Under the pieces are notes generated by a model. The model saw only the letters and a list, made by a program, of their open reading frames with translations, made no database searches and had not been told where the DNA came from. A stretch of DNA of 64,000 nucleotides from an uncultured bacterium (lineage in GTDB: Bacteria; Hydrothermota; UBA3073; NMUJ01; CBEVQO01). Within the stretch, counting starts at the first letter, position 1, and each line of letters opens with the position of its first letter. Shown piece by piece: positions 1 to 64,000 of the stretch. The stretch covers positions 128,001 to 192,000 of the forward strand of contig CBEVQO010000004.1 of NCBI GenBank assembly GCA_965552055.1. Direction: 5' to 3'. The translations under genes were made by a program, and so were the position numbers.

Positions 1-933
1 ACATTTGATACCCTGCCACCTGATTTCTCTTCGCTGATAGTTTATCAGAATGTATATGGGTTGAAGAATCTGGATATATATGTGTTTTCGAGTGAGAGTC
101 TTTATGTTTCTGATATAATAGCTGAGAGTGCTGTTGTTGATATTTATAAGGGTGATAGTTTGCTTCAGAGTTTGAAATGTCCATATTTTGGCTATGATGC
201 TTTCTCAGGTTATTATATTTATAGTTCGACATATACTTTGCCCGGTGAAGGCACTTATTATTTGATACTTTCTGGGAGGGATGTTGCTTCTGTTCCTTTG
301 CGTCCCGAAACTGTTCAGGTTTCTGTTGTTTATAAATCGAAAGGAAGAAAGATAACGCTCAATGGGTGTGATGTTGAAGTTTTAAGTAATGGGGATGGTT
401 ATCTTCTTATAAGTTCTATTTTACCTGAAAAATACTCCAAGGTATACGGAGTTAAGTGTTCGGATGTTTCACCGGTTTATATAGTTGGTAAGAAGGGTGA
501 GCCTTTAGGCTGTCGTATTTTGATGAGTTATCCTGCTTCTGATGTTGGTCTTTATCGTTTGCAGGGTGATAAATGGGTATATGTGAATGGCTATTACGAT
601 GAGAGCAAGGGTAAGAGTTGTGCTATTATAGATAAGGGAGGCATTTATCAATTTAGGCGTAAAGTAAGTTCTGTGGAGACCTATTTCTACTGTCAGCCTG
701 TTCCTGCGAATGACTATCTGTGGGTTTATTACGGAGGATATGGAGGTAGGATGGTAAAGATAAGGCTTTATGATATTAATGGCCGTCTTGTGAGAGAATT
801 AAATCTTATGAATCGAGTTAATGGTGAAAAATGCTATCGTCTTGATGTGAGGGATTTGTATTCTGGTTGTTACATTCTGGTTTTTGAAAATGGTTCTTAT
901 AAAGTGAGGCGTAAGATTGTAATTATAAAATAG
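1..933 (+). CDS. Secreted protein with T9SS type A-like C-terminal sorting domain, 5'-truncated by the window
   Basis: Frame is open from base 1. C-terminus PVPAND...IRLYDINGRLVR...LYSGCYIL...RKIVIIK matches the Por_Secre_tail pattern. Confidence 0.75.
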   Translation, partial: TFDTLPPDFSSLIVYQNVYGLKNLDIYVFSSESLYVSDIIAESAVVDIYKGDSLLQSLKCPYFGYDAFSGYYIYSSTYTLPGEGTYYLILSGRDVASVPLRPETVQVSVVYKSKGRKITLNGCDVEVLSNGDGYLLISSILPEKYSKVYGVKCSDVSPVYIVGKKGEPLGCRILMSYPASDVGLYRLQGDKWVYVNGYYDESKGKSCAIIDKGGIYQFRRKVSSVETYFYCQPVPANDYLWVYYGGYGGRMVKIRLYDINGRLVRELNLMNRVNGEKCYRLDVRDLYSGCYILVFENGSYKVRRKIVIIK

Positions 934-941
934 GAGGGGCT

Positions 942-1967
942 ATGAGGAATCTTTGGCTTATTTTGGTGATAAGTGTAGTTGTAAGTTGCGGGGTAAAAGA
1001 GAGCAAAGAGCCGCCTCCGTCTTTGACACCGAATCTTGATAGTTTATTGATAAAAGGCTGGGTTTATTACAGTGAAGGCAAGTTTGACACAGCCAAACAA
1101 ATTTTTGATTCGGTGCTTATGTTTGATGTTTATAACTTTGATGCGCTGATAGGAGGTGGCTGGTCGAGCATACATCTTGGGGAATATCTTGATGCACATA
1201 CATATCTTGGTCTTGCTTTGACAGTGAAAGGCGGGAGTCCGGTTTTTAAATCTCCTGAGGCTTCTTTTGAATATGATACTACTATAAATGAGACAATAAG
1301 AGTGGGGGATGAAATAAAGACAGTGGTTTATAAGATGAAGCCAGCAGGAGGCAACTATATTTTAGCACTTGATGAACTTGAATGCGAGTATAAGAAACCT
1401 TATACAATTTATCGAGATACCTGTATATTCTACGATACTGTTGTGGTAGGAACTACTGTTGTCGTTGAAATTGATACGCTTTATCGTGATACAGTGGAAG
1501 CGGAATCTGTTTTTAAATATGAAGTGGCTGCAATTTTCAATGATTGTATATGGCTTACATGGAGTAGCGAAAATGATACGAATGTTGTGCCCCGTGCACC
1601 TGCTTCTGTTACAGTGAGCAGTTATTATATAGTGGGGGAACCTGATTCATTGCAAGCGGAGGCGTTTGCAGGTGAATGTGCTTCTTATGTGTATGAGGGA
1701 GAATATTTTGATGCTGTTAAAAATGGCAATGCTGTGATTTATATTAATCCTTCATATGTGACTAAATATAAGGATTATGTTACTTTTGACATAAAGTCTG
1801 TGCGTCTTCTTCTTGCGAAAAGTTATATGGAACTTGGTCTTTATAAGAATGTTGAAGAAGAGTTGAAGGCACTGGATTCTTCATGGGAGCCTCCTTCGCC
1901 CTCGTCTTCGGATTATCTTTATCAGCTTTATAAGAAATTAGGCGAAATGAGTTTAGGTAGCTTATAA
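942..1967 (+). CDS. TPR-containing lipoprotein
   Basis: SD GGAGG; lipobox-like VVVSC; TPR-like helices (GWVYYSEGKFDTAKQIF, LAKSYMELGLY). Confidence 0.65.
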   Translation: MRNLWLILVISVVVSCGVKESKEPPPSLTPNLDSLLIKGWVYYSEGKFDTAKQIFDSVLMFDVYNFDALIGGGWSSIHLGEYLDAHTYLGLALTVKGGSPVFKSPEASFEYDTTINETIRVGDEIKTVVYKMKPAGGNYILALDELECEYKKPYTIYRDTCIFYDTVVVGTTVVVEIDTLYRDTVEAESVFKYEVAAIFNDCIWLTWSSENDTNVVPRAPASVTVSSYYIVGEPDSLQAEAFAGECASYVYEGEYFDAVKNGNAVIYINPSYVTKYKDYVTFDIKSVRLLLAKSYMELGLYKNVEEELKALDSSWEPPSPSSSDYLYQLYKKLGEMSLGSL

Positions 1968-1976
1968 GGGGGGGTT

Positions 1977-4900
1977 ATGCGTAAGTGTCTGTATCTATTA
2001 GTCTCCCTGTTGCTTGCAGGGAGTGTGTATGGGAGACTGATGCTATTGAGAAGCGATGGCAGGGCGATGCCGCTGAAGTCGGTGAAGGAAGCGGTGCTGT
2101 CTCATGGTTACACGAAGATGAAGATAGACGATGCTATAAGGGTTGATAAAGCGAAGACCCCGGATGTATTCTCTCAGGTGGAAAAAGGTGCAAAAGGGGT
2201 GCAGATGACTCTGTCTTATCATGGTCCTTCTCGCTACTACTGTCCTTACAGGGCTCCTGGTTCATTGATTCTGGGATGGTTTACGCCTCCTGCTGCTTGT
2301 TCCATACTTGCTGTGCGAGCTGAGTTCTACTCTGATGGTCAATGTAAAGGTTATATATGGAACTCTCCTTTCCCTTATGTTGCAGGAATGGATCAGAGTG
2401 CGGCTAATGACTCGATAGCGAAATATTTCGTTTTTGACCCTGATTCCGGCTATAATCCTAATGGCTGGGTGGAAACGCCTGATGTCCTTGCTGGTCCATT
2501 CGTTATAAGTTCCAGTGGGTACGGCTGGGTGCAGGTAGACCTTGTGCCCATAGATGTTGGTGAAAATTCTTTCTTCTTCGGATACATACTGGAAGAGCCG
2601 ACATCCGGCAAGCCCTATCCTTTGAGCGATGATCTCACAAATCAGTATCTGCCTGCGAGGTCTTATCACTACAGAACAGGTAGCTTATATTCGGGTGCTG
2701 CTTACTTTGACTGGTATTTCAATCTTACGGGAGATCCATGGGGCAATTATGCAGGAAACTGGATGCTTGAAGTGGTGGTAAATGTTTATGGTAATCCACC
2801 TCCAATGGTCTATCACGATCAGTTACCCTACACCTATTATGCGGGTCCTTATAAAGTTCGGGCATTGATTATAGATTACGGTACTACTGATTATCCTGCG
2901 GGTGTTGATACGGTATTTCTCTATTATGCTGACCCCAATGTATTTGACCCACAGGATCCTACAACTTATGACAGTGTTGCTATGACCCTGGTAAGTGGTG
3001 CTGCTGATAGTGGTGTATATGAAGCGGATTTACCTGCGCTCTCTTTATATGAAGAATGGCTTTACTGGATAGAGGCAAGAGATGTTGAGCCCCGTACAGG
3101 TACATGGCCTGCTCCCGGTAGGTGGGCTCCAGCAATAATGGGAAGGCTCTCAAAGACACCGTATTACAGCAGTCTTGTAGTTATTCCGTCAACAGGAGTA
3201 ACGGATATCTACGCTGTTGATGATATAATGACCAATACATTCCATCAGGATTATGATTTCTGGTTCTGTGAGGACTGGCTCTATCCTGATAGCAGTGTGA
3301 TAAATGCTTATCAATGTGTGGAGTGGTGGACATGGTCTGATGATTACATTTTACAATCAGAGTCTGCTTTAAGGACATTCCTTGACAACGGTGGTAAATT
3401 GTTCCTTACGGGTCAGGATGTTCTTTATCCTTTTGTTGGAACATACGATACAGTAATGGTTACTTCTGGTAACTTCGTATATGATTATCTAAAACTGGAA
3501 AAAGTGACAGATGATAATGTTTGTCAGGAAGAACCTCTTACTATAAGCGGTGTAAGTGGAGATGAAATAACGGGTGAATTCGTGGATTCTAACTGGACAC
3601 TCTATTATGATCCTATGGATGCATGGGTAAGTGGAGATGTGTGGATGGGTACAGCTGTTCCGATCGAGGGAGCTGGTGTTGATACTATCTTCATGGATGA
3701 ATATGATAATGCTGTTGGCTTCAAATATGCTGATGCTTCGGGATACAAATATGTATTAAACTATTTCCAGACTGATGCTTGTGTTGATACTCTGACATTG
3801 CATCCTGTGTGGGGATCTTATTACGGTATTCTTTCATGGGATGCTCAGAAGTTGAGGATGTTTATGGATAATATGATGGGCTGGTTTGGTATTCCTAAAA
3901 TTGGCATTGACGGAGCGGCGATTGCCGTCACTGCACCTGAGGTAGCTGGTCTCAGTAGAGGCTATATCGCTCCTGTGAGTGTTACTGTGGGTAACATGGG
4001 TTGTGATACTCATGCTTATCATGTAGAATTGCATGCAGATATTCCTTTTGCTTATGAATGGATAAGCTCTGATGCAAGTGATACCATAGATACTTCGTAC
4101 ATTCTCACGATTATCCAAATGGATACTTCATCGCCTCTTGCTTCTTATATGTCCGAAGATGTACCATTTGCTCCAATTTACTTGTGGGATACTGTAATCT
4201 TTAAAGGTTCCGCAGAAACTGAAACTGTTGTGATACCTCCGTCTAGTCCTGTTACACTGACTGGCATAATAAACAGTGAAGACACTATTGTTACTTATAA
4301 TAACATTGCTCAATTTTCTGTGACGATTGTGCCCTGTACGATCGATGTCCATCCTGTTTCACTTACGGGCTATGCTTACGCTAATCTGTCCTCAGTAATT
4401 TCAGTTGATGTTACTCAAGATGGTTCGGACGATATTACAAATGTGCCTGTATGCATTTGTACAAGTGGAGGAAAATGGTTTGAAGATACTATTTCTTCTA
4501 TAGGTTATGGTGATATTGTGACTCTTGCATTTGAATTTACGGCAGGCGATACTCTTGATACTATTTTCTTCTATGCTGTTACAAATGCTGCTGGCGAAGA
4601 AAATGCGAGCAACGATACTAGTGCAATTTACTATCTCGTTCCGGTTGCTTACTACGATGCATTTGTATGCTCTCTGAAAACGCCTGTAACTGTTCATTAC
4701 GGAGATACAAACACAGCTGAGGTCAAAGTAGGAAATTACAATTCTTATGACAGAGAGTTTAAAGTTGCATTTACAGTTACCCATAAAGGCACAATACTCG
4801 TAGCGGCAGATACTCAGGATGTTTTAATAGGTCGTCTCGATACTACTACTGTTACCTTCAACTGGGTGTCAAATGTATGGGAAGAAGGTGCAGCATATGA

Positions 4901-5273
4901 CCTAATGGCAACGGTAATCATGGATGGAGATGCGGTGGCTGATAATAATACTGTTACAAAAACTGTCTATCAAATTGCAATCGCAGAAGTCAAACCGCAG
5001 TTTGTCCTTTATCCGAGCTATCCTAACCCAATGACCAGGAAAGCGGTGATAAAATTCGGTGTGCCCGAGAGAACACATGTGAGCCTCAAGATTTATGACA
5101 TAACAGGAAGATTGGTGAGAACACTCAAAGATGCTACACTGGATGCCGGTTACTACACTGTAACCTGGGATGGTAGAGATAACAAAGGCAGACCTGTTGC
5201 TACCGGAGTTTACTTCTATCGTCTTGAGGCTGCCGGTAAGATTGCCACGAAGAAGCTCGTTCGCCTTAAGTAA
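1977..5273 (+). CDS. Large secreted multidomain protein (Ig/CARDB-like) with FlgD-Ig/T9SS C-terminal domain
   Basis: Signal peptide; C-terminal YPNP...LKIYDITGRLVRTL...WDGRDNKGRPVATGVYFYRL...KKLV. Confidence 0.8.
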   Translation: MRKCLYLLVSLLLAGSVYGRLMLLRSDGRAMPLKSVKEAVLSHGYTKMKIDDAIRVDKAKTPDVFSQVEKGAKGVQMTLSYHGPSRYYCPYRAPGSLILGWFTPPAACSILAVRAEFYSDGQCKGYIWNSPFPYVAGMDQSAANDSIAKYFVFDPDSGYNPNGWVETPDVLAGPFVISSSGYGWVQVDLVPIDVGENSFFFGYILEEPTSGKPYPLSDDLTNQYLPARSYHYRTGSLYSGAAYFDWYFNLTGDPWGNYAGNWMLEVVVNVYGNPPPMVYHDQLPYTYYAGPYKVRALIIDYGTTDYPAGVDTVFLYYADPNVFDPQDPTTYDSVAMTLVSGAADSGVYEADLPALSLYEEWLYWIEARDVEPRTGTWPAPGRWAPAIMGRLSKTPYYSSLVVIPSTGVTDIYAVDDIMTNTFHQDYDFWFCEDWLYPDSSVINAYQCVEWWTWSDDYILQSESALRTFLDNGGKLFLTGQDVLYPFVGTYDTVMVTSGNFVYDYLKLEKVTDDNVCQEEPLTISGVSGDEITGEFVDSNWTLYYDPMDAWVSGDVWMGTAVPIEGAGVDTIFMDEYDNAVGFKYADASGYKYVLNYFQTDACVDTLTLHPVWGSYYGILSWDAQKLRMFMDNMMGWFGIPKIGIDGAAIAVTAPEVAGLSRGYIAPVSVTVGNMGCDTHAYHVELHADIPFAYEWISSDASDTIDTSYILTIIQMDTSSPLASYMSEDVPFAPIYLWDTVIFKGSAETETVVIPPSSPVTLTGIINSEDTIVTYNNIAQFSVTIVPCTIDVHPVSLTGYAYANLSSVISVDVTQDGSDDITNVPVCICTSGGKWFEDTISSIGYGDIVTLAFEFTAGDTLDTIFFYAVTNAAGEENASNDTSAIYYLVPVAYYDAFVCSLKTPVTVHYGDTNTAEVKVGNYNSYDREFKVAFTVTHKGTILVAADTQDVLIGRLDTTTVTFNWVSNVWEEGAAYDLMATVIMDGDAVADNNTVTKTVYQIAIAEVKPQFVLYPSYPNPMTRKAVIKFGVPERTHVSLKIYDITGRLVRTLKDATLDAGYYTVTWDGRDNKGRPVATGVYFYRLEAAGKIATKKLVRLK

Positions 5274-5288
5274 GCACTGATAGCAGCG

Positions 5289-5327
5289 GGGAGGCAGGTT
5301 CGATTCGCCTGCCTCCCTTTATTTTTT
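5289..5327 (+). terminator. Rho-independent terminator
   Basis: Perfect 10-bp stem GGGAGGCAGG/CCTGCCTCCC, 9-nt loop, T-rich tail, just after the stop at 5273. Confidence 0.85.
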
Positions 5328-5346
5328 ATAATAACTTAATTATTTG

Positions 5347-5373
5347 TTGACAAATTCACATTTTTATTAAATT
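5347..5373 (+). promoter_or_regulatory. Promoter TTGACA-N15-TAAATT, 5 nt before GTG (leaderless-like)
   Basis: Read directly; same geometry as other promoters in the window. Confidence 0.7.
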
Positions 5374-5378
5374 ATTTG

Positions 5379-6722
5379 GTGAGCCATTTCATCCCAATAA
5401 CTCCCGAAGAAAAAAAAGAGATGCTTAAAAAAATCGGTGTTAAAAATTTCGAAGAATTGATAAATACTATTATTCCTGAAGAAATAAGATTAAAGGGAGA
5501 ACTCGATTTACCGGAAAGTTTATCGGAACTTGAAGTAAAAAGAGAGGTGGAAAAAATTGCCAATTTAAATGTTTCGACGGATTCTTTTATAAATTTCATG
5601 GGTGCAGGTGCTTATGACCATTTCATTCCATCTGCTGTTTTTCACATAATAAGCAGACCTGAATTTTACACCGCTTATACTCCCTATCAGGCAGAAGCAT
5701 CTCAGGGCACATTACAGGCGCTTTACGAATATCAATCCATGATTTGTGAATTGATGGAAATGGATGTTGCCAATTCTTCAATGTATGATGGTGGAACTGC
5801 TATTGCTGAAGCATGTCGCATGGCACTCGCAATTAAAAAAGGAGAAAAGGTACTCGTAGCAGGCACCCTTCATCCTTATTATTTGCGATGCATAAAAACA
5901 TATCTTTCTGAAGAAAAAGTTTTAATATGTCCGGAAAAAGGTGGTCAGATAGATATTGAGAAATTAGATGAATTAATGAAAGATGCATGTGCTTTTGTTT
6001 GTCAGAGTCCGAATTTTTATGGCGTTCTTGAAGAAGTATTTGATATAAGCGAAATTGTTCACAAAAATGGAGGTTTATTAATTGCTGTTCCTTTGCCCAT
6101 TTCTCTTGGTTTACTTTCACCTCCCGGTGAATATGATGCGGATATTGTGGCATGTGAGGGTCAAACACTTGGTTTACCGTTGAATTTTGGTGGTCCTTAT
6201 CTTGGCATTTTATGTGCCAGACGCGAATTCATAAGATACATGCCGGGTAGAATTATTGGAAGGACAGTGGATAAGGATGGCAAAGATGCTTTTTGTATGG
6301 TATTACAGACAAGGGAGCAACATATAAGGCGTGCACGAGCAACATCCAACATCTGCACAAATCAAACGCTTTGTGCAATAGCATCTGCTGTTTATCTTGC
6401 ACTTATGGGTAAGGAAGGTTTGCGTGAAGTCGCAGAACTATGCATGCAAAAAGCCCATTATCTTGCAGAAAAAATAGAAGAAATAGAAGGATTTAATTTG
6501 AAATATAAAAAGCCATTTTTTAATGAATTTGTGGTTGAAACACCTTTACCTGCTTTGGAAATTTGTGAGAAATTGAAAGATAAGAAGATATTCGCCGGAG
6601 TGCCTTTGAGTAAATTTTATCCGGAAAGAGAAAAAGAATTGTTGATAGCGGTTACCGAGAAGCGCACTAAGTGTGAGCTCGATAATTTTGTTGAACTTTT
6701 GAATACTTTTAAAGTGGCTTGA
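5379..6722 (+). CDS. gcvPA: Glycine dehydrogenase (decarboxylating) subunit 1
   Basis: GAGAYDH, YTAYTPYQAEASQG, NSSMYDG, REQHIRRARATSNICTNQ. Confidence 0.95.
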   Translation: MSHFIPITPEEKKEMLKKIGVKNFEELINTIIPEEIRLKGELDLPESLSELEVKREVEKIANLNVSTDSFINFMGAGAYDHFIPSAVFHIISRPEFYTAYTPYQAEASQGTLQALYEYQSMICELMEMDVANSSMYDGGTAIAEACRMALAIKKGEKVLVAGTLHPYYLRCIKTYLSEEKVLICPEKGGQIDIEKLDELMKDACAFVCQSPNFYGVLEEVFDISEIVHKNGGLLIAVPLPISLGLLSPPGEYDADIVACEGQTLGLPLNFGGPYLGILCARREFIRYMPGRIIGRTVDKDGKDAFCMVLQTREQHIRRARATSNICTNQTLCAIASAVYLALMGKEGLREVAELCMQKAHYLAEKIEEIEGFNLKYKKPFFNEFVVETPLPALEICEKLKDKKIFAGVPLSKFYPEREKELLIAVTEKRTKCELDNFVELLNTFKVA

Positions 6723-6745
6723 CAAATCTATGGTATGATTAATAT
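6719..6745 (+). promoter_or_regulatory. Promoter TTGACA-N15-TAATAT
   Basis: Overlaps the gcvPA stop; followed by a G-rich SD and ATG 6761. Confidence 0.65.
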
Positions 6746-6760
6746 TATTGGGGGGAGAAA

Positions 6761-7354
6761 ATGCCTGAGACGAAGATTGAGAAAAAGAAGCTCGAAGAGA
6801 CGATAAGAAAAGCGGTGAAAGAAATTCTTCTGGAGACATTAATAGAAGAGGATGCATTCAGGAAATTTGAGTTAAGCACGGCAGGAAGAGTGATAAGAAT
6901 AGAAGAGAAGCTGGATAAATTTGTGACCAAAGAAGAGTTTCAGAAAGCGATAGGTGAATTGAACAAAAGAATAGATGTGAAGACAGCGGAGACCAATAAA
7001 AGGATAGATGAGAAGACGGCGGAGACCAATAAAAGGATAGATGAGAAGATAGCTGAAGTTAATAAAAGGATAGATGAGAAGACGGCGGAGACCAATAAAA
7101 GGATAGATGAGAAGATAGCTGAAGTTAATAAAAGGATAGATGAGAAGACGGCGGAGACCAACAGGAGGATAGATGAGAAGATAGCTGAAGTTAACAAGAG
7201 GATAGATGAAAAGACGGCGGAGACTAACAAGAGGCTAGATGAGAAGATAGCTGAAGTTAACAGGAGGATTGACAAATTATTGTGGCTACTAGTTGGGGCA
7301 TTATTAGGAATAATTGGCACTCTAATAACCGCAATTTTTAACTTATTAAGATAG
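6761..7354 (+). CDS. Membrane-anchored coiled-coil repeat protein (DUF1640/CCDC90- or Bdr-like)
   Basis: VTKEEF neck motif, nine 11-residue repeats, C-terminal hydrophobic helix. Confidence 0.7.
   Translation: MPETKIEKKKLEETIRKAVKEILLETLIEEDAFRKFELSTAGRVIRIEEKLDKFVTKEEFQKAIGELNKRIDVKTAETNKRIDEKTAETNKRIDEKIAEVNKRIDEKTAETNKRIDEKIAEVNKRIDEKTAETNRRIDEKIAEVNKRIDEKTAETNKRLDEKIAEVNRRIDKLLWLLVGALLGIIGTLITAIFNLLR
6968..7273 (+). repeat. 33-bp coding tandem repeat, 9 units of two mostly alternating types
   Basis: RIDEKTAETNK and RIDEKIAEVNK units with near-identical DNA. Confidence 0.95.
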
Positions 7355-7358
7355 AGGA

Positions 7359-8111
7359 CTAATATTTTTTGAAAAAATTTATTGCGTTATCCACGAATTT
7401 TTCTGCTTCTTCTATTAAATTTTTTATTTTTTCTTTGGATATCTCTTTTTTAACTTTATTCCAGTTTTTTCTGTATTTAAACAACTCTTCTATTATTTCG
7501 CTATTTAGTTGCGGAAAGATTTCTTTTATCTTTTGTGGTATTTCGCTTGTTTTCACGAAAATGTTTTTAAAAGCAAGCATATCCTGACAGCAATTTTTAA
7601 TTCTCCTTATGCAGAGCCGTAATTTTTCATAATTATATTCTTCTAATTTTGTGAACTGTTCTTTAAAAAGTTTCAGCCATTTTATCACATCCTCTGGTTG
7701 CAATTTGATTTCTGGTATAAGTTTTCTAAAATCCCATCCGTATATTATTTTTCCTGTATTTTTTGTCAGATGTAAAGAAACTTTGTCGAGTGTGAATCCG
7801 AACTCTCCGTGAGCAGAATTTATAATCACAGGTAGTTCTTTATATTTAATCCATTCTTTCAATTCTTCTTTTGTAATGAGTATCCATCCTACATCGCATT
7901 GTGGATATTTTTCTCTTTCATTTAACATAAATTTGGTTATCTCTTTTAAATTTTCAAAATTTTTTGCAATTATGAAAATATCTGCGTCACTCCATCCTTC
8001 TATCCAGTCACCTGTTGCCAGACTGCCCTGCAAAAGCAAAGATAAAAGTCCTTTAACATCAGGAGCTTTTTCACGCAAATCCTTTATGAGATTTTCAAAC
8101 GAATCTTTCAT
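7359..8111 (-). CDS. Nucleotidyltransferase (Pol-beta superfamily) with helical C-terminal domain
   Basis: GSLATGD...WSDADI matches the GS-x-DxD signature. Confidence 0.75.
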   Translation of the reverse strand: MKDSFENLIKDLREKAPDVKGLLSLLLQGSLATGDWIEGWSDADIFIIAKNFENLKEITKFMLNEREKYPQCDVGWILITKEELKEWIKYKELPVIINSAHGEFGFTLDKVSLHLTKNTGKIIYGWDFRKLIPEIKLQPEDVIKWLKLFKEQFTKLEEYNYEKLRLCIRRIKNCCQDMLAFKNIFVKTSEIPQKIKEIFPQLNSEIIEELFKYRKNWNKVKKEISKEKIKNLIEEAEKFVDNAINFFKKY

Positions 8112-9219
8112 AAAATTTTATCAATCTTTTTATTAGCAAATCTTTTTCGAAAAATTTTTCTCTTTCCCTTAATTTATCTTTGATTTTCCCTTTATCAAAT
8201 TTGTCCCAATTTTCCAATATCCGGATTAATTCTTCTGTTTTATCATAGTAAATGCCGGCATCTTTTAAAATTTCTCTATGTATTTTTGTATCTTTTGCGA
8301 TTACAGGTAGTCCTGCCTTTATGTAATTTATTACTTTTCCATCTGCTTCGCATTCCGATTTCTTAGGTGCAAGCGCTACATCGCCTATACTTAAATATCT
8401 ATGAGCTTCAAAATAATCTATCTTCCCTGTGAAAATAACATTTTTTAAATCTTTTGCTCTCTCTTTGTATTTATCCTCTGGATAGCCCATTATTACAAAT
8501 TTCCATTTTTTTAATTTCTCTGCTGCTTCAAGAATTGCTGGCACTCCCTGATAATCGGTTAAAATTCCAAGATATACCGCGATTTTGTCTTTTTCGGATA
8601 AATTCAATTTTTTCATAATTTCTTTATTCTTTGAAGTTTTAAATCTTTCGGGTGCAAAATCCCATATTGTTTCTACATTTTTTAGCCCTTTACTTTTCAA
8701 ATATTGAGTAAAGATTTCGGAAGATGTAGTTATACCTGTCATTAATTTTAATAATCTAATCTCGAATATGTCAACTATTTTTTTGAGTAATTTTAAGAAT
8801 TTCCAGCCATGTTGTATTACTTCACACGCAAATTTGCCCTGAAAATCACAAATCACAGGTATTTTCTTCATAATTTTTATGGGCAATGTTATAAATGCTC
8901 CTTCAAGTAAAAAAGCGTGTATCAAATTGGGCTTAAATTTACAGACTTCTTTAAATGTTTTTAAAATCATCAAAAAATCAAGGAAGAATTTTAGAAAATG
9001 TGGACCTGGTTCTGTTTTTTTAAAGGGCAAAATAGGAGGTATTCTCACGATGTCGAGACCTTTTAAATTTTCTCCTTCAGGATAAGTTAAGATTTTTATT
9101 ATAAAATTTCTTTCTTTTAAAGCGTTTGCTATTTCATAAATTCTTATGTGACAACCTCTATGTGCGAAGAAAGGTGTGGGTGCCACTATCAATATTTTAA
9201 AGTATTTCTTCTGTGACAT
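8095..9219 (-). CDS. Glycosyltransferase family 4
   Basis: PTPFFAHRGCHIRI, YLGILTDYQG, KVINYIKAGLPVIA. Confidence 0.85.
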   Translation of the reverse strand: MSQKKYFKILIVAPTPFFAHRGCHIRIYEIANALKERNFIIKILTYPEGENLKGLDIVRIPPILPFKKTEPGPHFLKFFLDFLMILKTFKEVCKFKPNLIHAFLLEGAFITLPIKIMKKIPVICDFQGKFACEVIQHGWKFLKLLKKIVDIFEIRLLKLMTGITTSSEIFTQYLKSKGLKNVETIWDFAPERFKTSKNKEIMKKLNLSEKDKIAVYLGILTDYQGVPAILEAAEKLKKWKFVIMGYPEDKYKERAKDLKNVIFTGKIDYFEAHRYLSIGDVALAPKKSECEADGKVINYIKAGLPVIAKDTKIHREILKDAGIYYDKTEELIRILENWDKFDKGKIKDKLREREKFFEKDLLIKRLIKFYERFV

Positions 9220-10141
9220 AAATCGGGAATTTTTCCTGTAAATAGGCAGTGTAACAAATCATTTCTCCGATAATTGCAAGAATTATTAAAAGGAAGCCAC
9301 AGATAATTGTGAGTATTGTGAGATAAAGCAAAGGGTTTCCTGTCATATCTATTCCCCTTTTTAATTTCATCCAGATTGTGAGAATTCCACTTATTAAAGC
9401 AATTAAAAAACTCAAGATACCAATGAAGCCGATTTGCTGGATGGGGGTTTTAAATCCAGAGTGATAAAATTTTGCAATTATTATATCGGGAATTACCCTG
9501 AATATTTTTGATACGCCATACTTTGATTTTCCATGAAGTCTTTTGTTATGTTTTACTTTTATTTCTGTGATTTTACATCCCTGCCATGCAAGTAATGCAG
9601 GAAGGAAACGGTGAAGTTCACCATAAAGTTTTATTCTTTTGAGATATTTTGCTTTATAGGCTTTTAAAGTGCATCCAAAATCATGCAAGTTGACACCTGT
9701 TAAAGATGCGATTATTTTATTTGCTATTTTTGATGCTATTTTCAACCAAAACGGGTCTTTTCTTTTGTATCTCCATCCACTGACTACATCTGCTCCTTTT
9801 TCGATTTCATTGAGTAAACGGGGGATATCTTCCGGGTCATTTTGCAAATCGGCATCCATCGTTATTATGATTTCACCTTTGGCAATGTCGATACCTGCCT
9901 GCAACGCTGATGTCTGTCCAAAATTGCGACTTAATTTTACAACTTTTACAAGTTCTTTCTCCTTACTTTTAATTTCTTTCAAAATTTCAAAACTGCCATC
10001 CGTACTTCCGTCATCTACAAAAATAATCTCAAATTTTTTATTAATTTGATTGATTACAGATTTTAATTTTTCGAAAAGTGGAATTAAATTTTCTTTCTCA
10101 TTGTATAGTGGAATAACGACAGAGACATCTATTTCCTGCAT
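9197..10141 (-). CDS. Glycosyltransferase family 2 (ArnC/DPM1-like) with C-terminal TM helices
   Basis: VVIPLYNE, VDDGSTD, RNFGQ, MDADLQNDP. Confidence 0.9.
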   Translation of the reverse strand: MQEIDVSVVIPLYNEKENLIPLFEKLKSVINQINKKFEIIFVDDGSTDGSFEILKEIKSKEKELVKVVKLSRNFGQTSALQAGIDIAKGEIIITMDADLQNDPEDIPRLLNEIEKGADVVSGWRYKRKDPFWLKIASKIANKIIASLTGVNLHDFGCTLKAYKAKYLKRIKLYGELHRFLPALLAWQGCKITEIKVKHNKRLHGKSKYGVSKIFRVIPDIIIAKFYHSGFKTPIQQIGFIGILSFLIALISGILTIWMKLKRGIDMTGNPLLYLTILTIICGFLLIILAIIGEMICYTAYLQEKFPIYVTEEIL

Positions 10142-10416
10142 TTTAATTTGAAGATTACCGTTCCTCCTCCTGTTTTCTCACATGGGTCAAGGCATTGGAC
10201 ATAAGCTACTCCTTCTTCTTTCGCTAAACCAAGTATCCTCGGGTCAACCCCTTTTGATAGTGCAACATAATACGGCATTATAGATGCGAGTGAATGCATG
10301 CATATTTCTTTTTCCGTTATTAATTTATAGCCCTCTTTTATTATGAATTTATCTCCTACTTTGTAAACAGGGCAATTGCCTTTTATTTCTACTACTTCTA
10401 CAATTATATCAGCCAT
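10129..10416 (-). CDS. TIGR04076-like small Cys-containing protein
   Basis: KGNCPVYKVGDKF...ICMHSL...QCLDP...GTVIF. Confidence 0.75.
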   Translation of the reverse strand: MADIIVEVVEIKGNCPVYKVGDKFIIKEGYKLITEKEICMHSLASIMPYYVALSKGVDPRILGLAKEEGVAYVQCLDPCEKTGGGTVIFKLKCRK

Positions 10417-11347
10417 AACAAATTCTTGTTCCAGCTTCTCCTTTTATAGCTTCTTCTAACTTTTGTGGTGATGTTATTATTGCCGGATTCTCTGTTTTCT
10501 TTACAAATTGTATGCAAGCTCTAATTTTTGGTGCCATACTTCCTTCAGCGAAATGTCCTTCTTTTAGATATTTTTCTGCTTCTTCAGGGGTCATTTTTCT
10601 GATAGCCCTTTGAGTTAGTTTGCCGAAATCAAGATAAACTTCGTCCACAGCTGTTGATATAAGGAAGAGGTCAGCATTTAATTCTATTGCAAGTAAACTT
10701 GATGCGAGATCTTTGTCAATCACTGCCTCTACTCCTATTAACTCATTATCTTTTTCAATTACCGGTATGCCACCGCCTCCGACCGCGATTACAACGGCTC
10801 CTGATTTTATCAAAGATTTTATTGCTTCGATTTCTATAATTTTCTTTGGGATGGGTGAAGGCACCACTCTTCTCCATCCCCTACCTGCGTCTTCTTTCAC
10901 AATCCAGCCGTTTTCTCTTGCTCTTTCTTCTGCTTCTTCTTTGGTCATAAAAGGACCTATGGGTTTTGTGGGATTTGAGAAAGCAGGGTCATTTTCGTCA
11001 ACTATTACCTGGGTTACCACGGTTGCCACTTCTTTTTTAATTCTCCTGTTTTTGAATTCATTTTTTAATGCTCTTTGAATTATGTATCCTATCAAGCCCT
11101 GTGATGATGCACCGCAGGCATCGAGAGGGTCAGGCGGTATTAATTTGCGTGTAAATTCCGAGCGGATAAGTAAAAAGCCCACCTGTGGACCGTTACCATG
11201 GGTTATCACAATATCATGTCCTTTTTCAATGAGATTTGCAATGTGTTTACAGGTTTCTTTTACAGTTTCGCACTGGTCTTTAAAACTTTGATGCTTTTTA
11301 TCACGAATTAAAGAATTACCGCCTATTGCAAGTACAATTTTCATCAT
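10409..11347 (-). CDS. arcC: Carbamate kinase
   Basis: AIGGNSL, THGNGPQVG, PTKPIGPF, EAVIDKD, GSMAPK. Confidence 0.95.
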   Translation of the reverse strand: MMKIVLAIGGNSLIRDKKHQSFKDQCETVKETCKHIANLIEKGHDIVITHGNGPQVGFLLIRSEFTRKLIPPDPLDACGASSQGLIGYIIQRALKNEFKNRRIKKEVATVVTQVIVDENDPAFSNPTKPIGPFMTKEEAEERARENGWIVKEDAGRGWRRVVPSPIPKKIIEIEAIKSLIKSGAVVIAVGGGGIPVIEKDNELIGVEAVIDKDLASSLLAIELNADLFLISTAVDEVYLDFGKLTQRAIRKMTPEEAEKYLKEGHFAEGSMAPKIRACIQFVKKTENPAIITSPQKLEEAIKGEAGTRICYG

Positions 11348-12414
11348 CTAAATGCTTTATGTAATCTTTTTAATGCTTCTAATTTTTCTCTATTTCCTAT
11401 TTTTGCGGATTTTATTGCCGTTTCCAATATCGTAATTGTTTTCTCATAAGTTTCTCTATCAACAGGATATGGGTGGCCGTCTTTTCCACCGTGTGCGAAG
11501 CTAAATCGTGCGGGGTCACGAAAACTCACAGGTTCGCCATAAATTAGTTCGGATGTTAAAGCAAGCGCTCTAATCGTTTTGGGACCTACTCCTTCAATCG
11601 CTAATAACTCTTCATAATTTTCGGGACTTCTCAAATAAGTTTTCAATAATGTTTTTGATAATCTTTTAGGGTCAATATCTTTGATTAGCATCTGATGTCT
11701 TGGTGGCAATTTCAGGACTTCAATTTTTTTAAATTCTTTTAAAGCTTTTGCCGGATTTTTTGCGAGTTCTACTATAACTTCCTGAGCCCCTTTACTTTCT
11801 TTTGCTACGGTATTTAATACATTTTTTTCAAATTTTTGTGTGGCTATTGCTGAATGAGGTTCCACAACAAAAGATTTAAGGTCATCACTTAACCAGTGGT
11901 ATCTTCTTGCATACAAATTTTGAGTATTCATCCCTTGCTGGATTACTGTCCATTTGCCATCATCCGTGAAAATTATTGTGTGATGATATAATTCATAGCC
12001 ATCCTGAAGCGCAACATTATCGACTTTTGCTGACATTCTGCTTGCATAAATTAATTTTTCGGGTGATATTTTTAAATACTTTTCCGTTTTTAAAATGTCT
12101 TCGGGTGTTTTTAAGGCAGTTTTGCCTTTACCTCCACCCATGAAGATTCCGATATCTTTTCCTATGTCTTTTAATGCTTCTTTTATCGCACCGCAAACAG
12201 TTGTTGTAAGTCCTGATGAATGCCAGTCAAATCCCAGCAAGTTTCCAAGTGCTTGAAACCAGTATGGTGATGATAATCTCCTTATAAATTCGTATTTTCC
12301 AAATTCATCTGTTAATGCGATTATAATAGCTCTGCTTAACTTTACCATATTTTCAAATAGCCATCTCGGTGCTTTCCCTGTATGTAACGGCAGATATGCT
12401 ACACCGCTACGCAT
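11344..12414 (-). CDS. DUF763 family protein
   Basis: LPLHTGKAPRWL, GFDWHSSG, FSFAHGGKDGHPYPVD. Confidence 0.9.
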   Translation of the reverse strand: MRSGVAYLPLHTGKAPRWLFENMVKLSRAIIIALTDEFGKYEFIRRLSSPYWFQALGNLLGFDWHSSGLTTTVCGAIKEALKDIGKDIGIFMGGGKGKTALKTPEDILKTEKYLKISPEKLIYASRMSAKVDNVALQDGYELYHHTIIFTDDGKWTVIQQGMNTQNLYARRYHWLSDDLKSFVVEPHSAIATQKFEKNVLNTVAKESKGAQEVIVELAKNPAKALKEFKKIEVLKLPPRHQMLIKDIDPKRLSKTLLKTYLRSPENYEELLAIEGVGPKTIRALALTSELIYGEPVSFRDPARFSFAHGGKDGHPYPVDRETYEKTITILETAIKSAKIGNREKLEALKRLHKAFR

Positions 12415-13766
12415 TATATTACTTCGGCAAATTTCTTTTGCTCAATAAATGATGTATGAATGTTACCTTTTACGAAATCTTCGTCTTCCATTATTTTTCT
12501 GTGAAATGGGATTGTTGTTTTTATTCCTTCTATTATGAATTCATCGAGTGCTCTTTTCATTCTTTCAATTGCTTCTATTCTATCTTTTCCATGCACTATT
12601 AATTTTGCAATTAAAGAGTCGTAATGTGGTGGGATTGTATAGCCCTGATAGACATGGGTATCTACTCTTACACCGCCTCCTCCTGGCAGATATAACATCG
12701 TTATTTTACCGGGACATGGTTGAAAATTTTTATCAGGGTCTTCTGCATTTATTCTGCATTCAATAGCGTGTCCTTCTATTTTTACATCTTCCTGACGGAA
12801 AGAAAGAGGTTCTCCTGATGCTATTTTCAACTGCTCTTTTACAATATCAATTCCTGTTACAAATTCGGTTACAGGGTGTTCAACCTGAATCCTTGTATTC
12901 ATTTCGATAAAATAAAAATTTCCATCTTGGTCCATTAAAAACTCTACAGTACCTGCGCTAAAATATCCGATAGCTTGTGCTGCTTTTACAGCATATTCGC
13001 CTATTTTTTTGCGTAAGTCAGGTGTTACAATGGGAGAAGGCGCTTCTTCTATTAATTTTTGATGTTTCCTCTGGATTGAGCATTCTCTTTCACCAAGATG
13101 AACAACATTACCGTATTCGTCGCCTAATATTTGCACTTCTATATGTCTTGGTTTAATCAAATATTTTTCAATATAAATTCTCCCATCACCGAATGCAGAT
13201 TTAGCCTCCTGTTGTGCTACATTGAAAAATTTTTTAAGTTCGTCTTTATTGCGAGCGATTCTCATTCCTTTTCCTCCTCCGCCTGCTGCTGCTTTTATCA
13301 TCACCGGGAAACCTGCACTTTCTGCTATTTCCATTGCCTTATCAATATCTGTGACGGATTCATGACTACCGGGGATTACGGGCACACCTGCTTCTCTTAC
13401 CACTTCTTTTGCCATTATTTTATCGCCCATTAGTTTTATTGCATCTGCTGAAGGTCCTATAAATTTAAATCCATTTTCTTCGCATATTTGTGCAAATGTA
13501 GGGTTTTCTGCAAGAAAGCCATATCCGGGATGAATTGCATCTGCTCCTGTTACTTCGGCTGCACTTATTATTGCAGGTATATTTAAGTAACTTTTTGCAG
13601 GCGGCGGTGGACCGATACAAACAGCGTAATCCGCCAATCTAACATGCATCGAATCCCTATCTGCTTCTGAAAAAATAGCCACTGTTTCTATACCAAGTTC
13701 TTTACATGCACGAATAATACGGATAGCGATTTCTCCTCTGTTTGCAATTAATACTCTTTTTATCAT
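12414..13766 (-). CDS. accC: Acetyl-CoA carboxylase biotin carboxylase
   Basis: [39 protein letters not shown]. Confidence 0.97.
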
Positions 13767-13767
13767 A

Positions 13768-14283
13768 TTACATTGGTTCTACAAGGAAAAGTTCCTGTCC
13801 ATATTCTACCGGTTGTTCGTTTTCTACCAGTATTTTTACGATTTTGCCTTTTACACCGGCAGGTATTTCGTTAAATACTTTCATTGCCTCGATTATACAT
13901 ACGATTGTATCTTCTTTTACTATGTCACCTACCTCTACATAGGGTTTTGCACCTGGTGCTGGTGCTCTGTAAAATGTTCCCACCATAGGAGAGCGTATTG
14001 CTACAAGTTCTTTTGCTTCTTTTTTCTCTTCTTTAACTTCTTTTACTTCGGGTTTTTCTTCTTTAATTTCTTCTTTGATTTCTTCTTTCTTTTCGACTTT
14101 TACAGGTTGGGCTTGCACCTGTGGTATTTGCTGTATCTGTGGCGTTATGATTTGAGGTATCGGTGTGCTTTCTTTCTTTTTACTAACTCTTATAGTTCTG
14201 AACCATGTTTTTATTTCGATTTCATCCACATCGCTTTTGCTCAATATTTCTGTTAATTTTTTTATTAATTCATCTAACTTCAT
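13768..14283 (-). CDS. accB: Biotin carboxyl carrier protein
   Basis: [15 protein letters not shown] biotinylation motif. Confidence 0.95.
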
Positions 14284-14582
14284 TCTGGTTTGAATCCTAT
14301 TATTTTTTTCTCGTGTGTTTCCTCTATTTTAATTTCTCCGAATCTTTCTTCGTATTTTTTGATATTTTCTTCGAGTGTTTTCAACAATCTTTTTGCGTGT
14401 GCCGGTGCCAGTATTATTCTTGCGTATATTTTTGTTTTTTTGAGTCCTGGCATTATTCTTGTGAAATCGATTACGAATTCCGTTGGTGAGTGGCTTACGA
14501 TTGCAAAGTTTGAGTATATTCCTTCGCCTTCTTTTTCCGGCACTTCAATTTGTATTTCTTGCATTTGCGGTCTTTCTTCCAT
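14280..14582 (-). CDS. DUF3467 family protein
   Basis: [20 protein letters not shown]...[20 protein letters not shown] before ATG 14582. Confidence 0.85.
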
Positions 14583-15018
14583 TTTTAACTCCTTTTTTCT
14601 TATTGAAAAGTTTATCGAAAGTGTCAATTATGAATTTGGCAGATTTAAAACCTTCTTTTATTACATTAACACTTTTACCCCCTCTGTAATATCCAAGTAT
14701 ATGGAGAACTTCATAAGCTGTATTAAAATGTGCTTTTAATTTGCCGTTATGCGGTATTTTGTTGAGCCATTGCATATATTCTCTGTAATCCGCCGGTAAT
14801 TCCTCTGGCTTTTTCCCCTTTTTTAAGATGTATGCATCTATTGCGAGAAGGACTGCGAGATATCCGATGGCACATGCCTCTGATACCCTTTTGCTATCGG
14901 CATATCTTATACCATATTCAATTGGTGTCTCCTTTAAAATATCCTTTGCATTTTTGAAATATCTTTTTGCTTCTCTTATTGCTTCTTCAGGACTTTTAGG
15001 TCTTTCTCTTTTTTCCAT
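14545..15018 (-). CDS. DUF5618/HEPN-like helical protein, copy F
   Basis: [13 protein letters not shown]...[23 protein letters not shown]...LHILGYYRGG; SD AGGAG. Family name is from motif recall. Confidence 0.7.
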   Translation of the reverse strand: MEKRERPKSPEEAIREAKRYFKNAKDILKETPIEYGIRYADSKRVSEACAIGYLAVLLAIDAYILKKGKKPEELPADYREYMQWLNKIPHNGKLKAHFNTAYEVLHILGYYRGGKSVNVIKEGFKSAKFIIDTFDKLFNKKKGVKNGRKTANARNTN

Positions 15019-15451
15019 ATTCTTTCTCCTTTTCATTAAAAAGTTTGTCAAATGTGTCAATAATTATTTTTGCTGCTTTGAAACCTGCTTTTATGATATC
15101 GACACTCGTTCCTCCTCTATAATATCCCAGGATGTGTAAACTTTCATAAACCGTATTAAGATGTGCTTTTAATTTGCCGTTATGCGGGATTTTGTTGAGC
15201 CATTGCATATATTCTCTGTAATCCGCCGGTAATTCCTCTGGCTTTTTCCCCTTTTTTAAGATGTATGCATCTATTGCGAGAAGGACTGCGAGATATCCGA
15301 TGGCACATGCCTCTGATACCCTTTTGCTATCGGCATATCTTATACCATATTCAATTGGTGTCTCCTTTAAAATATCCTTTGCATTTTTGAAATATCTTTT
15401 TGCTTCTCTTATTGCTTCTTCAGGACTTTTAGGTCTTTCTCTTTTTTCCAT
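14996..15451 (-). CDS. DUF5618/HEPN-like protein, copy E
   Basis: Same N-terminal part as F; variable segment HLNTVYESLHILGYYRGGTSVDIIKAG. Confidence 0.7.
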   Translation of the reverse strand: MEKRERPKSPEEAIREAKRYFKNAKDILKETPIEYGIRYADSKRVSEACAIGYLAVLLAIDAYILKKGKKPEELPADYREYMQWLNKIPHNGKLKAHLNTVYESLHILGYYRGGTSVDIIKAGFKAAKIIIDTFDKLFNEKEKEYGKKRKT

Positions 15452-15884
15452 ATTCTTTCTCCTTTTCATTAAAAAGTTTGTCAAATGTATCAATAATTAT
15501 TTTTGCTGCTTTGAAACCTGATTTTATGATATCGACACTCGTTCCTCCTCTGTAATATCCCAGGATGTGTAAACTTTCATAAACCGTATTAAAATGTGCT
15601 TTTAATTTGCCGTTATGCGGTATTTTGTTGAGCCATTGCATATATTCTCTGTAATCCGCCGGTAATTCCTCTGGCTTTTTCCCCTTTTTTAAGATGTATG
15701 CATCTATTGCGAGAAGGACTGCGAGATATCCGATGGCACATGCCTCTGATACCCTTTTGCTATCGGCATATCTTATACCATATTCAATTGGTGTCTCCTT
15801 TAAAATATCCTTTGCATTTTTGAAATATCTTTTTGCTTCTCTTATTGCTTCTTCAGGACTTTTAGGTCTTTCTCTTTTTTCCAT
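15429..15884 (-). CDS. DUF5618/HEPN-like protein, copy D
   Basis: Variable segment HFNTVYESLHILGYYRGGTSVDIIKSG. Confidence 0.7.
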   Translation of the reverse strand: MEKRERPKSPEEAIREAKRYFKNAKDILKETPIEYGIRYADSKRVSEACAIGYLAVLLAIDAYILKKGKKPEELPADYREYMQWLNKIPHNGKLKAHFNTVYESLHILGYYRGGTSVDIIKSGFKAAKIIIDTFDKLFNEKEKEYGKKRKT

Positions 15885-16317
15885 ATTCTTTCTCCTTTTC
15901 ATTAAAAAGTTTGTCAAATGTATCAATAATTACCTTTACTGCTTTGAAGCCCCCTTTTATCATATCAACATTTGTCCCGCCTCTGTAATATCCGAGGATA
16001 TGCAGGTTCTCGTAAGCCGTGTTTAAGCACGCTTTTAGTTTGCCATTGTGCGGAATTTTACCAATTTCTTTCATGTATTCCGAAAATTTTGTTGGCAAAT
16101 CTCCTGTTTCTTTACCTTTTTTAAGCAGATAAGCATCTATTGCCAGAAGTGCTGCAAGATAACCGATAGCACAAGCTTCTGATACCTTTTTGCTGTCAAT
16201 ATATCTTTCGTATTCAACGGGTATTTCTTTTAAAATATTTTTGGCGTTTTTAAAGTATCTTTTGGCTTCAGAGATTGCTTCTTCAGGACTTTTGGGTCTT
16301 TCTCTTATTTTTTCCAC
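15862..16317 (-). CDS. DUF5618/HEPN-like protein, copy C (divergent 5' part)
   Basis: GTG start with SD AGGAGG; N-terminal part diverged; 3' part matches copy A. Confidence 0.7.
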   Translation of the reverse strand: MEKIRERPKSPEEAISEAKRYFKNAKNILKEIPVEYERYIDSKKVSEACAIGYLAALLAIDAYLLKKGKETGDLPTKFSEYMKEIGKIPHNGKLKACLNTAYENLHILGYYRGGTNVDMIKGGFKAVKVIIDTFDKLFNEKEKEYGKKRKT

Positions 16318-16753
16318 TGCTTGCCTCCTTTTTCTTATTGAAAAGTTTATCGAAGGTGTCAATTATGAATTTGGCAGATTTAAAACCTTCTTTTATCATC
16401 TGGACACCCCTTCCGCCTCTATAATATCCGAATACATGTAAATTTTCATAGGCTGTATTAAAATGTGCTTTTAATTTGCCGTTATGCGGTATTTTGTTGA
16501 GCCATTGCATATATTCTCTGTAATCCGCCGGTAATTCCTCTGGCTTTTTCCCCTTTTTTAAGATGTATGCATCTATTGCGAGAAGGACTGCGAGATATCC
16601 GATGGCACATGCCTCTGATACCCTTTTGCTATCGGCATATCTTATACCATATTCAATTGGTGTCTCCTTTAAAATATCCTTTGCATTTTTGAAATATCTT
16701 TTTGCTTCTCTTATTGCTTCTTCAGGACTTTTAGGTCTTTCTCTTTTTTCCAT
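16283..16753 (-). CDS. DUF5618/HEPN-like protein, copy B
   Basis: Variable segment [27 protein letters not shown]. Confidence 0.7.
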   Translation of the reverse strand: MEKRERPKSPEEAIREAKRYFKNAKDILKETPIEYGIRYADSKRVSEACAIGYLAVLLAIDAYILKKGKKPEELPADYREYMQWLNKIPHNGKLKAHFNTAYENLHVFGYYRGGRGVQMIKEGFKSAKFIIDTFDKLFNKKKEASSGKNKRKTQKS

Positions 16754-17183
16754 ATTCTTTCTCCTTTTCATTAAAAAGTTTGTCAAATGTATCAATAATT
16801 ACCTTTACTGCTTTGAAGCCCCCTTTTATCATATCAACATTTGTCCCGCCTCTGTAATATCCGAACACATGCAGGTTTTCATAAGCCGTATTAAAATAAG
16901 CCTTTAATTTGCCGTTATGCGGGATTTTGTTGAGCCATTGCATATATTCTCTGTAATCCGCCGGTAATTCCTCTGGCTTTTTCCCCTTTTTTAAGATGTA
17001 TGCATCTATTGCGAGAAGGACTGCGAGATATCCGATGGCACATGCCTCTGATACCCTTTTGCTATCGGCATATCTTATACCATATTCAATTGGTGTCTCC
17101 TTTAAAATATCTTTTGCATTTTTGAAATATCTTTTTGCTTCTCTTATTGCATCTTCAGGACTTTTGGGTCTTTCTCTTATCAT
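16731..17183 (-). CDS. DUF5618/HEPN-like protein, copy A
   Basis: ATGA overlap with the upstream gene; variable segment [27 protein letters not shown]. Confidence 0.7.
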
Positions 17184-17674
17184 CCCTGTTTATAACCTAT
17201 TTTTCTCAAAAATTCTTTTCGGCATTTTATGTCTTCTTCTTTTTCAAAGCCAAGAGGTGAGAATCCATCCACCACACCGAGCACACCTCTACCCTGTTCT
17301 GTTTCAGCGATTATCACTTCACATGGGTTTGCAGTGGCACAGAATATCCTGCATACCTCCTGCACATTCTTTATTCGGTTCAAAACATTAATCGGATAAG
17401 CATTTTTTAAAAATATGATAAATATGTGACCCGCCCCTATGTTCATTGCATTTTTCTTAGCAAGTTCAATCATCTCTTCATCGTTACCTGTGTATCTTAT
17501 GAGACGGGGACCGGATGACTCACAAAAAGCCAGACCAAACTTTATCCCGGGAAAAGAAGTTATAAGAGCTTCATAAAGGTCTTCCACTGTTTTTATGAAA
17601 TGAGACTGTCCCAAAATAAAATTCACTTCTTCGGGCTTTTCTATTTTTACTTTTAAAATTCTAACATCTGCCAT
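17180..17674 (-). CDS. Adenosine-specific kinase family protein (DUF355)
   Basis: [43 protein letters not shown]. Confidence 0.9.
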
Positions 17675-17679
17675 CAATA

Positions 17680-17706
17680 AATATAAGCAAAATCCGAAAT
17701 TGTCAA
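17680..17706 (-). promoter_or_regulatory. Promoter TTGACA-N15-TATATT, 5 nt before ATG 17674
   Basis: Read on the reverse strand. Confidence 0.7.
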
Positions 17707-17730
17707 TAGTAAATTTTTGCAATAAAATGA

Positions 17731-17757
17731 TTGACAAAATGAAATATCGAATATAAT
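17731..17757 (+). promoter_or_regulatory. Promoter TTGACA-N15-TATAAT, 6 nt before the pdxJ ATG
   Basis: Both hexamers are perfect consensus; no SD. Confidence 0.8.
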
Positions 17758-17763
17758 AATAAA

Positions 17764-18471
17764 ATGAGATTATCAGTAAACATTGACCATATTGCTACCC
17801 TTAGAGAGGCGCGTAAAATACATTATCCTGACCCTGTTCATGCGGTCCATCTTATAGAAATAGCAGGAGCTCATGGTATTACCTGTCATTTAAGAATTGA
17901 TAGAAGACATATAAAGGAAAGGGATATCAAATTATTGAAGGAAATATCTTCTTTGCCATTAAATGTGGAGGTATCACTTACAGATGAGTTATTGCGCTTT
18001 TTATGTGATGTTCGTCCTGACTGGTGCTGTCTTGTTCCTGAGCGTCCAGAAGAAATAACAACAGAGGGTGGGCTCGATATTATAAAATTTTTCGAGGAAA
18101 CAAAGAGAGCGGTTGATATTTTAAAATCATCGGATATAAAAGTAACAATTTTCATTGAGCCAGATAAAAAGATTATTGAGAAAGCCAGATTAACGGGTGC
18201 AGATGCGGTTGAGATAAATACCGGTAAATATTCGGAAAGCAAAGGAGAAGCTGCTATTCGTGAATATAAGCGCATAAAGGAAGCAGCGAAGTTTGCAAAA
18301 GAAATGGGTTTCGAGGTGCACGGCGGTCATGGCTTGAATTATCAGAATGTGAAATTAATAGCACAAATATCCGAAATTGAAGAGCTGAGTATAGGGCATA
18401 GTATAATATCTCGCGCCGTATTCGTCGGACTTGAGCGTGCAGTAAGGGAAATGCTCTTGCTCATTTCATGA
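17764..18471 (+). CDS. pdxJ: Pyridoxine 5'-phosphate synthase
   Basis: [44 protein letters not shown]. Confidence 0.96.
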
Positions 18472-20030
18472 AGAAATTAATTCCCCTTTTAATAATATCT
18501 TTAATTTTAGGATGTAAAAAGAAAGGAAAATTTCAGGAAATAACCGAAGATTTATCCGGCTTTAAAGTGTTTGTTCTCGGTGAAGACTTCCTTCATGTTT
18601 ATAACATTAATGACTTTAATGATGTTGTTACTTATAAACTTAACAGAAAATATGCGGGACTATATAAGGATGACAGTATTTATCTTTACGGTGAGGATTT
18701 AAGAATAATTCGTCCTTCTGGAATAAAACGCTTTACCAGGTTGAAAACAGGGTATAAGGGATTACTCTTCATAAAGAGAAAACCCATTTTACTTTTTGAT
18801 AACTATTTGTTAAATGAGGTGCTTGATGCTTTTATTCCTTTGCGTTATGGTGAAAAAGTAATACCTGACCCTTCTGAAGATTATTTATATGTTCTTGATA
18901 CAGCCTGTGTAAGGAAAATCGAGGTTGATTCCTTTAAAGTGATGGGTGAGATAAGGCATAAGAATTTAGCAGATATTGCTCTATCTCCTTTTGGTCTTCG
19001 TCTATATTGTGCGCATCTTGATACATTTCTGGTTTATGATGCAAGGAGTTTAAGATTTTTATATTCCATCGTATTGGACGATAACATCAATAAAATAGAA
19101 TTAACAGGTGCAGGGAATAAGATATATTGTGTGTGTGGTAAAAAGATTTTTGTAATAGATAGAATAATGAAAAGGATAAAGCGGGTTTTGAAATTTTCGC
19201 AAAAAGTTATTGATTTTAGATTATCGGATGAAGGAATAATAGGAATAGCTTTAACTCCATCCTATGTTTATTTCATTGATGCTGGGTTTGATAAAATTAT
19301 TAAAAAGTTAAATTTAAGTGAGATTTTATCTTTTGATATGTCTCCAAAGGGCACAAGATGCTATTTTGTTCGTCCTGATACTCTGGTTGAGATTCGTCTT
19401 CCTGATTTTAAGATTTCTAAGAAATTGTATTTACCTGGGGTTAAAGGAGTTTGTGTTAAGAAATATGAGTCGGTTTCGAGTCAAATTGAAGTTGCGAAGG
19501 AAGCAGGAGAAAAGTTTTATGTTTTGCAGGTTGTTTCTACGCATAGTTTATCTCGTGCAAGGGAATTGAAGAATTTACTGCTGAAAGCAGGCTATCCTGC
19601 GTTTATAAGCCAAAGTGAAGGCTGGTATAGAGTAAGGATAGGTCTTTTTACGACAAAGGAAGATGCAGAGGCTCTGTGTAACGGTGTGGAGATGCTTACA
19701 GGTGAGCGCCCATGGGTTGCACTCGCAGAAGTACCGCGAGATATAGTTCCAGATGTGAATACACCTGATATTACTGGTGATGGTGCACCTGAATTTTGTG
19801 TGCGTGCAAATAATACCGAAATTATAATTTTCACTATAAGAGATAAAGTTTTCGTAAGAGTTCATACTATAAAGAAATTTGAACCGACATATATAGGTGA
19901 GCCCACATTTGAGGATATAAATAATGATGGAAGATACGAAATTGTAATCCCTATGGTTGAAGAGGGAATGTATTCTGTTATTTTCTACAGGGAAGGTGAA
20001 TTTGAGGAAGAGATAAGAGTCAGGGAATGA
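18468..20030 (+). CDS. Lipoprotein with beta-propeller-like region and SPOR domain
   Basis: Lipobox LILGC; SPOR motif YVLQVVS...A..L...L...GYPA...WYRVRIGLF...A. Confidence 0.7.
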   Translation: MKKLIPLLIISLILGCKKKGKFQEITEDLSGFKVFVLGEDFLHVYNINDFNDVVTYKLNRKYAGLYKDDSIYLYGEDLRIIRPSGIKRFTRLKTGYKGLLFIKRKPILLFDNYLLNEVLDAFIPLRYGEKVIPDPSEDYLYVLDTACVRKIEVDSFKVMGEIRHKNLADIALSPFGLRLYCAHLDTFLVYDARSLRFLYSIVLDDNINKIELTGAGNKIYCVCGKKIFVIDRIMKRIKRVLKFSQKVIDFRLSDEGIIGIALTPSYVYFIDAGFDKIIKKLNLSEILSFDMSPKGTRCYFVRPDTLVEIRLPDFKISKKLYLPGVKGVCVKKYESVSSQIEVAKEAGEKFYVLQVVSTHSLSRARELKNLLLKAGYPAFISQSEGWYRVRIGLFTTKEDAEALCNGVEMLTGERPWVALAEVPRDIVPDVNTPDITGDGAPEFCVRANNTEIIIFTIRDKVFVRVHTIKKFEPTYIGEPTFEDINNDGRYEIVIPMVEEGMYSVIFYREGEFEEEIRVRE

Positions 20031-21286
20031 ATTTCAAAGAGGCTGTAGATTTTCTTTATTCTTTGATAAATTATGAAAGAACGGGTAAAAAAACAGAATG
20101 GAATCTCGAAGATTTTCGTGCATTCCTTGAGAAAATAGGTTCTCCACATGAGAAAGTAAAAAATCCGATTCTTGTTGCAGGTACAAAAGGAAAAGGTTCC
20201 GTTGTTGCTTTTTTATCTTCGATTTTATCTCAGAAGTATAAAGTGGGTTCCTATTATTCTCCGCATCTTGTTTCTATCCGCGAGAGGATAAAATATCAGG
20301 GTGTGGATATTTCGGAAAAAGATTTTTGTAAGTTAGTGGATAAAATAAAACCTTATGTTACCGAAAAAAGGACATTTTTTGAAGCTTTAACAGCTATTGC
20401 ATTTCTATATTTTGTTGATAAAAAAACGGATTACAATGTTATCGAAGTGGGACTCGGAGGTCGTCTTGATGCCACAAATGTTGTAAACAATAAATATTCT
20501 ATATTGACGAGAATAGGTTTTGACCATACAAGGACACTTGGAACAAATCTGGTCTCTATTGCGAAAGAGAAAGTAGCGATTCTAAAGCCCAATGGCATTT
20601 TAATATGTGAGCCACAGGCCGGTATCGTCAAAGGAGTTATTAGAAGTGCCTGTACAAAGTTAAATTGTGAGGCAATTTTTGTATCAAAAACAGAAGCTGG
20701 CATTCTCGATTTGAATGAAAAAGGGGCGAAATTTAGATACAGGGGATATGAGTTTGAAATTAAGATGACCGGGCTTCATCAAATTGTAAATGCACTCACT
20801 GCGATAAAATGTGCAGAGGCGATAGGCATTTCTTATCAGGATATACAAAAGGGTTTAAAGGAAGCTTTTATTCCGGGCAGATTTCAGGTTTTGAAAGTAA
20901 GGAAGAAGAAAGTGATTCTCGATGGTGCTCATAACGAAGATAGTTTTAAAGCACTTACTCAAACCTTGCAGGAGCTTTATGGCAGTAAGCCGAAAATTTA
21001 TTGTGTATTTGCGATAATGAAGGACAAAGATTTACACAGAATTTTGCGTCTCTATGGTAAAACTTTTTATAAAGTTTATGCTACAGAATTGGATTGTCCG
21101 CGTGCACGCAAATCATCCGAAATATGTGAAGAATTCCAGCAAATAAATGTAGAATGCGAGGCTATAGATAATCCAATAGAGGCTTTTGAAAGAGCACTTA
21201 AAGAAGCAAGCAGGGAAGATATCGTGCTTGTAACGGGTTCTTTTTATCTCATTGGCGAGGTCTTAAAATACATTCAAAATGTATGA
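20027..21286 (+). CDS. folC: Folylpolyglutamate synthase/dihydrofolate synthase
   Basis: VAGTKGKGS, SPHL, EVGLGGRLDATN, LDGAHN, GSFYLIGE. Confidence 0.93.
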   Translation: MNFKEAVDFLYSLINYERTGKKTEWNLEDFRAFLEKIGSPHEKVKNPILVAGTKGKGSVVAFLSSILSQKYKVGSYYSPHLVSIRERIKYQGVDISEKDFCKLVDKIKPYVTEKRTFFEALTAIAFLYFVDKKTDYNVIEVGLGGRLDATNVVNNKYSILTRIGFDHTRTLGTNLVSIAKEKVAILKPNGILICEPQAGIVKGVIRSACTKLNCEAIFVSKTEAGILDLNEKGAKFRYRGYEFEIKMTGLHQIVNALTAIKCAEAIGISYQDIQKGLKEAFIPGRFQVLKVRKKKVILDGAHNEDSFKALTQTLQELYGSKPKIYCVFAIMKDKDLHRILRLYGKTFYKVYATELDCPRARKSSEICEEFQQINVECEAIDNPIEAFERALKEASREDIVLVTGSFYLIGEVLKYIQNV

Positions 21287-22445
21287 TATCGTAATAAAAG
21301 GTGGAAATATTTTAACTCCTTTTGAATTTATAAAAAATGGTGTAATTGCAATTGAAGATGGAAGAATTTCTTATGTTGGTGAAGAAGATAAACCTGCTCG
21401 TAAAGTCCTTTTAGCCAGAAATAAAGTGGTGATACCTGCTTTTTGCGACCCTCATACGCATCTTGTCTTTGCAGGCGATAGAGCTGATGAATTCGAAATG
21501 AGGTTGAAAGGTGTTCCTTATATGGAAATAGCAAAAAGAGGCGGTGGTATTATGTCAACCGTCAGAAAAGTAAGAGAGACTTCAGAAGAAGATTTGTTCT
21601 TAATGGCTTTAAAAAGATTGGATTATGCTCTTTACCATGGTACAGCGACTATTGAAATTAAATCAGGATATGGGTTAAATCTCGAAGAAGAATTGAAAAT
21701 TTTAAGAGTTATAAAGAGGTTAAAAGATAATCATAGAATAAGGATTGTTTCGACTTTCCTTGGTGCTCATTTTGTGCCTCCGGAATTCGAATATTCAGAA
21801 TATGTTGACTATGTAATAGATATGATACCAAAAGTCAAAGATTTATGTGACTTTTGTGATGTTTTTTGTGAGGAAGGAGCTTTTACACCTTCTGATTCTG
21901 AGCGCATTTTAGAGGCAGGAAAAAAATATGGTTTAATGCCGAAAATACACGCTGATGAGATAAAATCTTCTGGAGGAAGTGAAGTGGCAGGTAAAGTTGG
22001 TGCCGTTTCTGCTGACCATCTTGTTTATCCCTCTGATAATGGCTTGAAACTTATGGCGCAGGCAGGAACTGTGGCTGTGTTACTTCCGGGTACTTCTCTA
22101 TTCCTTATGGAAAAAGAAACACCACCCGTTGAAAAAATGAGGTCTTTAAAAATACCCGTGGCAATAGGCACAGATTTTAATCCAGGTAGTTCACCTATTT
22201 TAAATATGCAACTAATAGTATCACTGGCATGCCTGAAATACAAATTAACACCGCAAGAAGCAATAATAAGCGCAACTTATAACGCTGCAAAAGCTTTGAA
22301 TCTCGAAAATGAAACTGGCAGTATTGAGGAAGGAAAATCTGCAGACATTTTAATAATGAAAGTAGAAAATTACAAAGAAATTCCTTACTGGATTGGCTTT
22401 GATTTAATCGAAAAGGTAATAGTGAAAGGCGAAATATGTAGATGA
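21279..22445 (+). CDS. hutI: Imidazolonepropionase
   Basis: DPHTHLVFAGDRADEF, EIKSGYGL, HADE, SADHL, TDFNPGSS. Confidence 0.95.
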   Translation: MYDIVIKGGNILTPFEFIKNGVIAIEDGRISYVGEEDKPARKVLLARNKVVIPAFCDPHTHLVFAGDRADEFEMRLKGVPYMEIAKRGGGIMSTVRKVRETSEEDLFLMALKRLDYALYHGTATIEIKSGYGLNLEEELKILRVIKRLKDNHRIRIVSTFLGAHFVPPEFEYSEYVDYVIDMIPKVKDLCDFCDVFCEEGAFTPSDSERILEAGKKYGLMPKIHADEIKSSGGSEVAGKVGAVSADHLVYPSDNGLKLMAQAGTVAVLLPGTSLFLMEKETPPVEKMRSLKIPVAIGTDFNPGSSPILNMQLIVSLACLKYKLTPQEAIISATYNAAKALNLENETGSIEEGKSADILIMKVENYKEIPYWIGFDLIEKVIVKGEICR

Positions 22446-24382
22446 TTTTACTTATTCTTTCTATTTCTTTTAAGACTTTTTTGTGTTCTAACTATATGTA
22501 TCATGCTATAAGGTCGGGAGACTCTGTTTTTATAGGCACAACAGGTGGTTTACTTATTTTTTATCCACATGAAAATTCGTTTAAAAAAATAACAATAGAT
22601 GATGGTATACTCGGTAATGATATTGTTTCGCTTGACACAGGTTGTGGTGTATGGCTTTGTTGTAAAGGTAGAGGTGTTTCATGGGTTTCTTCACAAATTA
22701 AAAATTTTACTTCGTTTCATGGTCTGATAAGTACAAATGTTACATCGATAAAATATCTGGGTGACAGTGTTTTATGTGGAACAGATATTGGCTTATGGGT
22801 GTGGTATTTAAATCGCAATGATTTTAACTGGTATAGCGATGTAAAGCCATCTTCAAATATTACCTGTCTTGCTGTTCATAAAGATAGATTATATTGTGGA
22901 ACAAAAGCGGGTCTTGGCATAAAAATAGGAGATAGATGGAAAACTTTTGAAATAGGTGAAATAAACTGCATTTATGTTCATCAAGATACTATTTATGTTG
23001 GCACCGATAAAAATCTTTATATTTTTTATGATACTACCCTTGTCTCCCAATGTGTGATAAATGTGAATAGCGATTTTAAAATAAACAATCTGTATTATGA
23101 TACCGTGCTTTATATTTGCGGTTCTACAGGTTTATATTTTTATCCTTCATTTGAAAGTGAAAGCTTATATGAGGGGTATAATATTACAGGGGTTTTTCCT
23201 TTCTCGGATACTCTTTATTTTATCACCTGGGGTAGCGGTATTTTAAAAGGAGAGAAAAAAATTTTGCCTTCAGGTTTGCCTTCGAATTTTTCGAAGTATC
23301 CCCGTGTTGATAAAAAAGGCAACTGCTGGATTGTGCATGCTGGAGGAGCAAAAGGTAAGATTACCAGAATAACTCCCGATGGTAAAGTAACTGTTTTTGA
23401 TTTCTCTTCCTATGCAAGCGGTGGAGGCTTCAATTCAATCTTCATCGATGCTCATAACAATTTGTGGGTGGGAAATTTTGATTGGGACCAAAACATAGGA
23501 CTGATAAAAATAGATACATCCTTTAATGTTACTGTGATAGAACATGGAGGAAGCAAAATAGTAAGCGATATATCTGGCAAAAATGATACTATTTATTTTA
23601 CAACATGGGAAACAGGAATTTATAAATTACTTCCTTCCGGAGAGACACAACTTCTTAACAATACGATTGCAAAACCTGTGGAAATAAGGGTTGATAAAAA
23701 TAACAGGATTTATGTAATCACTTATAGTGAAGGACTGTGGCGTATAAATCAGACAGGTGAAGTTTATCAGATACCTTTGGGTTCTTTTGTGATGACAGGC
23801 TTACTGGTAGATTCAAAAAATAGATTATGGGTGGGTACGGATAGAGGTATTTATGTTCTTGTGGATGAGATTGTTTGTGACTCATTTCCTTCTGTTGTTG
23901 GTTATGCTTTTTGTGAAGATGCTTTTGGAAATATCTGGTGTGAAGTACCAGAGAAAGGTCTATGTCAAATCGCGCCTTCGGGTGAAGTTTTTTATTATGG
24001 GCTTGACGATGGCTTTTGCAGTGTTGATATCAGTATAGAAGCAAGAGGTTTAGATTATGATCCTTATCATGGATATCTGTGGGCATGCACCCGTGATGGC
24101 GTTAGTCGAGTGGATATAGGCAAACCTTTATCTGAGATAAAAAATAAAGTCCTCGTTTTTCCAAACCCTGCAATTTCTCAAAAGGATAGAAGCGTAAATT
24201 TTCTTCATAAAAGTTTAAAAGGCGTAAAAATATTTACATTAAGCGGCAGAAAAGTATGTGAAATAAAAGCAGAAGATTCGAGAGCCGTTTGGGATATTAC
24301 AAAGGTTTCTTCGGGTGTTTATATTTACATCGCTTACACGGAAGACGGAGTATTTAAAGGTAAAATTTTTGTTGTTCGATAA
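22442..24382 (+). CDS. PorZ-like beta-propeller protein with T9SS-like C-terminal domain
   Basis: Repeated D-x-x-N-x-LW-VG blades; C-terminal VFPNP...IFTLSGRKV...WD...SSGVY...GKIFVVR. Confidence 0.7.
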   Translation: MILLILSISFKTFLCSNYMYHAIRSGDSVFIGTTGGLLIFYPHENSFKKITIDDGILGNDIVSLDTGCGVWLCCKGRGVSWVSSQIKNFTSFHGLISTNVTSIKYLGDSVLCGTDIGLWVWYLNRNDFNWYSDVKPSSNITCLAVHKDRLYCGTKAGLGIKIGDRWKTFEIGEINCIYVHQDTIYVGTDKNLYIFYDTTLVSQCVINVNSDFKINNLYYDTVLYICGSTGLYFYPSFESESLYEGYNITGVFPFSDTLYFITWGSGILKGEKKILPSGLPSNFSKYPRVDKKGNCWIVHAGGAKGKITRITPDGKVTVFDFSSYASGGGFNSIFIDAHNNLWVGNFDWDQNIGLIKIDTSFNVTVIEHGGSKIVSDISGKNDTIYFTTWETGIYKLLPSGETQLLNNTIAKPVEIRVDKNNRIYVITYSEGLWRINQTGEVYQIPLGSFVMTGLLVDSKNRLWVGTDRGIYVLVDEIVCDSFPSVVGYAFCEDAFGNIWCEVPEKGLCQIAPSGEVFYYGLDDGFCSVDISIEARGLDYDPYHGYLWACTRDGVSRVDIGKPLSEIKNKVLVFPNPAISQKDRSVNFLHKSLKGVKIFTLSGRKVCEIKAEDSRAVWDITKVSSGVYIYIAYTEDGVFKGKIFVVR

Positions 24383-25395
24383 AACAAAGATAAAGATTCA
24401 AAAAAGGGCGCCTGTATCCATCTTATATAAGGCGTTTTTATCGTGAAAAATTTGTATTTTCTGTAATAAAAATATCCTTTTTCATTCCAGAAATTCTCAA
24501 TGGAAAACTTTACAATTTTTTCTGCTTTTTCTATTTTTGAGAACAAAGTAAATGCATAAATTGCTTGCGAAAGTGTTTGTCCATCAATTGGATAAAATCT
24601 CAGGTTGGTATATTTTGGTAAATCGTTTAAAAATAAATTTTTTGAATAATAATCAAAAAGTGAAAACATTCTTTCTTTTATTTTTTCATCTTTTTTGATT
24701 TTCCAAATTTCGAAAAGATTTCTCAAATTAAATGCAGTATGCAGGTGGTCAATTTCTTTTGTTTTTATTTCTTCAGCCCAGTAATAAAAAGAGCCATCTT
24801 TATTCTGTTTTTCGAAAATATAGTTTAATATTTTGTCACAGATTTCTTCATATCCGCATCTTAAAAAAAAGTTTGCAAGGAATAAATTTGAATTTATGAT
24901 ACATGCATAATCCACAGGAGTATAGCTGATGCAAATTTTATTTTTACCTTTTTTTATGATTTTGAAATTTTGCAGGATATAGTTTGCTGTTTTCTTAGCC
25001 ATTATTTTATAAATTTCTTTTTTTGTTGTGTTATACAACTCTATGAGTGCTATTCCGCAAATAGCAGAGCATGTGGCATCGGGTGTCCATTCACTTATCA
25101 GCCATTTTTCATCGCAAATCCACTTAAAGCCTTCCCCATATCCGCCATTGGAATCTTTTAGATAATTAGCAATGTTTTCTGCTTCTTTAATTTTATTTAG
25201 GAAAAGTAATCCACGTATTATTTGAGCAATTGCTTGATTTGAACGGATTTTTTTTGAATTAAATAAAGGTCTTAAAAAATAAGGAAATAATTCTTTAATT
25301 TTGATAAAAGATAGTGTATCAAAAGGGTCAAGACTAAAAAAGTGATTTTTTTGCATCCAGTTAAACAATTTCCTTAGAATTTCTTCAATTTTCAT
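24334..25395 (-). CDS. Putative (alpha/alpha)-barrel protein of polysaccharide loci
   Basis: DPFD, ISYTP, QNKDGSFYY, IDHLHTAF, GYFYYR, YIRW; paralog at 59513. Confidence 0.6.
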   Translation of the reverse strand: MKIEEILRKLFNWMQKNHFFSLDPFDTLSFIKIKELFPYFLRPLFNSKKIRSNQAIAQIIRGLLFLNKIKEAENIANYLKDSNGGYGEGFKWICDEKWLISEWTPDATCSAICGIALIELYNTTKKEIYKIMAKKTANYILQNFKIIKKGKNKICISYTPVDYACIINSNLFLANFFLRCGYEEICDKILNYIFEKQNKDGSFYYWAEEIKTKEIDHLHTAFNLRNLFEIWKIKKDEKIKERMFSLFDYYSKNLFLNDLPKYTNLRFYPIDGQTLSQAIYAFTLFSKIEKAEKIVKFSIENFWNEKGYFYYRKYKFFTIKTPYIRWIQAPFFESLSLFYRTTKILPLNTPSSV

Positions 25396-25991
25396 TGTCT
25401 TTTTGTAATTATTAGATAAGTTCCTTCAAAAGAAGATATAAGTTTCCATTCACTCATAAAACCATTTTCTTTTAAAAGTTTTAAGTAATCTTGTGGTTTA
25501 AAGAGGAAAACAGGTTTTTGCCACAATAATAAAGAGGTTTTTGCTACTATTTTTGCAAATAAAGTGGGGGCTTGCACTTTGATTAAGGCTATACCATCTT
25601 TTTTCAATATTTCCTTTAAATGCATTATGATATCTTTTGCTCTTTCATATTCTGCCATCAATAATAATATATTTTCAAATTTTTCGTTTATTTCGAAGAA
25701 ATTCTTTTTTATGAATTTGGCATTTTTAAATCTTTTTCTGGCAAATTTTATCATTTTGTTATCTACATCGAAAAAAGTGATGTTATGATTTTTTATTATC
25801 TTTACAAGATAGGGAAAGATATAACCCGTACTGGAGCCGACAACGCAAAGTTCTTTGGGATTAATTTCTTTTAGCGCTTTGATTATTATTTTGGTTGATT
25901 TTTGGCGAAAAAGTAAAAGGGGAGGAAGTTTAAAAGAAAATTCATAAAGCCAGAGAGGTACCCATAATTTTATTTTACCGAGTTTTGACAT
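25392..25991 (-). CDS. Class I SAM-dependent methyltransferase-like protein
   Basis: Degenerate motif I VVGSSTG, FDVDNKMI, LKKDG. Confidence 0.6.
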   Translation of the reverse strand: MSKLGKIKLWVPLWLYEFSFKLPPLLLFRQKSTKIIIKALKEINPKELCVVGSSTGYIFPYLVKIIKNHNITFFDVDNKMIKFARKRFKNAKFIKKNFFEINEKFENILLLMAEYERAKDIIMHLKEILKKDGIALIKVQAPTLFAKIVAKTSLLLWQKPVFLFKPQDYLKLLKENGFMSEWKLISSFEGTYLIITKRQ

Positions 25992-25996
25992 CTTCA

Positions 25997-26023
25997 ATTT
26001 TAATGAAAAAAATTTTTTGTCAA
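25997..26023 (-). promoter_or_regulatory. Promoter TTGACA-N15-TAAAAT, 5 nt before ATG 25991
   Basis: Read on the reverse strand. Confidence 0.7.
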
Positions 26024-26066
26024 CAAATTCTTGACAATACAGGAAATCGATATAAATATTAGAATT

Positions 26067-28952
26067 ATGATACTGACACTATTGATTAGTTATATTTATA
26101 CATGGAAGCCGCAAATCGTAGATAATGATGGAGATTGTGGCAAATGGTGCAGTATAGCATGTGATTCCGCGGGCAATCTTTATGTTTCTTATTATAATGC
26201 AACGAAAGATTCATTATTTTATGCAAGATTTGACGGAAATAATTGGGAAAAAACAGGAATTACAAAAGGAGGAATTTTCTCTTCACTTGCTATTGACCAA
26301 AATAAAAATCCTCACATTGTATTTTATTCTTCTGATAGGAGATACCTTTTGCATACCTATTTTGATACAGTTTGGCATTTTGATACCATTGATACGGTGC
26401 TGGGTGGGTATTGTGATATTGCTTGTAGATTTGGGAAAATATTTGTCGTTTATTATGACAGTATAAATGGAGACCTTAAAGGAGCCATAATAGGGGACTC
26501 AATATCTATAGGTATTTTTGACACCACAGGTGATGTAGGTAAATGGGCTTCGGTTTCGATTCCATCAGATACTTCGCTGGCATTTGCAGTTATTTCTTAC
26601 TATAGAAAAGATAAAGGAGATTTTTTGGGTTGTTACAAAACAGCGGGAACATGGTTTAAATTACAAATAGACACTATGGGGGATGTGGGCAAGTACTCAG
26701 ATTGCGTTGTTTCTTCAAATGCCGATTATATCTATGCCTTTTTCTCTTATTTTGATGAGACAAATTCCAAATTGAAACTATTTGCATGCAGTGCTTATGT
26801 TAAAATTGATACTATTTTCCTTGGTTTCGTTGATACATCTTTATCTTCTGGTTATTACACTTCTGTTACATCTTATAAGTTATCGCCGTTTGTTAGCTAT
26901 CATCAAAAAAATAAAGGTATCCTTAAAGTTGCTTATTTTTATAACAGAAAATGGTTTATAAAGCCAGCAGACACCATAGGAATTTGTGGTTTGTATTCTT
27001 CATGTGTGAGTGACGGAAAATATGTTCATATTGTATATTATGATTCTTTGTCTAAGTCTCTAAAATATTTAAAATGCAAACCAGATTCTGTGAACAGTGT
27101 GAAGAAGATAATACCGGATACGATAAGAGTGATTTCTGAGACATTAAAAGTGTTTAAGATAATTTTTGCTTTTCCTTTATCTTTTACTTCGGTTCAAAAA
27201 GTAGAAGATTCTATTTCACTTAAGGGTACAAAATCGGGAGAGCACTCTTTAATCGAGATTAGTGTAAATGGAGAGACATTAAAAATCGTTAAGGATGATA
27301 GTTCATTCATTGAAGGAGAAACATTAACATTGTATATTCCAAAAAGCATAAAAGACATTCACGGTATGGAAATATTGAGAGAATATTATCTTCGATTTAA
27401 GGTAAAATCTTATCCACCTTATTTGCTATTTACCGAACCTTTTGATGGAGAAGGAAAAGTATCTTATGATTGTCAAAGAGTGAAAGCAGTTTTTTCTGAG
27501 AAGATGGATTCTCTGTCTATCATTAAATCGTTAAATTTGCGTCATACTTTTATAAAAGGAGAAGTTTCAGGTAATCATCAATATGACTCTATAAAGATTG
27601 CTCTTGAAACACTTTATATTTATTTGAATCCAAAAAAGAAATTTTATGAAAAAGAGAAAGTTTATTTTGTGATAGGAGCTGATGTAAGGGACTTTCACGG
27701 CATTGAAAAAGGAGTTGTAGATAGTGTTTGCTTTTATATTGAGGGTTTTCCTCCTTCACCTCCTTTGAATGTATGTGCGAATGGGACAAATCCTTCTCCG
27801 TGGACTTCAAATGGAATGTTTGTGATAACATGGGAAAATCCACCAAGAGATACATCTTATCAAAGTCCTGTAAAATATGCATTTTATAAAATAAGCAAAA
27901 GACCTGCTTTTGATTACGATACAACAGGCAAGTTTATTTCTTCTCCTTCTACTCTTTATTGTGCTCTACAGGGGATAGATACAGTTTTTGTATGGCTTGT
28001 TGATACGATGGAATGCTTGAGCTGCGATAGTTTAAGTTTAGTAATTCTTAGAGGCGATACTTTGCCTCCACTTTACCCTGAGTCTATTTATGTCAATGGA
28101 TTAGCAAAGGTAAAGGGGTGGTTCAATTTTGATACATTATGGATTAGATATAAAGAAAATCCTGTACAAACAAAATCTGATATTTCTGGCATTCGGCGTG
28201 CTTTTTATAAAATAGGGGAGCCTCCTTCGCATCCATATGATACAACAGGAAGTTCCAAGGAAAATCCTTTCCTCGTGAAAATGCCAGAAGGTGAAAGCGA
28301 ATTTTTCCTTTGGCTTCAGGATAATTCTGGAAATGTAAACCATATTAACAATAAAAATGTAAAGATAAGAGTCGATCTTACTTCTCCGGAGATAATCGAT
28401 GTTATTGCCAAAAATGTCAGAAAGGATACTTTTGAGGTTAGAGTGAGAGCAAGAGATAGATTGTCTGGAATTAATCTTATAAAGATTTACAATACACAAG
28501 GTGAGATTATAAATTCGTTGCAAGTTGTTGATACATTGATAGACACTTCATTGCGTTTTTACGCACAGGATACAACATATATTGTGAGTGTCATAGATAG
28601 TGCAGGTAATGAAAGTGAGAAAGAAAAGGTAACCATTATTCCGGAGTTTTTAACAAGACGGGAAGTCTATGCATATCCCAATCCTGCAAAAGATTATGTT
28701 TATTTTCACTTCTTATTGAATAAAGATGCCAAGGTAGTTGTAGCGGTGTACAATCTTCGGGGCTATCTTGTAAGGAAAATTGTAAAAGAAGTTCCTGGAG
28801 GAAGACCTTCTCATTTGTTACCACAGGAGCAAAGGATTAAATTATCTACTTATGGTTTACCACCCGGAGTTTATTATTATAGGTTTACAGCGATACCTGA
28901 GAATGGAGGGAGAAAAGTCTCGGTGAAAGGCAAATTTGCGATAGTGAAATGA
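26067..28952 (+). CDS. Secreted propeller/Ig-like protein with T9SS-like C-terminal domain
   Basis: D-x-x-GDVG-x-x-S repeats, Ig-like segments, YAYPNPA...VYNLRG...PGVYYY...KFAIVK. Confidence 0.75.
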   Translation: MILTLLISYIYTWKPQIVDNDGDCGKWCSIACDSAGNLYVSYYNATKDSLFYARFDGNNWEKTGITKGGIFSSLAIDQNKNPHIVFYSSDRRYLLHTYFDTVWHFDTIDTVLGGYCDIACRFGKIFVVYYDSINGDLKGAIIGDSISIGIFDTTGDVGKWASVSIPSDTSLAFAVISYYRKDKGDFLGCYKTAGTWFKLQIDTMGDVGKYSDCVVSSNADYIYAFFSYFDETNSKLKLFACSAYVKIDTIFLGFVDTSLSSGYYTSVTSYKLSPFVSYHQKNKGILKVAYFYNRKWFIKPADTIGICGLYSSCVSDGKYVHIVYYDSLSKSLKYLKCKPDSVNSVKKIIPDTIRVISETLKVFKIIFAFPLSFTSVQKVEDSISLKGTKSGEHSLIEISVNGETLKIVKDDSSFIEGETLTLYIPKSIKDIHGMEILREYYLRFKVKSYPPYLLFTEPFDGEGKVSYDCQRVKAVFSEKMDSLSIIKSLNLRHTFIKGEVSGNHQYDSIKIALETLYIYLNPKKKFYEKEKVYFVIGADVRDFHGIEKGVVDSVCFYIEGFPPSPPLNVCANGTNPSPWTSNGMFVITWENPPRDTSYQSPVKYAFYKISKRPAFDYDTTGKFISSPSTLYCALQGIDTVFVWLVDTMECLSCDSLSLVILRGDTLPPLYPESIYVNGLAKVKGWFNFDTLWIRYKENPVQTKSDISGIRRAFYKIGEPPSHPYDTTGSSKENPFLVKMPEGESEFFLWLQDNSGNVNHINNKNVKIRVDLTSPEIIDVIAKNVRKDTFEVRVRARDRLSGINLIKIYNTQGEIINSLQVVDTLIDTSLRFYAQDTTYIVSVIDSAGNESEKEKVTIIPEFLTRREVYAYPNPAKDYVYFHFLLNKDAKVVVAVYNLRGYLVRKIVKEVPGGRPSHLLPQEQRIKLSTYGLPPGVYYYRFTAIPENGGRKVSVKGKFAIVK

Positions 28953-30796
28953 TTATATTTCTGATATTACTTTTTGAAAGCGTCTATTATGGAGATGCAG
29001 CAAAATATATGGGGATGGGAGAAGTTGGAGTAGCGAGTGCTGTGGGTGTAAACGGATTTTCTCTGAATCCTGCTCTTATTTCTTATAGTAAAGGATTAGA
29101 AGTTTCTTTTACATATTATTCACTCATGCTCGGGACATTTTATTTTTCTACTTCCCTTAAGGCGGATATAAAAGACTATAAAGTTGGGATAGTGTTTAAA
29201 TCTATATCAACTGAAATAACAGGTAGAGAAGGAGTTTCGGAAGAACCTTTTAAATATTCTTTTTCTTCTTATTATACCGGGATTGGAGTTGCAAGAAAAC
29301 TTTATAATGATTTTGCCATCGGTTGTATTTTGGGTTATCCCTATGATAAGATATATGAGAAAAGTTATGCGGGCTTTGTATTGCAAAGTGGCGCATCTTA
29401 TAGATCTTATTGGCGTGGTTTTATTTATGGAGCAGGTTTAAATTTTCGTACAATTTCGCAATTTCCTTCGGGAGATTATGGATTTCATTTTTTCATGGAT
29501 GCAGAAATAGGTATATTTTTGCGCAGGAATTTTACATTAGAAATAGTATATAATCCTTTTGTGCGTAATTTATTAAAGTTAGGGATTGAATATGCTTATG
29601 AAGGTTTTTTTGTCAGGATGGGATTTCAAAATTTACCTGATAAGCGTTTATCAATTGGCTTTGGATGGAGTGGCACTCCTGTAGATATAGACTATGCCCT
29701 TATAAGGCATAGAGCATTTGATTTTATAAATGCATTAACTTTTTCATATTATCACGAAAGAATGTTGAAACAAAGAAAAGAGAGACTTGCGCGTATAGAA
29801 GAATTGCTGAGAAAGAAGGAAATGGTAACAGCCCGCTCTTGCTATGAAATAGGTATGGAATATTTTAAAAAAGGAGAATATGATCTTGCTATAAAACAAT
29901 GGGAATTGGCTTTGCTCTGGTGCCCCGATTATAGGGAAGCCAAGAAGATGATAGAAGAAGCTTGGAGAAGGAAAAGAGAACTTCGCGTGAAGGAGCATCT
30001 TCAAAAAGCTAAAAAATATTTAAGAGCGGGAAAATACATAGAAGCCATAGTAGAGAGCAAAGAAGCGCTGAAGATAGATTCGACTTGTAAATCAGCCGAT
30101 TCAATAATGAAGGTAGCGGAAAACATCCTTCAGGAAAAAATTGAGAAACTTTCGGAGATAGAAGAAAAATTATTTAGAGAAGGAGTTAATCTTTATTTGG
30201 CTGGGAATTACGATGGTGCGATTAAAAAGTGGAAAGAGGTTCTAAAAATAAATCCCGAGCATAAAGAAGCACTTCTTTACATAAAGAGAGCAAGGATAGA
30301 AAAAGAAAAGAGATTATCAATGAACCTTAATATGGCACAAAAGTATCTTGCGGAAGGAAAATGGAAACTGGCAAGGAAATATTATTTGAGAGCAAGAAAT
30401 ATTTCACCTAAAGACAAAAGAGTAAAAACATTCGCTTACAATTATAGGAAAAAACTTCGTCTTTATTTAAAGGGCCTTGAAAAAGAAGGTATATCTTTAT
30501 TTAATCAAAATAGGTTTTTAGAAGCAGAGGCTAAATTTAGAAAAATTCTGGAAATAAATCCTCAAAATGAAATTGCTTTATCTTATATTGATAAAATTAA
30601 AAAGAAGAGAATTTCATTGCGTCAAAAAGATATTCGTCAATATTATATCAATGGAATAAATGCTTATGCAAAAGATGATTTTGAAACTGCTATTTACTGG
30701 TGGAAAAAAATATTAGAAATTGACCCTGAAAATGAAAAAGCGAAACAGGCGATAAAACGGGCAGAGATGCATCTTCAAAAAATGGGTTCTTTATAG
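28949..30796 (+). CDS. PorV/FadL-like beta-barrel fused to C-terminal TPR array
   Basis: AKYMGMGE...NPAL at the N-terminus, amphipathic strands ending DIDYA, then TPRs. Confidence 0.65.
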   Translation: MIIFLILLFESVYYGDAAKYMGMGEVGVASAVGVNGFSLNPALISYSKGLEVSFTYYSLMLGTFYFSTSLKADIKDYKVGIVFKSISTEITGREGVSEEPFKYSFSSYYTGIGVARKLYNDFAIGCILGYPYDKIYEKSYAGFVLQSGASYRSYWRGFIYGAGLNFRTISQFPSGDYGFHFFMDAEIGIFLRRNFTLEIVYNPFVRNLLKLGIEYAYEGFFVRMGFQNLPDKRLSIGFGWSGTPVDIDYALIRHRAFDFINALTFSYYHERMLKQRKERLARIEELLRKKEMVTARSCYEIGMEYFKKGEYDLAIKQWELALLWCPDYREAKKMIEEAWRRKRELRVKEHLQKAKKYLRAGKYIEAIVESKEALKIDSTCKSADSIMKVAENILQEKIEKLSEIEEKLFREGVNLYLAGNYDGAIKKWKEVLKINPEHKEALLYIKRARIEKEKRLSMNLNMAQKYLAEGKWKLARKYYLRARNISPKDKRVKTFAYNYRKKLRLYLKGLEKEGISLFNQNRFLEAEAKFRKILEINPQNEIALSYIDKIKKKRISLRQKDIRQYYINGINAYAKDDFETAIYWWKKILEIDPENEKAKQAIKRAEMHLQKMGSL

Positions 30797-31435
30797 TCCC
30801 AGAGATTCGTTTATCAAAACAATAGTGATTCTACCTTTAAAGGGTTGCCTTTCGATGATTAATAAATAATTGCAGATTCTATCAGTTGAATCACAATCCG
30901 TGCATTTACCGAGTGTGACACAAGGAGTATTTTTATTAAGCCTTTTCGCATTTAAAATAGCTGCATAGTTTCTAATTCTTGAAATTGCATCTTCAACAGA
31001 GCCTGCGATTTTGTTGACACCTGCCACTAAAATTACTTTTTTGGGACCGAACATTATGGCTGCAACTCTATTTCCGTAAGCATCGAGGTAAACAAGTTTG
31101 CCGTCCATTGTGATAGCATTTATCCCCGTTATAAAATAGTCAGCTGTCAAACCTTTTTTTCGCATTTCGAATTTTTCTTCTTTTGAGAGATTTTTATCGT
31201 AAGGGTCGAAGAAAGTGTAATTGCCATTTTTAAGTGCATCATAAAGCCCTATCTCCTGCACTGTTAAAGAGCCACCCATACCGACAGTTGAGCCATCGGG
31301 TATCATTTCGAGAATTTTCTTTAATGCTTCTTCTTTGTTGTCACAGAAAATAACTTCATAACCCTTTGCTTTTAATATGGGAATTAATTTTTCTGCACGA
31401 ATCTTCCTCAGCCAGTGTTTTAGCTCGTATCGCAT
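30791..31435 (-). CDS. LUD-domain (lactate utilization LutC-like) protein
   Basis: GGSLT, NAITMDGKLVYLDAYGNRVAA, GPKKV, PCVTLGKCTDC. Confidence 0.85.
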   Translation of the reverse strand: MRYELKHWLRKIRAEKLIPILKAKGYEVIFCDNKEEALKKILEMIPDGSTVGMGGSLTVQEIGLYDALKNGNYTFFDPYDKNLSKEEKFEMRKKGLTADYFITGINAITMDGKLVYLDAYGNRVAAIMFGPKKVILVAGVNKIAGSVEDAISRIRNYAAILNAKRLNKNTPCVTLGKCTDCDSTDRICNYLLIIERQPFKGRITIVLINESLGL

Positions 31436-31440
31436 CTATT

Positions 31441-31467
31441 AATATAATCATTTTGCGGATAAGTCAA
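31441..31467 (-). promoter_or_regulatory. Promoter TTGACT-N15-TATATT, 5 nt before ATG 31435
   Basis: Read on the reverse strand. Confidence 0.7.
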
Positions 31468-31476
31468 TAATTTTTA

Positions 31477-31503
31477 TTGACAAATTTATATTTTGTCGAA
31501 ATT
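31477..31503 (+). promoter_or_regulatory. Promoter TTGACA-N15-GAAATT, 5 nt before GTG 31509
   Basis: Same geometry, weaker -10. Confidence 0.5.
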
Positions 31504-31508
31504 TAAAA

Positions 31509-33797
31509 GTGATAATTTTTTTACTGCAATTAAATTGCGATTCTCTAATAAATTTGCTTACGAAATTAACTTATGAAGAGAGGCAGAATCTATACAGGAG
31601 CATAAATTTTGATAAATCTTTATGTGAATCTTTATTTTTTCGAGCAAAAAATTCTGCATTGATTGGTAAAATTTATAGGGGCTATAAAATTGCGAGTTAT
31701 CTGGATGAGATAAGTGATTTTTTAAATGATAGTTTGTGTAAGGCAAAGGTTTACTGGCTTTATGGCTTTTTGAATTACTGTGAGGGACATTATGCTGATG
31801 CAGTGCCGTATTTTGAAAAGAGCCTTGATATTTTTGGGCAATATCATGATACTCTAAATAAGGGCAGGGCTTTACATGCTCTTGCTGTTACTTTATACTA
31901 TCAGGGCAGATTTAAAGAAGCGATGAAAAATTATAAAAGGGCACTCGGAATTTTTAAAAAATACAGTGTAAATGACGAAATCGAATGCCTTAACAATATC
32001 GGTTTATGTTATTATCAGGAGCAAAAATTTGATAGTGCGTTATTTTATTATCATAAAGCATGTTCTCTTTTGCCTTGCTGTGAAAAAGAAAAAAAGAAAA
32101 GAATTTTGCCTTTGTTATACAATAATATTGGGGTGTTGTATGATAAAATTTACCTGAAAAAACTTGCGAAAAAATACTGGCTAAAAATAATCAAGGAGTC
32201 AAATTTTAAATGGGCTTTAGCCTGTGCTTATGCAAATATTGGGAGGCTTTACCAGGAGCGCTCCGAAGAAGATAGTGCCATTTTATTTCTGTTGAAATCT
32301 CTTGAATATTATAAGAAGATAAGAAACAGGAGGGGCGAAGCACAGGTTTATAATAATCTTTCGCAATGCTATATCAATAGTGACTGGCATAAAGCTTTAT
32401 TTTATGCAAGAAGGGCTTTAAAATTGAATAGTGAAACGGGCGATTATGATAATTATTGTTATTGCCTATTTTTCATTTCAAAGATTTTTTTATCTGCGAA
32501 TTATAGAGATTCTGCTTTGTTTTATATTAATAAGATGCTGAACATGGAGCGTTTTCCCGTTAAATTAAAATGGAGAGTTTTTCTTTTGAAAGGTGACATT
32601 GTTTTTGACTCTTCTTTATTTTATTATAAAAAGGCATTGGAGACACTGGAAGCGAGTATTAAGCATGCCCGGAAGATTGAAGTTAAAGCTGGACTTTATG
32701 AAAATTTATCAAAACCTTATTTTAAAATTGCCGAATTCTTTGCAAAAAGAGGTAAAAAGGATTCGGTTTTAAAGTATCTTGAATTATCTTCACAGAATGT
32801 TTTAAAAGAAGTCACAGGGTATAAGATGGGTGTAAATATTAGAAGATTGAGAGAAAAGTTGAGGACATTACAGATAGCCTTTATAGCCAATTATGAGAAT
32901 GAATTTTTAATCCTGTTTATGAGGAATGATAGTATCCATGTCTTCCTGAAAGATATTCCTGTTGAGAGTTTGAGGTCTGTTAAAGGAAGGATATTTGAAA
33001 GCCTCATAAATGCGGTTAATATGAAGAAGATAGAGATTCCGTATAGGGAGTTGAAATGGCTTTATGATAAGATATTTTCGTGCATAGATAGTTTTATTGA
33101 TACTTCTTCGGTTCTGTTTATAGTTCCTCATTTTGAGTTGCTCGAAATACCTGTAGAATGTTTATGGGATGGTGATAGATTTCTGGGTGAGAGATATAAA
33201 ATTGTTTATTTACCTTCTTTATCTTTGTTGCGTAAGAGCAAAAAGCGATTTGGTAATTTATTGTTGTATGCTTATGGTAAGGAGTTAAGATACACTATTG
33301 CTGAAGTAAATGCTATAAAATCTATATGGGGGACTGCAGTTGTAGATACATCGGGTAAATTTTTGAAGGCTGTATCGGAATATGATATTTTACATCTTGC
33401 GACACATGGGCTTTTCAATGAAGATGATATAATGAATTCTGGTGTGCTTTTAAGCGATGATACACTTTGTCTGAATGAAGTGCTTAAAATGAATTTGAAT
33501 TTATCCCTGTGTGTTTTATCAGCGTGCGAGACATCATTTCTTGTTCGTTATCCTTCTTCTCCCTTTTTTGGACTTGTTTTTGCTTTCATAGCCAGGGGTA
33601 CGGATTTTGTTGTAAGTTCCAACTGGCCTGTAAGAGATGTTATAGCTTACAATTTTATGGTTGCTTTTTATAAGAAATTAAGGGAGACAGGAGATGTAGT
33701 GGATGCAATGAAGTATGCCCGTGTTAGTTTGTTGAATAAATACAAGCATCCTGCTTTCTGGTCTACCTTTATACTGGTGGGATGCGTGAGAAAATAA
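31509..33797 (+). CDS. TPR-CHAT (caspase-like) protease
   Basis: TPR repeats; CHAT motifs LHLATHG, LSACET, WPVRD, HPAFWS. Confidence 0.85.
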   Translation: MIIFLLQLNCDSLINLLTKLTYEERQNLYRSINFDKSLCESLFFRAKNSALIGKIYRGYKIASYLDEISDFLNDSLCKAKVYWLYGFLNYCEGHYADAVPYFEKSLDIFGQYHDTLNKGRALHALAVTLYYQGRFKEAMKNYKRALGIFKKYSVNDEIECLNNIGLCYYQEQKFDSALFYYHKACSLLPCCEKEKKKRILPLLYNNIGVLYDKIYLKKLAKKYWLKIIKESNFKWALACAYANIGRLYQERSEEDSAILFLLKSLEYYKKIRNRRGEAQVYNNLSQCYINSDWHKALFYARRALKLNSETGDYDNYCYCLFFISKIFLSANYRDSALFYINKMLNMERFPVKLKWRVFLLKGDIVFDSSLFYYKKALETLEASIKHARKIEVKAGLYENLSKPYFKIAEFFAKRGKKDSVLKYLELSSQNVLKEVTGYKMGVNIRRLREKLRTLQIAFIANYENEFLILFMRNDSIHVFLKDIPVESLRSVKGRIFESLINAVNMKKIEIPYRELKWLYDKIFSCIDSFIDTSSVLFIVPHFELLEIPVECLWDGDRFLGERYKIVYLPSLSLLRKSKKRFGNLLLYAYGKELRYTIAEVNAIKSIWGTAVVDTSGKFLKAVSEYDILHLATHGLFNEDDIMNSGVLLSDDTLCLNEVLKMNLNLSLCVLSACETSFLVRYPSSPFFGLVFAFIARGTDFVVSSNWPVRDVIAYNFMVAFYKKLRETGDVVDAMKYARVSLLNKYKHPAFWSTFILVGCVRK

Positions 33798-34876
33798 AAA
33801 TATTGATAATAGGACCAACCCCTCCGCCATACTTTGGAACAGCTGTGGCGACACAAAAGATATTACAAAATGAAAAATTAAATAAAAAATTCGATTTATT
33901 GCATCTTGATACATCGGATAGAAGGGGAGTCGAGAATATAGGGAGATGGGATTTGCAAAACATTAAACTTGCCATTTTTCACATTTTAAAATTATTTCTG
34001 TTGCTTCTGAAGAAAAAAGTAAATCTTACATACATCCCGATTGCCCAAAATGTACCCGGTTTTTTGCGAGACGGGATTTTTATTCTTATAAGCAAGCTTT
34101 TTGGCAAAAAAGTAGTTTGTCATCTCAGGGGAAGTTATTTCAGGGATTTTTATGAGAGAACAAATTCCATTATGCGATTTTATATAAAGTTCTGTCTGAA
34201 AAAAGTCGATAGAATGATAGTATTGTGCGAAAGGTTGAAGAAAATTTTTAGTGGTCTCATAGATGATAAGAAAATATCCGTGGTGCCGAATGGTTTACCC
34301 GTTAGGGAATTAATAAGGAGAAAAGGTGAGCATTTTTTATATTTAAGTAATCTTTCTGCAGGTAAGGGGGTATTCTTTGCATTGAATGGCTTAAAAATTC
34401 TGGATAAAGATTTGCACTTTAAGTTTATATTCGCAGGCAACTGGCGTAACTCATATGATAAGAAGAGGGCGATTGAGATTATAAAAAGTTTTAAAAAAAT
34501 CGATGTGCAACTGGTTGGTGCAGTGAAGGGCGAAGAAAAATCGGAATTGATGTCGAAATCCATAGCTCTTATTTTTACTCCTGTTCATAAAGAAGGTATG
34601 CCATGGGTGATAATAGAGGCACTCTCCTATGGTTTACCCATTATTTCGACAGATAGAGGGTGTATCCCAGATATGGTAAAGGATGGTGAAAATGGTTTTA
34701 TAGTGAAGGATGAGAAAGATCTGGCAGAAAAGATAAAGATATTGCTGGAGAATGAAGAATTAAGGGAAAAAATGTGCAGGAAATCGCGAGAGATTTTTTT
34801 AAATTATTACAATGAGGATAAAAGTATGGAGAAGTTTATCGAAGTTTTTCACTTGACTTTTTCATCAAAAGGATAA
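33782..34876 (+). CDS. Glycosyltransferase family 4
   Basis: GPTPPPYFG, EGMPWVIIEALSYGLPII, GENGF. Confidence 0.88.
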   Translation: MREKIKILIIGPTPPPYFGTAVATQKILQNEKLNKKFDLLHLDTSDRRGVENIGRWDLQNIKLAIFHILKLFLLLLKKKVNLTYIPIAQNVPGFLRDGIFILISKLFGKKVVCHLRGSYFRDFYERTNSIMRFYIKFCLKKVDRMIVLCERLKKIFSGLIDDKKISVVPNGLPVRELIRRKGEHFLYLSNLSAGKGVFFALNGLKILDKDLHFKFIFAGNWRNSYDKKRAIEIIKSFKKIDVQLVGAVKGEEKSELMSKSIALIFTPVHKEGMPWVIIEALSYGLPIISTDRGCIPDMVKDGENGFIVKDEKDLAEKIKILLENEELREKMCRKSREIFLNYYNEDKSMEKFIEVFHLTFSSKG

Positions 34877-34879
34877 AAT
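34853..34879 (+). promoter_or_regulatory. Promoter TTGACT-N15-TAAAAT, 6 nt before GTG 34886
   Basis: Read directly. Confidence 0.7.
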
Positions 34880-34885
34880 AATATA

Positions 34886-35635
34886 GTGAAAGTGGCACTG
34901 ATTAGTGATTTTCATGGCAAGGAAGAATATCTGGAGAAATTTATTAATGCTATAAAGTCAGAGAGTCTTGATTTTATCATATTTTGTGGTGATGTGGTTA
35001 AGGGTTTTGTCAGGGGTGACGAGTGGCTCAGTGCCCGTTCAGATGGCAGGTGTCCTGATAAGAATAAAAAAGAAATATGGGATTCTTTTTCGGAAGATAA
35101 ATATTTTTATGATAAATTTTTCGGTGAATTAGACAAACTTGGTTTGCAGGTACTTGTGGTGCATGGAAACATGGATGCTCCTGTTAAATATTTTGAAGAA
35201 GCAGTTGATAAATATCCCAACATTTATAATTTGCATTGTGCTGTTTATGGTTGGAAAGATTGGGTATTTTTTGGATTCGGGGGAGAGATTACCGAGTCGG
35301 AATACGAAGATTTTTTCGTCAATGTGTATCCGAGAAAGATGATAGAGAAAGCTTTTTTGAAGATGAAAGATGTTAGATTAAAAAAAATATTCGTTACGCA
35401 TACTCCTCCTGTATCAAGAGCAGGTACAGAACCTCAGGGGTATAAAGGATGCGAGATTATAAATGAGATTATTCTGAACTATAAACCTGTTTTTCATTTC
35501 TGTGGTCATGCTCATAAAGCCCGTGGACAGGATAAAATAGGAGAAACAGTTGTGGTGAACCCTGGACCCCTGAAATACGGATATTATGCGATTTGCGATG
35601 TTGAAAAGAAGGAGGTAAAATTTTTGACTCTTTAA
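34886..35635 (+). CDS. Metallophosphoesterase (calcineurin-like)
   Basis: SDFHG, GD, GNMD, HTPP, GHAH, NPG. Confidence 0.88.
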   Translation: MKVALISDFHGKEEYLEKFINAIKSESLDFIIFCGDVVKGFVRGDEWLSARSDGRCPDKNKKEIWDSFSEDKYFYDKFFGELDKLGLQVLVVHGNMDAPVKYFEEAVDKYPNIYNLHCAVYGWKDWVFFGFGGEITESEYEDFFVNVYPRKMIEKAFLKMKDVRLKKIFVTHTPPVSRAGTEPQGYKGCEIINEIILNYKPVFHFCGHAHKARGQDKIGETVVVNPGPLKYGYYAICDVEKKEVKFLTL

Positions 35636-35651
35636 ACACATTTGCTAAAAT
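35624..35651 (+). promoter_or_regulatory. Promoter TTGACT-N16-TAAAAT
   Basis: 4 nt before TTG 35656. Confidence 0.5.
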
Positions 35652-35655
35652 ATTA

Positions 35656-35850
35656 TTGCTTTTTGGTATCTTTTTGATTTTTACTTCTGGTATTCTATTT
35701 TTGCTTGGTAAAACAGGTGTTAACTTTCCGCGTTTACCGGGTGATATTTACATAAAGCGTGAAAATTTTGTTTTTTATTTTCCCATTGTTAGTTGTGTTA
35801 TTTTGTCTTTACTTTTGACTCTTATTTTAAATCTTTTGTGCAGGAGATGA
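35656..35850 (+). CDS. DUF2905 family small membrane protein
   Basis: RLPGDIYIKRENFVFYFPIVSC. Confidence 0.85.
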   Translation: MLFGIFLIFTSGILFLLGKTGVNFPRLPGDIYIKRENFVFYFPIVSCVILSLLLTLILNLLCRR

Positions 35851-36902
35851 TACCTGAGAGTTTATTTTTTATAGTGTCGAAATATTTTGAAGTCGAAAGT
35901 GTTCATTACTCTGGAGAAAGGCTTTCTTTCTTTGGGCGACCGATCGGTGACCCTGATGAATCTTTTGATAATATTTATCGTGAGATAAGAAAGTTTGATT
36001 TCATTCCTGCTTTTTTCAAAAAAGATGGACATATAGAATTGAGGATTGTAAAATTTTCGCCCGTTAAAGCGGGTAATCACAATGTGAATCTCATATTGCT
36101 TTTTCTTACTGTTATCACAACAGTGCTTGCCGGTGTTATGCTTTCTGGCAAAAGTCCGTTAATCATAAAGAACTGGATTTATGGTATTCCTTATTCAATA
36201 GCGATAATGACAATACTTGGAGCACATGAGCTCGGGCATTATTTTGCCTGCAAAAAATATGGTGTAAGGGCAACTCTTCCTTATTTTATTCCTGTGCCTA
36301 CTTTTGTAGGGACATTTGGTGCAATAATAAGGATAAAATCGCCGATTCCAAATAGGAGAAGCTTAATGGTGATAGGAGCCAGCGGACCTTTTATTGGTTT
36401 ATTCTTTGCAATACTTTTTACAATAATAGGTTTAAAACTGTCGAAAGTGGTTCCGCGTACAGGGGCAGGGTTATCGCTTGGTAGTTCTTTACTTTTTTCT
36501 TTTTTATCGAAAATGGTTTATCCTGATGTTCCCGCGGGCATGACGATAGCTTTAAATCCACTTGCTTTCGCTGGCTGGCTCGGTATGTTTGTCACCGCTA
36601 TGAATCTATTGCCTGTTGGTCAGCTAGATGGCGGACATATTGCTTATTCTTTATTCGGGGAAAAACAAAGATATTTCTCTTTACCTGTTATAGCTTTATT
36701 GATTTATTTTGGGATAAAATACTGGGTGGGATGGTTTTTATGGGCACTTTTGCTTGCATTTCTCGCAGGGGTAAGACATCCCCCAACTTTAAATGACCTC
36801 AGCAAACTAAAACCGGCTCACAGGATAATGGGAATAGCTGGATTTATCGTGCTTATTGTAACATTTATTCCTTCGCCATTTCCTGGTGTGAAACTGGGAT
36901 GA
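35847..36902 (+). CDS. Site-2 protease (M50) family
   Basis: HELGH, GTFGA, NLLPVGQLDGGH; ATGA overlap. Confidence 0.92.
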   Translation: MIPESLFFIVSKYFEVESVHYSGERLSFFGRPIGDPDESFDNIYREIRKFDFIPAFFKKDGHIELRIVKFSPVKAGNHNVNLILLFLTVITTVLAGVMLSGKSPLIIKNWIYGIPYSIAIMTILGAHELGHYFACKKYGVRATLPYFIPVPTFVGTFGAIIRIKSPIPNRRSLMVIGASGPFIGLFFAILFTIIGLKLSKVVPRTGAGLSLGSSLLFSFLSKMVYPDVPAGMTIALNPLAFAGWLGMFVTAMNLLPVGQLDGGHIAYSLFGEKQRYFSLPVIALLIYFGIKYWVGWFLWALLLAFLAGVRHPPTLNDLSKLKPAHRIMGIAGFIVLIVTFIPSPFPGVKLG

Positions 36903-37783
36903 ATGTTGTATCGAAAACAGATTTAAAAGATGTGAAGTTAATAAAAAGGGGCAAGGTAAGGGATATATACGAAGTGGATGATAAGCTGTTAATAGTTTCT
37001 ACCGATAGAATATCTGCTTTCGATATTGTGCTACCCAATGCTATTCCTATGAAAGGTAAAATTTTGAATAAGATGTGTGAATTCTGGTTTAAATTTACAT
37101 GTGATATTTGCGATAATCATTTTATAACTGCGGATGTTGAAGATTTTCCCGATATTTTGAAAAAATATTCATTAATTTTGAAAGATAGGGCAATGTTATG
37201 TTTGCGTGCAGAACCTATCATGGTTGAATGCATTGTCAGGGGTTATTTATCTGGCAGTGCCTGGAAAGAATATAAGAAAAAAGGGACGATATGGGGGACA
37301 AGGTATCCCGATGGCTTAAAGGAGTCGCAGAAATTGGATGAGCCAATATTTACTCCAACTACAAAAGCATTGGAAGGGCATGATGAACCCATAACTTTTA
37401 AAAAATTAAAAGATAAATATGGTACGGAGATTGCGAATTTTCTAAAAGATAAGAGCATAGAAATTTATTTGAAAGGAGCAAAATATGCAGAGGATAGAGA
37501 TATTATAATAGCGGATGCAAAATTTGAATTTGGTTTTTATGATGATAGGATAATTTTAATAGATGAGATTTTGACACCCGATTCTTCGAGATTCTGGGAT
37601 GCAAAGGAATATTCGCCCGGGTTACCTCAAAAGAGTTTTGATAAGCAATTTGTCAGGGATTATCTCGAAAGTATAGGCTGGAATAAGAAGCCCCCGCCCC
37701 CACCCCTCCCCCCCGAAATTATCAAAAAGACAACAGAAAAATATAAGGAAGCATACAAAAGATTAGTGGGAGAGGAGATATGA
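36899..37783 (+). CDS. purC: SAICAR synthase
   Basis: GKVRDIY, DRISAFD, ECIVRGY, DEILTPDSSRFW, DKQFVRD. Confidence 0.96.
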   Translation: MNVVSKTDLKDVKLIKRGKVRDIYEVDDKLLIVSTDRISAFDIVLPNAIPMKGKILNKMCEFWFKFTCDICDNHFITADVEDFPDILKKYSLILKDRAMLCLRAEPIMVECIVRGYLSGSAWKEYKKKGTIWGTRYPDGLKESQKLDEPIFTPTTKALEGHDEPITFKKLKDKYGTEIANFLKDKSIEIYLKGAKYAEDRDIIIADAKFEFGFYDDRIILIDEILTPDSSRFWDAKEYSPGLPQKSFDKQFVRDYLESIGWNKKPPPPPLPPEIIKKTTEKYKEAYKRLVGEEI

Positions 37784-38823
37784 ATAAACTTTTATCTGCT
37801 ATTGAAGCAGCCAAAATCCTACAAATAACAGTTAAGGAATTACATGAGTTAACGAAGTCAGGTGAAATAAAGAGCATCATTATTCCCAGTGGACAATACA
37901 AATTCGATTACGAAGAGATTTTGAGATTTAAGAAAACCGATTTATATCAAAAACTTAAAAAAAGAGGCAAAAAAGCACTGGAAGATAAGATAAAATTAAT
38001 AGAAGTTAATAACACCACTCAAAAAATAATTGTGGGCGATGCACGCAAAATGGAAGAAATAGAAAATGGTTCTATAAATCTTGTAATAACTTCGCCTCCA
38101 TATTTTAACGCTAAATTGTATTCTGAGACGAAAATCGAAGGAGATTTAGGTGCAATTGAAGATTTAGATAAATGGTTAGAAGAAATTGAAAAAGTGTGGC
38201 GTGAAGTTTATCGGGTTTTACAACCCGGCAGGAAAGCATTTATTAATATTATGAATTTACCTGTTCGCACAAAGCGGGGATTTAAAACTTTGAATTTATG
38301 TGGTAAAACAATAGATATTTTTGAAAAAATAGGGTTTATATTTAAAAGAGACATTGTGTGGCACAAAACAAACTCAGTCCGTGCACATTTCGGTACTTTT
38401 CCCTATCCCGGTAATATTTTAATAAACTATGCACATGAATTCATACTGGAGTTTGAGAAACCTGCTCCTAAAAATTATGATAAATATGCTCATTTAACTG
38501 AATATCAAAAAGAGGCATCGAAGTTAGAAAAAGAATTTTGGATTGAGATTAAGAAGACAGATGTATGGACTATGAAACCCGAAGGTTCGGGTGATAGGCG
38601 TGAACATGTTGCACCTTTTCCTTATGAGTTGCCTTATAGATTGATAAAAGCTTACAGTTACATTGGTGAAGTCGTTTTAGATCCTTTTGTAGGTTCAGGA
38701 ACCACTTTAATTGCAGCTAGAGATTTAATGAGAAATGGTATAGGATATGAAATAAATCCTGAAATTGCAGCTGTAGCAGTTGAAAGGATAAAAAATTACC
38801 AGTATAAATTGTTTAAAAAATGA
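37780..38823 (+). CDS. N4-C/N6-A DNA methyltransferase (beta-type order) with N-terminal excisionase-like HTH
   Basis: LLSAIEAAKILQI HTH; TSPPY precedes DPFVGSGTT. Confidence 0.88.
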   Translation: MNKLLSAIEAAKILQITVKELHELTKSGEIKSIIIPSGQYKFDYEEILRFKKTDLYQKLKKRGKKALEDKIKLIEVNNTTQKIIVGDARKMEEIENGSINLVITSPPYFNAKLYSETKIEGDLGAIEDLDKWLEEIEKVWREVYRVLQPGRKAFINIMNLPVRTKRGFKTLNLCGKTIDIFEKIGFIFKRDIVWHKTNSVRAHFGTFPYPGNILINYAHEFILEFEKPAPKNYDKYAHLTEYQKEASKLEKEFWIEIKKTDVWTMKPEGSGDRREHVAPFPYELPYRLIKAYSYIGEVVLDPFVGSGTTLIAARDLMRNGIGYEINPEIAAVAVERIKNYQYKLFKK

Positions 38824-39476
38824 ATGTATTATGCCAAATAAATGACTTTAAAAAAGCAATTAATGAAATAATAGAACTTTTAGATTGTGAAAAGTTAAAT
38901 TTGGAAAGAGGCGTAGAATTTACTGATGAGATAAAAGAAATAAAATCTTTTTTTGTTTTCTTAAAAAATATATCTAAAAAAGCAAATTCTTATGAAGAGC
39001 TCATAAAAATTCTTAATGAAAGTAAAGAAATTGATAAAAGATTTTTAGGTTTTTTAGGAAAAATTTTAGATATTATTCAAGTTTTAAAAGAAGGAAGCGA
39101 ACGAAACAGGAAAATAAGGTCGGAGATAATTAAGAATTTAGAAGAAACAGGGCACTGGAGAGAAAGTATGAGAATAAGAATAGAAAGATATCATAAAGAA
39201 TTAATCGAAGCAATTGTTATTTACAATATTTTGGAAATAGCTTATTTTATCGGGGAGAAAAAAGAAAGCAGGTTAGGCAAACCGCTACAAAAAAAATTTG
39301 AAGAATATGAAGATTGTTTAATATTTATACCACATGTAAAAGAAAATGTTAAACAGATAAATGAAAAAGATGAAATTATCATTCCTCAGGAGGTTTTAAA
39401 AACAAAGATAAAGTTTGAGGATTTTGAGAATTTGCCGGCAGATGATTTAATCAAATTAGTGGGAGAGGAGATATGA
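38820..39476 (+). CDS. Hypothetical protein, possible partner of the methyltransferase
   Basis: ATGA-coupled to the MTase; very AT-rich; no recognised motif. Confidence 0.5.
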   Translation: MNVLCQINDFKKAINEIIELLDCEKLNLERGVEFTDEIKEIKSFFVFLKNISKKANSYEELIKILNESKEIDKRFLGFLGKILDIIQVLKEGSERNRKIRSEIIKNLEETGHWRESMRIRIERYHKELIEAIVIYNILEIAYFIGEKKESRLGKPLQKKFEEYEDCLIFIPHVKENVKQINEKDEIIIPQEVLKTKIKFEDFENLPADDLIKLVGEEI

Positions 39477-39985
39477 AAGAATATAAATTATCGGATGAGT
39501 TTTTGTCAACGGGTGTTCCTACTGCTGGGGACCTGAAGTATGTGTTACCGCCTGATGAGCGCCTTGAGAGGGGTCCCTGTGTCGTGGTTGAGTGCTTTCA
39601 GCGTATCCCGTGCAATCCCTGTACCAGAGCGTGTCCTTCAGGAGCTATAAAAATAGAAGGAAATATCAATAATTTACCCGAGGTGGATTTTGATAAATGC
39701 ACAGGATGCGGTGTGTGTATCGCTCATTGTCCCGGATTATGTATTTTTGTTGTACATAAAAATTATACAGAAAAAACAGGAAGAGTGATGATACCCTATG
39801 AATTTTTACCTGTTCCGGAAAAGGGTGAAATCGTTGATGGTTTGAATCGTGCAGGCGAAAAAGTTTGTGATGCAAAAGTTTTAAGAGTGATAAATAATCC
39901 AAAGCAAGACAAAACTTTAATAATAGATGTGGAAGTGCCGAAAAATTTAATAAATGAAGTAAGGATGATAAAAGTGAGAAGATGA
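39473..39985 (+). CDS. 4Fe-4S dicluster protein
   Basis: [16 protein letters not shown] and [13 protein letters not shown]. Confidence 0.85.
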
Positions 39986-41703
39986 GAGTTGGAATTGCAC
40001 AAATAAATCCCACGGTTGGTGATTTTGAAGGCAACGCTAAAAAAATTCTGGAGTATATTGAGAAAGCAAGGGAAGTGGAGTGCGATGTCGTTGCATTTCC
40101 TGAGCTGGTGCTGACAGGATATCCGCCCGAAGATTTGTTGCTGAAACCCAAATTTATAGAAGAAAATCTTAAAAAAATAAAAGAAATAGCATCAAAAACA
40201 AAAGACATAGTCGCAATAATAGGTTTTGTTGATAAAAAGGACGATATTTATAACGCTGCAGCTATTATTTATGATGGTGAAATAAAAGGTGTTCATCACA
40301 AGCATTATCTACCCAATTACACTGTATTCGATGAAAAGAGGTATTTTCAGGAAGGCAAAGAATCTTATGTTTATCAGTATGGTGAATGTATTTTCGGGGT
40401 TACTATTTGTGAGGATATCTGGATACAGGGTGGCACTCTTGAAGCCCAGGTTCTTGGTGGTGATGTTGAGATTATTTTCTCAATAAATGCCTCGCCTTAT
40501 CATGTTGGGAAATGGGAACAAAGGAGAGAGATGCTTTCTACTCGTGCAAACGATAATTCAATAGTTATTGTTTATGCAAATATGGTTGGGGGACAGGATG
40601 AGCTCGTTTTTGATGGTCATTCTATGGTTATAAATGAGTATGGTGAGTTGATAGCAGAGGCATCGCAATTTGAAGAAGATTTTATTGCCTGTGACATAGA
40701 CAGGAGGAGCATTCTCAGAAAAAGATTGCACGACCCGAGGAGGAGAGAAGCCAAAGAAGAATTTTTACAAACAGGTCAAAAGGTTAAAAGAATAATTTTA
40801 AAAAAGGACGAATATGAAAAAGATAAGAAACCACTTCCTTCTTATCCGAGGATAAGGTTGCATGAAACAGAGGAGATTTACAGGGCATTATGTGTTGGTT
40901 TGCGTGATTACATAAAGAAAAATGGCTTTAAAAAAGTGGTAATAGGGTTATCCGGCGGGATAGATTCTGCGCTTACAGCTGTAATAGCGGTCGATGCACT
41001 TGGAAAGGAGAATGTAACATGTGTTTATATGCCATCGATGTATTCATCAAAAGAAAGTAAAGAAGATGCAGAAAAGCTTGCGAAAAATCTTGGAGTGAAA
41101 TTTCTGGAAATACCCATAACCGATATTTACAATCAATATATGAAAGTGTTTGGCAAAGTGTTTAAGGGCTTGCCTGTCGATAAGACCGAAGAAAATTTGC
41201 AGGCAAGGATAAGGGGTAATATTTTGATGGCTTTATCAAATAAATTCGGCTGGATTGTTTTATCTACAGGTAATAAAAGTGAAATGAGCGTTGGATATGC
41301 GACACTTTATGGTGATATGTGCGGTGGATTTAATGTGTTGAAAGATGTTCCAAAGACGCTTGTTTACAAACTCGCACATTACAGGAATACAAAATCAAAA
41401 GTGATACCCGATAGAATTTTGAAAAAACCGCCCTCAGCTGAGTTAAGACCAAATCAAAGAGACGAAGACGAGCTCGCACCTTATGAATTGCTTGACCCCA
41501 TAGTGCAGCTTTATGTTGAAGAAGATAGGAGCATGGATGAAATTATAAAAATGGGTTTCGAAGAGAAACTTGTAAAAAAGGTAGTAAGTATGATAGACAA
41601 AAACGAATATAAGAGGCGTCAATCACCACCCGGCATTAAAATAACCCCAAGAGCATTTGGTAAAGATAGAAGAATGCCCATAACCAATAAATTTATTCCT
41701 TAA
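39982..41703 (+). CDS. nadE: Glutamine-dependent NAD+ synthetase
   Basis: [44 protein letters not shown]. Confidence 0.96.
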
Positions 41704-43570
41704 GTCGCTCTAACTGAGCCTTTGCTCTTTCTATTGCCTTTTTGGCTTTCTCATTGGTCGGGTCAATTTCGAGAACTTTTTTCCACCAGTAGATTGCTTC
41801 TTCGAAATCATCTTTTGTATAAGCGGATATTCCCTTTAGGTAATATTCTCTGATTTTTTCTGCCGATATTTTCTTTCTTTTTGTTTTTATTCTGTTTATA
41901 TAATTTTTCGCAGTAATGTTTTGTGGGTCGAGTCTCAACACTGCACTAAATGCAGCTTCTGCTTCGTCATATTTACCTTCGCCATATAATCTGATGCCTT
42001 CATTTGTTTTCTCTTTGATTATTTTACTTCTTTCTGCATAAATCTGATTTTTTATTTCCTTTACTTCGGGGTCTTCTGGTGCCAGTTCCTCTGCTTTTTT
42101 GATTTTGGAGAGAGCAAGATTTATATTTCCTTCTGATAAGTATTTTCTTGCTTCATTTTTATATGATGTTATAAGTTTCTGTAAAGCTTCTTTTGCTTTT
42201 TTAATTCCTTCTTTTGCGGGTTCGAAATCTGGTTGTTTTTTAAGCAATTCCTGCCATTCTTTGATTGCAAGTTCATATTGTCCCTGTGTATAATAGGTTA
42301 TAGCCTTTTGATGTCTTATTTGTATTTCAAGTGAAAATGCTTCTGTTTGTTTCTTTAATGCCCTGTTTGTTTCGTCCAGTAATTTCTTTGCTTCTTCATT
42401 TTCAGGGTCTATTTCCAGCACCGATGCAAACTCTTTAGCAGCTTTCAGGTATTCACCTGCGTTATAAAGAGCCTTGCCATGCTCTAACATTGCTTTTATC
42501 TTTCTTCTCCTTGTTTCTTCAATTATTTCTTTTAATTTTTCGCTTGCTTCTTTAAAATCGGGCACATATAACAGTGCTAAAGTGAACTGCTGACGGGCAC
42601 CTTCGAGGTCACCTTTCTGTAATAATGATAACCCTGTCTCATAAAACATTCGTGCAGCTTTCAGATACATTTCTTCTTCTCTTTTTTGTATAAGTGCTAT
42701 GAGATGCTCGGGTGGAGTTGGGGTTATTATCAAATCGAAGCGATGTATCAAGCCGAGCTGAGGATGACCAACCGGAACATAGTTTAGCCCAGAGTTTACC
42801 CTTTTGAATCCGAATCCTGCATAGATTTTAAATCTGTCGGTCCCGAATCCATACAAATCGGAATTCTCTTTGCCTGCGAAAATATATTTAAGACCGCATC
42901 TGAGGAAGAATGTATTTGCGATGTTAAATTCCTGAAAAAGTCCGAAGTCAGGGGGTGCATCTGCATAGAAATTAAATCCCAATCCAACATCCATCGATGT
43001 ATTTTGTGATTTAATGACATCAGGATAAAGAATCCCCATTGCGACTGTAAGTGCACTTCCTGCACCGATGTTTAAAATAGAGGCACCTATTTGCCATGTC
43101 CTGTCATAAATAAAGCCAATATCAAAGTAAGGATACCATAGTGAGACATCTTCATCAGTGCCAACGGTGTTAAAGTTCAACAGTTTAAAAGCTAACCCAA
43201 AAGAGCCAAGTTTTAATTTCTTTGAATAAGCACCATATAGCAATAGGTAAAATAAGTTATACTTTTCCTCCGGTAAACCTGGTGAGTAAGCAAGAGGTAT
43301 GCCCAAAGCTCCGAATCCTGCTATTCCCCATCCTATTGTGCCATATTTAGAAGGATGAGCACCACCTCCGCACAATATGTGAGCGCCCCACCATTTTGAA
43401 TAGGATACCAGATATTCTGAATAGTTGCAGTAAGATAACCCGGCAGGATTGAAGAACAATGCATATATTCCGTTGTGACCGATGCCATAAAATCCACCTG
43501 TGGATAAAAATTGCGCTGTACCTGTAACCCTGTTAAATGCAAAGAAACTCGAAATTAAAAATACCAGCAT
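41693..43570 (-). CDS. PorV/FadL-like beta-barrel plus TPR array (paralog of 28949)
   Basis: ALFFNPAGL at the N-terminus; TPR tail with [13 protein letters not shown] shared with 28949; SD GGAGG. Confidence 0.65.
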
Positions 43571-43647
43571 AACCACCTCCTTAATTATCTTTATTCATTT
43601 TCTGGAAAAGTCAAGTAAAATTTTTTAAATTTTTATCAAATTTTATC

Positions 43648-44820
43648 TTATTTATCATGTAATTTTTTGCGTAAGATGAGGTGGGTTCCTTTTCCGAGTG
43701 TGATGCCCGGGTGTGGCTTTTCGGGTGCTGGTTTTATCTCTATTTCATCGAAAATTTTCTTGAGATAATAAAGCCCTCCTTTCTTTGAGAAAGCAGTTTC
43801 TTTTGAAAGTCCCACGCCGTAATCAATAATGTTTAAAGATAAAGTATTGTCCTCTTTTGTAAAACTCACTTCAACTATTCCTTCTTTTCTTCCTTCGTAT
43901 GCATAGGTTATAACATTTGCCATTATTTCTTTTGCGATAAATTCAAGAACTCCTCTATCAATCTCTTCCTCTGGAACTTTTGCTTCTTCGTAAAACACTT
44001 TTTCAAGGAACTTGAAGAAAGCAGGTGTAAAACTTTCTTCTGCTGGCAATGTCAAAGTTTGGGCTATCTTTGCTTCTCTTATAAATGGACTTATTTTCCT
44101 TATCGCAGAAAATATCTCGTCTTCCTCAACCAGGTCAGCAAGTATTCTCAGCCACCATTTATCGTCGGGTATTTTTCTCAACAGTATCTCCTGTTGCTCT
44201 TTTAATACATTGTAAAGGTCTTTTGATATTAAATTTTGTGTATAAAGTTCATCAAGATTTTCGAATCTTTCGAGCAATTCGTTTATTCCGAGCAATTCAA
44301 TCGTTTTTTTGATATGCCTGTTTGGCATAGAGAAATATGCGAAATTTTCTTTTTTCTTTTCAAATAATGTAAGCAATGCAAGTCCTCTCGAGCTTATATA
44401 GCGCAAAGTGTTTATCAAAATCACATAATTATATTTTCTATCGAAGCATTTCAATTTTATAATGCGGGTGATGTCTTCTGCAGGGATTGTATCCATAGAG
44501 CCCGAGAATATAATTCCCCAGGTATTTCTTTTTTCATCGTAATTTAAAAGTGTTCTCAGGGAGCCAAAAACCCTTTCTTCTGTGATTACAGGTGTTTCTC
44601 CCCATCTGTAAGGCAATACACTTGGTTTTTCCTCAATAGAAGGTGGTTTAGATGTCTCTTTTTTTAGCCACTCATCGATAAGGTCTTTTGGAAATCTCCA
44701 GCTTCCTCCTATCTTTTTCGCCGGAATTTCTCCTGCTTTCACTTTCCTGTAAATGGTAATCTCACTTAAACCAAGATATTCCGCAAGTTCCCTTACCGTT
44801 AAAAGCTTTTTCTCTTCCAT
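43648..44820 (-). CDS. HTH_17-STAS-HATPase (anti-sigma kinase-like) fusion regulator
   Basis: LLTVRELAEYL...GEIPAKKIGGSWRF; LRYISSRGL; EIMANVITYAY, DYGVG, GGLYY. Confidence 0.75.
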   Translation of the reverse strand: MEEKKLLTVRELAEYLGLSEITIYRKVKAGEIPAKKIGGSWRFPKDLIDEWLKKETSKPPSIEEKPSVLPYRWGETPVITEERVFGSLRTLLNYDEKRNTWGIIFSGSMDTIPAEDITRIIKLKCFDRKYNYVILINTLRYISSRGLALLTLFEKKKENFAYFSMPNRHIKKTIELLGINELLERFENLDELYTQNLISKDLYNVLKEQQEILLRKIPDDKWWLRILADLVEEDEIFSAIRKISPFIREAKIAQTLTLPAEESFTPAFFKFLEKVFYEEAKVPEEEIDRGVLEFIAKEIMANVITYAYEGRKEGIVEVSFTKEDNTLSLNIIDYGVGLSKETAFSKKGGLYYLKKIFDEIEIKPAPEKPHPGITLGKGTHLILRKKLHDK

Positions 44821-44825
44821 CATTA

Positions 44826-44853
44826 ATTATACTTAAAATTTTAAATTTGTCAA
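44826..44853 (-). promoter_or_regulatory. Promoter TTGACA-N16-TATAAT, 5 nt before ATG 44820
   Basis: Read on the reverse strand. Confidence 0.7.
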
Positions 44854-44865
44854 CACTTTTTTATC

Positions 44866-44892
44866 TTGACAATTTTAATTTTCATTTAAAAT
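44866..44892 (+). promoter_or_regulatory. Promoter TTGACA-N15-TAAAAT, 5 nt before ATG 44898
   Basis: Read directly; no SD. Confidence 0.75.
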
Positions 44893-44897
44893 AAATT

Positions 44898-45851
44898 ATG
44901 AAAATCTCTATTCCAAAGGGCTTACTTTACTATAAATATTTCCCGATGTGGAAAGTATTTTTTGAAGAACTTGGATTTGATGTGATGACATCAAGGGATA
45001 CATCCAAGAAGATTATGGAAAGCGGACTTAAAATAGCGAACGATGAATTATGTTTGCCTGTAAAGATATTTCACGGTCATGTTGCAGATGTTAAAGATAA
45101 ATCGGATTATATTTTTATTCCAAGGATTATAAATATGCGAAAAGGAAAAAATTTTTTCACATGTCCCAAGCTGATGGGCTTACCCGATATGATAAAGGGA
45201 TGTTTTGATGATATTTCTCACAGATTGCTTGAGCCCGATATAAATTTGGCAAAAGAACCGCTTGAAAAAACTTTTATAAAACTGGGGAAGAAATTGGGGG
45301 AAAAAGAAAAAGCAAAGAAAGCGATTAAGAGGGCAATGAAAGCACAAAAAGATTTCGAAAAATTACTGGAAAAGGGATACATGTTCGAAGAAGCGCTCAA
45401 TATTTTATTCAAAGGAGAAAAAGTTAAAAGAAGGGAAAGAAGATTTAAAAAGAGGGTAGGTATAATCGGGCATTCTTATATTGTGTTTGATAAATTTTTG
45501 AATTTAAATTTATTTGAAAAACTTGAGAAACTCGAAGTCGATTACATTACAATGTATAATTTGCCTTTTTCTTTTCTTGATTTTGAGGATGATTATTGGA
45601 ATGTTGCATGGATTTACGAAAGAGAAATCATAGGAGCTGTGAAATATTTTATTGAAAAAGAGAAAGTTGATGGTATTATTTATCTTTTAAGTTTTGGTTG
45701 TGGCACAGCGATAGTCGTTCGTGAGATTATAATGAGGGATGTTATAAAGGGCGCAAATATACCTTTTTTGCCGCTTATACTCGATGAGCATACAGGAGAG
45801 GCAGGTTTTATGACGCGTCTGGAATCTTTTTGTGATATACTCAAAAAATGA
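44898..45851 (+). CDS. Acyl-CoA dehydratase activase-related protein (DUF2229-like)
   Basis: CLPVKIFHGHV, CPKLMGLPDM, FGCG, DEHTGEAGFMTRLE. Confidence 0.8.
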   Translation: MKISIPKGLLYYKYFPMWKVFFEELGFDVMTSRDTSKKIMESGLKIANDELCLPVKIFHGHVADVKDKSDYIFIPRIINMRKGKNFFTCPKLMGLPDMIKGCFDDISHRLLEPDINLAKEPLEKTFIKLGKKLGEKEKAKKAIKRAMKAQKDFEKLLEKGYMFEEALNILFKGEKVKRRERRFKKRVGIIGHSYIVFDKFLNLNLFEKLEKLEVDYITMYNLPFSFLDFEDDYWNVAWIYEREIIGAVKYFIEKEKVDGIIYLLSFGCGTAIVVREIIMRDVIKGANIPFLPLILDEHTGEAGFMTRLESFCDILKK

Positions 45852-46951
45852 GGGTAGCTTTTCCACATATGGGCAATCTATATATTCCTTTGACTTCGCT
45901 TCTTGAAAATCTGGGCTGTGAAGTAAAATTACCCCCTAGACCTTCTCGCAAAAGCATAGAACTTGGGGTAAAATATTCACCTGAATGGATGTGCTTTCCA
46001 TACAAGGCGAATCTCGGTGATTTAATACTTGCTCTTCAAAATGGTGCGGATACTCTTTTATCGGTAAAAGGTGATTGGGCTTGTAGATTCGGGTATTACG
46101 GAAGATTGCATCATAAGACATTGAGAGATATGGGGTTTAAGTTCGAAAGTATAATAATAGGTAAAAATAGTGTGATGTATGTGATAAACAAAGTCAAAAA
46201 GTTAAAAAAAGGAAGTTTAACAAAAACGATTCTCCACATGATAAGGGGTTTCTGGATGTGCTGGAAGAAATCGAAACTTGTGGATTTAACGGAGAGATTA
46301 GCGAGAAAATATCGCCCGTATGCAAAAAACAAAAAGGATGTGGAGAGGGTTCTGAATAAATGTTTAAGATGGATATATAAAGAGAAGACCTTATCAGGGC
46401 TTGATCGTTTGAGAAAGAAAATAATTAAGGAGTTCGAAAAGATAGAATGTGACTGGGGGAAAGAGGTTTTAAAGGTTAAGCTGGTTGGTGAAACTTATAT
46501 CGTCATAGAGCCTGCTGTTAATTTTGATATAGAGCGTCGTTTGGGTGAAATGGGGGTATATGTTGAGCCATTTTTAACGATACATAAGTGGATATGGCAT
46601 CCTTTTCACATTGGTCTTGGTGGTAGGCGTGGTGAGCGTGCTGCACGCAGAGTTGCCAGAAAATACCTGAAACATTGTATAGGAGGAGAAGAACAGTTAT
46701 CCATAGGGTATACGATATTTGCTGCGAAAGACGGATTTGATGGCGTTATACATTTGTATCCTTTTACCTGCATGACAGAAAATGTTGCAAAAGAAATCTT
46801 GCCAAAACTCCAGAAGGAATATAATATACCTGTGATGAGTATCACGATCGACGAGCATACGGGTGAGGCTGGTTTTATATCAAGGATAGAAGCTTTTGTT
46901 GACCTTTTAAAAGCAAGGAGGAAAAATGCGAATACTGGTAGCAGATGCTGA
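45848..46951 (+). CDS. 2-hydroxyacyl-CoA dehydratase/CoA activase-related protein
   Basis: FPHMGN, SPEWMCFPYK, CRFGYY, PFTCM, DEHTGEAG. Confidence 0.8.
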   Translation: MRVAFPHMGNLYIPLTSLLENLGCEVKLPPRPSRKSIELGVKYSPEWMCFPYKANLGDLILALQNGADTLLSVKGDWACRFGYYGRLHHKTLRDMGFKFESIIIGKNSVMYVINKVKKLKKGSLTKTILHMIRGFWMCWKKSKLVDLTERLARKYRPYAKNKKDVERVLNKCLRWIYKEKTLSGLDRLRKKIIKEFEKIECDWGKEVLKVKLVGETYIVIEPAVNFDIERRLGEMGVYVEPFLTIHKWIWHPFHIGLGGRRGERAARRVARKYLKHCIGGEEQLSIGYTIFAAKDGFDGVIHLYPFTCMTENVAKEILPKLQKEYNIPVMSITIDEHTGEAGFISRIEAFVDLLKARRKNANTGSRC

Positions 46952-48563
46952 CCATTTTACACTAAAGCAGATGAAAAAAATATTAACAGAAGAAGGATAT
47001 GATGTAGAAACTGTTACAACTGGCGAAGAGGCAATAGAAATGATAAAAAAGGGTGAATTCGAACTGATAATCCTTGGTGTGTTGCTCGGCGATGACATGG
47101 ATGGTTTTACAGTGCTAAGGGAGATAAGGAAAACTTTGAAGAAGGAAATACCTGTTATGGCGATTGGAAGAAGGGACCAGGGAGAAGAGCTTAATGATAT
47201 GCGAAGTGTCGGTGCAAAAGAGTTTATGTTCAAACCAATAGATGAAAAAACACTCCTCCAGAGGATAAAAAAATTGGTAGGAACAGTGGAAAAGAAAGTA
47301 GAAGCGAAAAAATATGATGAAATAGTGAAAAAAGCCAGAGAATATCTGGAAGAAGAAATAAAAACAGGAACAGAGATAATTGTAAAAGTAACAGAGGATG
47401 AGTTGATAGCTTATGGATACATTAAACAAATAGGAAATAAGTTTGAAATTACAGTGGAAGACCTTAAAAGAGCACTGGAAGAAAAGGGCGTAATTCTTAT
47501 AGATGAGGATATTTTGAAAGATATAGTTGAGAAAAGGAGGGTGAACGAACCTTTGATATTCGCAAAGGCAATATTGCCCGAAATTGCAGAAAGTGCAGTT
47601 GAGTTTCGTTTTGATATTAAAAAAGAAGGCTTTGAATTTGAAAAAGTAAAAGCAGGGACAGTTCTTTGCAAACATATTACGCGTGGAGAAGTAAAAGCAG
47701 GTAGAACTGTAAGGGGTAAAGTATTAACTGCTCCTGCACCCCATATGGCTGCCATGCCTCAGCCCGGCGAAAATGTATATTATAGTGAAAAGAAAGGTGA
47801 ATTGATAGCAGAAGTAGATGGCGAAATTTATTATGATGGCAAAAAGATAAATGTTTTTCCGATAGAAGAAATAGCACAGGATTTAAAGCCATCAATGGGT
47901 GAAGTGACATCAGAAGGCACTTTGCATTTAAAAGGCAACATACATGCGAATGTGAGAATAAAAGCTAAAGGTAGTGTTTTGTGCAATGGCTGTTGTGATG
48001 CAGCAGAGATAAAGGCAGGTGGTAAAGTTTTTATTCAGGGCGGATTTTTCGGAAGAGGAAAGGGCAAAATAGAAAGTAACGGCGATGTATTTGTCTCAAA
48101 AGCAGAAAATGCCGAAATAAAAAGCAAAGGAAATCTTTATTGCAGTGAAAAACTGGAAGAATGTAGAATCGCAGTTGAAGGAAAAGTGCAAATTGAAGAT
48201 GGTATGATAATCGGTGGCGTAATAAAAGCAGCGGAAATTATCGCAAAAAATATAGGAACACCTTTTGAAACACCAACAGAAATAATATTGACAGGAAAAG
48301 GTATATTAACAGAAATTGAAGAAGCTTTAAACGAATTAAAGAAAGAGAAAAAGCCCGAATTAAGGGGAATACAGACACATCTCGAGAATATAAAATCGAA
48401 GCTTTCGCAAAAAATGCCTTGTCGAATTGTATGTAAGGGAAATCTTTATCCCGGTGTAGTCATAAAATATTTTGGAGAAGAGTTAAAAGTAGATAATGTC
48501 TTGACAAATTGTGAAATTAAGGTAGAAGAAGGCAGGTTAAAAATTGTAAAGGGGGCAAAATGA
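46926..48563 (+). CDS. Receiver-like domain fused to FapA/DUF342 domain
   Basis: RILVAD...KP receiver fold; GRTVRG, PGENV, beta-helix repeats, GGVIKA, YPGV. Confidence 0.75.
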   Translation: MRILVADADHFTLKQMKKILTEEGYDVETVTTGEEAIEMIKKGEFELIILGVLLGDDMDGFTVLREIRKTLKKEIPVMAIGRRDQGEELNDMRSVGAKEFMFKPIDEKTLLQRIKKLVGTVEKKVEAKKYDEIVKKAREYLEEEIKTGTEIIVKVTEDELIAYGYIKQIGNKFEITVEDLKRALEEKGVILIDEDILKDIVEKRRVNEPLIFAKAILPEIAESAVEFRFDIKKEGFEFEKVKAGTVLCKHITRGEVKAGRTVRGKVLTAPAPHMAAMPQPGENVYYSEKKGELIAEVDGEIYYDGKKINVFPIEEIAQDLKPSMGEVTSEGTLHLKGNIHANVRIKAKGSVLCNGCCDAAEIKAGGKVFIQGGFFGRGKGKIESNGDVFVSKAENAEIKSKGNLYCSEKLEECRIAVEGKVQIEDGMIIGGVIKAAEIIAKNIGTPFETPTEIILTGKGILTEIEEALNELKKEKKPELRGIQTHLENIKSKLSQKMPCRIVCKGNLYPGVVIKYFGEELKVDNVLTNCEIKVEEGRLKIVKGAK

Positions 48564-49990
48564 AAGAATTTCTAGAATCTGCACTTGATGAAATGAAATT
48601 TCAAAAAGTTGATTACGGCGATATAAGAATAGTTAATCGAATTTATCAGTATATTGTGTATTGCGATGGCAAAGTGGATAATGTTTCGTATGGTGAAGAT
48701 TTAGGCTTCGGGATAAGGGTTTTGAAAGGAGGATGCTGGGGATTTTCTGCGTCATCTTCTCTCACAAAAGATGAGGTTATAAAAGCAGTGAGAAAGGCAG
48801 TAAAAATAGCAGAAGAATCGGCTCGTTTTAAAAAAGAGGATATAAGACTTGCAGAAGCAGAAATCGTCAAAGGCAAATATAAAACAGAAATAGAAGAAGA
48901 CCCGTTTAAAGTTTCACTGGAAGAGAAAATAAATTTACTGGCAGAAACCGACGAAATAATGCATAAAGTAAAAGGGATAAGGACAACACGCAATCATTTA
49001 TTTTTTAAGAAGGAACATAAATTTTTTTCATCAACAGAGGGAACAGAAATTGAGCAAGAGATTTATCAATCAGGTGGTAGAATATCGGCTACTGCTGTTA
49101 AAGATGGGCTAACAGGAGAGAGGTCGTATGAAGGCACCGGTGGGAAGACCTGCGGTTATGAACTTATAAGGAGATTGAATTTGAAAGAAGAAGCACAAAG
49201 AGTTGCAGAAGAAGCAGTCGCACTATTGTCTGCAAAAGAATGTCCAGAGGGAGAGATGGATGTAATTCTTGATGGCTCTACAGTAGCTCTTACAGTGCAC
49301 GAAACAGTGGGTCATCCAACAGAGCTGGACAGGGTTTTTGGTTATGAAGTGAGTCTGGCTGGCACAACCTATTTAACACCCGACAAACTTGGGAAATTTA
49401 AATTCGCATCGGAAATTGTAAATATTGTGCAGGATGCAACAGCAAAAGGCGGACTTGGAACTTTTGGATATGACGATGAAGGAATCCCAGCCCAAAAAAC
49501 ATATCTTATAAAAGACGGAATTTTTGCAGGATATTTGATGTCAAGGGAAACGGCTATAAAACTTGGTTTAAAGAGCAATGGCACGATGCGAGCAGATGGA
49601 TGGTCGAGAATTCCTTTGATTAGAATGACAAATATAAATTTGCTACCTGGAAACTGGGAGCTTGAGGATTTAATAAAGGATACAAAAGATGGAATTTATC
49701 TCGTTACTGCTACATCTCCGAGCATCGATGATAAGCGTCTTAATTTTTCGATTTCAGCAGAAATTGGCTGGAGAATAAGGAATGGCAAATTATGTGAAAT
49801 GATAAGGCGTCCTTTTTATGGTGGTATATCTTATGAGGTATGGCGCAAATGTGATGCTATCTGCAACGAAAAATACTGGGATATATGGGGAATATGGGGA
49901 TGTGGTAAAGGCGACCCAATGCAGGAGATGCAGGTTGGGCATGGTGCTTCACCTTTGAGATTTCGCAAAGTAAAAGTCGGGAAGAAATAA
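48560..49990 (+). CDS. tldD: TldD metalloprotease
   Basis: GFGIRV, HETVGHPTELD, DDEG, RMTN, CGKG. Confidence 0.9.
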   Translation: MKEFLESALDEMKFQKVDYGDIRIVNRIYQYIVYCDGKVDNVSYGEDLGFGIRVLKGGCWGFSASSSLTKDEVIKAVRKAVKIAEESARFKKEDIRLAEAEIVKGKYKTEIEEDPFKVSLEEKINLLAETDEIMHKVKGIRTTRNHLFFKKEHKFFSSTEGTEIEQEIYQSGGRISATAVKDGLTGERSYEGTGGKTCGYELIRRLNLKEEAQRVAEEAVALLSAKECPEGEMDVILDGSTVALTVHETVGHPTELDRVFGYEVSLAGTTYLTPDKLGKFKFASEIVNIVQDATAKGGLGTFGYDDEGIPAQKTYLIKDGIFAGYLMSRETAIKLGLKSNGTMRADGWSRIPLIRMTNINLLPGNWELEDLIKDTKDGIYLVTATSPSIDDKRLNFSISAEIGWRIRNGKLCEMIRRPFYGGISYEVWRKCDAICNEKYWDIWGIWGCGKGDPMQEMQVGHGASPLRFRKVKVGKK

Positions 49991-49999
49991 GGAGGAGAG

Positions 50000-51316
50000 A
50001 TGCTCAAAATGTCAAATTTAAAAGATTTGGCGGATAAAAACTTAAAAGAAGTAAAAGCAGATTGTGAGATAACTTTAAGCAGTTATTTCCATGGTACCAC
50101 TCGCTTTGCGGAATCACAGATACATCAAAATATGGATGTATTGGAAAATGATTGCATTGTGCGGATAGTGAAAGATAAAAAAATAGGGATATCCGGAACA
50201 ACTTTTGGTGACGAACAAAAAATAAAAAATTGTATAAAAAGAGCAGAAGAGATAGCAAAATTTTCTTACGAAGATAAGGATTTTGTGAAATTACCGGATG
50301 AAAAAGGAATAGAATACGATGAAGAAATAAAAGAAATGTCTCCAGAAGAAAGAGCAGAGGCAGTTTCTAAAATTTTTGATGTTGCACGAAAATATGATTT
50401 ATGTTGTGCAGGTGTAATTCACACTATTTCCGGCAGAAAAGTTATAGCGAATACCTTGGGATTGAGAAGCGCAGGTGCAGAAGCCTATGTAACAGGTACA
50501 ATAACAATGATGACAGAAAATAGTTCGGGATACGCAATATTCGGTGCCAAGAATTTGAATGAAATAGATTTTGAAAAAGAAGCAGAAATATCTGCACAAA
50601 AAGCAATGTTATCGAGTAATCCTAAAGATTTTAAACCCGGGAAATATGTTGTTCTGCTTGAAGAGCCAGCAGTAGCAGAGATACTCGTGTTTTTGTCGCA
50701 TCTTGGATTTAGTGCAAGGGATTTTGAAGAAGGACGCAGTTTTATGTGCGATAAAATCGGTAAAAAGATAACAGGCGATAATGTTACGATTTACGATGAT
50801 GTAAATCATCCTCTACAAATTGGATTGAAATTTGATAGAGAAGGCGTTCCCAAACAAAAAGTTACTTTAATAGAAAATGGAGTGGCAAAATCCGTTGTAT
50901 ACGATTCTTATTATGCTTATAAATCGGGTAAGAAACCAACAGGACATTGTGCATGGCAAAGATATCCTTATCCTATGAATCTTGTAATGAAAGGAGGTGA
51001 AACAAAAAGAGAAGATTTGATAAAAAAGATAGACGAAGGAATCCTTATAACAAGGACCTGGTATTGCAGAGTAGTAGACCCCGATAAAACCCTGATAACC
51101 GGTATGACCCGTGATGGCACATTTTACATAAAAAACGGCGAAATAAAATATGGAATAAAAAACATGAGGTTTACAATAAACATTCTCGAAACATTTAAAA
51201 ATATAATAGCTGTATCTCGAGAACAAAAAGCAATTGTCTCTGAGTATGGCGGAGTGTATGTTGTGCCAGCATTGCTGATAAAAGATTTTAATTTTGAAAG
51301 TGCAACTCATTACTGA
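50000..51316 (+). CDS. pmbA: TldE/PmbA family protein
   Basis: TRFAESQIHQN, PGKYVVLLE, FDREG, TGH, TGMTRDG. Confidence 0.82.
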   Translation: MLKMSNLKDLADKNLKEVKADCEITLSSYFHGTTRFAESQIHQNMDVLENDCIVRIVKDKKIGISGTTFGDEQKIKNCIKRAEEIAKFSYEDKDFVKLPDEKGIEYDEEIKEMSPEERAEAVSKIFDVARKYDLCCAGVIHTISGRKVIANTLGLRSAGAEAYVTGTITMMTENSSGYAIFGAKNLNEIDFEKEAEISAQKAMLSSNPKDFKPGKYVVLLEEPAVAEILVFLSHLGFSARDFEEGRSFMCDKIGKKITGDNVTIYDDVNHPLQIGLKFDREGVPKQKVTLIENGVAKSVVYDSYYAYKSGKKPTGHCAWQRYPYPMNLVMKGGETKREDLIKKIDEGILITRTWYCRVVDPDKTLITGMTRDGTFYIKNGEIKYGIKNMRFTINILETFKNIIAVSREQKAIVSEYGGVYVVPALLIKDFNFESATHY

Positions 51317-51317
51317 A

Positions 51318-52529
51318 ATGATTTTATTTTTAATTCTTACGAAAATTTTGATTCCCATGGATTTTGACCAGATAAATCATTTGAAAGCATATGGTGTAGT
51401 TTACAGGACTTTGCAAAAAGATATAAAAGTAGAATGGCTTTTGAACTACAGAGGCGGTTCTTTTTTGATGGATTATTATGATTTCATTGAAAAAGAGTTA
51501 TTAAGAGAAGGGGTTTCCTATGAGATAATTTCCGAATCAGAAGCACAGGCAATTTACAAAGATATAGAGCAACATAATATGGAAAGAATAGTTCTTGAAG
51601 TAGCTCCGAAGATTGCGGTATATGCTCCGCCTTATGCCGAGCCATGGGATGATGCAGTAAGATTAGCACTTGACTATGCTGGCATACCTTATGATGTGAT
51701 ATACGATCCAGAAGTGTTATCGGGCGCACTATCAAATTATGACTGGTTACATTTACATCATGAAGATTTTACAGGGCAATTTGGTAAATTTTATGGTTCT
51801 TACAGGTATGCTCCGTGGTTTAAGCGTCAGGTTGAGTTCAATAAAAGTCTGGCGAGGAAACTTGGCTTCAAAAAAGTGTGGCAGATGAAACATGCCGTTG
51901 CCCAAAAAATAAAAGAATATGTTGAAAAAGGCGGATTTTTGTTTGCTATGTGCTCGGCTACAGAAACGATTGACATTGCTCTTGCAGCACTCGGTATGGA
52001 TATCGTTCCTTTAATAGATGGTGATGGAGTGGAACCCAATTGTCAGGAAAAATTAAATTACGAGAATACTTTTGCATTTACAAATTTTGAAGTTGACTTA
52101 AATCCCTATAGATACAGGCATTCTGACATTGATGTTACAGATGAAGCAATTATAAGAGGTCCCAAAACTTACTTTAAATTGCATACATTTTCAGCGAAAT
52201 ATGACCCAATACCAACGATGTTGACGCAAGACCATACACATCTTATAAAAGAGTTTTTGGGTCAAACAACTGGTTTTCGTCGCAGTTTGATAAAGAAAGA
52301 TGTTGTGATACTTGCAGATGTACCCGGTACAGAAGAAGTTAAATACATTTACGGGAGCTGTGGTAAGGGCTTTTTCGCTTTTTACGGTGGACATGACCCT
52401 GAGGATTACGCACATTATGTAGGCGAGCGACCAACAAATTTAGAGTTGCACAAAAATTCACCAGGTTACAGATTGATTTTGAATAATGTATTATTCCCGG
52501 CAGCAAAAGTCAAGAAGTTAAAGACATGA
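51318..52529 (+). CDS. Conserved exported protein with glutamine-amidotransferase-like fold (often mislabelled asparagine synthetase B)
   Basis: LIPMD...NHLKAYG, WLLNYRGGSF, WDDAV, HHEDFTGQ, FAMCSAT, GHDPEDY. Confidence 0.75.
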   Translation: MILFLILTKILIPMDFDQINHLKAYGVVYRTLQKDIKVEWLLNYRGGSFLMDYYDFIEKELLREGVSYEIISESEAQAIYKDIEQHNMERIVLEVAPKIAVYAPPYAEPWDDAVRLALDYAGIPYDVIYDPEVLSGALSNYDWLHLHHEDFTGQFGKFYGSYRYAPWFKRQVEFNKSLARKLGFKKVWQMKHAVAQKIKEYVEKGGFLFAMCSATETIDIALAALGMDIVPLIDGDGVEPNCQEKLNYENTFAFTNFEVDLNPYRYRHSDIDVTDEAIIRGPKTYFKLHTFSAKYDPIPTMLTQDHTHLIKEFLGQTTGFRRSLIKKDVVILADVPGTEEVKYIYGSCGKGFFAFYGGHDPEDYAHYVGERPTNLELHKNSPGYRLILNNVLFPAAKVKKLKT

Positions 52530-53161
52530 GTTTAAGGCTTATAATAATACGACATGGAGAAAGCGAGGGCAATGCTCAAAACTTATTCAGAGGACAGATG
52601 GATTTTCCTTTGACACAAAGAGGAGTGGAACAGGCAAAATCACTTGCAGAAGAATTATCAAAAAGATTTGAGATAAAAACAATTTATTCAAGTCCATTAC
52701 AAAGGGCAAGGGAGACCGCAAAAATAATTGCAGAAAAATGCAATGCAAATCTCATAATAGATGAAAGTTTTAACAATATAAAACTCGGTGATTGGGAAGG
52801 CAAACCCAAAAATGAGATTGCACAAAAATATCCAAAAGAATGGAAAATATGGATTACAGAGCCTGAAAAGTTGAAACTCAAAGGTGCAGAGACGCTCGAT
52901 AATGTGCAGAAGAGAGCGGTAGAAGCAGTAAAAAGGATAGTAAATACAGAAAAAGAAGGAGATATATGCATCGTTACCCACAGAGCCGTAATTAAGCCAT
53001 TAATCGCAGGGTTAATCGGTATCACCAAACCTTATTTCTGGAAAATACACACAGATACCGCATCATTTAGTGTCATAGAATATGAAAAAGAAAGAGGTTT
53101 TATTTTGAAACTTTTAAATTACACAGACCATCTTAAAGAATTTATAGAAGAAAAAGTATGA
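52526..53161 (+). CDS. Histidine phosphatase family protein
   Basis: RHGES, SSPLQRA, GDWEG, VTH. Confidence 0.9.
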   Translation: MSLRLIIIRHGESEGNAQNLFRGQMDFPLTQRGVEQAKSLAEELSKRFEIKTIYSSPLQRARETAKIIAEKCNANLIIDESFNNIKLGDWEGKPKNEIAQKYPKEWKIWITEPEKLKLKGAETLDNVQKRAVEAVKRIVNTEKEGDICIVTHRAVIKPLIAGLIGITKPYFWKIHTDTASFSVIEYEKERGFILKLLNYTDHLKEFIEEKV

Positions 53162-54213
53162 TTTTGATTTTTATACTTATTGCAGGCTGGCAAAAAGATT
53201 TAATGAACGCAAAAAAGTATGAGAGAAAGGGGAATTTTACAAAAGCAGAAAGTTTGTATATTAAGGCATTTAGAAAAGCACCCGAAAGGGTTTATTCTGA
53301 ACTGAAAAGGTTTTACGAAAAAAGAGAAGAATACGAAAAATTGAAGAAAATAACTCTGGAGTTTTTAAAAGAAAATCCATATCACAAAAAGGCTATAAAA
53401 ACATTGATAAAAGTTTGCGAAAAACTCGGCGATAAATATTCGGCAATCAATTATCTCAAAAAATTAAAGAATAAAATGGTTTACGAAGAAATAGCAAATC
53501 TCTATCTTGAACGAGGCGATACTTTAAAAGCACTCAAATATTATAAAAAAGCACAGAACAATTTAAAAATTGGGTTAATTTTGAAAGATAAAAAACCTGA
53601 AAAAGCGATAAAATATTTGAAAAAGGAAAAAGGTGATAAAGCGAAGATAGGGCTTTTTGAATGTTATTTAAAACTTGGAAGATTTGAAGATGCCAAAAGA
53701 GCAATAGAAGGCACACGCGATGAGAATTATTTTATAGGACTTGTAGATTTTTATGATGGCAATATAGAATCCGCGAAACTACATTTTTCCAGAGTTTTAC
53801 CATCTTCTCCCTATGCTCGTGAGGCTATGAAAAGAATTTTTTTGATTTCAGAATCTCAATCAGAAGATGATTTAAAAACAATTGCATTTGCCGAATTTTT
53901 AGTTTTTCAAAGGAAATTTAGGGAAGCGAAAAGAGCTCTTATGAGTGTGCAGGATAGTACTTTGCGTGATGATGCTTTCCTTTTGCTCGGTGAAATTTAT
54001 GAAAAGGAAAAAAATATAAAGTCGGCTATATCTGCTTATACTTATATAATAACACATTACAACAATTTTTCAGCACAACTTGCATACCTAAAATTATGTA
54101 AAATATTTAAGAAACAAAAGAAGAAAGAAGAAATTAAAAATTTAAGAGAAGAATTTATAAGAAAATTTCCAGCGAGTCCACTTTTGCCATATATAAAAGA
54201 AATAACAATGTGA
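53158..54213 (+). CDS. TPR protein
   Basis: Multiple TPR-like helices; ends FPASP. Confidence 0.7.
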   Translation: MILIFILIAGWQKDLMNAKKYERKGNFTKAESLYIKAFRKAPERVYSELKRFYEKREEYEKLKKITLEFLKENPYHKKAIKTLIKVCEKLGDKYSAINYLKKLKNKMVYEEIANLYLERGDTLKALKYYKKAQNNLKIGLILKDKKPEKAIKYLKKEKGDKAKIGLFECYLKLGRFEDAKRAIEGTRDENYFIGLVDFYDGNIESAKLHFSRVLPSSPYAREAMKRIFLISESQSEDDLKTIAFAEFLVFQRKFREAKRALMSVQDSTLRDDAFLLLGEIYEKEKNIKSAISAYTYIITHYNNFSAQLAYLKLCKIFKKQKKKEEIKNLREEFIRKFPASPLLPYIKEITM

Positions 54214-54214
54214 G

Positions 54215-56317
54215 ATGAAAAAGATTTTGCAAAATTATAAAACAGGAGAAATCGAAATTGCAGAAGTACCTGTTCCGGCTGTCAAAAAGGGCTATATTTT
54301 GGTGAAAAACCTTTATTCTGCTGTGAGTGTGGGAACCGAGCGTGCCAAAGTTGAACTTGCTCGCAAAAATATTTTGCAAAAAGTTATGGAAAGGAAAGAT
54401 GATTTAAAAAAATTCTGGATGATGGTGAAAAGAGAGGGCTTCTTATCTGCTTACAGGAAAGCGAAAACTATTTTAGAAACCCCAAGACCACTTGGTTATT
54501 CATGCTGTGGAAAGGTGGTTGAGATTTCAGAAGGTATAGATAACATAAGAGTGGGTGACATTGTTGCATGTGCAGGCGATGATGCTCATCATGCAGAGTT
54601 TGTGTGCTGTAACAGAGCGTTATGTGTGAAAGTGCCAGAAGAAGTTTTGCCAGAAGAAGCCGCTTTTGTAGCACTTGGTTCAATCGCAATAAATGCCGTA
54701 AGAAAAGCAGAAGCACAAATCGGAGATAAAATATGTGTAATAGGGCTCGGATTAATCGGACTTATAATCACCCAAATTTTAAAATCAGCAGGCTGTAAAG
54801 TTTATGGAATCGATGTAAATGAAAAACGAATCGAACTGGCAAAAAAATTCGGAGCAGAAGTTAGCAATAAAATAGATTTTGAGAAAATTAAAGATTTTAC
54901 AGAAGGAGTTGGATTTGATTCTGTTATTTTATCTTTGTCAACATCAGAGGAAGATATAATGGATAAAGCAGGTAAAATTGCCCGTGATAGAGGCAAAATA
55001 ATAATCGTAGGAGTGTTCCCCATCCAGATTCCCCGTGACATTTACTATTACAAAGATTTAGAAGTAAGAATTGTAAGGTCTTATGGTCCCGGTAGATATG
55101 ACCCGATTTATGAAGAGAAATCAATAGATTATCCTGTTGGATATGTTAGATGGACAGAAAATCGCAATATGAAGGAATTTATCGAATTGCTGAAGAATAA
55201 AGAAATCACTTTAAGACCTTTAATAACCCATATTTTCCCGATTGAAAAAGCAAAAGATGCCTATCAATTGATTCGTGAGAAAAAAGAAGAGTTTGTAGGA
55301 GTGTTATTTAAATATCCAGAGGAAGAAAAGGTAATAAGAGTGATTGAGAAGAAAAGGGAATATAAAGGTGAGAAGGTGAATCTTGGGGTTATAGGTGCAG
55401 GTAAATTCTGTCAGTCAAATCTTTTGCCCCATTTAAAAGAGAAAGTTTATTTTAAAGCGGTATGTAATGAGCATCCTGAAAGTTCTTTTTATGTTCAGAA
55501 GAAATTTGGATTTGAGCGCGCTACAACCAATCCCGAAGATATTATAAATGACAAAGAAATAAATGCAGTTTTGATTGCAACGAGACACGATACACATGCG
55601 GAATTGATAAAAAAATCATTATTAAAGGATAAATATGTATTTTGCGAAAAACCACTTGCGATAAAAATTGAAGATGTGTTTGAAATTAAGAAGATAGTTG
55701 AAGAAAGGGGTAGTAGATTGCAGATAGGTTTTAACAGAAGGTTTTCGCCATCGGTTGTTGAGGCAAAGAAAGAGATGGGAGATGGTATCTTTTTAATAAA
55801 TTACAGGGTTAATGCAGGTGAGATTGAAAAGACTCACTGGGTGCAGGATTTGGATGTAGGTGGTGGCAGGATTATAGGTGAAGTTTGTCATTTTGTTGAT
55901 ACTCTTATTTATCTTCTATCCGATAGACCTGTTGAAGTTTTTGCATACTCTACGCCTGATTCTGTAAATTTTGACAATGCAATTATAAATTTGAAGTTCG
56001 GGCGCGGTTCAATCGCAAATGTAATTTACGCATCAAAAGGTGATAAATATTTTGAAAAGGAGAGGATAGAAATCTTTGGCAAAGGTAAAGTTATAATAAT
56101 CGAAGATTTTAAAAGGTTGAGGATTTCAAAAGAAGGTGTAGAAAGAGTAAAAGAGTTAAAAGGTAAAGGTTTTAAGGAAGAACTTCGGGCATTTATAGAT
56201 GCTGTAGAAAAAGGCAAACCCTCGCCCATAAGTTTTGAGGATATTTTCTATACGAGTTTAACGACATTCGCAATAATCGAAAGCATAAAGAAAAATTCAC
56301 CAAAAAATATTCGATAA
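54215..56317 (+). CDS. Bi-domain oxidoreductase (Zn-ADH-like plus Gfo/Idh/MocA) of polysaccharide loci
   Basis: SVGTE, PLGYS, GLGLIG, SYGPGRYD, WTENRN; GAG, EKPL, GFNRRF, GEVCHF. Confidence 0.88.
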   Translation: MKKILQNYKTGEIEIAEVPVPAVKKGYILVKNLYSAVSVGTERAKVELARKNILQKVMERKDDLKKFWMMVKREGFLSAYRKAKTILETPRPLGYSCCGKVVEISEGIDNIRVGDIVACAGDDAHHAEFVCCNRALCVKVPEEVLPEEAAFVALGSIAINAVRKAEAQIGDKICVIGLGLIGLIITQILKSAGCKVYGIDVNEKRIELAKKFGAEVSNKIDFEKIKDFTEGVGFDSVILSLSTSEEDIMDKAGKIARDRGKIIIVGVFPIQIPRDIYYYKDLEVRIVRSYGPGRYDPIYEEKSIDYPVGYVRWTENRNMKEFIELLKNKEITLRPLITHIFPIEKAKDAYQLIREKKEEFVGVLFKYPEEEKVIRVIEKKREYKGEKVNLGVIGAGKFCQSNLLPHLKEKVYFKAVCNEHPESSFYVQKKFGFERATTNPEDIINDKEINAVLIATRHDTHAELIKKSLLKDKYVFCEKPLAIKIEDVFEIKKIVEERGSRLQIGFNRRFSPSVVEAKKEMGDGIFLINYRVNAGEIEKTHWVQDLDVGGGRIIGEVCHFVDTLIYLLSDRPVEVFAYSTPDSVNFDNAIINLKFGRGSIANVIYASKGDKYFEKERIEIFGKGKVIIIEDFKRLRISKEGVERVKELKGKGFKEELRAFIDAVEKGKPSPISFEDIFYTSLTTFAIIESIKKNSPKNIR

Positions 56318-56378
56318 AAATTTTAACACAAATTTCAAAATTTTAACATGTACCATTAAAAATTTTTTCATTTTACCC

Positions 56379-56405
56379 TTGACAAAAAAACGAGTATATT
56401 AAAAT
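56379..56405 (+). promoter_or_regulatory. Promoter TTGACA-N15-TAAAAT
   Basis: Followed by a poly-G SD and ATG 56419. Confidence 0.7.
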
Positions 56406-56418
56406 AAAAAGGGGGGAT

Positions 56419-58821
56419 ATGTTGTTGCTGTTGATTTTAAGTTTAAATGTGGACTGGTTGAAGTATTATGGATTTCCCTGGTGGGGCAAAGACATCGGTA
56501 AATGTTCTTTTAAATGTTCAAATGGCTATATTGTGTTTGGTAATTCTGATGGTAAAACTTATTTAGTAAGGATAGATGAAAATGGCGATACTTTATGGAC
56601 GAAGAAGATAGGAGGCGGGCTTATAAGCGTTGAAGAAGCTATTGACGGAGGATATATTGTAATATGCGAAAAAGCGCCTCATTATTATGCTGAAAAGATT
56701 GATGAATTCGGGAATGTGCTGTGGGAAAAGGAACTTCCGGAAACCAGTTACGATTATTATCAACCTGTGATTATACGCTCTGATAGCGGTTATGCGGTGT
56801 TGCGTATGGCATTTGATACAGTTAGTGGAGATTGTGGTATGGCTCTGTTGAATGCGGATATGAATTTTAATATTATGTGGGAAAAAATTTATTTCCCGCC
56901 ACCGGAAACCTCTTTTGGATTCGATAAAGATTTCTGCAAAACAAAAGATGGCTTTGTTATAGTGGGTGAAAAATACCCGGGAGGTACTTTTGTAATGAAA
57001 GTCGATAAATCGGGCAATATTATCTGGAATAAAAATTATTATCGTTTTACTCCTTATGATATTATAACTACGAGCGATTCTTTTTATGTAATTGTGGGTG
57101 AAAAAGATAAAGACATTTATCTGTTGAAACTGGATAAAAATGGTGATACTTTATGGTCAAAGAGATATGGCGATACTTTGACCGATTGCGGATATTGTGT
57201 AAAAGAAATTCCATCGGGATACATAATCGGAGGATTTACAACCTCACAGGATACTGATTTTTATCTCTTAAAGGTTGATAAAGATGGTAACATTATATGG
57301 TCAAAAATTTATCAAAGGGAATCAATTCAAAAGCTATACGATGTACTTATCATGGATAATGGCTTCTTACTCACAGGATATTATCGTTTTGATGAAAATC
57401 CTTATGAGGAAGTTTATATTATGCTTGTTGATACTAATGGTGCGCCAATGTGGGAGAAGACATTTGGTTATCCACGGGGATGTGAATCAGGTGTTCGAGT
57501 GATTCGCACTTCTGATGGCAATTTTGTAATCGCTGGATTAACAGAATTATTTTTTTCAAATTCCCATCATTCACATCTCTGGGTGCTAAAAATAAATGCA
57601 GATGGTGATACACTTTTCAGTAAAAAATATAAAATAGGTGAAAATACGGCAGGACTTTATGTCGAAGAAGATAGTGACTCTGGGTTTATAATATGTGGTA
57701 TCGTTGATACTGCAGAAGATGGAATTGAAAATTATGATTTGCTTATCATGAAACTTGATAAATACGGTAATTTGGTGTGGTACAGAAATTTTGATGCAGG
57801 GATGCAGGAAGAAGGATTGGAGATTCATAAAACAAGTGACGGCGGATATATAGTGGTTGGTAACTTTGGACCTTATCTTATAAGTTACGGTGGACCTTAC
57901 TATAAATCCGAATCTTCCTATTATGTTTATCTTGTAAAACTGGATAAAGAAGGAAATCTCGAATGGTCGAAAACATATTCTTTTGCAGATGATTGGACCG
58001 GGTGGTCTGTGGTAGAAGACAGTGGCTTTGTAGTATCTGGTTATATTTTTAGAGATCATCCTTTTCCTTTGCTTTTTAAATGTGATTATAATGGAAATTT
58101 AATCTGGTATAAAATTTATGATGATTCATCGCACTCTCCTCGTGGTGAAATCTATCGCATGTTAAAAACAGAAGACGGATATATTCTTTGTGGTAATTCT
58201 ATACATCCCATGAGTGGCAGTTACAATTTTAGAGTGTTTTTAATGAAAGTAGATAAATTAGGTGAAATCTTGTGGTTAAAAGAGTATGGTCCTGACACTA
58301 CTCCTATTGCATGCAGGGGACTTGATGTTAGGTTTGATGATGCAGGCTACATAATTTGTGGGTTAAAAGGTTATTTTGAGTGCGGTGGGATAAATTCCCC
58401 TGATATTTATATTGTGAAAGTAGATAGTCAGGGTAATCTCATTTCCCGGGGTGAAGCAGGAGAAGATTGGATGTGGATTCAAGCAAATTCAATTCAACCA
58501 TTTGAAGGAGGATATATCGTTTGTGGTTTCGGACGCAGTGAAATTTACCCATCCGACGGCATCATAGCATTGAGAATATCGAATATAGGAATGGAAGAAA
58601 ATAAGAAATTTAACGATATAAAAAAATGCATCTTAACACAGGGGATTATAAATTTTGACTCAAAAATCAATTTAAAACTCTATGATATTACAGGTAGATG
58701 CATAAAAAATATAAGGGGAACCAGGATTTTGAATATAAGAGATTTACCACAAGGAATTTATTTCTTGCATACAAAAAGAGAAGATAAAAAAGACAAAATA
58801 AAAATCATTCTGATAAAATAA
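56419..58821 (+). CDS. Secreted repeat beta-propeller protein with T9SS-like C-terminal domain
   Basis: Repeated K.D..G...W.K..G / DGGY...G blades; LYDITGR...LPQGIYF...KIILIK. Confidence 0.8.
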   Translation: MLLLLILSLNVDWLKYYGFPWWGKDIGKCSFKCSNGYIVFGNSDGKTYLVRIDENGDTLWTKKIGGGLISVEEAIDGGYIVICEKAPHYYAEKIDEFGNVLWEKELPETSYDYYQPVIIRSDSGYAVLRMAFDTVSGDCGMALLNADMNFNIMWEKIYFPPPETSFGFDKDFCKTKDGFVIVGEKYPGGTFVMKVDKSGNIIWNKNYYRFTPYDIITTSDSFYVIVGEKDKDIYLLKLDKNGDTLWSKRYGDTLTDCGYCVKEIPSGYIIGGFTTSQDTDFYLLKVDKDGNIIWSKIYQRESIQKLYDVLIMDNGFLLTGYYRFDENPYEEVYIMLVDTNGAPMWEKTFGYPRGCESGVRVIRTSDGNFVIAGLTELFFSNSHHSHLWVLKINADGDTLFSKKYKIGENTAGLYVEEDSDSGFIICGIVDTAEDGIENYDLLIMKLDKYGNLVWYRNFDAGMQEEGLEIHKTSDGGYIVVGNFGPYLISYGGPYYKSESSYYVYLVKLDKEGNLEWSKTYSFADDWTGWSVVEDSGFVVSGYIFRDHPFPLLFKCDYNGNLIWYKIYDDSSHSPRGEIYRMLKTEDGYILCGNSIHPMSGSYNFRVFLMKVDKLGEILWLKEYGPDTTPIACRGLDVRFDDAGYIICGLKGYFECGGINSPDIYIVKVDSQGNLISRGEAGEDWMWIQANSIQPFEGGYIVCGFGRSEIYPSDGIIALRISNIGMEENKKFNDIKKCILTQGIINFDSKINLKLYDITGRCIKNIRGTRILNIRDLPQGIYFLHTKREDKKDKIKIILIK

Positions 58822-58824
58822 AAC

Positions 58825-58932
58825 TGCTGAAAAATATTAACCTTATAGAAATGGGTCGCGGAGGGCGGAGCCCTCCGAAAAATCTCTGGGCGGGTGGGAT
58901 AAATAAAAATTGAAAAATAAAATTTTTCAGCA
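58825..58932. mobile_element. MITE-like element with 11-bp terminal inverted repeats and internal GC hairpin
   Basis: TGCTGAAAAAT (58825-58835) and ATTTTTCAGCA (58922-58932); hairpin CGGAGGGC-GGA-GCCCTCCG (58859-58877). Confidence 0.55.
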
Positions 58933-58949
58933 ACCTCTAAAATAAATTA

Positions 58950-58976
58950 TTGACTTTTTAATTTTTTGCATAAATT
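58950..58976 (+). promoter_or_regulatory. Promoter TTGACT-N15-TAAATT, 5 nt before ATG 58982
   Basis: Read directly. Confidence 0.7.
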
Positions 58977-58981
58977 AAAAG

Positions 58982-59365
58982 ATGGGGAAAGTGGTGGAGA
59001 AGATAAAATTAAAAAATTTATTTGAGCCAGAGAAATCTGTGGAAGTGGATGCAGTCATAGATACAGGTGCAACAATGTTAGTTTTGCCTCAGGATATAGT
59101 AGAAAAGCTCGGCTTGCAAAAAGTAGATGAGAGAAGAGTGAGATACGCAAATAACCAAATTCAAATAAGACCTATTTACAGGGGCGTAATACTTGAACTA
59201 AAAGGCAGAGAAGGAATATTTGATGTGCTGTGCGAGGTAAAGGTCGCAGAACCACTTGTTGGACAAATAGTATTGGAAACTTTAGACCTAATAGTTGACC
59301 CTATCACAAAAACAGTGAAACCAAATCCAAAATCACCAGATATGCCCACGGCAGAGATACTTTGA
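58982..59365 (+). CDS. Clan AA (retropepsin-like) aspartic protease
   Basis: AVIDTGAT, PLVGQIVLETLDLIVDP. Confidence 0.85.
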   Translation: MGKVVEKIKLKNLFEPEKSVEVDAVIDTGATMLVLPQDIVEKLGLQKVDERRVRYANNQIQIRPIYRGVILELKGREGIFDVLCEVKVAEPLVGQIVLETLDLIVDPITKTVKPNPKSPDMPTAEIL

Positions 59366-59388
59366 AAAGAGTCCAAGGGAGGTGGTTT

Positions 59389-59568
59389 ATGAAAAAGAAG
59401 AAAGAATTTGACGCTGTAAAGATGATGAGAGAGATTCGAGATAAATTGAGCAAAATATACAGTAAAGACCCAGAAGCTGAGGTAAAAGATTCGCAGAAAA
59501 TAAGAGCAAAGTATGGAATCCATGCAAGAAGAAATAAAAAGGTTACTTTTAAAGATATTAAATTTTAA
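59389..59568 (+). CDS. Small basic hypothetical protein
   Basis: SD GGAGG; KKEFDAVKMMREIRDKLS. Confidence 0.6.
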   Translation: MKKKKEFDAVKMMREIRDKLSKIYSKDPEAEVKDSQKIRAKYGIHARRNKKVTFKDIKF

Positions 59569-60637
59569 TTTAGGGAAAAATTTTTGTGGCTTTGACCCCT
59601 ATGATGGTATTTTTTGTGATTTGGGTTGCAAAATTTTGCGTCAAATCTCGCAACAGACAATCAAATTATCACCCATAAATTTCAGGAAAGCACTTTTAAT
59701 AAAAGAAAAAGTACATCCAAAAACTCTTGCGCTATTTTCAATGGGTTTATCAAATCTTTATGAAGTTTTAAAAGAAGAAAAATGTTTGGAACTCGCAGAA
59801 AATTTATTGATAAAATTAAAAGATTTAAAATCAAAGTATTTTCCGGAGTATTGCTGGGGGCATACTTTTGCGTGGCAAACAAGGGAAAAACTTATTCCTG
59901 AAAATTATCCAACTGCCGTAAATACCGCTATCTGTGCATCTGCATTTCTCGATTTTTATAAGCACAAAAGAAAAAAAGATTTTATCGAGATAGCAAAAAG
60001 TGCAGGTGATTTTTTGATGAAAAGGTTAAATATTAAAGAAGATAGATTTTATTTGAGTTATACTCCCATTGATAGAAATTTCGTTCATAATGCAAATTCT
60101 TTATCTGCTGGTTTTTTATGCAAATTGTTTCATTATACAGGAGAGCAGGAATATTTGAATTTTGCAGAAAAAGTGTTTGATACACTTATTTTTTATCAAA
60201 ATTCTGATGGCGGATGGAATTATGGTTTAGCACCTTATCAAAGGTGGATTGATGGCTTTCATACTGGTTTTACGCTGTGGGGTCTAAAATGGGCATTGGA
60301 ATACGGAGGCACTGCGAAATATCAGGAAAATTTATCAAAGGGATATGTTTTCTACAGGGAAAAATTATTTGAGGCTGATTTCCCAAAATATTATTTGCAT
60401 AAGTTTTATCCCACTGATTCTCATAATCTTGCTGTTGCAATCATTATCCTGTGTGAATTTAGGGAGATAAAAACTGCACTTGACATTGCAAGGTGGGTGA
60501 TAGACAACTTTTATTGTTCATCAGGCTATTTTTATTTTCGTGATTATGGCTTTTACAGGATAAAAATACATTATCCGAGATGGAGTGATGCATGGCTTTT
60601 TTATTCTTTTTCTCTGCTTTTAAAAGAAATTATTTGA
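59513..60637 (+). CDS. Putative (alpha/alpha)-barrel protein of polysaccharide loci (paralog of 24334)
   Basis: GFDPYD, WGHTFAWQ, SYTP, HNAN, QNSDGGW, IDGFHTGF, YPRWS. Confidence 0.7.
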   Translation: MESMQEEIKRLLLKILNFNLGKNFCGFDPYDGIFCDLGCKILRQISQQTIKLSPINFRKALLIKEKVHPKTLALFSMGLSNLYEVLKEEKCLELAENLLIKLKDLKSKYFPEYCWGHTFAWQTREKLIPENYPTAVNTAICASAFLDFYKHKRKKDFIEIAKSAGDFLMKRLNIKEDRFYLSYTPIDRNFVHNANSLSAGFLCKLFHYTGEQEYLNFAEKVFDTLIFYQNSDGGWNYGLAPYQRWIDGFHTGFTLWGLKWALEYGGTAKYQENLSKGYVFYREKLFEADFPKYYLHKFYPTDSHNLAVAIIILCEFREIKTALDIARWVIDNFYCSSGYFYFRDYGFYRIKIHYPRWSDAWLFYSFSLLLKEII

Positions 60638-60660
60638 CATTATGAGGATATGAATATATT
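60634..60660 (+). promoter_or_regulatory. Promoter TTGACA-N15-TATATT
   Basis: Upstream of DUF4190-alaS. Confidence 0.7.
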
Positions 60661-60673
60661 AAGAGGGGGTGAG

Positions 60674-60961
60674 ATGAGTACTTCTGGCAAAGCAATAACG
60701 AGCCTTGTACTTGGAATATGTGGCTGGGTGCTACCAGTTGTGGGTGTTGTCTGCTCCATCCTTGCCATTATTTTCGGTATTCTTGCGAGAAATGAGATCA
60801 GGTCATCTGAAGGCAAACTGAGTGGCGAAGGCATGGCACTTGCGGGCTTCATACTCGGTGTAACAGGACTTGCTGTGAATGTAGGAGTGTGGCTGTTTGT
60901 ATGGAAATTAATTGTGGAGATAATAAGAGCAACGCTTACTGTAAGTTCTATGTGTTTATAA
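60674..60961 (+). CDS. DUF4190 family membrane protein
   Basis: AITSLVLGI...G..AR.EI...G.GMALAGFILG. Confidence 0.8.
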   Translation: MSTSGKAITSLVLGICGWVLPVVGVVCSILAIIFGILARNEIRSSEGKLSGEGMALAGFILGVTGLAVNVGVWLFVWKLIVEIIRATLTVSSMCL

Positions 60962-60976
60962 TTTTGTCTGTAAGAA

Positions 60977-63550
60977 ATGAAGTCAAATGAATTTCGCAGA
61001 ATATTTCTTGAATTTTTTAAAGAAAGGGGGCACAAAATTTGTCCTTCTTCTCCTTTGATTCCCCGTGACCCCACGCTTTTATTCACATCGGCTGGTATGG
61101 TGCAGTTTAAACCTTTATGGTCAGGAGAATCTCCCCTTACATTCAGGCGAGCCACTTCCTGTCAGAAGTGCCTGAGAGCAACAGATTTGGAACAGGTAGG
61201 TTTTACTCCCCGTCATCTTACATTTTTTGAAATGCTTGGTAATTTTTCTTTTGGTGATTATTTTAAACTGGAAGCGATAAAATGGGCTTGGGAATTCGTT
61301 ACAGAAGTTATGAAACTTCCCAGAGATAGATTGTATATCTCTGTTTATGAAGAAGATGAAGAGGCATATAATATCTGGCGCGATGAGATAGGCATTTCTC
61401 CTGACAGGATTTATAAGTTTGGCAAAGAGGATAATTTCTGGGGACCTGCGGGTGATACAGGACCTTGTGGTCCCTGCACTGAAATTTTTTACGACCTCGG
61501 AGAGGAGATAGACCCCGGTAAAACAATTGCAGATGATAGTGATAGATATTTCGAAGTCTGGAATTTAGTTTTTCCTCAATATGATGCCCAGAAAGATGGT
61601 ACATTAAAACCTTTGAAAAACAGGGGAGTTGATACAGGTATGGGACTTGAGCGCGCACTTTGTGCAATGCAGGGTAAAAAAACAGTTTTTGAAACTGATG
61701 TTTTCGAACCAATAATTCAAAATATAGAAGATGAAATAAAAATTAAATACTTTGAAAAAAGAAAAATGTTCAATATAATAGCCGACCATATAAGGGCTTT
61801 GACATTTGCCATTTCCGAAGGTGTATTTCCGGGCAATACCGGCAGGGAGTATGTGATTCGCAGGATATTGCGTCGTGCAGTAAAAGAATATTATGATGCA
61901 GGGATTAAGGGACCTTTGCTTTATAAGTTTGTAAAATCTGTGGTTGATGTTATGGGTGATGCTTATCCCGAAATAAAAGGGAAAGTTGAGAGTGTATCTC
62001 TTGTCATAAAAGCTGAAGAAAAGCGTTTTCTTGATACCCTCTCAAGGGGCAAAGTCATTTTCACTGTTATAAGCAATAGTTTGAAAGAAAAAGGCAAAAG
62101 AGAATTTCCGCCAGAAGAGGCATTTAAACTTTATGATACCTATGGATTTCCTTTTGAATTAACAGAAGAATATGCGAAAAAGGAAGGTTTTGAAATTTCC
62201 CGCGAGAAATTTGAAAAATATCTTGAAAAACAAAGGGAACTTGCAAAGCGTTATGCGAAATTTAAAGCGGAAAAATTCGAGTGGAATATTTTGAAGGAAA
62301 TCGAAAAAGATGAATTTGTGGGATACAATACTTTGAAAATAGAAAGCAGGATTTGTATGTGGCGTAAAGATGATAAAAAATACTATTTAATACTTGAAAG
62401 AACTCCGTTTTATGCAGAAGAAGGAGGGCAGGTTGGAGATACGGGCAGGATTTATAATGATGATATGGAATTTATCGTTGAGGATACGCAATATTTTGAC
62501 AAATACAGGATGCATATCGGTATTTTGAAACAGGGGCAAATTACGGAAAGGGAAGTTATCTGTGAAGTTGATAAGGAGAGGCGTTTGTCGATTCAGCGCA
62601 ATCACACTGCTACTCATTTATTGCAATCTGCGTTAAGAAAGGTTTTGGGCGAGCATGTTCATCAGGCAGGTTCACTTGTTGCACCGGATAGATTGAGATT
62701 CGATTTCACACATTTTTGCAAACTCGAAAAGTTTGAGGTTGATAAAATAAGAGAATTGGTTAATGAATGGATAATGCAGGATGTTGAAGTTTTAACTTAT
62801 AATAAGAAATATTTTGATGCAATTGCAGAAGGTGCAATTGCTTTACCTGGAGCACAGTATGGAGAGATTGTAAGAGTTGTTGATATTAAAGGAATTTCAA
62901 AAGAATTATGTGGAGGTACTCATTGTAGAAGAACAGGTGAAATTGGCTTTTTTGAAATAATAGAAGAAAGTGCAATACATGCAGGTGTTAGAAGAATTGT
63001 TGCTCTAACGGGATTTTCCTTTTTGAATTTTTATCTTGACAATCAGCGGATTTTATTAAAATTGGCAAATATGATGGGTGTGGATGTTAATAATGTCCTT
63101 AAAAAAGTAGAGGGGGTCTTAAGTGAAAGAGATTTGCTCGAAAAAAAGTTAAATGAAGTTATGCGCGAAATGATTAAGTATAAGGCAAATGAATTGAGGG
63201 AGAAAAGCAAAAAGGTAAATGGAGTTGAAGTTATAATGTCTGAAGTATCTTTTGATGATATTGAATATGTGAGGTCTTTTGCTGATGTTTTGAGGAAAGA
63301 AAACAGTGTAGGAGTACTTGGATTTAAAAAGGGAAATAAACCTTCATTTATTGTTTTTGTAGGTGATAAATTGAAAGATAAGTTGAAAGCAGGTGATCTT
63401 GCTCGTGAACTGGGTAAGCTTGCAGGTGCAGGTGGAGGTGGCAAGCCCCACATGGCTCAGGCAGGCGGAGCAGTAGGAGCAGAGGTATCAAAAGTGTTGA
63501 AAGAATTTGAGAAAATAATAATTGATAAGATTAAAAAGTTAAATGTTTGA
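60977..63550 (+). CDS. alaS: Alanine--tRNA ligase
   Basis: DPTLLFTSAGM, HLTFFEMLGNFSFGDYFK, DTGMGLER, NHTATHLL, ELCGGTH, GGGGKP. Confidence 0.98.
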   Translation: MKSNEFRRIFLEFFKERGHKICPSSPLIPRDPTLLFTSAGMVQFKPLWSGESPLTFRRATSCQKCLRATDLEQVGFTPRHLTFFEMLGNFSFGDYFKLEAIKWAWEFVTEVMKLPRDRLYISVYEEDEEAYNIWRDEIGISPDRIYKFGKEDNFWGPAGDTGPCGPCTEIFYDLGEEIDPGKTIADDSDRYFEVWNLVFPQYDAQKDGTLKPLKNRGVDTGMGLERALCAMQGKKTVFETDVFEPIIQNIEDEIKIKYFEKRKMFNIIADHIRALTFAISEGVFPGNTGREYVIRRILRRAVKEYYDAGIKGPLLYKFVKSVVDVMGDAYPEIKGKVESVSLVIKAEEKRFLDTLSRGKVIFTVISNSLKEKGKREFPPEEAFKLYDTYGFPFELTEEYAKKEGFEISREKFEKYLEKQRELAKRYAKFKAEKFEWNILKEIEKDEFVGYNTLKIESRICMWRKDDKKYYLILERTPFYAEEGGQVGDTGRIYNDDMEFIVEDTQYFDKYRMHIGILKQGQITEREVICEVDKERRLSIQRNHTATHLLQSALRKVLGEHVHQAGSLVAPDRLRFDFTHFCKLEKFEVDKIRELVNEWIMQDVEVLTYNKKYFDAIAEGAIALPGAQYGEIVRVVDIKGISKELCGGTHCRRTGEIGFFEIIEESAIHAGVRRIVALTGFSFLNFYLDNQRILLKLANMMGVDVNNVLKKVEGVLSERDLLEKKLNEVMREMIKYKANELREKSKKVNGVEVIMSEVSFDDIEYVRSFADVLRKENSVGVLGFKKGNKPSFIVFVGDKLKDKLKAGDLARELGKLAGAGGGGKPHMAQAGGAVGAEVSKVLKEFEKIIIDKIKKLNV

Positions 63551-63671
63551 TTTTGAGAAATATTTTAAAGAGGAGATATTTGGCGTAAAGCATGAATTAT
63601 GCATACAGAAGGTTTTCATGAAAAGAGATATTAGGAAATTGATTGAATTTGTAAATAAATAAGGGGGGTGT

Positions 63672-64000
63672 ATGCGTAAGTTGTTGTACTTGTTGTTGTG
63701 TGGTGTTTTGGCGACTGCATGTATAATCATAATATCGGGGGAGCCAGAGGTTGCAGAAGTGCACTTGATGGGGTCTGTGCAATACGCTCCGGATTTCGAT
63801 ACATCCGGCAAGTTCTCGATACCAATAATAGCACTGACAGAAGATGGTGATGTGATATCTTTGAAGTCCTCTAATGTGGCAATAATTGTAGATTCGGTTT
63901 CTCCTTCGGATGCATATTATGAAGTTACTGTGACGAGCGTTAAAAATACATCTCCTACTTCTAAGAAAATCGCAGTAGGACTGTTGCTTGACTCAAGCGG
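63672..64000 (+). CDS. Lipoprotein, probably VWA-domain, 3'-truncated by the window
   Basis: Hand-translated MRKLLYLLLCGVLATAC...KKIAVGLLLDSS(G): lipobox and the start of a MIDAS-like DxS motif; poly-G SD. Confidence 0.6.
   Translation, partial: MRKLLYLLLCGVLATACIIIISGEPEVAEVHLMGSVQYAPDFDTSGKFSIPIIALTEDGDVISLKSSNVAIIVDSVSPSDAYYEVTVTSVKNTSPTSKKIAVGLLLDSS

Follow-up and report, generated by a model that had tools for sequence, protein, structure and literature searches.

The 17-bp spacer of housekeeping promoters is regarded as a structural constant that holds almost universally, and promoter-prediction models have it built in. Predominantly 17-bp spacers were found in 49 species by a model trained on E. 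coli (PMC12641261), and 15-bp promoters form only a minor class in E. coli (PMC8695583, PMC9303308). Canonical group 1 sigma70/SigA promoters (TTGACA-17-TATAAT) resemble those of the genome analysed here (G000, from an uncultured bacterium of a hydrothermal vent) in both hexamers, in the A-tract upstream and in having an extended -10 TG, and they too drive rRNA, tRNA and ordinary genes; judged from start codons, a start 5-7 nt past the -10 box would be shared as well. They differ in that G000 has its mode at 15 bp and hardly any 17-bp spacers, and its TG is at -16/-15. This 15-bp spacing is genome-wide and occurs at ordinary sigma70-type boxes; we found no description of such a rule in the literature. 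It is likely that RNA polymerase in this lineage measures promoters differently.

Spacing in the window and across the genome

In the window, that is, the whole 64,000-nt stretch analysed, 13 of 77 TTGACW sites are followed by TANNNT at 15 bp, and each other spacing from 10 to 23 accounts for 0-5 sites. The initial annotation had listed 11 promoters of the form TTGACA/TTGACT-N15-TANNNT, and every one of the 11 was found to have it. At these putative promoters a start codon lies 5 nt past the -10 box at 5347..5373 (+; GTG of a likely leaderless gcvPA), 17680..17706 (-; ATG), 25997..26023 (-; ATG), 31441..31467 (-; TTGACT, ATG), 44866..44892 (+; ATG) and 58950..58976 (+; ATG of a clan AA protease-like gene), and 6 nt past it at 34853..34879 (+; GTG of a phosphoesterase-like gene) and at 17731..17757 (+), the divergent partner of 17680..17706, where a perfect TTGACA-N15-TATAAT precedes the ATG of a likely leaderless pdxJ. 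SD-led genes follow 6719..6745 (+; start at 6761) and 56379..56405 (+; start at 56419), and an SD-like run lies 3' of 60634..60660 (+).

The exceptions named in the same annotation were also as described. The putative promoter at 31477..31503 (+) keeps the 15-bp spacing with an imperfect -10 box, GAAATT, and a GTG 5 nt past it opens a sensor kinase-like gene at 31509; the spacing is 16 bp in the candidate at 35624..35651 (+; TANNNT) and in the putative promoter at 44826..44853 (-; TATAAT), the divergent partner of 44866..44892. TANNNT is absent from 26031..26057 (+), a TTGACA divergent from 25997..26023 with an ATG at 36 nt, and from 43588..43614 (-), where TTGACT-N15-TAAAGA with its imperfect -10 box is followed by an SD-led gene. 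Beyond that list stand one further candidate at 8748..8774 (-; TTGACA-N15-TATTAA, ATG 32 nt from the -35 start) and two N15 matches in coding DNA, one at 28096 (-) and the other at 63036..63062 (+), an internal promoter or a chance match within a long ORF that we take to be alanyl-tRNA-synthetase-like. Rfam gave zero matches in the window. Assembly indels are ruled out as the origin of the 15-bp spacing, since contigs of four other runs, of which the best-matching is possibly the source sample, show no indels over window positions 17000-36000, their gap-free pieces crossing six of the sites. Among the data sets listed as containing this DNA, none was of RNA.

Genome-wide, TANNNT lies 15 bp from 487 of 2607 TTGACW sites, compared with 41-135 at other spacings from 8 to 27, and exact TTGACA/TATAAT pairs number 121 at 15, 27 at 16 and 7 at 17. 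The signal is stronger still between genes, with TANNNT exactly 15 bp downstream of 383 of 785 intergenic TTGACW sites (200 shuffles: mean 41, maximum 64), and the best -10 position falls at 15 in 333, at 16 in 48.5 and at 17 in 20.5. Chance or composition is excluded by the shuffles, by reversed-pattern controls and by the comparison of coding with intergenic DNA. The genome-wide search proposed at the outset therefore returned a mode of 15, not 17, outside the 17 plus or minus 1 bp of group 1 sigma70 promoters. Both rRNA promoters carry the 15-bp spacing, as do 19 of the 25 tRNA genes with a promoter. The description of these promoters as housekeeping thus holds for rRNA and tRNA genes and only partly for the genes of the window (gcvPA, pdxJ and many unannotated), and the spacer that had been called fixed is dominantly 15 bp, a slight overstatement given the ~10-13% of promoters at 16. 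The rule itself was borne out lineage-wide, in the sister family as well as in G000, and the TTGACW-N15-TANNNT sites are very probably working promoters.

Promoter elements and the start of transcription

The -35 enrichment is specific to TTGAC(A/T), TTGC.. giving no peak, which matches the TTGACA consensus. When no -10 box is assumed, the profile past intergenic TTGACW reads T (.73), A (.71), W, A (.63), A (.59) and T (.61) at positions 22-27, the TATAAT consensus with T-12, A-11 and T-7. Anchors made of a start codon and a -10 box alone (gap 5, n=120) have TTGAC at 15 in 82 cases; 10 have it at 16 and 1 at 17. Distances from -35 to ATG peak at 32 (100) and 33 (71), and, judged from sequence only, an in-frame ATG or GTG lies 5, 6 or 7 nt past the box at 129, 54 and 25 of 487 sites; many G000 mRNAs are likely leaderless. 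Because putative leaderless start codons and tRNA 5' ends stand just 32-36 nt from the -35 box, it appears that the entire promoter is ~2 bp shorter and that the -10 box has not been misassigned. Furthermore, 10 of 25 promoter-bearing tRNA genes start no more than 34 nt from the -35 start, so that under a 17+6 geometry (35 nt) transcription would begin inside the tRNA.

It might be supposed that the shortening is only apparent, sigma4 keeping its place and reading the DNA 2 bp further upstream, or the melted element lying further downstream; SigB sets a precedent, its -10 box being recognised upstream in duplex form (PMC11156646). The extended -10 TG is indeed displaced by one base (112 of 383 at -16/-15 compared with 19 of 383 at the canonical -15/-14), which points to rearranged contacts near this element. 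We nevertheless consider this very improbable, as the full TTGACA consensus is kept and the upstream C and A-tract have moved together with it, region 4.2 is conventional, and with start codons at 32-33 nt a melted element further downstream would not fit. The displaced TG was not traced to the RpoD residue that we take to be equivalent to E458: this candidate was rejected because family f3 has Glu yet a displaced TG, and G023 and G029 have Asp yet mixed TG. In family f4 the TG occupies the canonical place.

MerR-type proteins act on long spacers, and in the mirror image of that action an accessory protein could bend the spacer or remodel sigma4 genome-wide, letting a normal holoenzyme use 15 bp. 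Such a protein would account for the lack of indels in the core and sigma contact regions, and a mild A/T phasing pattern in the spacer is compatible with it, but no conserved operator was found in the spacer, and we regard this possibility, too, as very improbable. Nor do the promoters look like those of an alternative sigma with its own consensus and a limited regulon, given standard boxes at ~400 sites including rRNA and tRNA. The profile is without TTTG past the -10 box, which sets it apart from the Bacteroidota -33/-7 elements (TTTG / TANNTTTG).

A single sigma28-like site, at the flagellin gene, reads TAAG-N14-GTCGAAAT, its spacer falling one base short of the N15 usual for sigma28. Further sigma28-like candidates are scattered, and clean sites are too few for a genome-wide test of the sigma28 spacer; the support from sigma28 for a shift borne by the core enzyme is this one flagellin site.

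Sigma factors, core enzyme and topology across the phylum

Among 251 genomes of the phylum (likely WOR-3), a strong 15-bp peak occurs only in G000 and its sister family, and most others prefer 16 or 17. Counts at 15 bp against the control were 487 vs 50 in G000, 133 vs 29 in G001 and 117 vs 25 in G002, the latter two being sister-family genomes. Ten low-count genomes with a high 15-bp ratio (families f28, f19, f30 and f22) mostly showed 16-18 or no mode. In a quick tree of 28 rows, G000 groups with the sister family as a clade (SH-aLRT 95), and the trait is confined to one order in a phylum that as a whole leans to 16 bp: families f17, f24, f42 and f37 have sharp, lineage-wide 16-bp spacing, and f4 is strictly 17-bp. 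A search for closer relatives in genome contigs, metagenome contigs and proteins yielded only distant sigmas and one 100%-identical copy.

G000 encodes two candidate sigmas for these promoters, RpoD and a short RpoD paralogue. The gene of the former comes after dnaG, has a strong SD and encodes a full-length RpoD; it is under purifying selection, 9 of its 11 strain differences being synonymous, and the idea that it is a decaying gene is therefore unsupported. Regions 2-4 of RpoD have evolved faster (FastTree patristic distance 1.22 vs 0.75-1.02), an acceleration that the same distances do not show for the short sigma, RpoB or RpoC of G000, and 20 of 93 conserved RpoD positions have changed. 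The short sigma, of about 265 aa and without region 1.1, lies in a degP-sigma-M23 operon. One could imagine that it became the housekeeping sigma in the ancestor of the order and imposes 15 bp, RpoD having drifted in G000, where the altered conserved positions would be its trace, and having disappeared from the sister family much as it did from Bacteroidota. In the sister family neither RpoD nor any other group 1/2-like sigma was found beside it (3/3 genomes searched). The short sigma keeps its synteny in both families, its region 3.2 linker is shorter and its last C-terminal helix is missing; and in the strict 17-bp family f4 its counterpart looks degenerate, with a long deletion in the linker. 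However, most relatives searched also have the short sigma yet peak at 16 or 17, whereas G023 and G029 show none but prefer 16, which indicates that spacing shifts without it. Moreover, the selection acting on G000 RpoD speaks against drift, and no separate 17-bp promoter class exists for RpoD to read. Replacement of RpoD by the short sigma seems true only of the sister family and not of G000, where an intact RpoD together with almost no 17-bp promoters implies that loss of RpoD was not required for the 15-bp rule. We consider a takeover by the short sigma rather unlikely.

The topology of the DNA, raised as a cause from the beginning, could act if a relaxed or overwound chromosome favoured short spacers and an ordinary polymerase had selected 15-bp promoters. 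Both G000 and G001 encode reverse gyrase, the only type IIA A subunit of G000 has no GyrA-box, whose loss abolishes supercoiling (PMC8216471), relaxation favours 15-nt spacers in E. coli (PMC9303308), and the peak is sharper in G000 (383:57) than in G001 (30:14). Neither feature tracks the trait, however: G001 and G002 retain the GyrA-box yet peak at 15, and reverse gyrase, also present in G026 (17-bp) and G029 (16/17), fails as a predictor of spacing. Spacers in Thermotoga maritima centre on 17 (PMC3636130), which also counts against topology. By our estimate (10.5 bp per turn), fitting the twist of 23 bp into 21 bp would need ~9% overtwist, far above physiological supercoiling, and twist leaves the distance unshortened. 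Topology may sharpen the 15-bp peak, but as its cause it is quite improbable; protein geometry, and not supercoiling, probably sets the spacer length.

An altered polymerase geometry, as first suggested, is the best inference, although the indels that might have explained it did not appear. The RpoB flap has zero indels and RpoD only single-residue ones, and there are none in the beta' zipper or zinc-binding domain, the N-terminal half of beta, the C-terminal half of beta', alpha and omega being outside the comparison. Just seven order-specific substitutions remain in the examined parts of RpoB and RpoC after exclusion of two unreliable end columns. One of these, a zipper Glu-to-Asp, was rejected as the cause, as it does not suffice for 15 and shortening can do without it: the 16-bp families f17 and f24 carry it too, and it did not turn up in other genomes with sharp 16-bp spacing, G203 among them, its spread being judged by a DNA-pattern proxy with six scattered matches, some possibly by chance.

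We therefore favour, at roughly even odds, a holoenzyme whose -35 reader sits ~2 bp nearer its -10 reader, the shift being probably mainly core-borne and the sigmas co-adapted. A change in core geometry would hold sigma4 ~2 bp closer to sigma2, and the sigma4/beta-flap module is the predicted moving part; RpoD would have co-adapted to the shifted core, which would fit its burst of change in regions 2-4. Starting from the common 16-bp preference of the phylum, the order would have moved about one base further. The sigma4/flap-tip module is known to rotate with spacer length (PMC10216364), and a core anchor alters spacer-dependent activity (PMC6411747); against a core shift, sigma domains have been argued to sit at fixed core positions (PMC11156646). 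That the shift is independent of sigma might equally be true or false: two families with different sigma sets share 15, and RpoD in G000 is left with almost no 17-bp promoters. Against a core-borne shift, RpoD might read nothing but the minor class of 16-bp promoters. More tentatively, we speculate that the spacer "ruler" is an evolvable property of the core that has moved among 17, 16 and 15 in this phylum, the core of this order setting 15 for any sigma loaded (RpoD, the short paralogue and, with its shortened spacing, sigma28).

Significance and comparison with described systems

A 15-bp lineage with TTGACA/TATAAT beside sharp 16- and 17-bp relatives offers a natural series on what fixes the sigma4-sigma2 distance, and the retention of RpoD in G000 makes core, RpoD, short sigma and topology separable. 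The spacing may be why such genes are poorly expressed in standard hosts, and 15-bp promoters with their polymerase could provide partly orthogonal expression parts. If the core does set the ruler, this order would have a natural polymerase that is in part orthogonal to standard promoters although the sequences it recognises are unchanged.

A short distance between boxes is shared with SigB, sigma28 and sigma32 promoters, the spacer of S. aureus SigB being about 14 bp (PMC11156646). However, those sigmas read other sequences, whereas G000 keeps the sigma70 consensus; and the short SigB spacer is a question of which bases form the -10 box, while in G000 the stretch between the -35 box and the start appears itself to be shorter. 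In Bacteroidota, a short primary sigma without region 1.1 (sigmaABfr) is the housekeeping factor (PMC6847099). Leaving orthology to sigmaABfr aside, the sister family likewise appears to rely on a short sigma, and the -35-type box of G000 starts near -32/-33; yet Bacteroidota changed the sequences (TTTG/TANNTTTG), whereas the lineage of G000 kept TTGACA/TATAAT and G000 retains RpoD. The 16-bp families f17, f24, f42 and f37 of the same phylum also combine standard boxes with a sharp spacer other than 17, and G035, among the 16-bp lineages, shows the displaced TG too; their 16 bp, one base longer than in this order, still falls within the textbook range of 17 plus or minus 1, and the 15 bp of this order does not.

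A 15-bp spacer and the register of the -10 box

The promoter sites that the initial annotation had listed as sharing a fixed 15-bp spacer were all found in the window as described. TANNNT (the -10 box) lies 15 bp after TTGACW (the -35 box) at 13 of 77 sites there, compared with 0-5 at other spacings, and contigs from four runs contain no indels over 17000-36000 of the window. The genome-wide two-block search proposed in the same annotation upheld this spacing: in the 2.23-Mb genome (G000), 487 of 2607 TTGACW sites have a 15-bp spacer, against 41-135 at other spacings, and exact TTGACA/TATAAT pairs number 121, 27 and 7 at 15, 16 and 17 bp. Among intergenic TTGACW sites, delimited by our own rough gene calls (1867 genes), the count is 383 of 785 (mean 41 and maximum 64 in 200 shuffles), and 328 of the 383 lie no more than 300 nt ahead of a gene start on the same strand. 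What looks like a 17-bp class consists mostly of these 15-bp sites in a register shifted by two bases. Several promoters form divergent pairs with -35 starts only 8-25 bp apart (window 17680-17757, 25997-26057, 31441-31503 and 44826-44892). The window also carries, on the minus strand at 14280-17183, a tandem array of ~7 similar ORFs of 115-171 aa whose start regions are repeated, with near-identical stretches at 15051, 15484, 15917 and 16786.

Three anchors in the sequence say that the register of the -10 box is correct. The base profile after intergenic TTGACW, with no -10 box presumed, has TAWAAT at positions 22-27. The distance from the first T of TTGACW to the start codon peaks at 32 nt (100 cases) and 33 nt (71), and an in-frame ATG/GTG lies 5, 6 or 7 nt past the -10 box at 129, 54 and 25 of the 487 sites, which suggests that many mRNAs are leaderless. 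Such initiation is likely widespread genome-wide, most commonly with a gap of 5 nt (e.g., window 17731-17764 and 44866-44898). When start codon plus -10 box is taken as the anchor, TTGAC lies at 15, 16 and 17 bp in 82, 10 and 1 of 120 cases. Moreover, a -35 box stands 32-45 nt upstream of 25 of the 46 tRNA genes; in 19 of these the spacer is 15 bp, and in 10 the box is at ≤34 nt. A 17-bp spacer with a 6-nt discriminator would put the start 35 nt downstream, that is, inside those 10 genes. Both rRNA-operon promoters have the 15-bp spacer. Most promoter-bearing tRNA genes leave only 0-4 nt for a 5' leader, and many tRNAs may have little or no need for RNase P processing. Finally, an extended -10 TG sits one base upstream of its canonical place (112 vs 19 of 383 intergenic sites), and a second count also favors this displaced -16/-15 position (84 vs 25). 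The displaced TG also occurs in G035 and family f3 (93 vs 23 in G035, 20 vs 3 in G004).

Distribution within the phylum

By its named homologues the genome would belong to candidate division WOR-3, and the best labelled matches to it are hydrothermal-vent metagenomes. Among 251 genomes of the phylum, a strong 15-bp excess over the reversed control was found only in G000 (487 vs 50) and two sister-family genomes, G001 (133 vs 29) and G002 (117 vs 25); a 385-kb sample of G001 gave 30, 14 and 4 at 15, 16 and 17 bp among 101 intergenic sites. In a quick tree of the 28 genomes, out of 41, in which both fragments were present, these three form one clade (SH-aLRT 95); since relatives do not count as independent cases, the 15-bp state is a single event. 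Elsewhere the commonest mode is 16 bp, very sharp in f17, f24 and f42 (e.g., 313:29, 434:32 and 231:8); a 17-bp mode occurs in f4 (e.g., 9:371), f8, f12 and several smaller families, and f3 has a weak 15/16 mixture. G112 (family f30) shows no TTGACA/TATAAT spacer mode (53 vs control 39, spread across 12-20), and its promoters are possibly of a different type. In our search of mostly open-access literature, no bacterium whose housekeeping promoters have a 15-bp mode turned up, nor anything on WOR-3 together with promoter and sigma factor; a per-species spacer figure in PMC12641261, outside its scope, could bear on the former.

Sigma factors and the core enzyme

G000 encodes RpoD, a short paralogue of 265-272 aa, a FliA-like sigma and small sigmas. 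Of the indels for which the initial annotation proposed to look, RpoD has only the loss of one residue from the region 3.0 helix and a sigma finger one residue longer, and our RpoB/RpoC comparison found none in flap, zipper or zinc-binding domain. RpoD is changed at 20 of 93 conserved positions (0-11 in 34 relatives), and conserved residues that differ include the presumed equivalents of T440, V454 and E458. Its regions 2-4 form the longest branch (1.22 vs 0.75-1.02), and the branches of RpoB, RpoC and the short sigma do not stand out. In two f15 genomes (L064, L065), RpoD is also strongly diverged (18 and 27 conserved positions), with 16/17-bp rather than 15-bp promoters.

One explanation is that the short sigma took over as housekeeping sigma and imposed the 15-bp spacing, which we regard as possible though doubtful. 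RpoD was not found in any of three sister-family genomes (99, 87 and 66% complete), where the searches found only the short sigma, syntenic with that of G000's family, and one of ECF size; the short sigma therefore likely reads the 15-bp promoters there. The short sigma is also present in most 16- and 17-bp relatives, and in G000 rpoD is intact, sited after dnaG with a strong SD, and 9 of its 11 strain differences are synonymous. With RpoD maintained, few promoters other than the 15-bp ones would be left for it to read. Since two paralogues only ~36% identical would thus both work at 15 bp, a shared property, the core, is the simplest account. A core polymerase common to both sigmas would carry the 15-bp geometry, an explanation to which we give an even chance; explanations other than these two and DNA topology are, taken together, unlikely. 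In the strict 17-bp family f4 (L162-L170), the short sigma has lost a long stretch of its linker and its melting residues are altered, which suggests that it is decaying. A single flagellin promoter candidate in G000 has a gap of 14 bp, one base short, and flagellar gene clusters with FliA lie at C1:473664-494896, C4:7100-10385 and C8:67543-75472.

Among the order-specific core substitutions are a flap-wall Lys-to-Arg and a Glu-to-Asp in the β' zipper, and a conserved zipper Arg is replaced by Lys in G000 alone. The zipper touches the promoter spacer (PMC3173786, PMC10216364). Of the 251 genomes, 45 show the Asp pattern, with f17 (23/24) and f24 (13/13) among them, and it was not found in the sharp 16-bp genomes G203, G159 and G206; Glu-to-Asp as the cause of shortening is a lead only. 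In the sister family (L104, L100, L216-L218), rpoB and rpoC lie on separate contigs, rpoC not following rpoB, unlike the usual operon.

DNA topology and the canonical promoter

G000 encodes reverse gyrase (C4:82901-86113). The only type IIA A subunit found in it (GyrA/ParC-type, C1:27269-29566, L223) is without a GyrA-box, and the C-terminal domain of this subunit is degenerate. An enzyme of this kind would not supercoil, a state known only in Aquifex aeolicus according to PMC8216471; judged from its genes, G000 is possibly a second bacterium without a negative-supercoiling gyrase. It would be tempting to let topology set the short spacer, as 15-nt spacers are favored on relaxed DNA in Escherichia coli (PMC9303308). 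However, this is improbable: the GyrA-box is retained in G001, G002, G026 and G035, so that the sister family has it yet shows the 15-bp peak, reverse gyrase is shared by relatives whose spacers are 17 or 16 bp (2 of 5 examined), and Thermotoga maritima spacers center on 17 (PMC3636130). Topology may nevertheless sharpen the peak in G000.

We conclude that the 15-bp promoter is a real, sharp and order-specific sigma70 promoter variant. By sequence it would function like the canonical sigma70 promoter, yet it falls outside the 17 ± 1 bp criterion.

Follow-up and report, generated by a model that had tools for sequence, protein, structure and literature searches.

Of six neighboring genes at positions 14545-17183 of the window (the whole stretch of 64,000 nucleotides from an uncultured bacterium that was analyzed), five are nearly identical over their first two-thirds and diverge around a conserved histidine. 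This pattern raises the question of whether the genes form a repertoire, in which a constant scaffold presents selected variants as the original prediction had it, or a set of near-equivalent copies whose shared part is overwritten by gene conversion.

Layout, surroundings, and protein family of the array

All six open reading frames lie on the minus strand and are intact, as first described, and their computed start-to-start spacing (430, 436, 433, 433, and 433 bases) agrees with the head-to-tail period of 430-436 bp initially read from the DNA. Each copy overlaps its neighbor by 23-35 bases. Copy A (16731..17183; 150 aa; DUF5618 E 1e-26) comes first, and its start overlaps the stop of the upstream PF04008 gene (17180..17674, minus strand; adenosine-specific kinase family, DUF355; E 1.5e-80) in the letters ATGA. 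It is followed by copies B (16283..16753; 156 aa; E 2.5e-27), C (15862..16317; 151 aa, GTG start; E 1.6e-26), D (15429..15884; 151 aa; E 1.8e-28), E (14996..15451; 151 aa; E 1.3e-27), and F (14545..15018; 157 aa; E 8.3e-29), the last of which reads 38 bases into the DUF3467 gene. The protein tails past DKLF are read-through into the ribosome-binding region of the next gene, and the predicted model falls below pLDDT 50 there. A promoter scan returned 26 matches (18.3 ± 4.2 expected), and the terminator-like matches repeat a single coding motif as it appears on the non-coding strand. Relatives of the array were absent from 25 candidate viral stretches, and none of the matches listed for the CRISPR stretches at C1:244-247k and C1:379-383.5k was to the array, those of the second stretch all being to another repeat array.

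The array is followed by DUF3467 (14280..14582), accB (13768-14283; over the TIGR00531 cut-off), and accC (12414-13766; over the TIGR00514 cut-off), all on the minus strand, which form a class-conserved unit with DUF3467 as its first gene. Since accB comes next after DUF3467 in 18 of 19 same-class loci, in relatives without DUF5618, the array precedes this conserved unit and sits upstream of it, not inside an accBC operon as had been proposed. A special tie to accBC is likewise not borne out: 10 of the 16 clusters of this genome are tightly operon-embedded, compared with a background of 42% (796 of 1899 ORFs; p 0.08), so that the accBC position is not special. The junction between DUF355 and DUF3467, at which copy number was to be compared among related genomes, had no counterpart in relatives, where none of 29 loci (about 3.3 kb each) has a DUF5618 or PF04008 match around DUF3467. 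The starts of DUF3467 and of each copy have AGAAAGACC in common, a possible seed for the first duplication. In the lysine- and glutamate-rich linker of accB (window 14016-14073), one run carries a 12-base deletion.

The six copies match DUF5618 (PF18498) with 93-101 bits, over the gathering cut-off of 33 bits, and NCBIfam gave no match for the two copies tried. Their only clear PDB relative is 3MFN (sequence E 3e-14). The predicted model of copy B, built on an alignment of 11, is a helical bundle (pLDDT 88.5) with the four helices of the HEPN fold, and Foldseek returned 3mfn first (E 9e-7, rmsd 2.2), followed by the HEPN/PaREP1 chains 1ufb, 1wol, 2hsb, and 2q00 (probability 1.00, E 0.08-0.15, TM 0.54-0.59); taken overall, the HEPN chains after 3mfn reach probabilities of 0.97-1.00 but weak E values of 0.07-0.2. 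Together with Atlas assignments of 0.95 for DUF5618 and 0.91 for PaREP1, these results confirm the original family call. The best match to PaREP1/8 (PF05942) is 18.5 bits, below the cut-off of 24.4, and the copies are best placed, by sequence, as a sister family of PaREP1/8 and not as members.

To describe conservation, we used a profile search with 562 representatives at E ≤ 0.001, from the best 150 of which the 124 proteins of 110-210 aa were kept. His106 is present in all six copies and in 108 of the 124 family members (about 90%). Also kept in all six are K43 (93% of the family), N23 (90%), D41 (85%), and R19 (79%), as well as the strongly conserved Y102, Y110, and Y111. The Rx4-6H motif is absent from all six copies, which have Asn at the Arg position, and occurs in 5 of the 108 His-bearing members. 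A homodimer prediction gave a median of 0.40 against a mark of 0.42. With their predicted fold and conserved residues, the copies are likely RNases or RNA binders; the same two lines suggest RNase activity, a reading that the missing Rx4-6H motif would weaken.

The nearest MNT match (PF01909) lies 6.7 kb from the array, and no such match was found within 6 kb at any of 15 clusters. This nearest match is at the front of a 250-aa ORF (window 7359-8111) with a helical back half, possibly a fused MNT-HEPN protein. Elsewhere, proteins P0041, P0032, P0048, and P0057 carry DUF5618 in other settings: fused as a double, in two or three repeats that follow a start resembling a signal peptide, or behind a FlgD-Ig domain; the repeated forms among them are without the His.

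The two parts of each gene, within the array and between strains

Up to HNGKLKA, identity among copies A, B, D, E, and F is 98-100% (the alpha type); past this point it falls to 72-82%, with D and E excepted at 97%. Across the 411 columns compared in these five copies, polymorphic sites number 7 in the first 280 and 46 in the last 131 (p 6e-19 by Fisher's test, with the boundary picked after looking at the data), and none lies at offsets 66-253 in the middle of alpha. The alpha segment of B spans 16465..16744, where it is homogenized here and 5.8% different in another strain; those of the other copies span 16898-17177, 15596-15875, 15163-15442, and 14730-15009 (all minus strand). The 3' segment of B (16318..16464, minus strand), which comprises the His106 helix, the GYYRG loop, and the last helix, is copy-specific and has a strain difference of about 1%.

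We distinguish the 3' parts as types x (copy A), y (B), z (D), and w (F). Copy E is a near-duplicate of D with 5 differences in the unit, in line with the slight difference first noted between them. Copy C has an unconverted 5' type, which is one codon shorter than alpha and 71-72% identical to it, and an x-type 3' part in common with A. The variable-segment motifs had been quoted correctly for all six copies. The statement that this part is unlike in every copy is correct for the types of A, B, D, and F but too broad as a whole, since the last ~100 bases of C and A are without a difference and the last ~60 bases are common to B and F. Compared with the paralogue at C1:431k, alpha is 76% identical, slightly nearer than alpha is to C (72%); the extra codon of alpha is also found in this paralogue, and a segment of that length occurs in 23 of 113 family members. 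Import of the 3' segments from dispersed paralogues was considered and is not supported, as their mutual identity (66-82%) exceeds their identity to most paralogues (53-73%).

The metagenome contig L021 (97.2% identity over 1177 bases) is colinear with the window over B, C, D, and the start of E; it is the one other strain for which DNA spanning more than one copy was available, and, like L023, it came from a pattern search in which 3 of 463 matches were confirmed. Differences between the window and L021 amount to 25 of 428 positions in alpha, 4 of 291 in the 3' parts, and 4 of 433 in copy C (p 0.003 and 4e-5). Both B and D of L021 carry five substitutions (offsets 143, 146, 152, 216, and 227) that none of the five alpha copies here has, which marks concerted evolution. 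Comparison of B with D gives 9 unlike alpha sites out of 139 in L021 and 0 of 139 here; the near-identical front of the five copies is therefore real in this array, but its perfect identity is peculiar to this assembly. In addition, copy A of L023 is alpha except for a C-like patch that includes the codon gap of C (of its 16 differences, 12 are those of C), and this patch recurs in protein P0003 of another assembly. The proteins of other assemblies, known as proteins only, have starts, 3' types, and tails in other combinations, which points to changes in copy order and number.

Since the alpha differences exceed those of the 3' parts and include changes shared between copies, the scaffold appears to be overwritten by segmental gene conversion, and the cassettes are not hypervariable. 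The picture given by the original prediction is thus inverted: the "constant" 5' part changes between strains, and the "variable" 3' parts are stable.

The same conclusion emerges from substitution ratios. Between different 3' types, pN is 0.09-0.14 and pS 0.37-1.08 (saturated and uncorrected). The resulting pN/pS is 0.11-0.26 over all 15 pairs, compared with 0.18-0.19 for C versus the alpha 5' part, and no difference was found in any of the five pairs tested (p 0.48-1). Changes at the 14 variable residues are for the most part conservative, and these residues occupy positions that vary throughout the family (entropy 2.99 vs 2.15, p 0.002). Given these ratios and sites, the 3' parts are best read as ordinary, old paralogue divergence under purifying selection, not hypervariation. 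Positive selection in the studied array was rejected on these values, which resemble those of the unconverted 5' part of C. The idea of a diversifying cassette is not supported, while that of a homogenized scaffold with old, retained variants fits both the strain data and pN/pS. Targets of diversity-generating retroelements carry adenine-specific, mostly non-synonymous variation; here, unlike in such targets, changes occur at all four bases and are mostly synonymous.

Altogether, we favor, with moderate confidence, a partner-less array of HEPN-fold DUF5618 genes in which the 5' two-thirds are overwritten by segmental conversion, the divergence of the 3' His-helix part is old, and the copies are near-redundant. 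According to this model, the copies would first have become about 25-28% different from end to end, as C would still show, and one 5' type (alpha, nearest the C1 contig paralogue, with which it shares the one-codon insertion) would have spread in patches, with copy number and order altered by unequal crossing-over. As their overlaps suggest, the genes would be transcribed together with the host operon and coupled to it in translation. Their product would be a PaREP1-like, HEPN-type RNase that acts without metal, in a redundant stress or conflict gene family, and the copies of the studied array are probably near-equivalent in activity.

Other arrays of the genome and competing explanations

Three PaREP1-type arrays lie inside housekeeping operons at C2:89129-90619 (four copies; L093), C5:102871-104054 (three copies; L092), and C8:2787-4298 (four copies; L091). 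With near-identical copies dropped, unlike copies in these arrays differ by 2-10% of amino acids in the N-halves and by 25-44% in the His halves, whereas dispersed paralogues differ about evenly (40-56% and 49-73%, respectively). The N-half pN/pS is 0.06-0.09 versus 0.29-0.50 for the His half, and the His-half pN is 0.20-0.22 versus 0.02; of 10 pairs, which are not independent of one another, 5 reach p<0.05 by Fisher's test. In other-strain proteins of these arrays, the His-half types are kept or newly mixed. This recurring pattern of uniform N-halves and divergent His halves is the strongest reason to suspect that the His half is under selection, and the three arrays, with an apparent selection signal stronger than that of the studied array, are better test cases. 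It also weighs against the favored model, since chance conversion does not predict a direction repeated in three other arrays; so does the retention of 3' types across strains.

The foremost competing explanation is a selected specificity repertoire, in which the N-halves are interchangeable and free to convert, specificity for substrate or partner resides in the His-helix halves, and selection keeps these distinct, possibly with mixing in hetero-oligomers. We consider it less probable than the favored model. Like polarity in all four HEPN-type arrays with three or more copies argues for it, although 4 of 4 amounts to p 0.06 by a sign test, and so do the elevated His-half ratios of the three other arrays, the persistence of His-half types across other strains despite altered N-halves and copy order, the position of both the invariant His and the GYY motif inside the 3' segment, and the double and triple fused DUF5618 proteins (P0041, P0032). 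However, the amino-acid changes in the studied array are few, conservative, and no richer than in the 5' part of C, and pN/pS is never at 1. Moreover, the polarity is reversed in A/C and, in other taxa, in L037 a/c and L029, and none is seen in the two-copy arrays C5:116k and C2:432k. A broader proposal, which we put forward only tentatively, concerns the genome as a whole, with 14 DUF5618 and 16 PaREP1 matches over the cut-off, or 30 genes. Many of these roughly 30 partner-less HEPN genes may constitute tandem operon libraries with an N-half standardized by recombination and selected His halves, yielding combinatorial RNase homo- or heterodimers with different targets.

The genome contains further repeats of other kinds. 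Three tandem Uma2 (PF05685) genes at C2:170643-172378 (L094) have homogenized ends and a divergent center (about codons 37-135). Arrays from a 14-member family, which we take from their motifs to be coiled-coil and PD-(D/E)XK-looking proteins, are found at C2:372982-375127, C3:257104-258615, C10:15-1435, and C13:6733-7856, several of them at contig ends. Tandem pairs of small proteins at C8:10077-10837, C9:59601-60373, and C1:367243-368117 belong to two families with 13 and 11 members genome-wide and are presumably retropepsin-like (DTG/DSG motif); together with PaREP1 and nucleases, they are reminiscent, in a bacterium, of the archaeal paREP suite. At C10:62540-63630, one 106-aa gene lies between two 96% identical PaREP1 genes. 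A dispersed repeat of ~180 bp has at least 20 copies on many contigs (e.g., C3:24066-24246 and C4:110151-110342) and is absent from the array.

The array itself is real, as every junction type is present in independent data: L021, L023, which has the upstream junction, and contigs of runs X1-X4 (three studies), which cover the remaining types. Runs X4 and X5 each have a contig that crosses from a unit to its neighbor. The mis-assembly first considered is thereby countered, with no single contig of runs X1-X5 spanning the whole array. The runs with matches are mostly hydrothermal-vent and sediment metagenomes, and all contigs of the best-matching one (X1) differ from the window at 16631, so that the reads behind this assembly were probably in none of the runs compared. 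The presence of D and E on one chromosome and the letter-perfect alpha are known from this assembly alone. A partial assembly effect, in which 5' parts a few per cent apart were written as one consensus and D and E are perhaps strain alleles placed in tandem, is improbable in our estimation. Writing a consensus could also give the polymorphism-free middle of alpha; other strains have several alpha alleles, the L021 copy at the D position is a mix of D and E letters, and the array is unspanned in the five runs. Against this stand the independent junctions, the contigs that cross between units, and the B/D identity in L021 (93% in the 5' part versus about 77% in the 3' part), which means that the polarity is no artifact.

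Poly-immunity loci string together immunity genes from different families and are tied to polymorphic toxins; the array, with one family only and housekeeping neighbors, does not fit this description. The poly-antitoxin or immunity role originally suggested, with each copy neutralizing another toxin, would suit arrayed small helical proteins and a missing catalytic Arg that could mean a non-enzymatic binder, but it is very unlikely, as no toxin gene lies beside the array, PADLOC gave no meaningful match, catalytic-type residues are conserved across the family, and the HEPN protein of HepT/MntA is itself the toxin in the accessible portion of the source (PMC7641770).

Comparison with known systems

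The array is a real, intact example of a known array-forming kind of gene with a half-gene mosaic: neither a report of half-gene homogenization of such arrays nor a paper with the term DUF5618 was found in the literature searched, which leaves out most subscription papers. It clearly illustrates the concerted evolution of half-genes as it proceeds from strain to strain. In addition, its natural swaps, proteins identical for 96 residues and unlike only around the conserved His, offer a clean test of activity and specificity. If the copies are equivalent, the locus is an ordinary paralogue array.

Within DUF5618 (PF18498; PDB 3MFN, Dfer_2879 of Dyadobacter fermentans), the six copies are members with the same predicted fold. 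Elsewhere, tandem copies occur at 11 of 37 loci of other genomes (a split gene, L057, dropped; two loci being close kin and many contigs short) in arrays of 2-4, and, among 60 relatives (same order at the closest, many incomplete), 2 have DUF5618 over the cut-off, with one gene each. Here, by contrast, the genome has 14 such genes and the largest DUF5618 array seen.

In the accessible parts of the sources, PaREP1/8 proteins keep the His and have lost the Arg, with other basic residues possibly substituting, and form tandem repeats (PMC3710099); their MNT partner is absent and their function is left open (PMC2701414, PMC3632139), as it has been for MNT-free PaREP1-like HEPN proteins since they were first noted (PMC3632139). 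The same excerpts describe expansion in hot-habitat genomes (PMC3710099, PMC2701414, PMC3632139) and paREP regions that are repetitive, variable, and hard to assemble (PMC3558965). Like PaREP1/PaREP8 HEPN-T proteins (PF05942; PDB 2Q00), the six copies keep the His without the Arg, have no MNT neighbor, and are in tandem. Unlike them, they are below the Pfam cut-off, bacterial, and without RHH fusion, and half-gene homogenization goes unmentioned for PaREP1/8 in the portions of the cited papers that were available. The resemblance to HepT/MntA (type VII) consists of the HEPN fold and a conserved His with a Tyr close behind; the array differs in having no adjacent MNT and no Rx4H, whereas HEPN-MNT pairs occur elsewhere in the genome.

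The mosaic itself may be compared with domain movement in type I restriction-modification specificity genes (Furuta et al. 2011, PMC3077401), where, as far as the accessible text goes, variable segments between conserved repeats reappear elsewhere and unit number is altered by recombination, as may hold for the array. The segments there lie within a single gene and are recognition domains, unrelated to each other, whose specificity is proven, whereas those of the array belong to whole tandem genes, are 72-82% identical, and have a hypothetical specificity. If the combinatorial RNase set were true, it would represent a specificity system of the cassette type whose units are entire genes in tandem.
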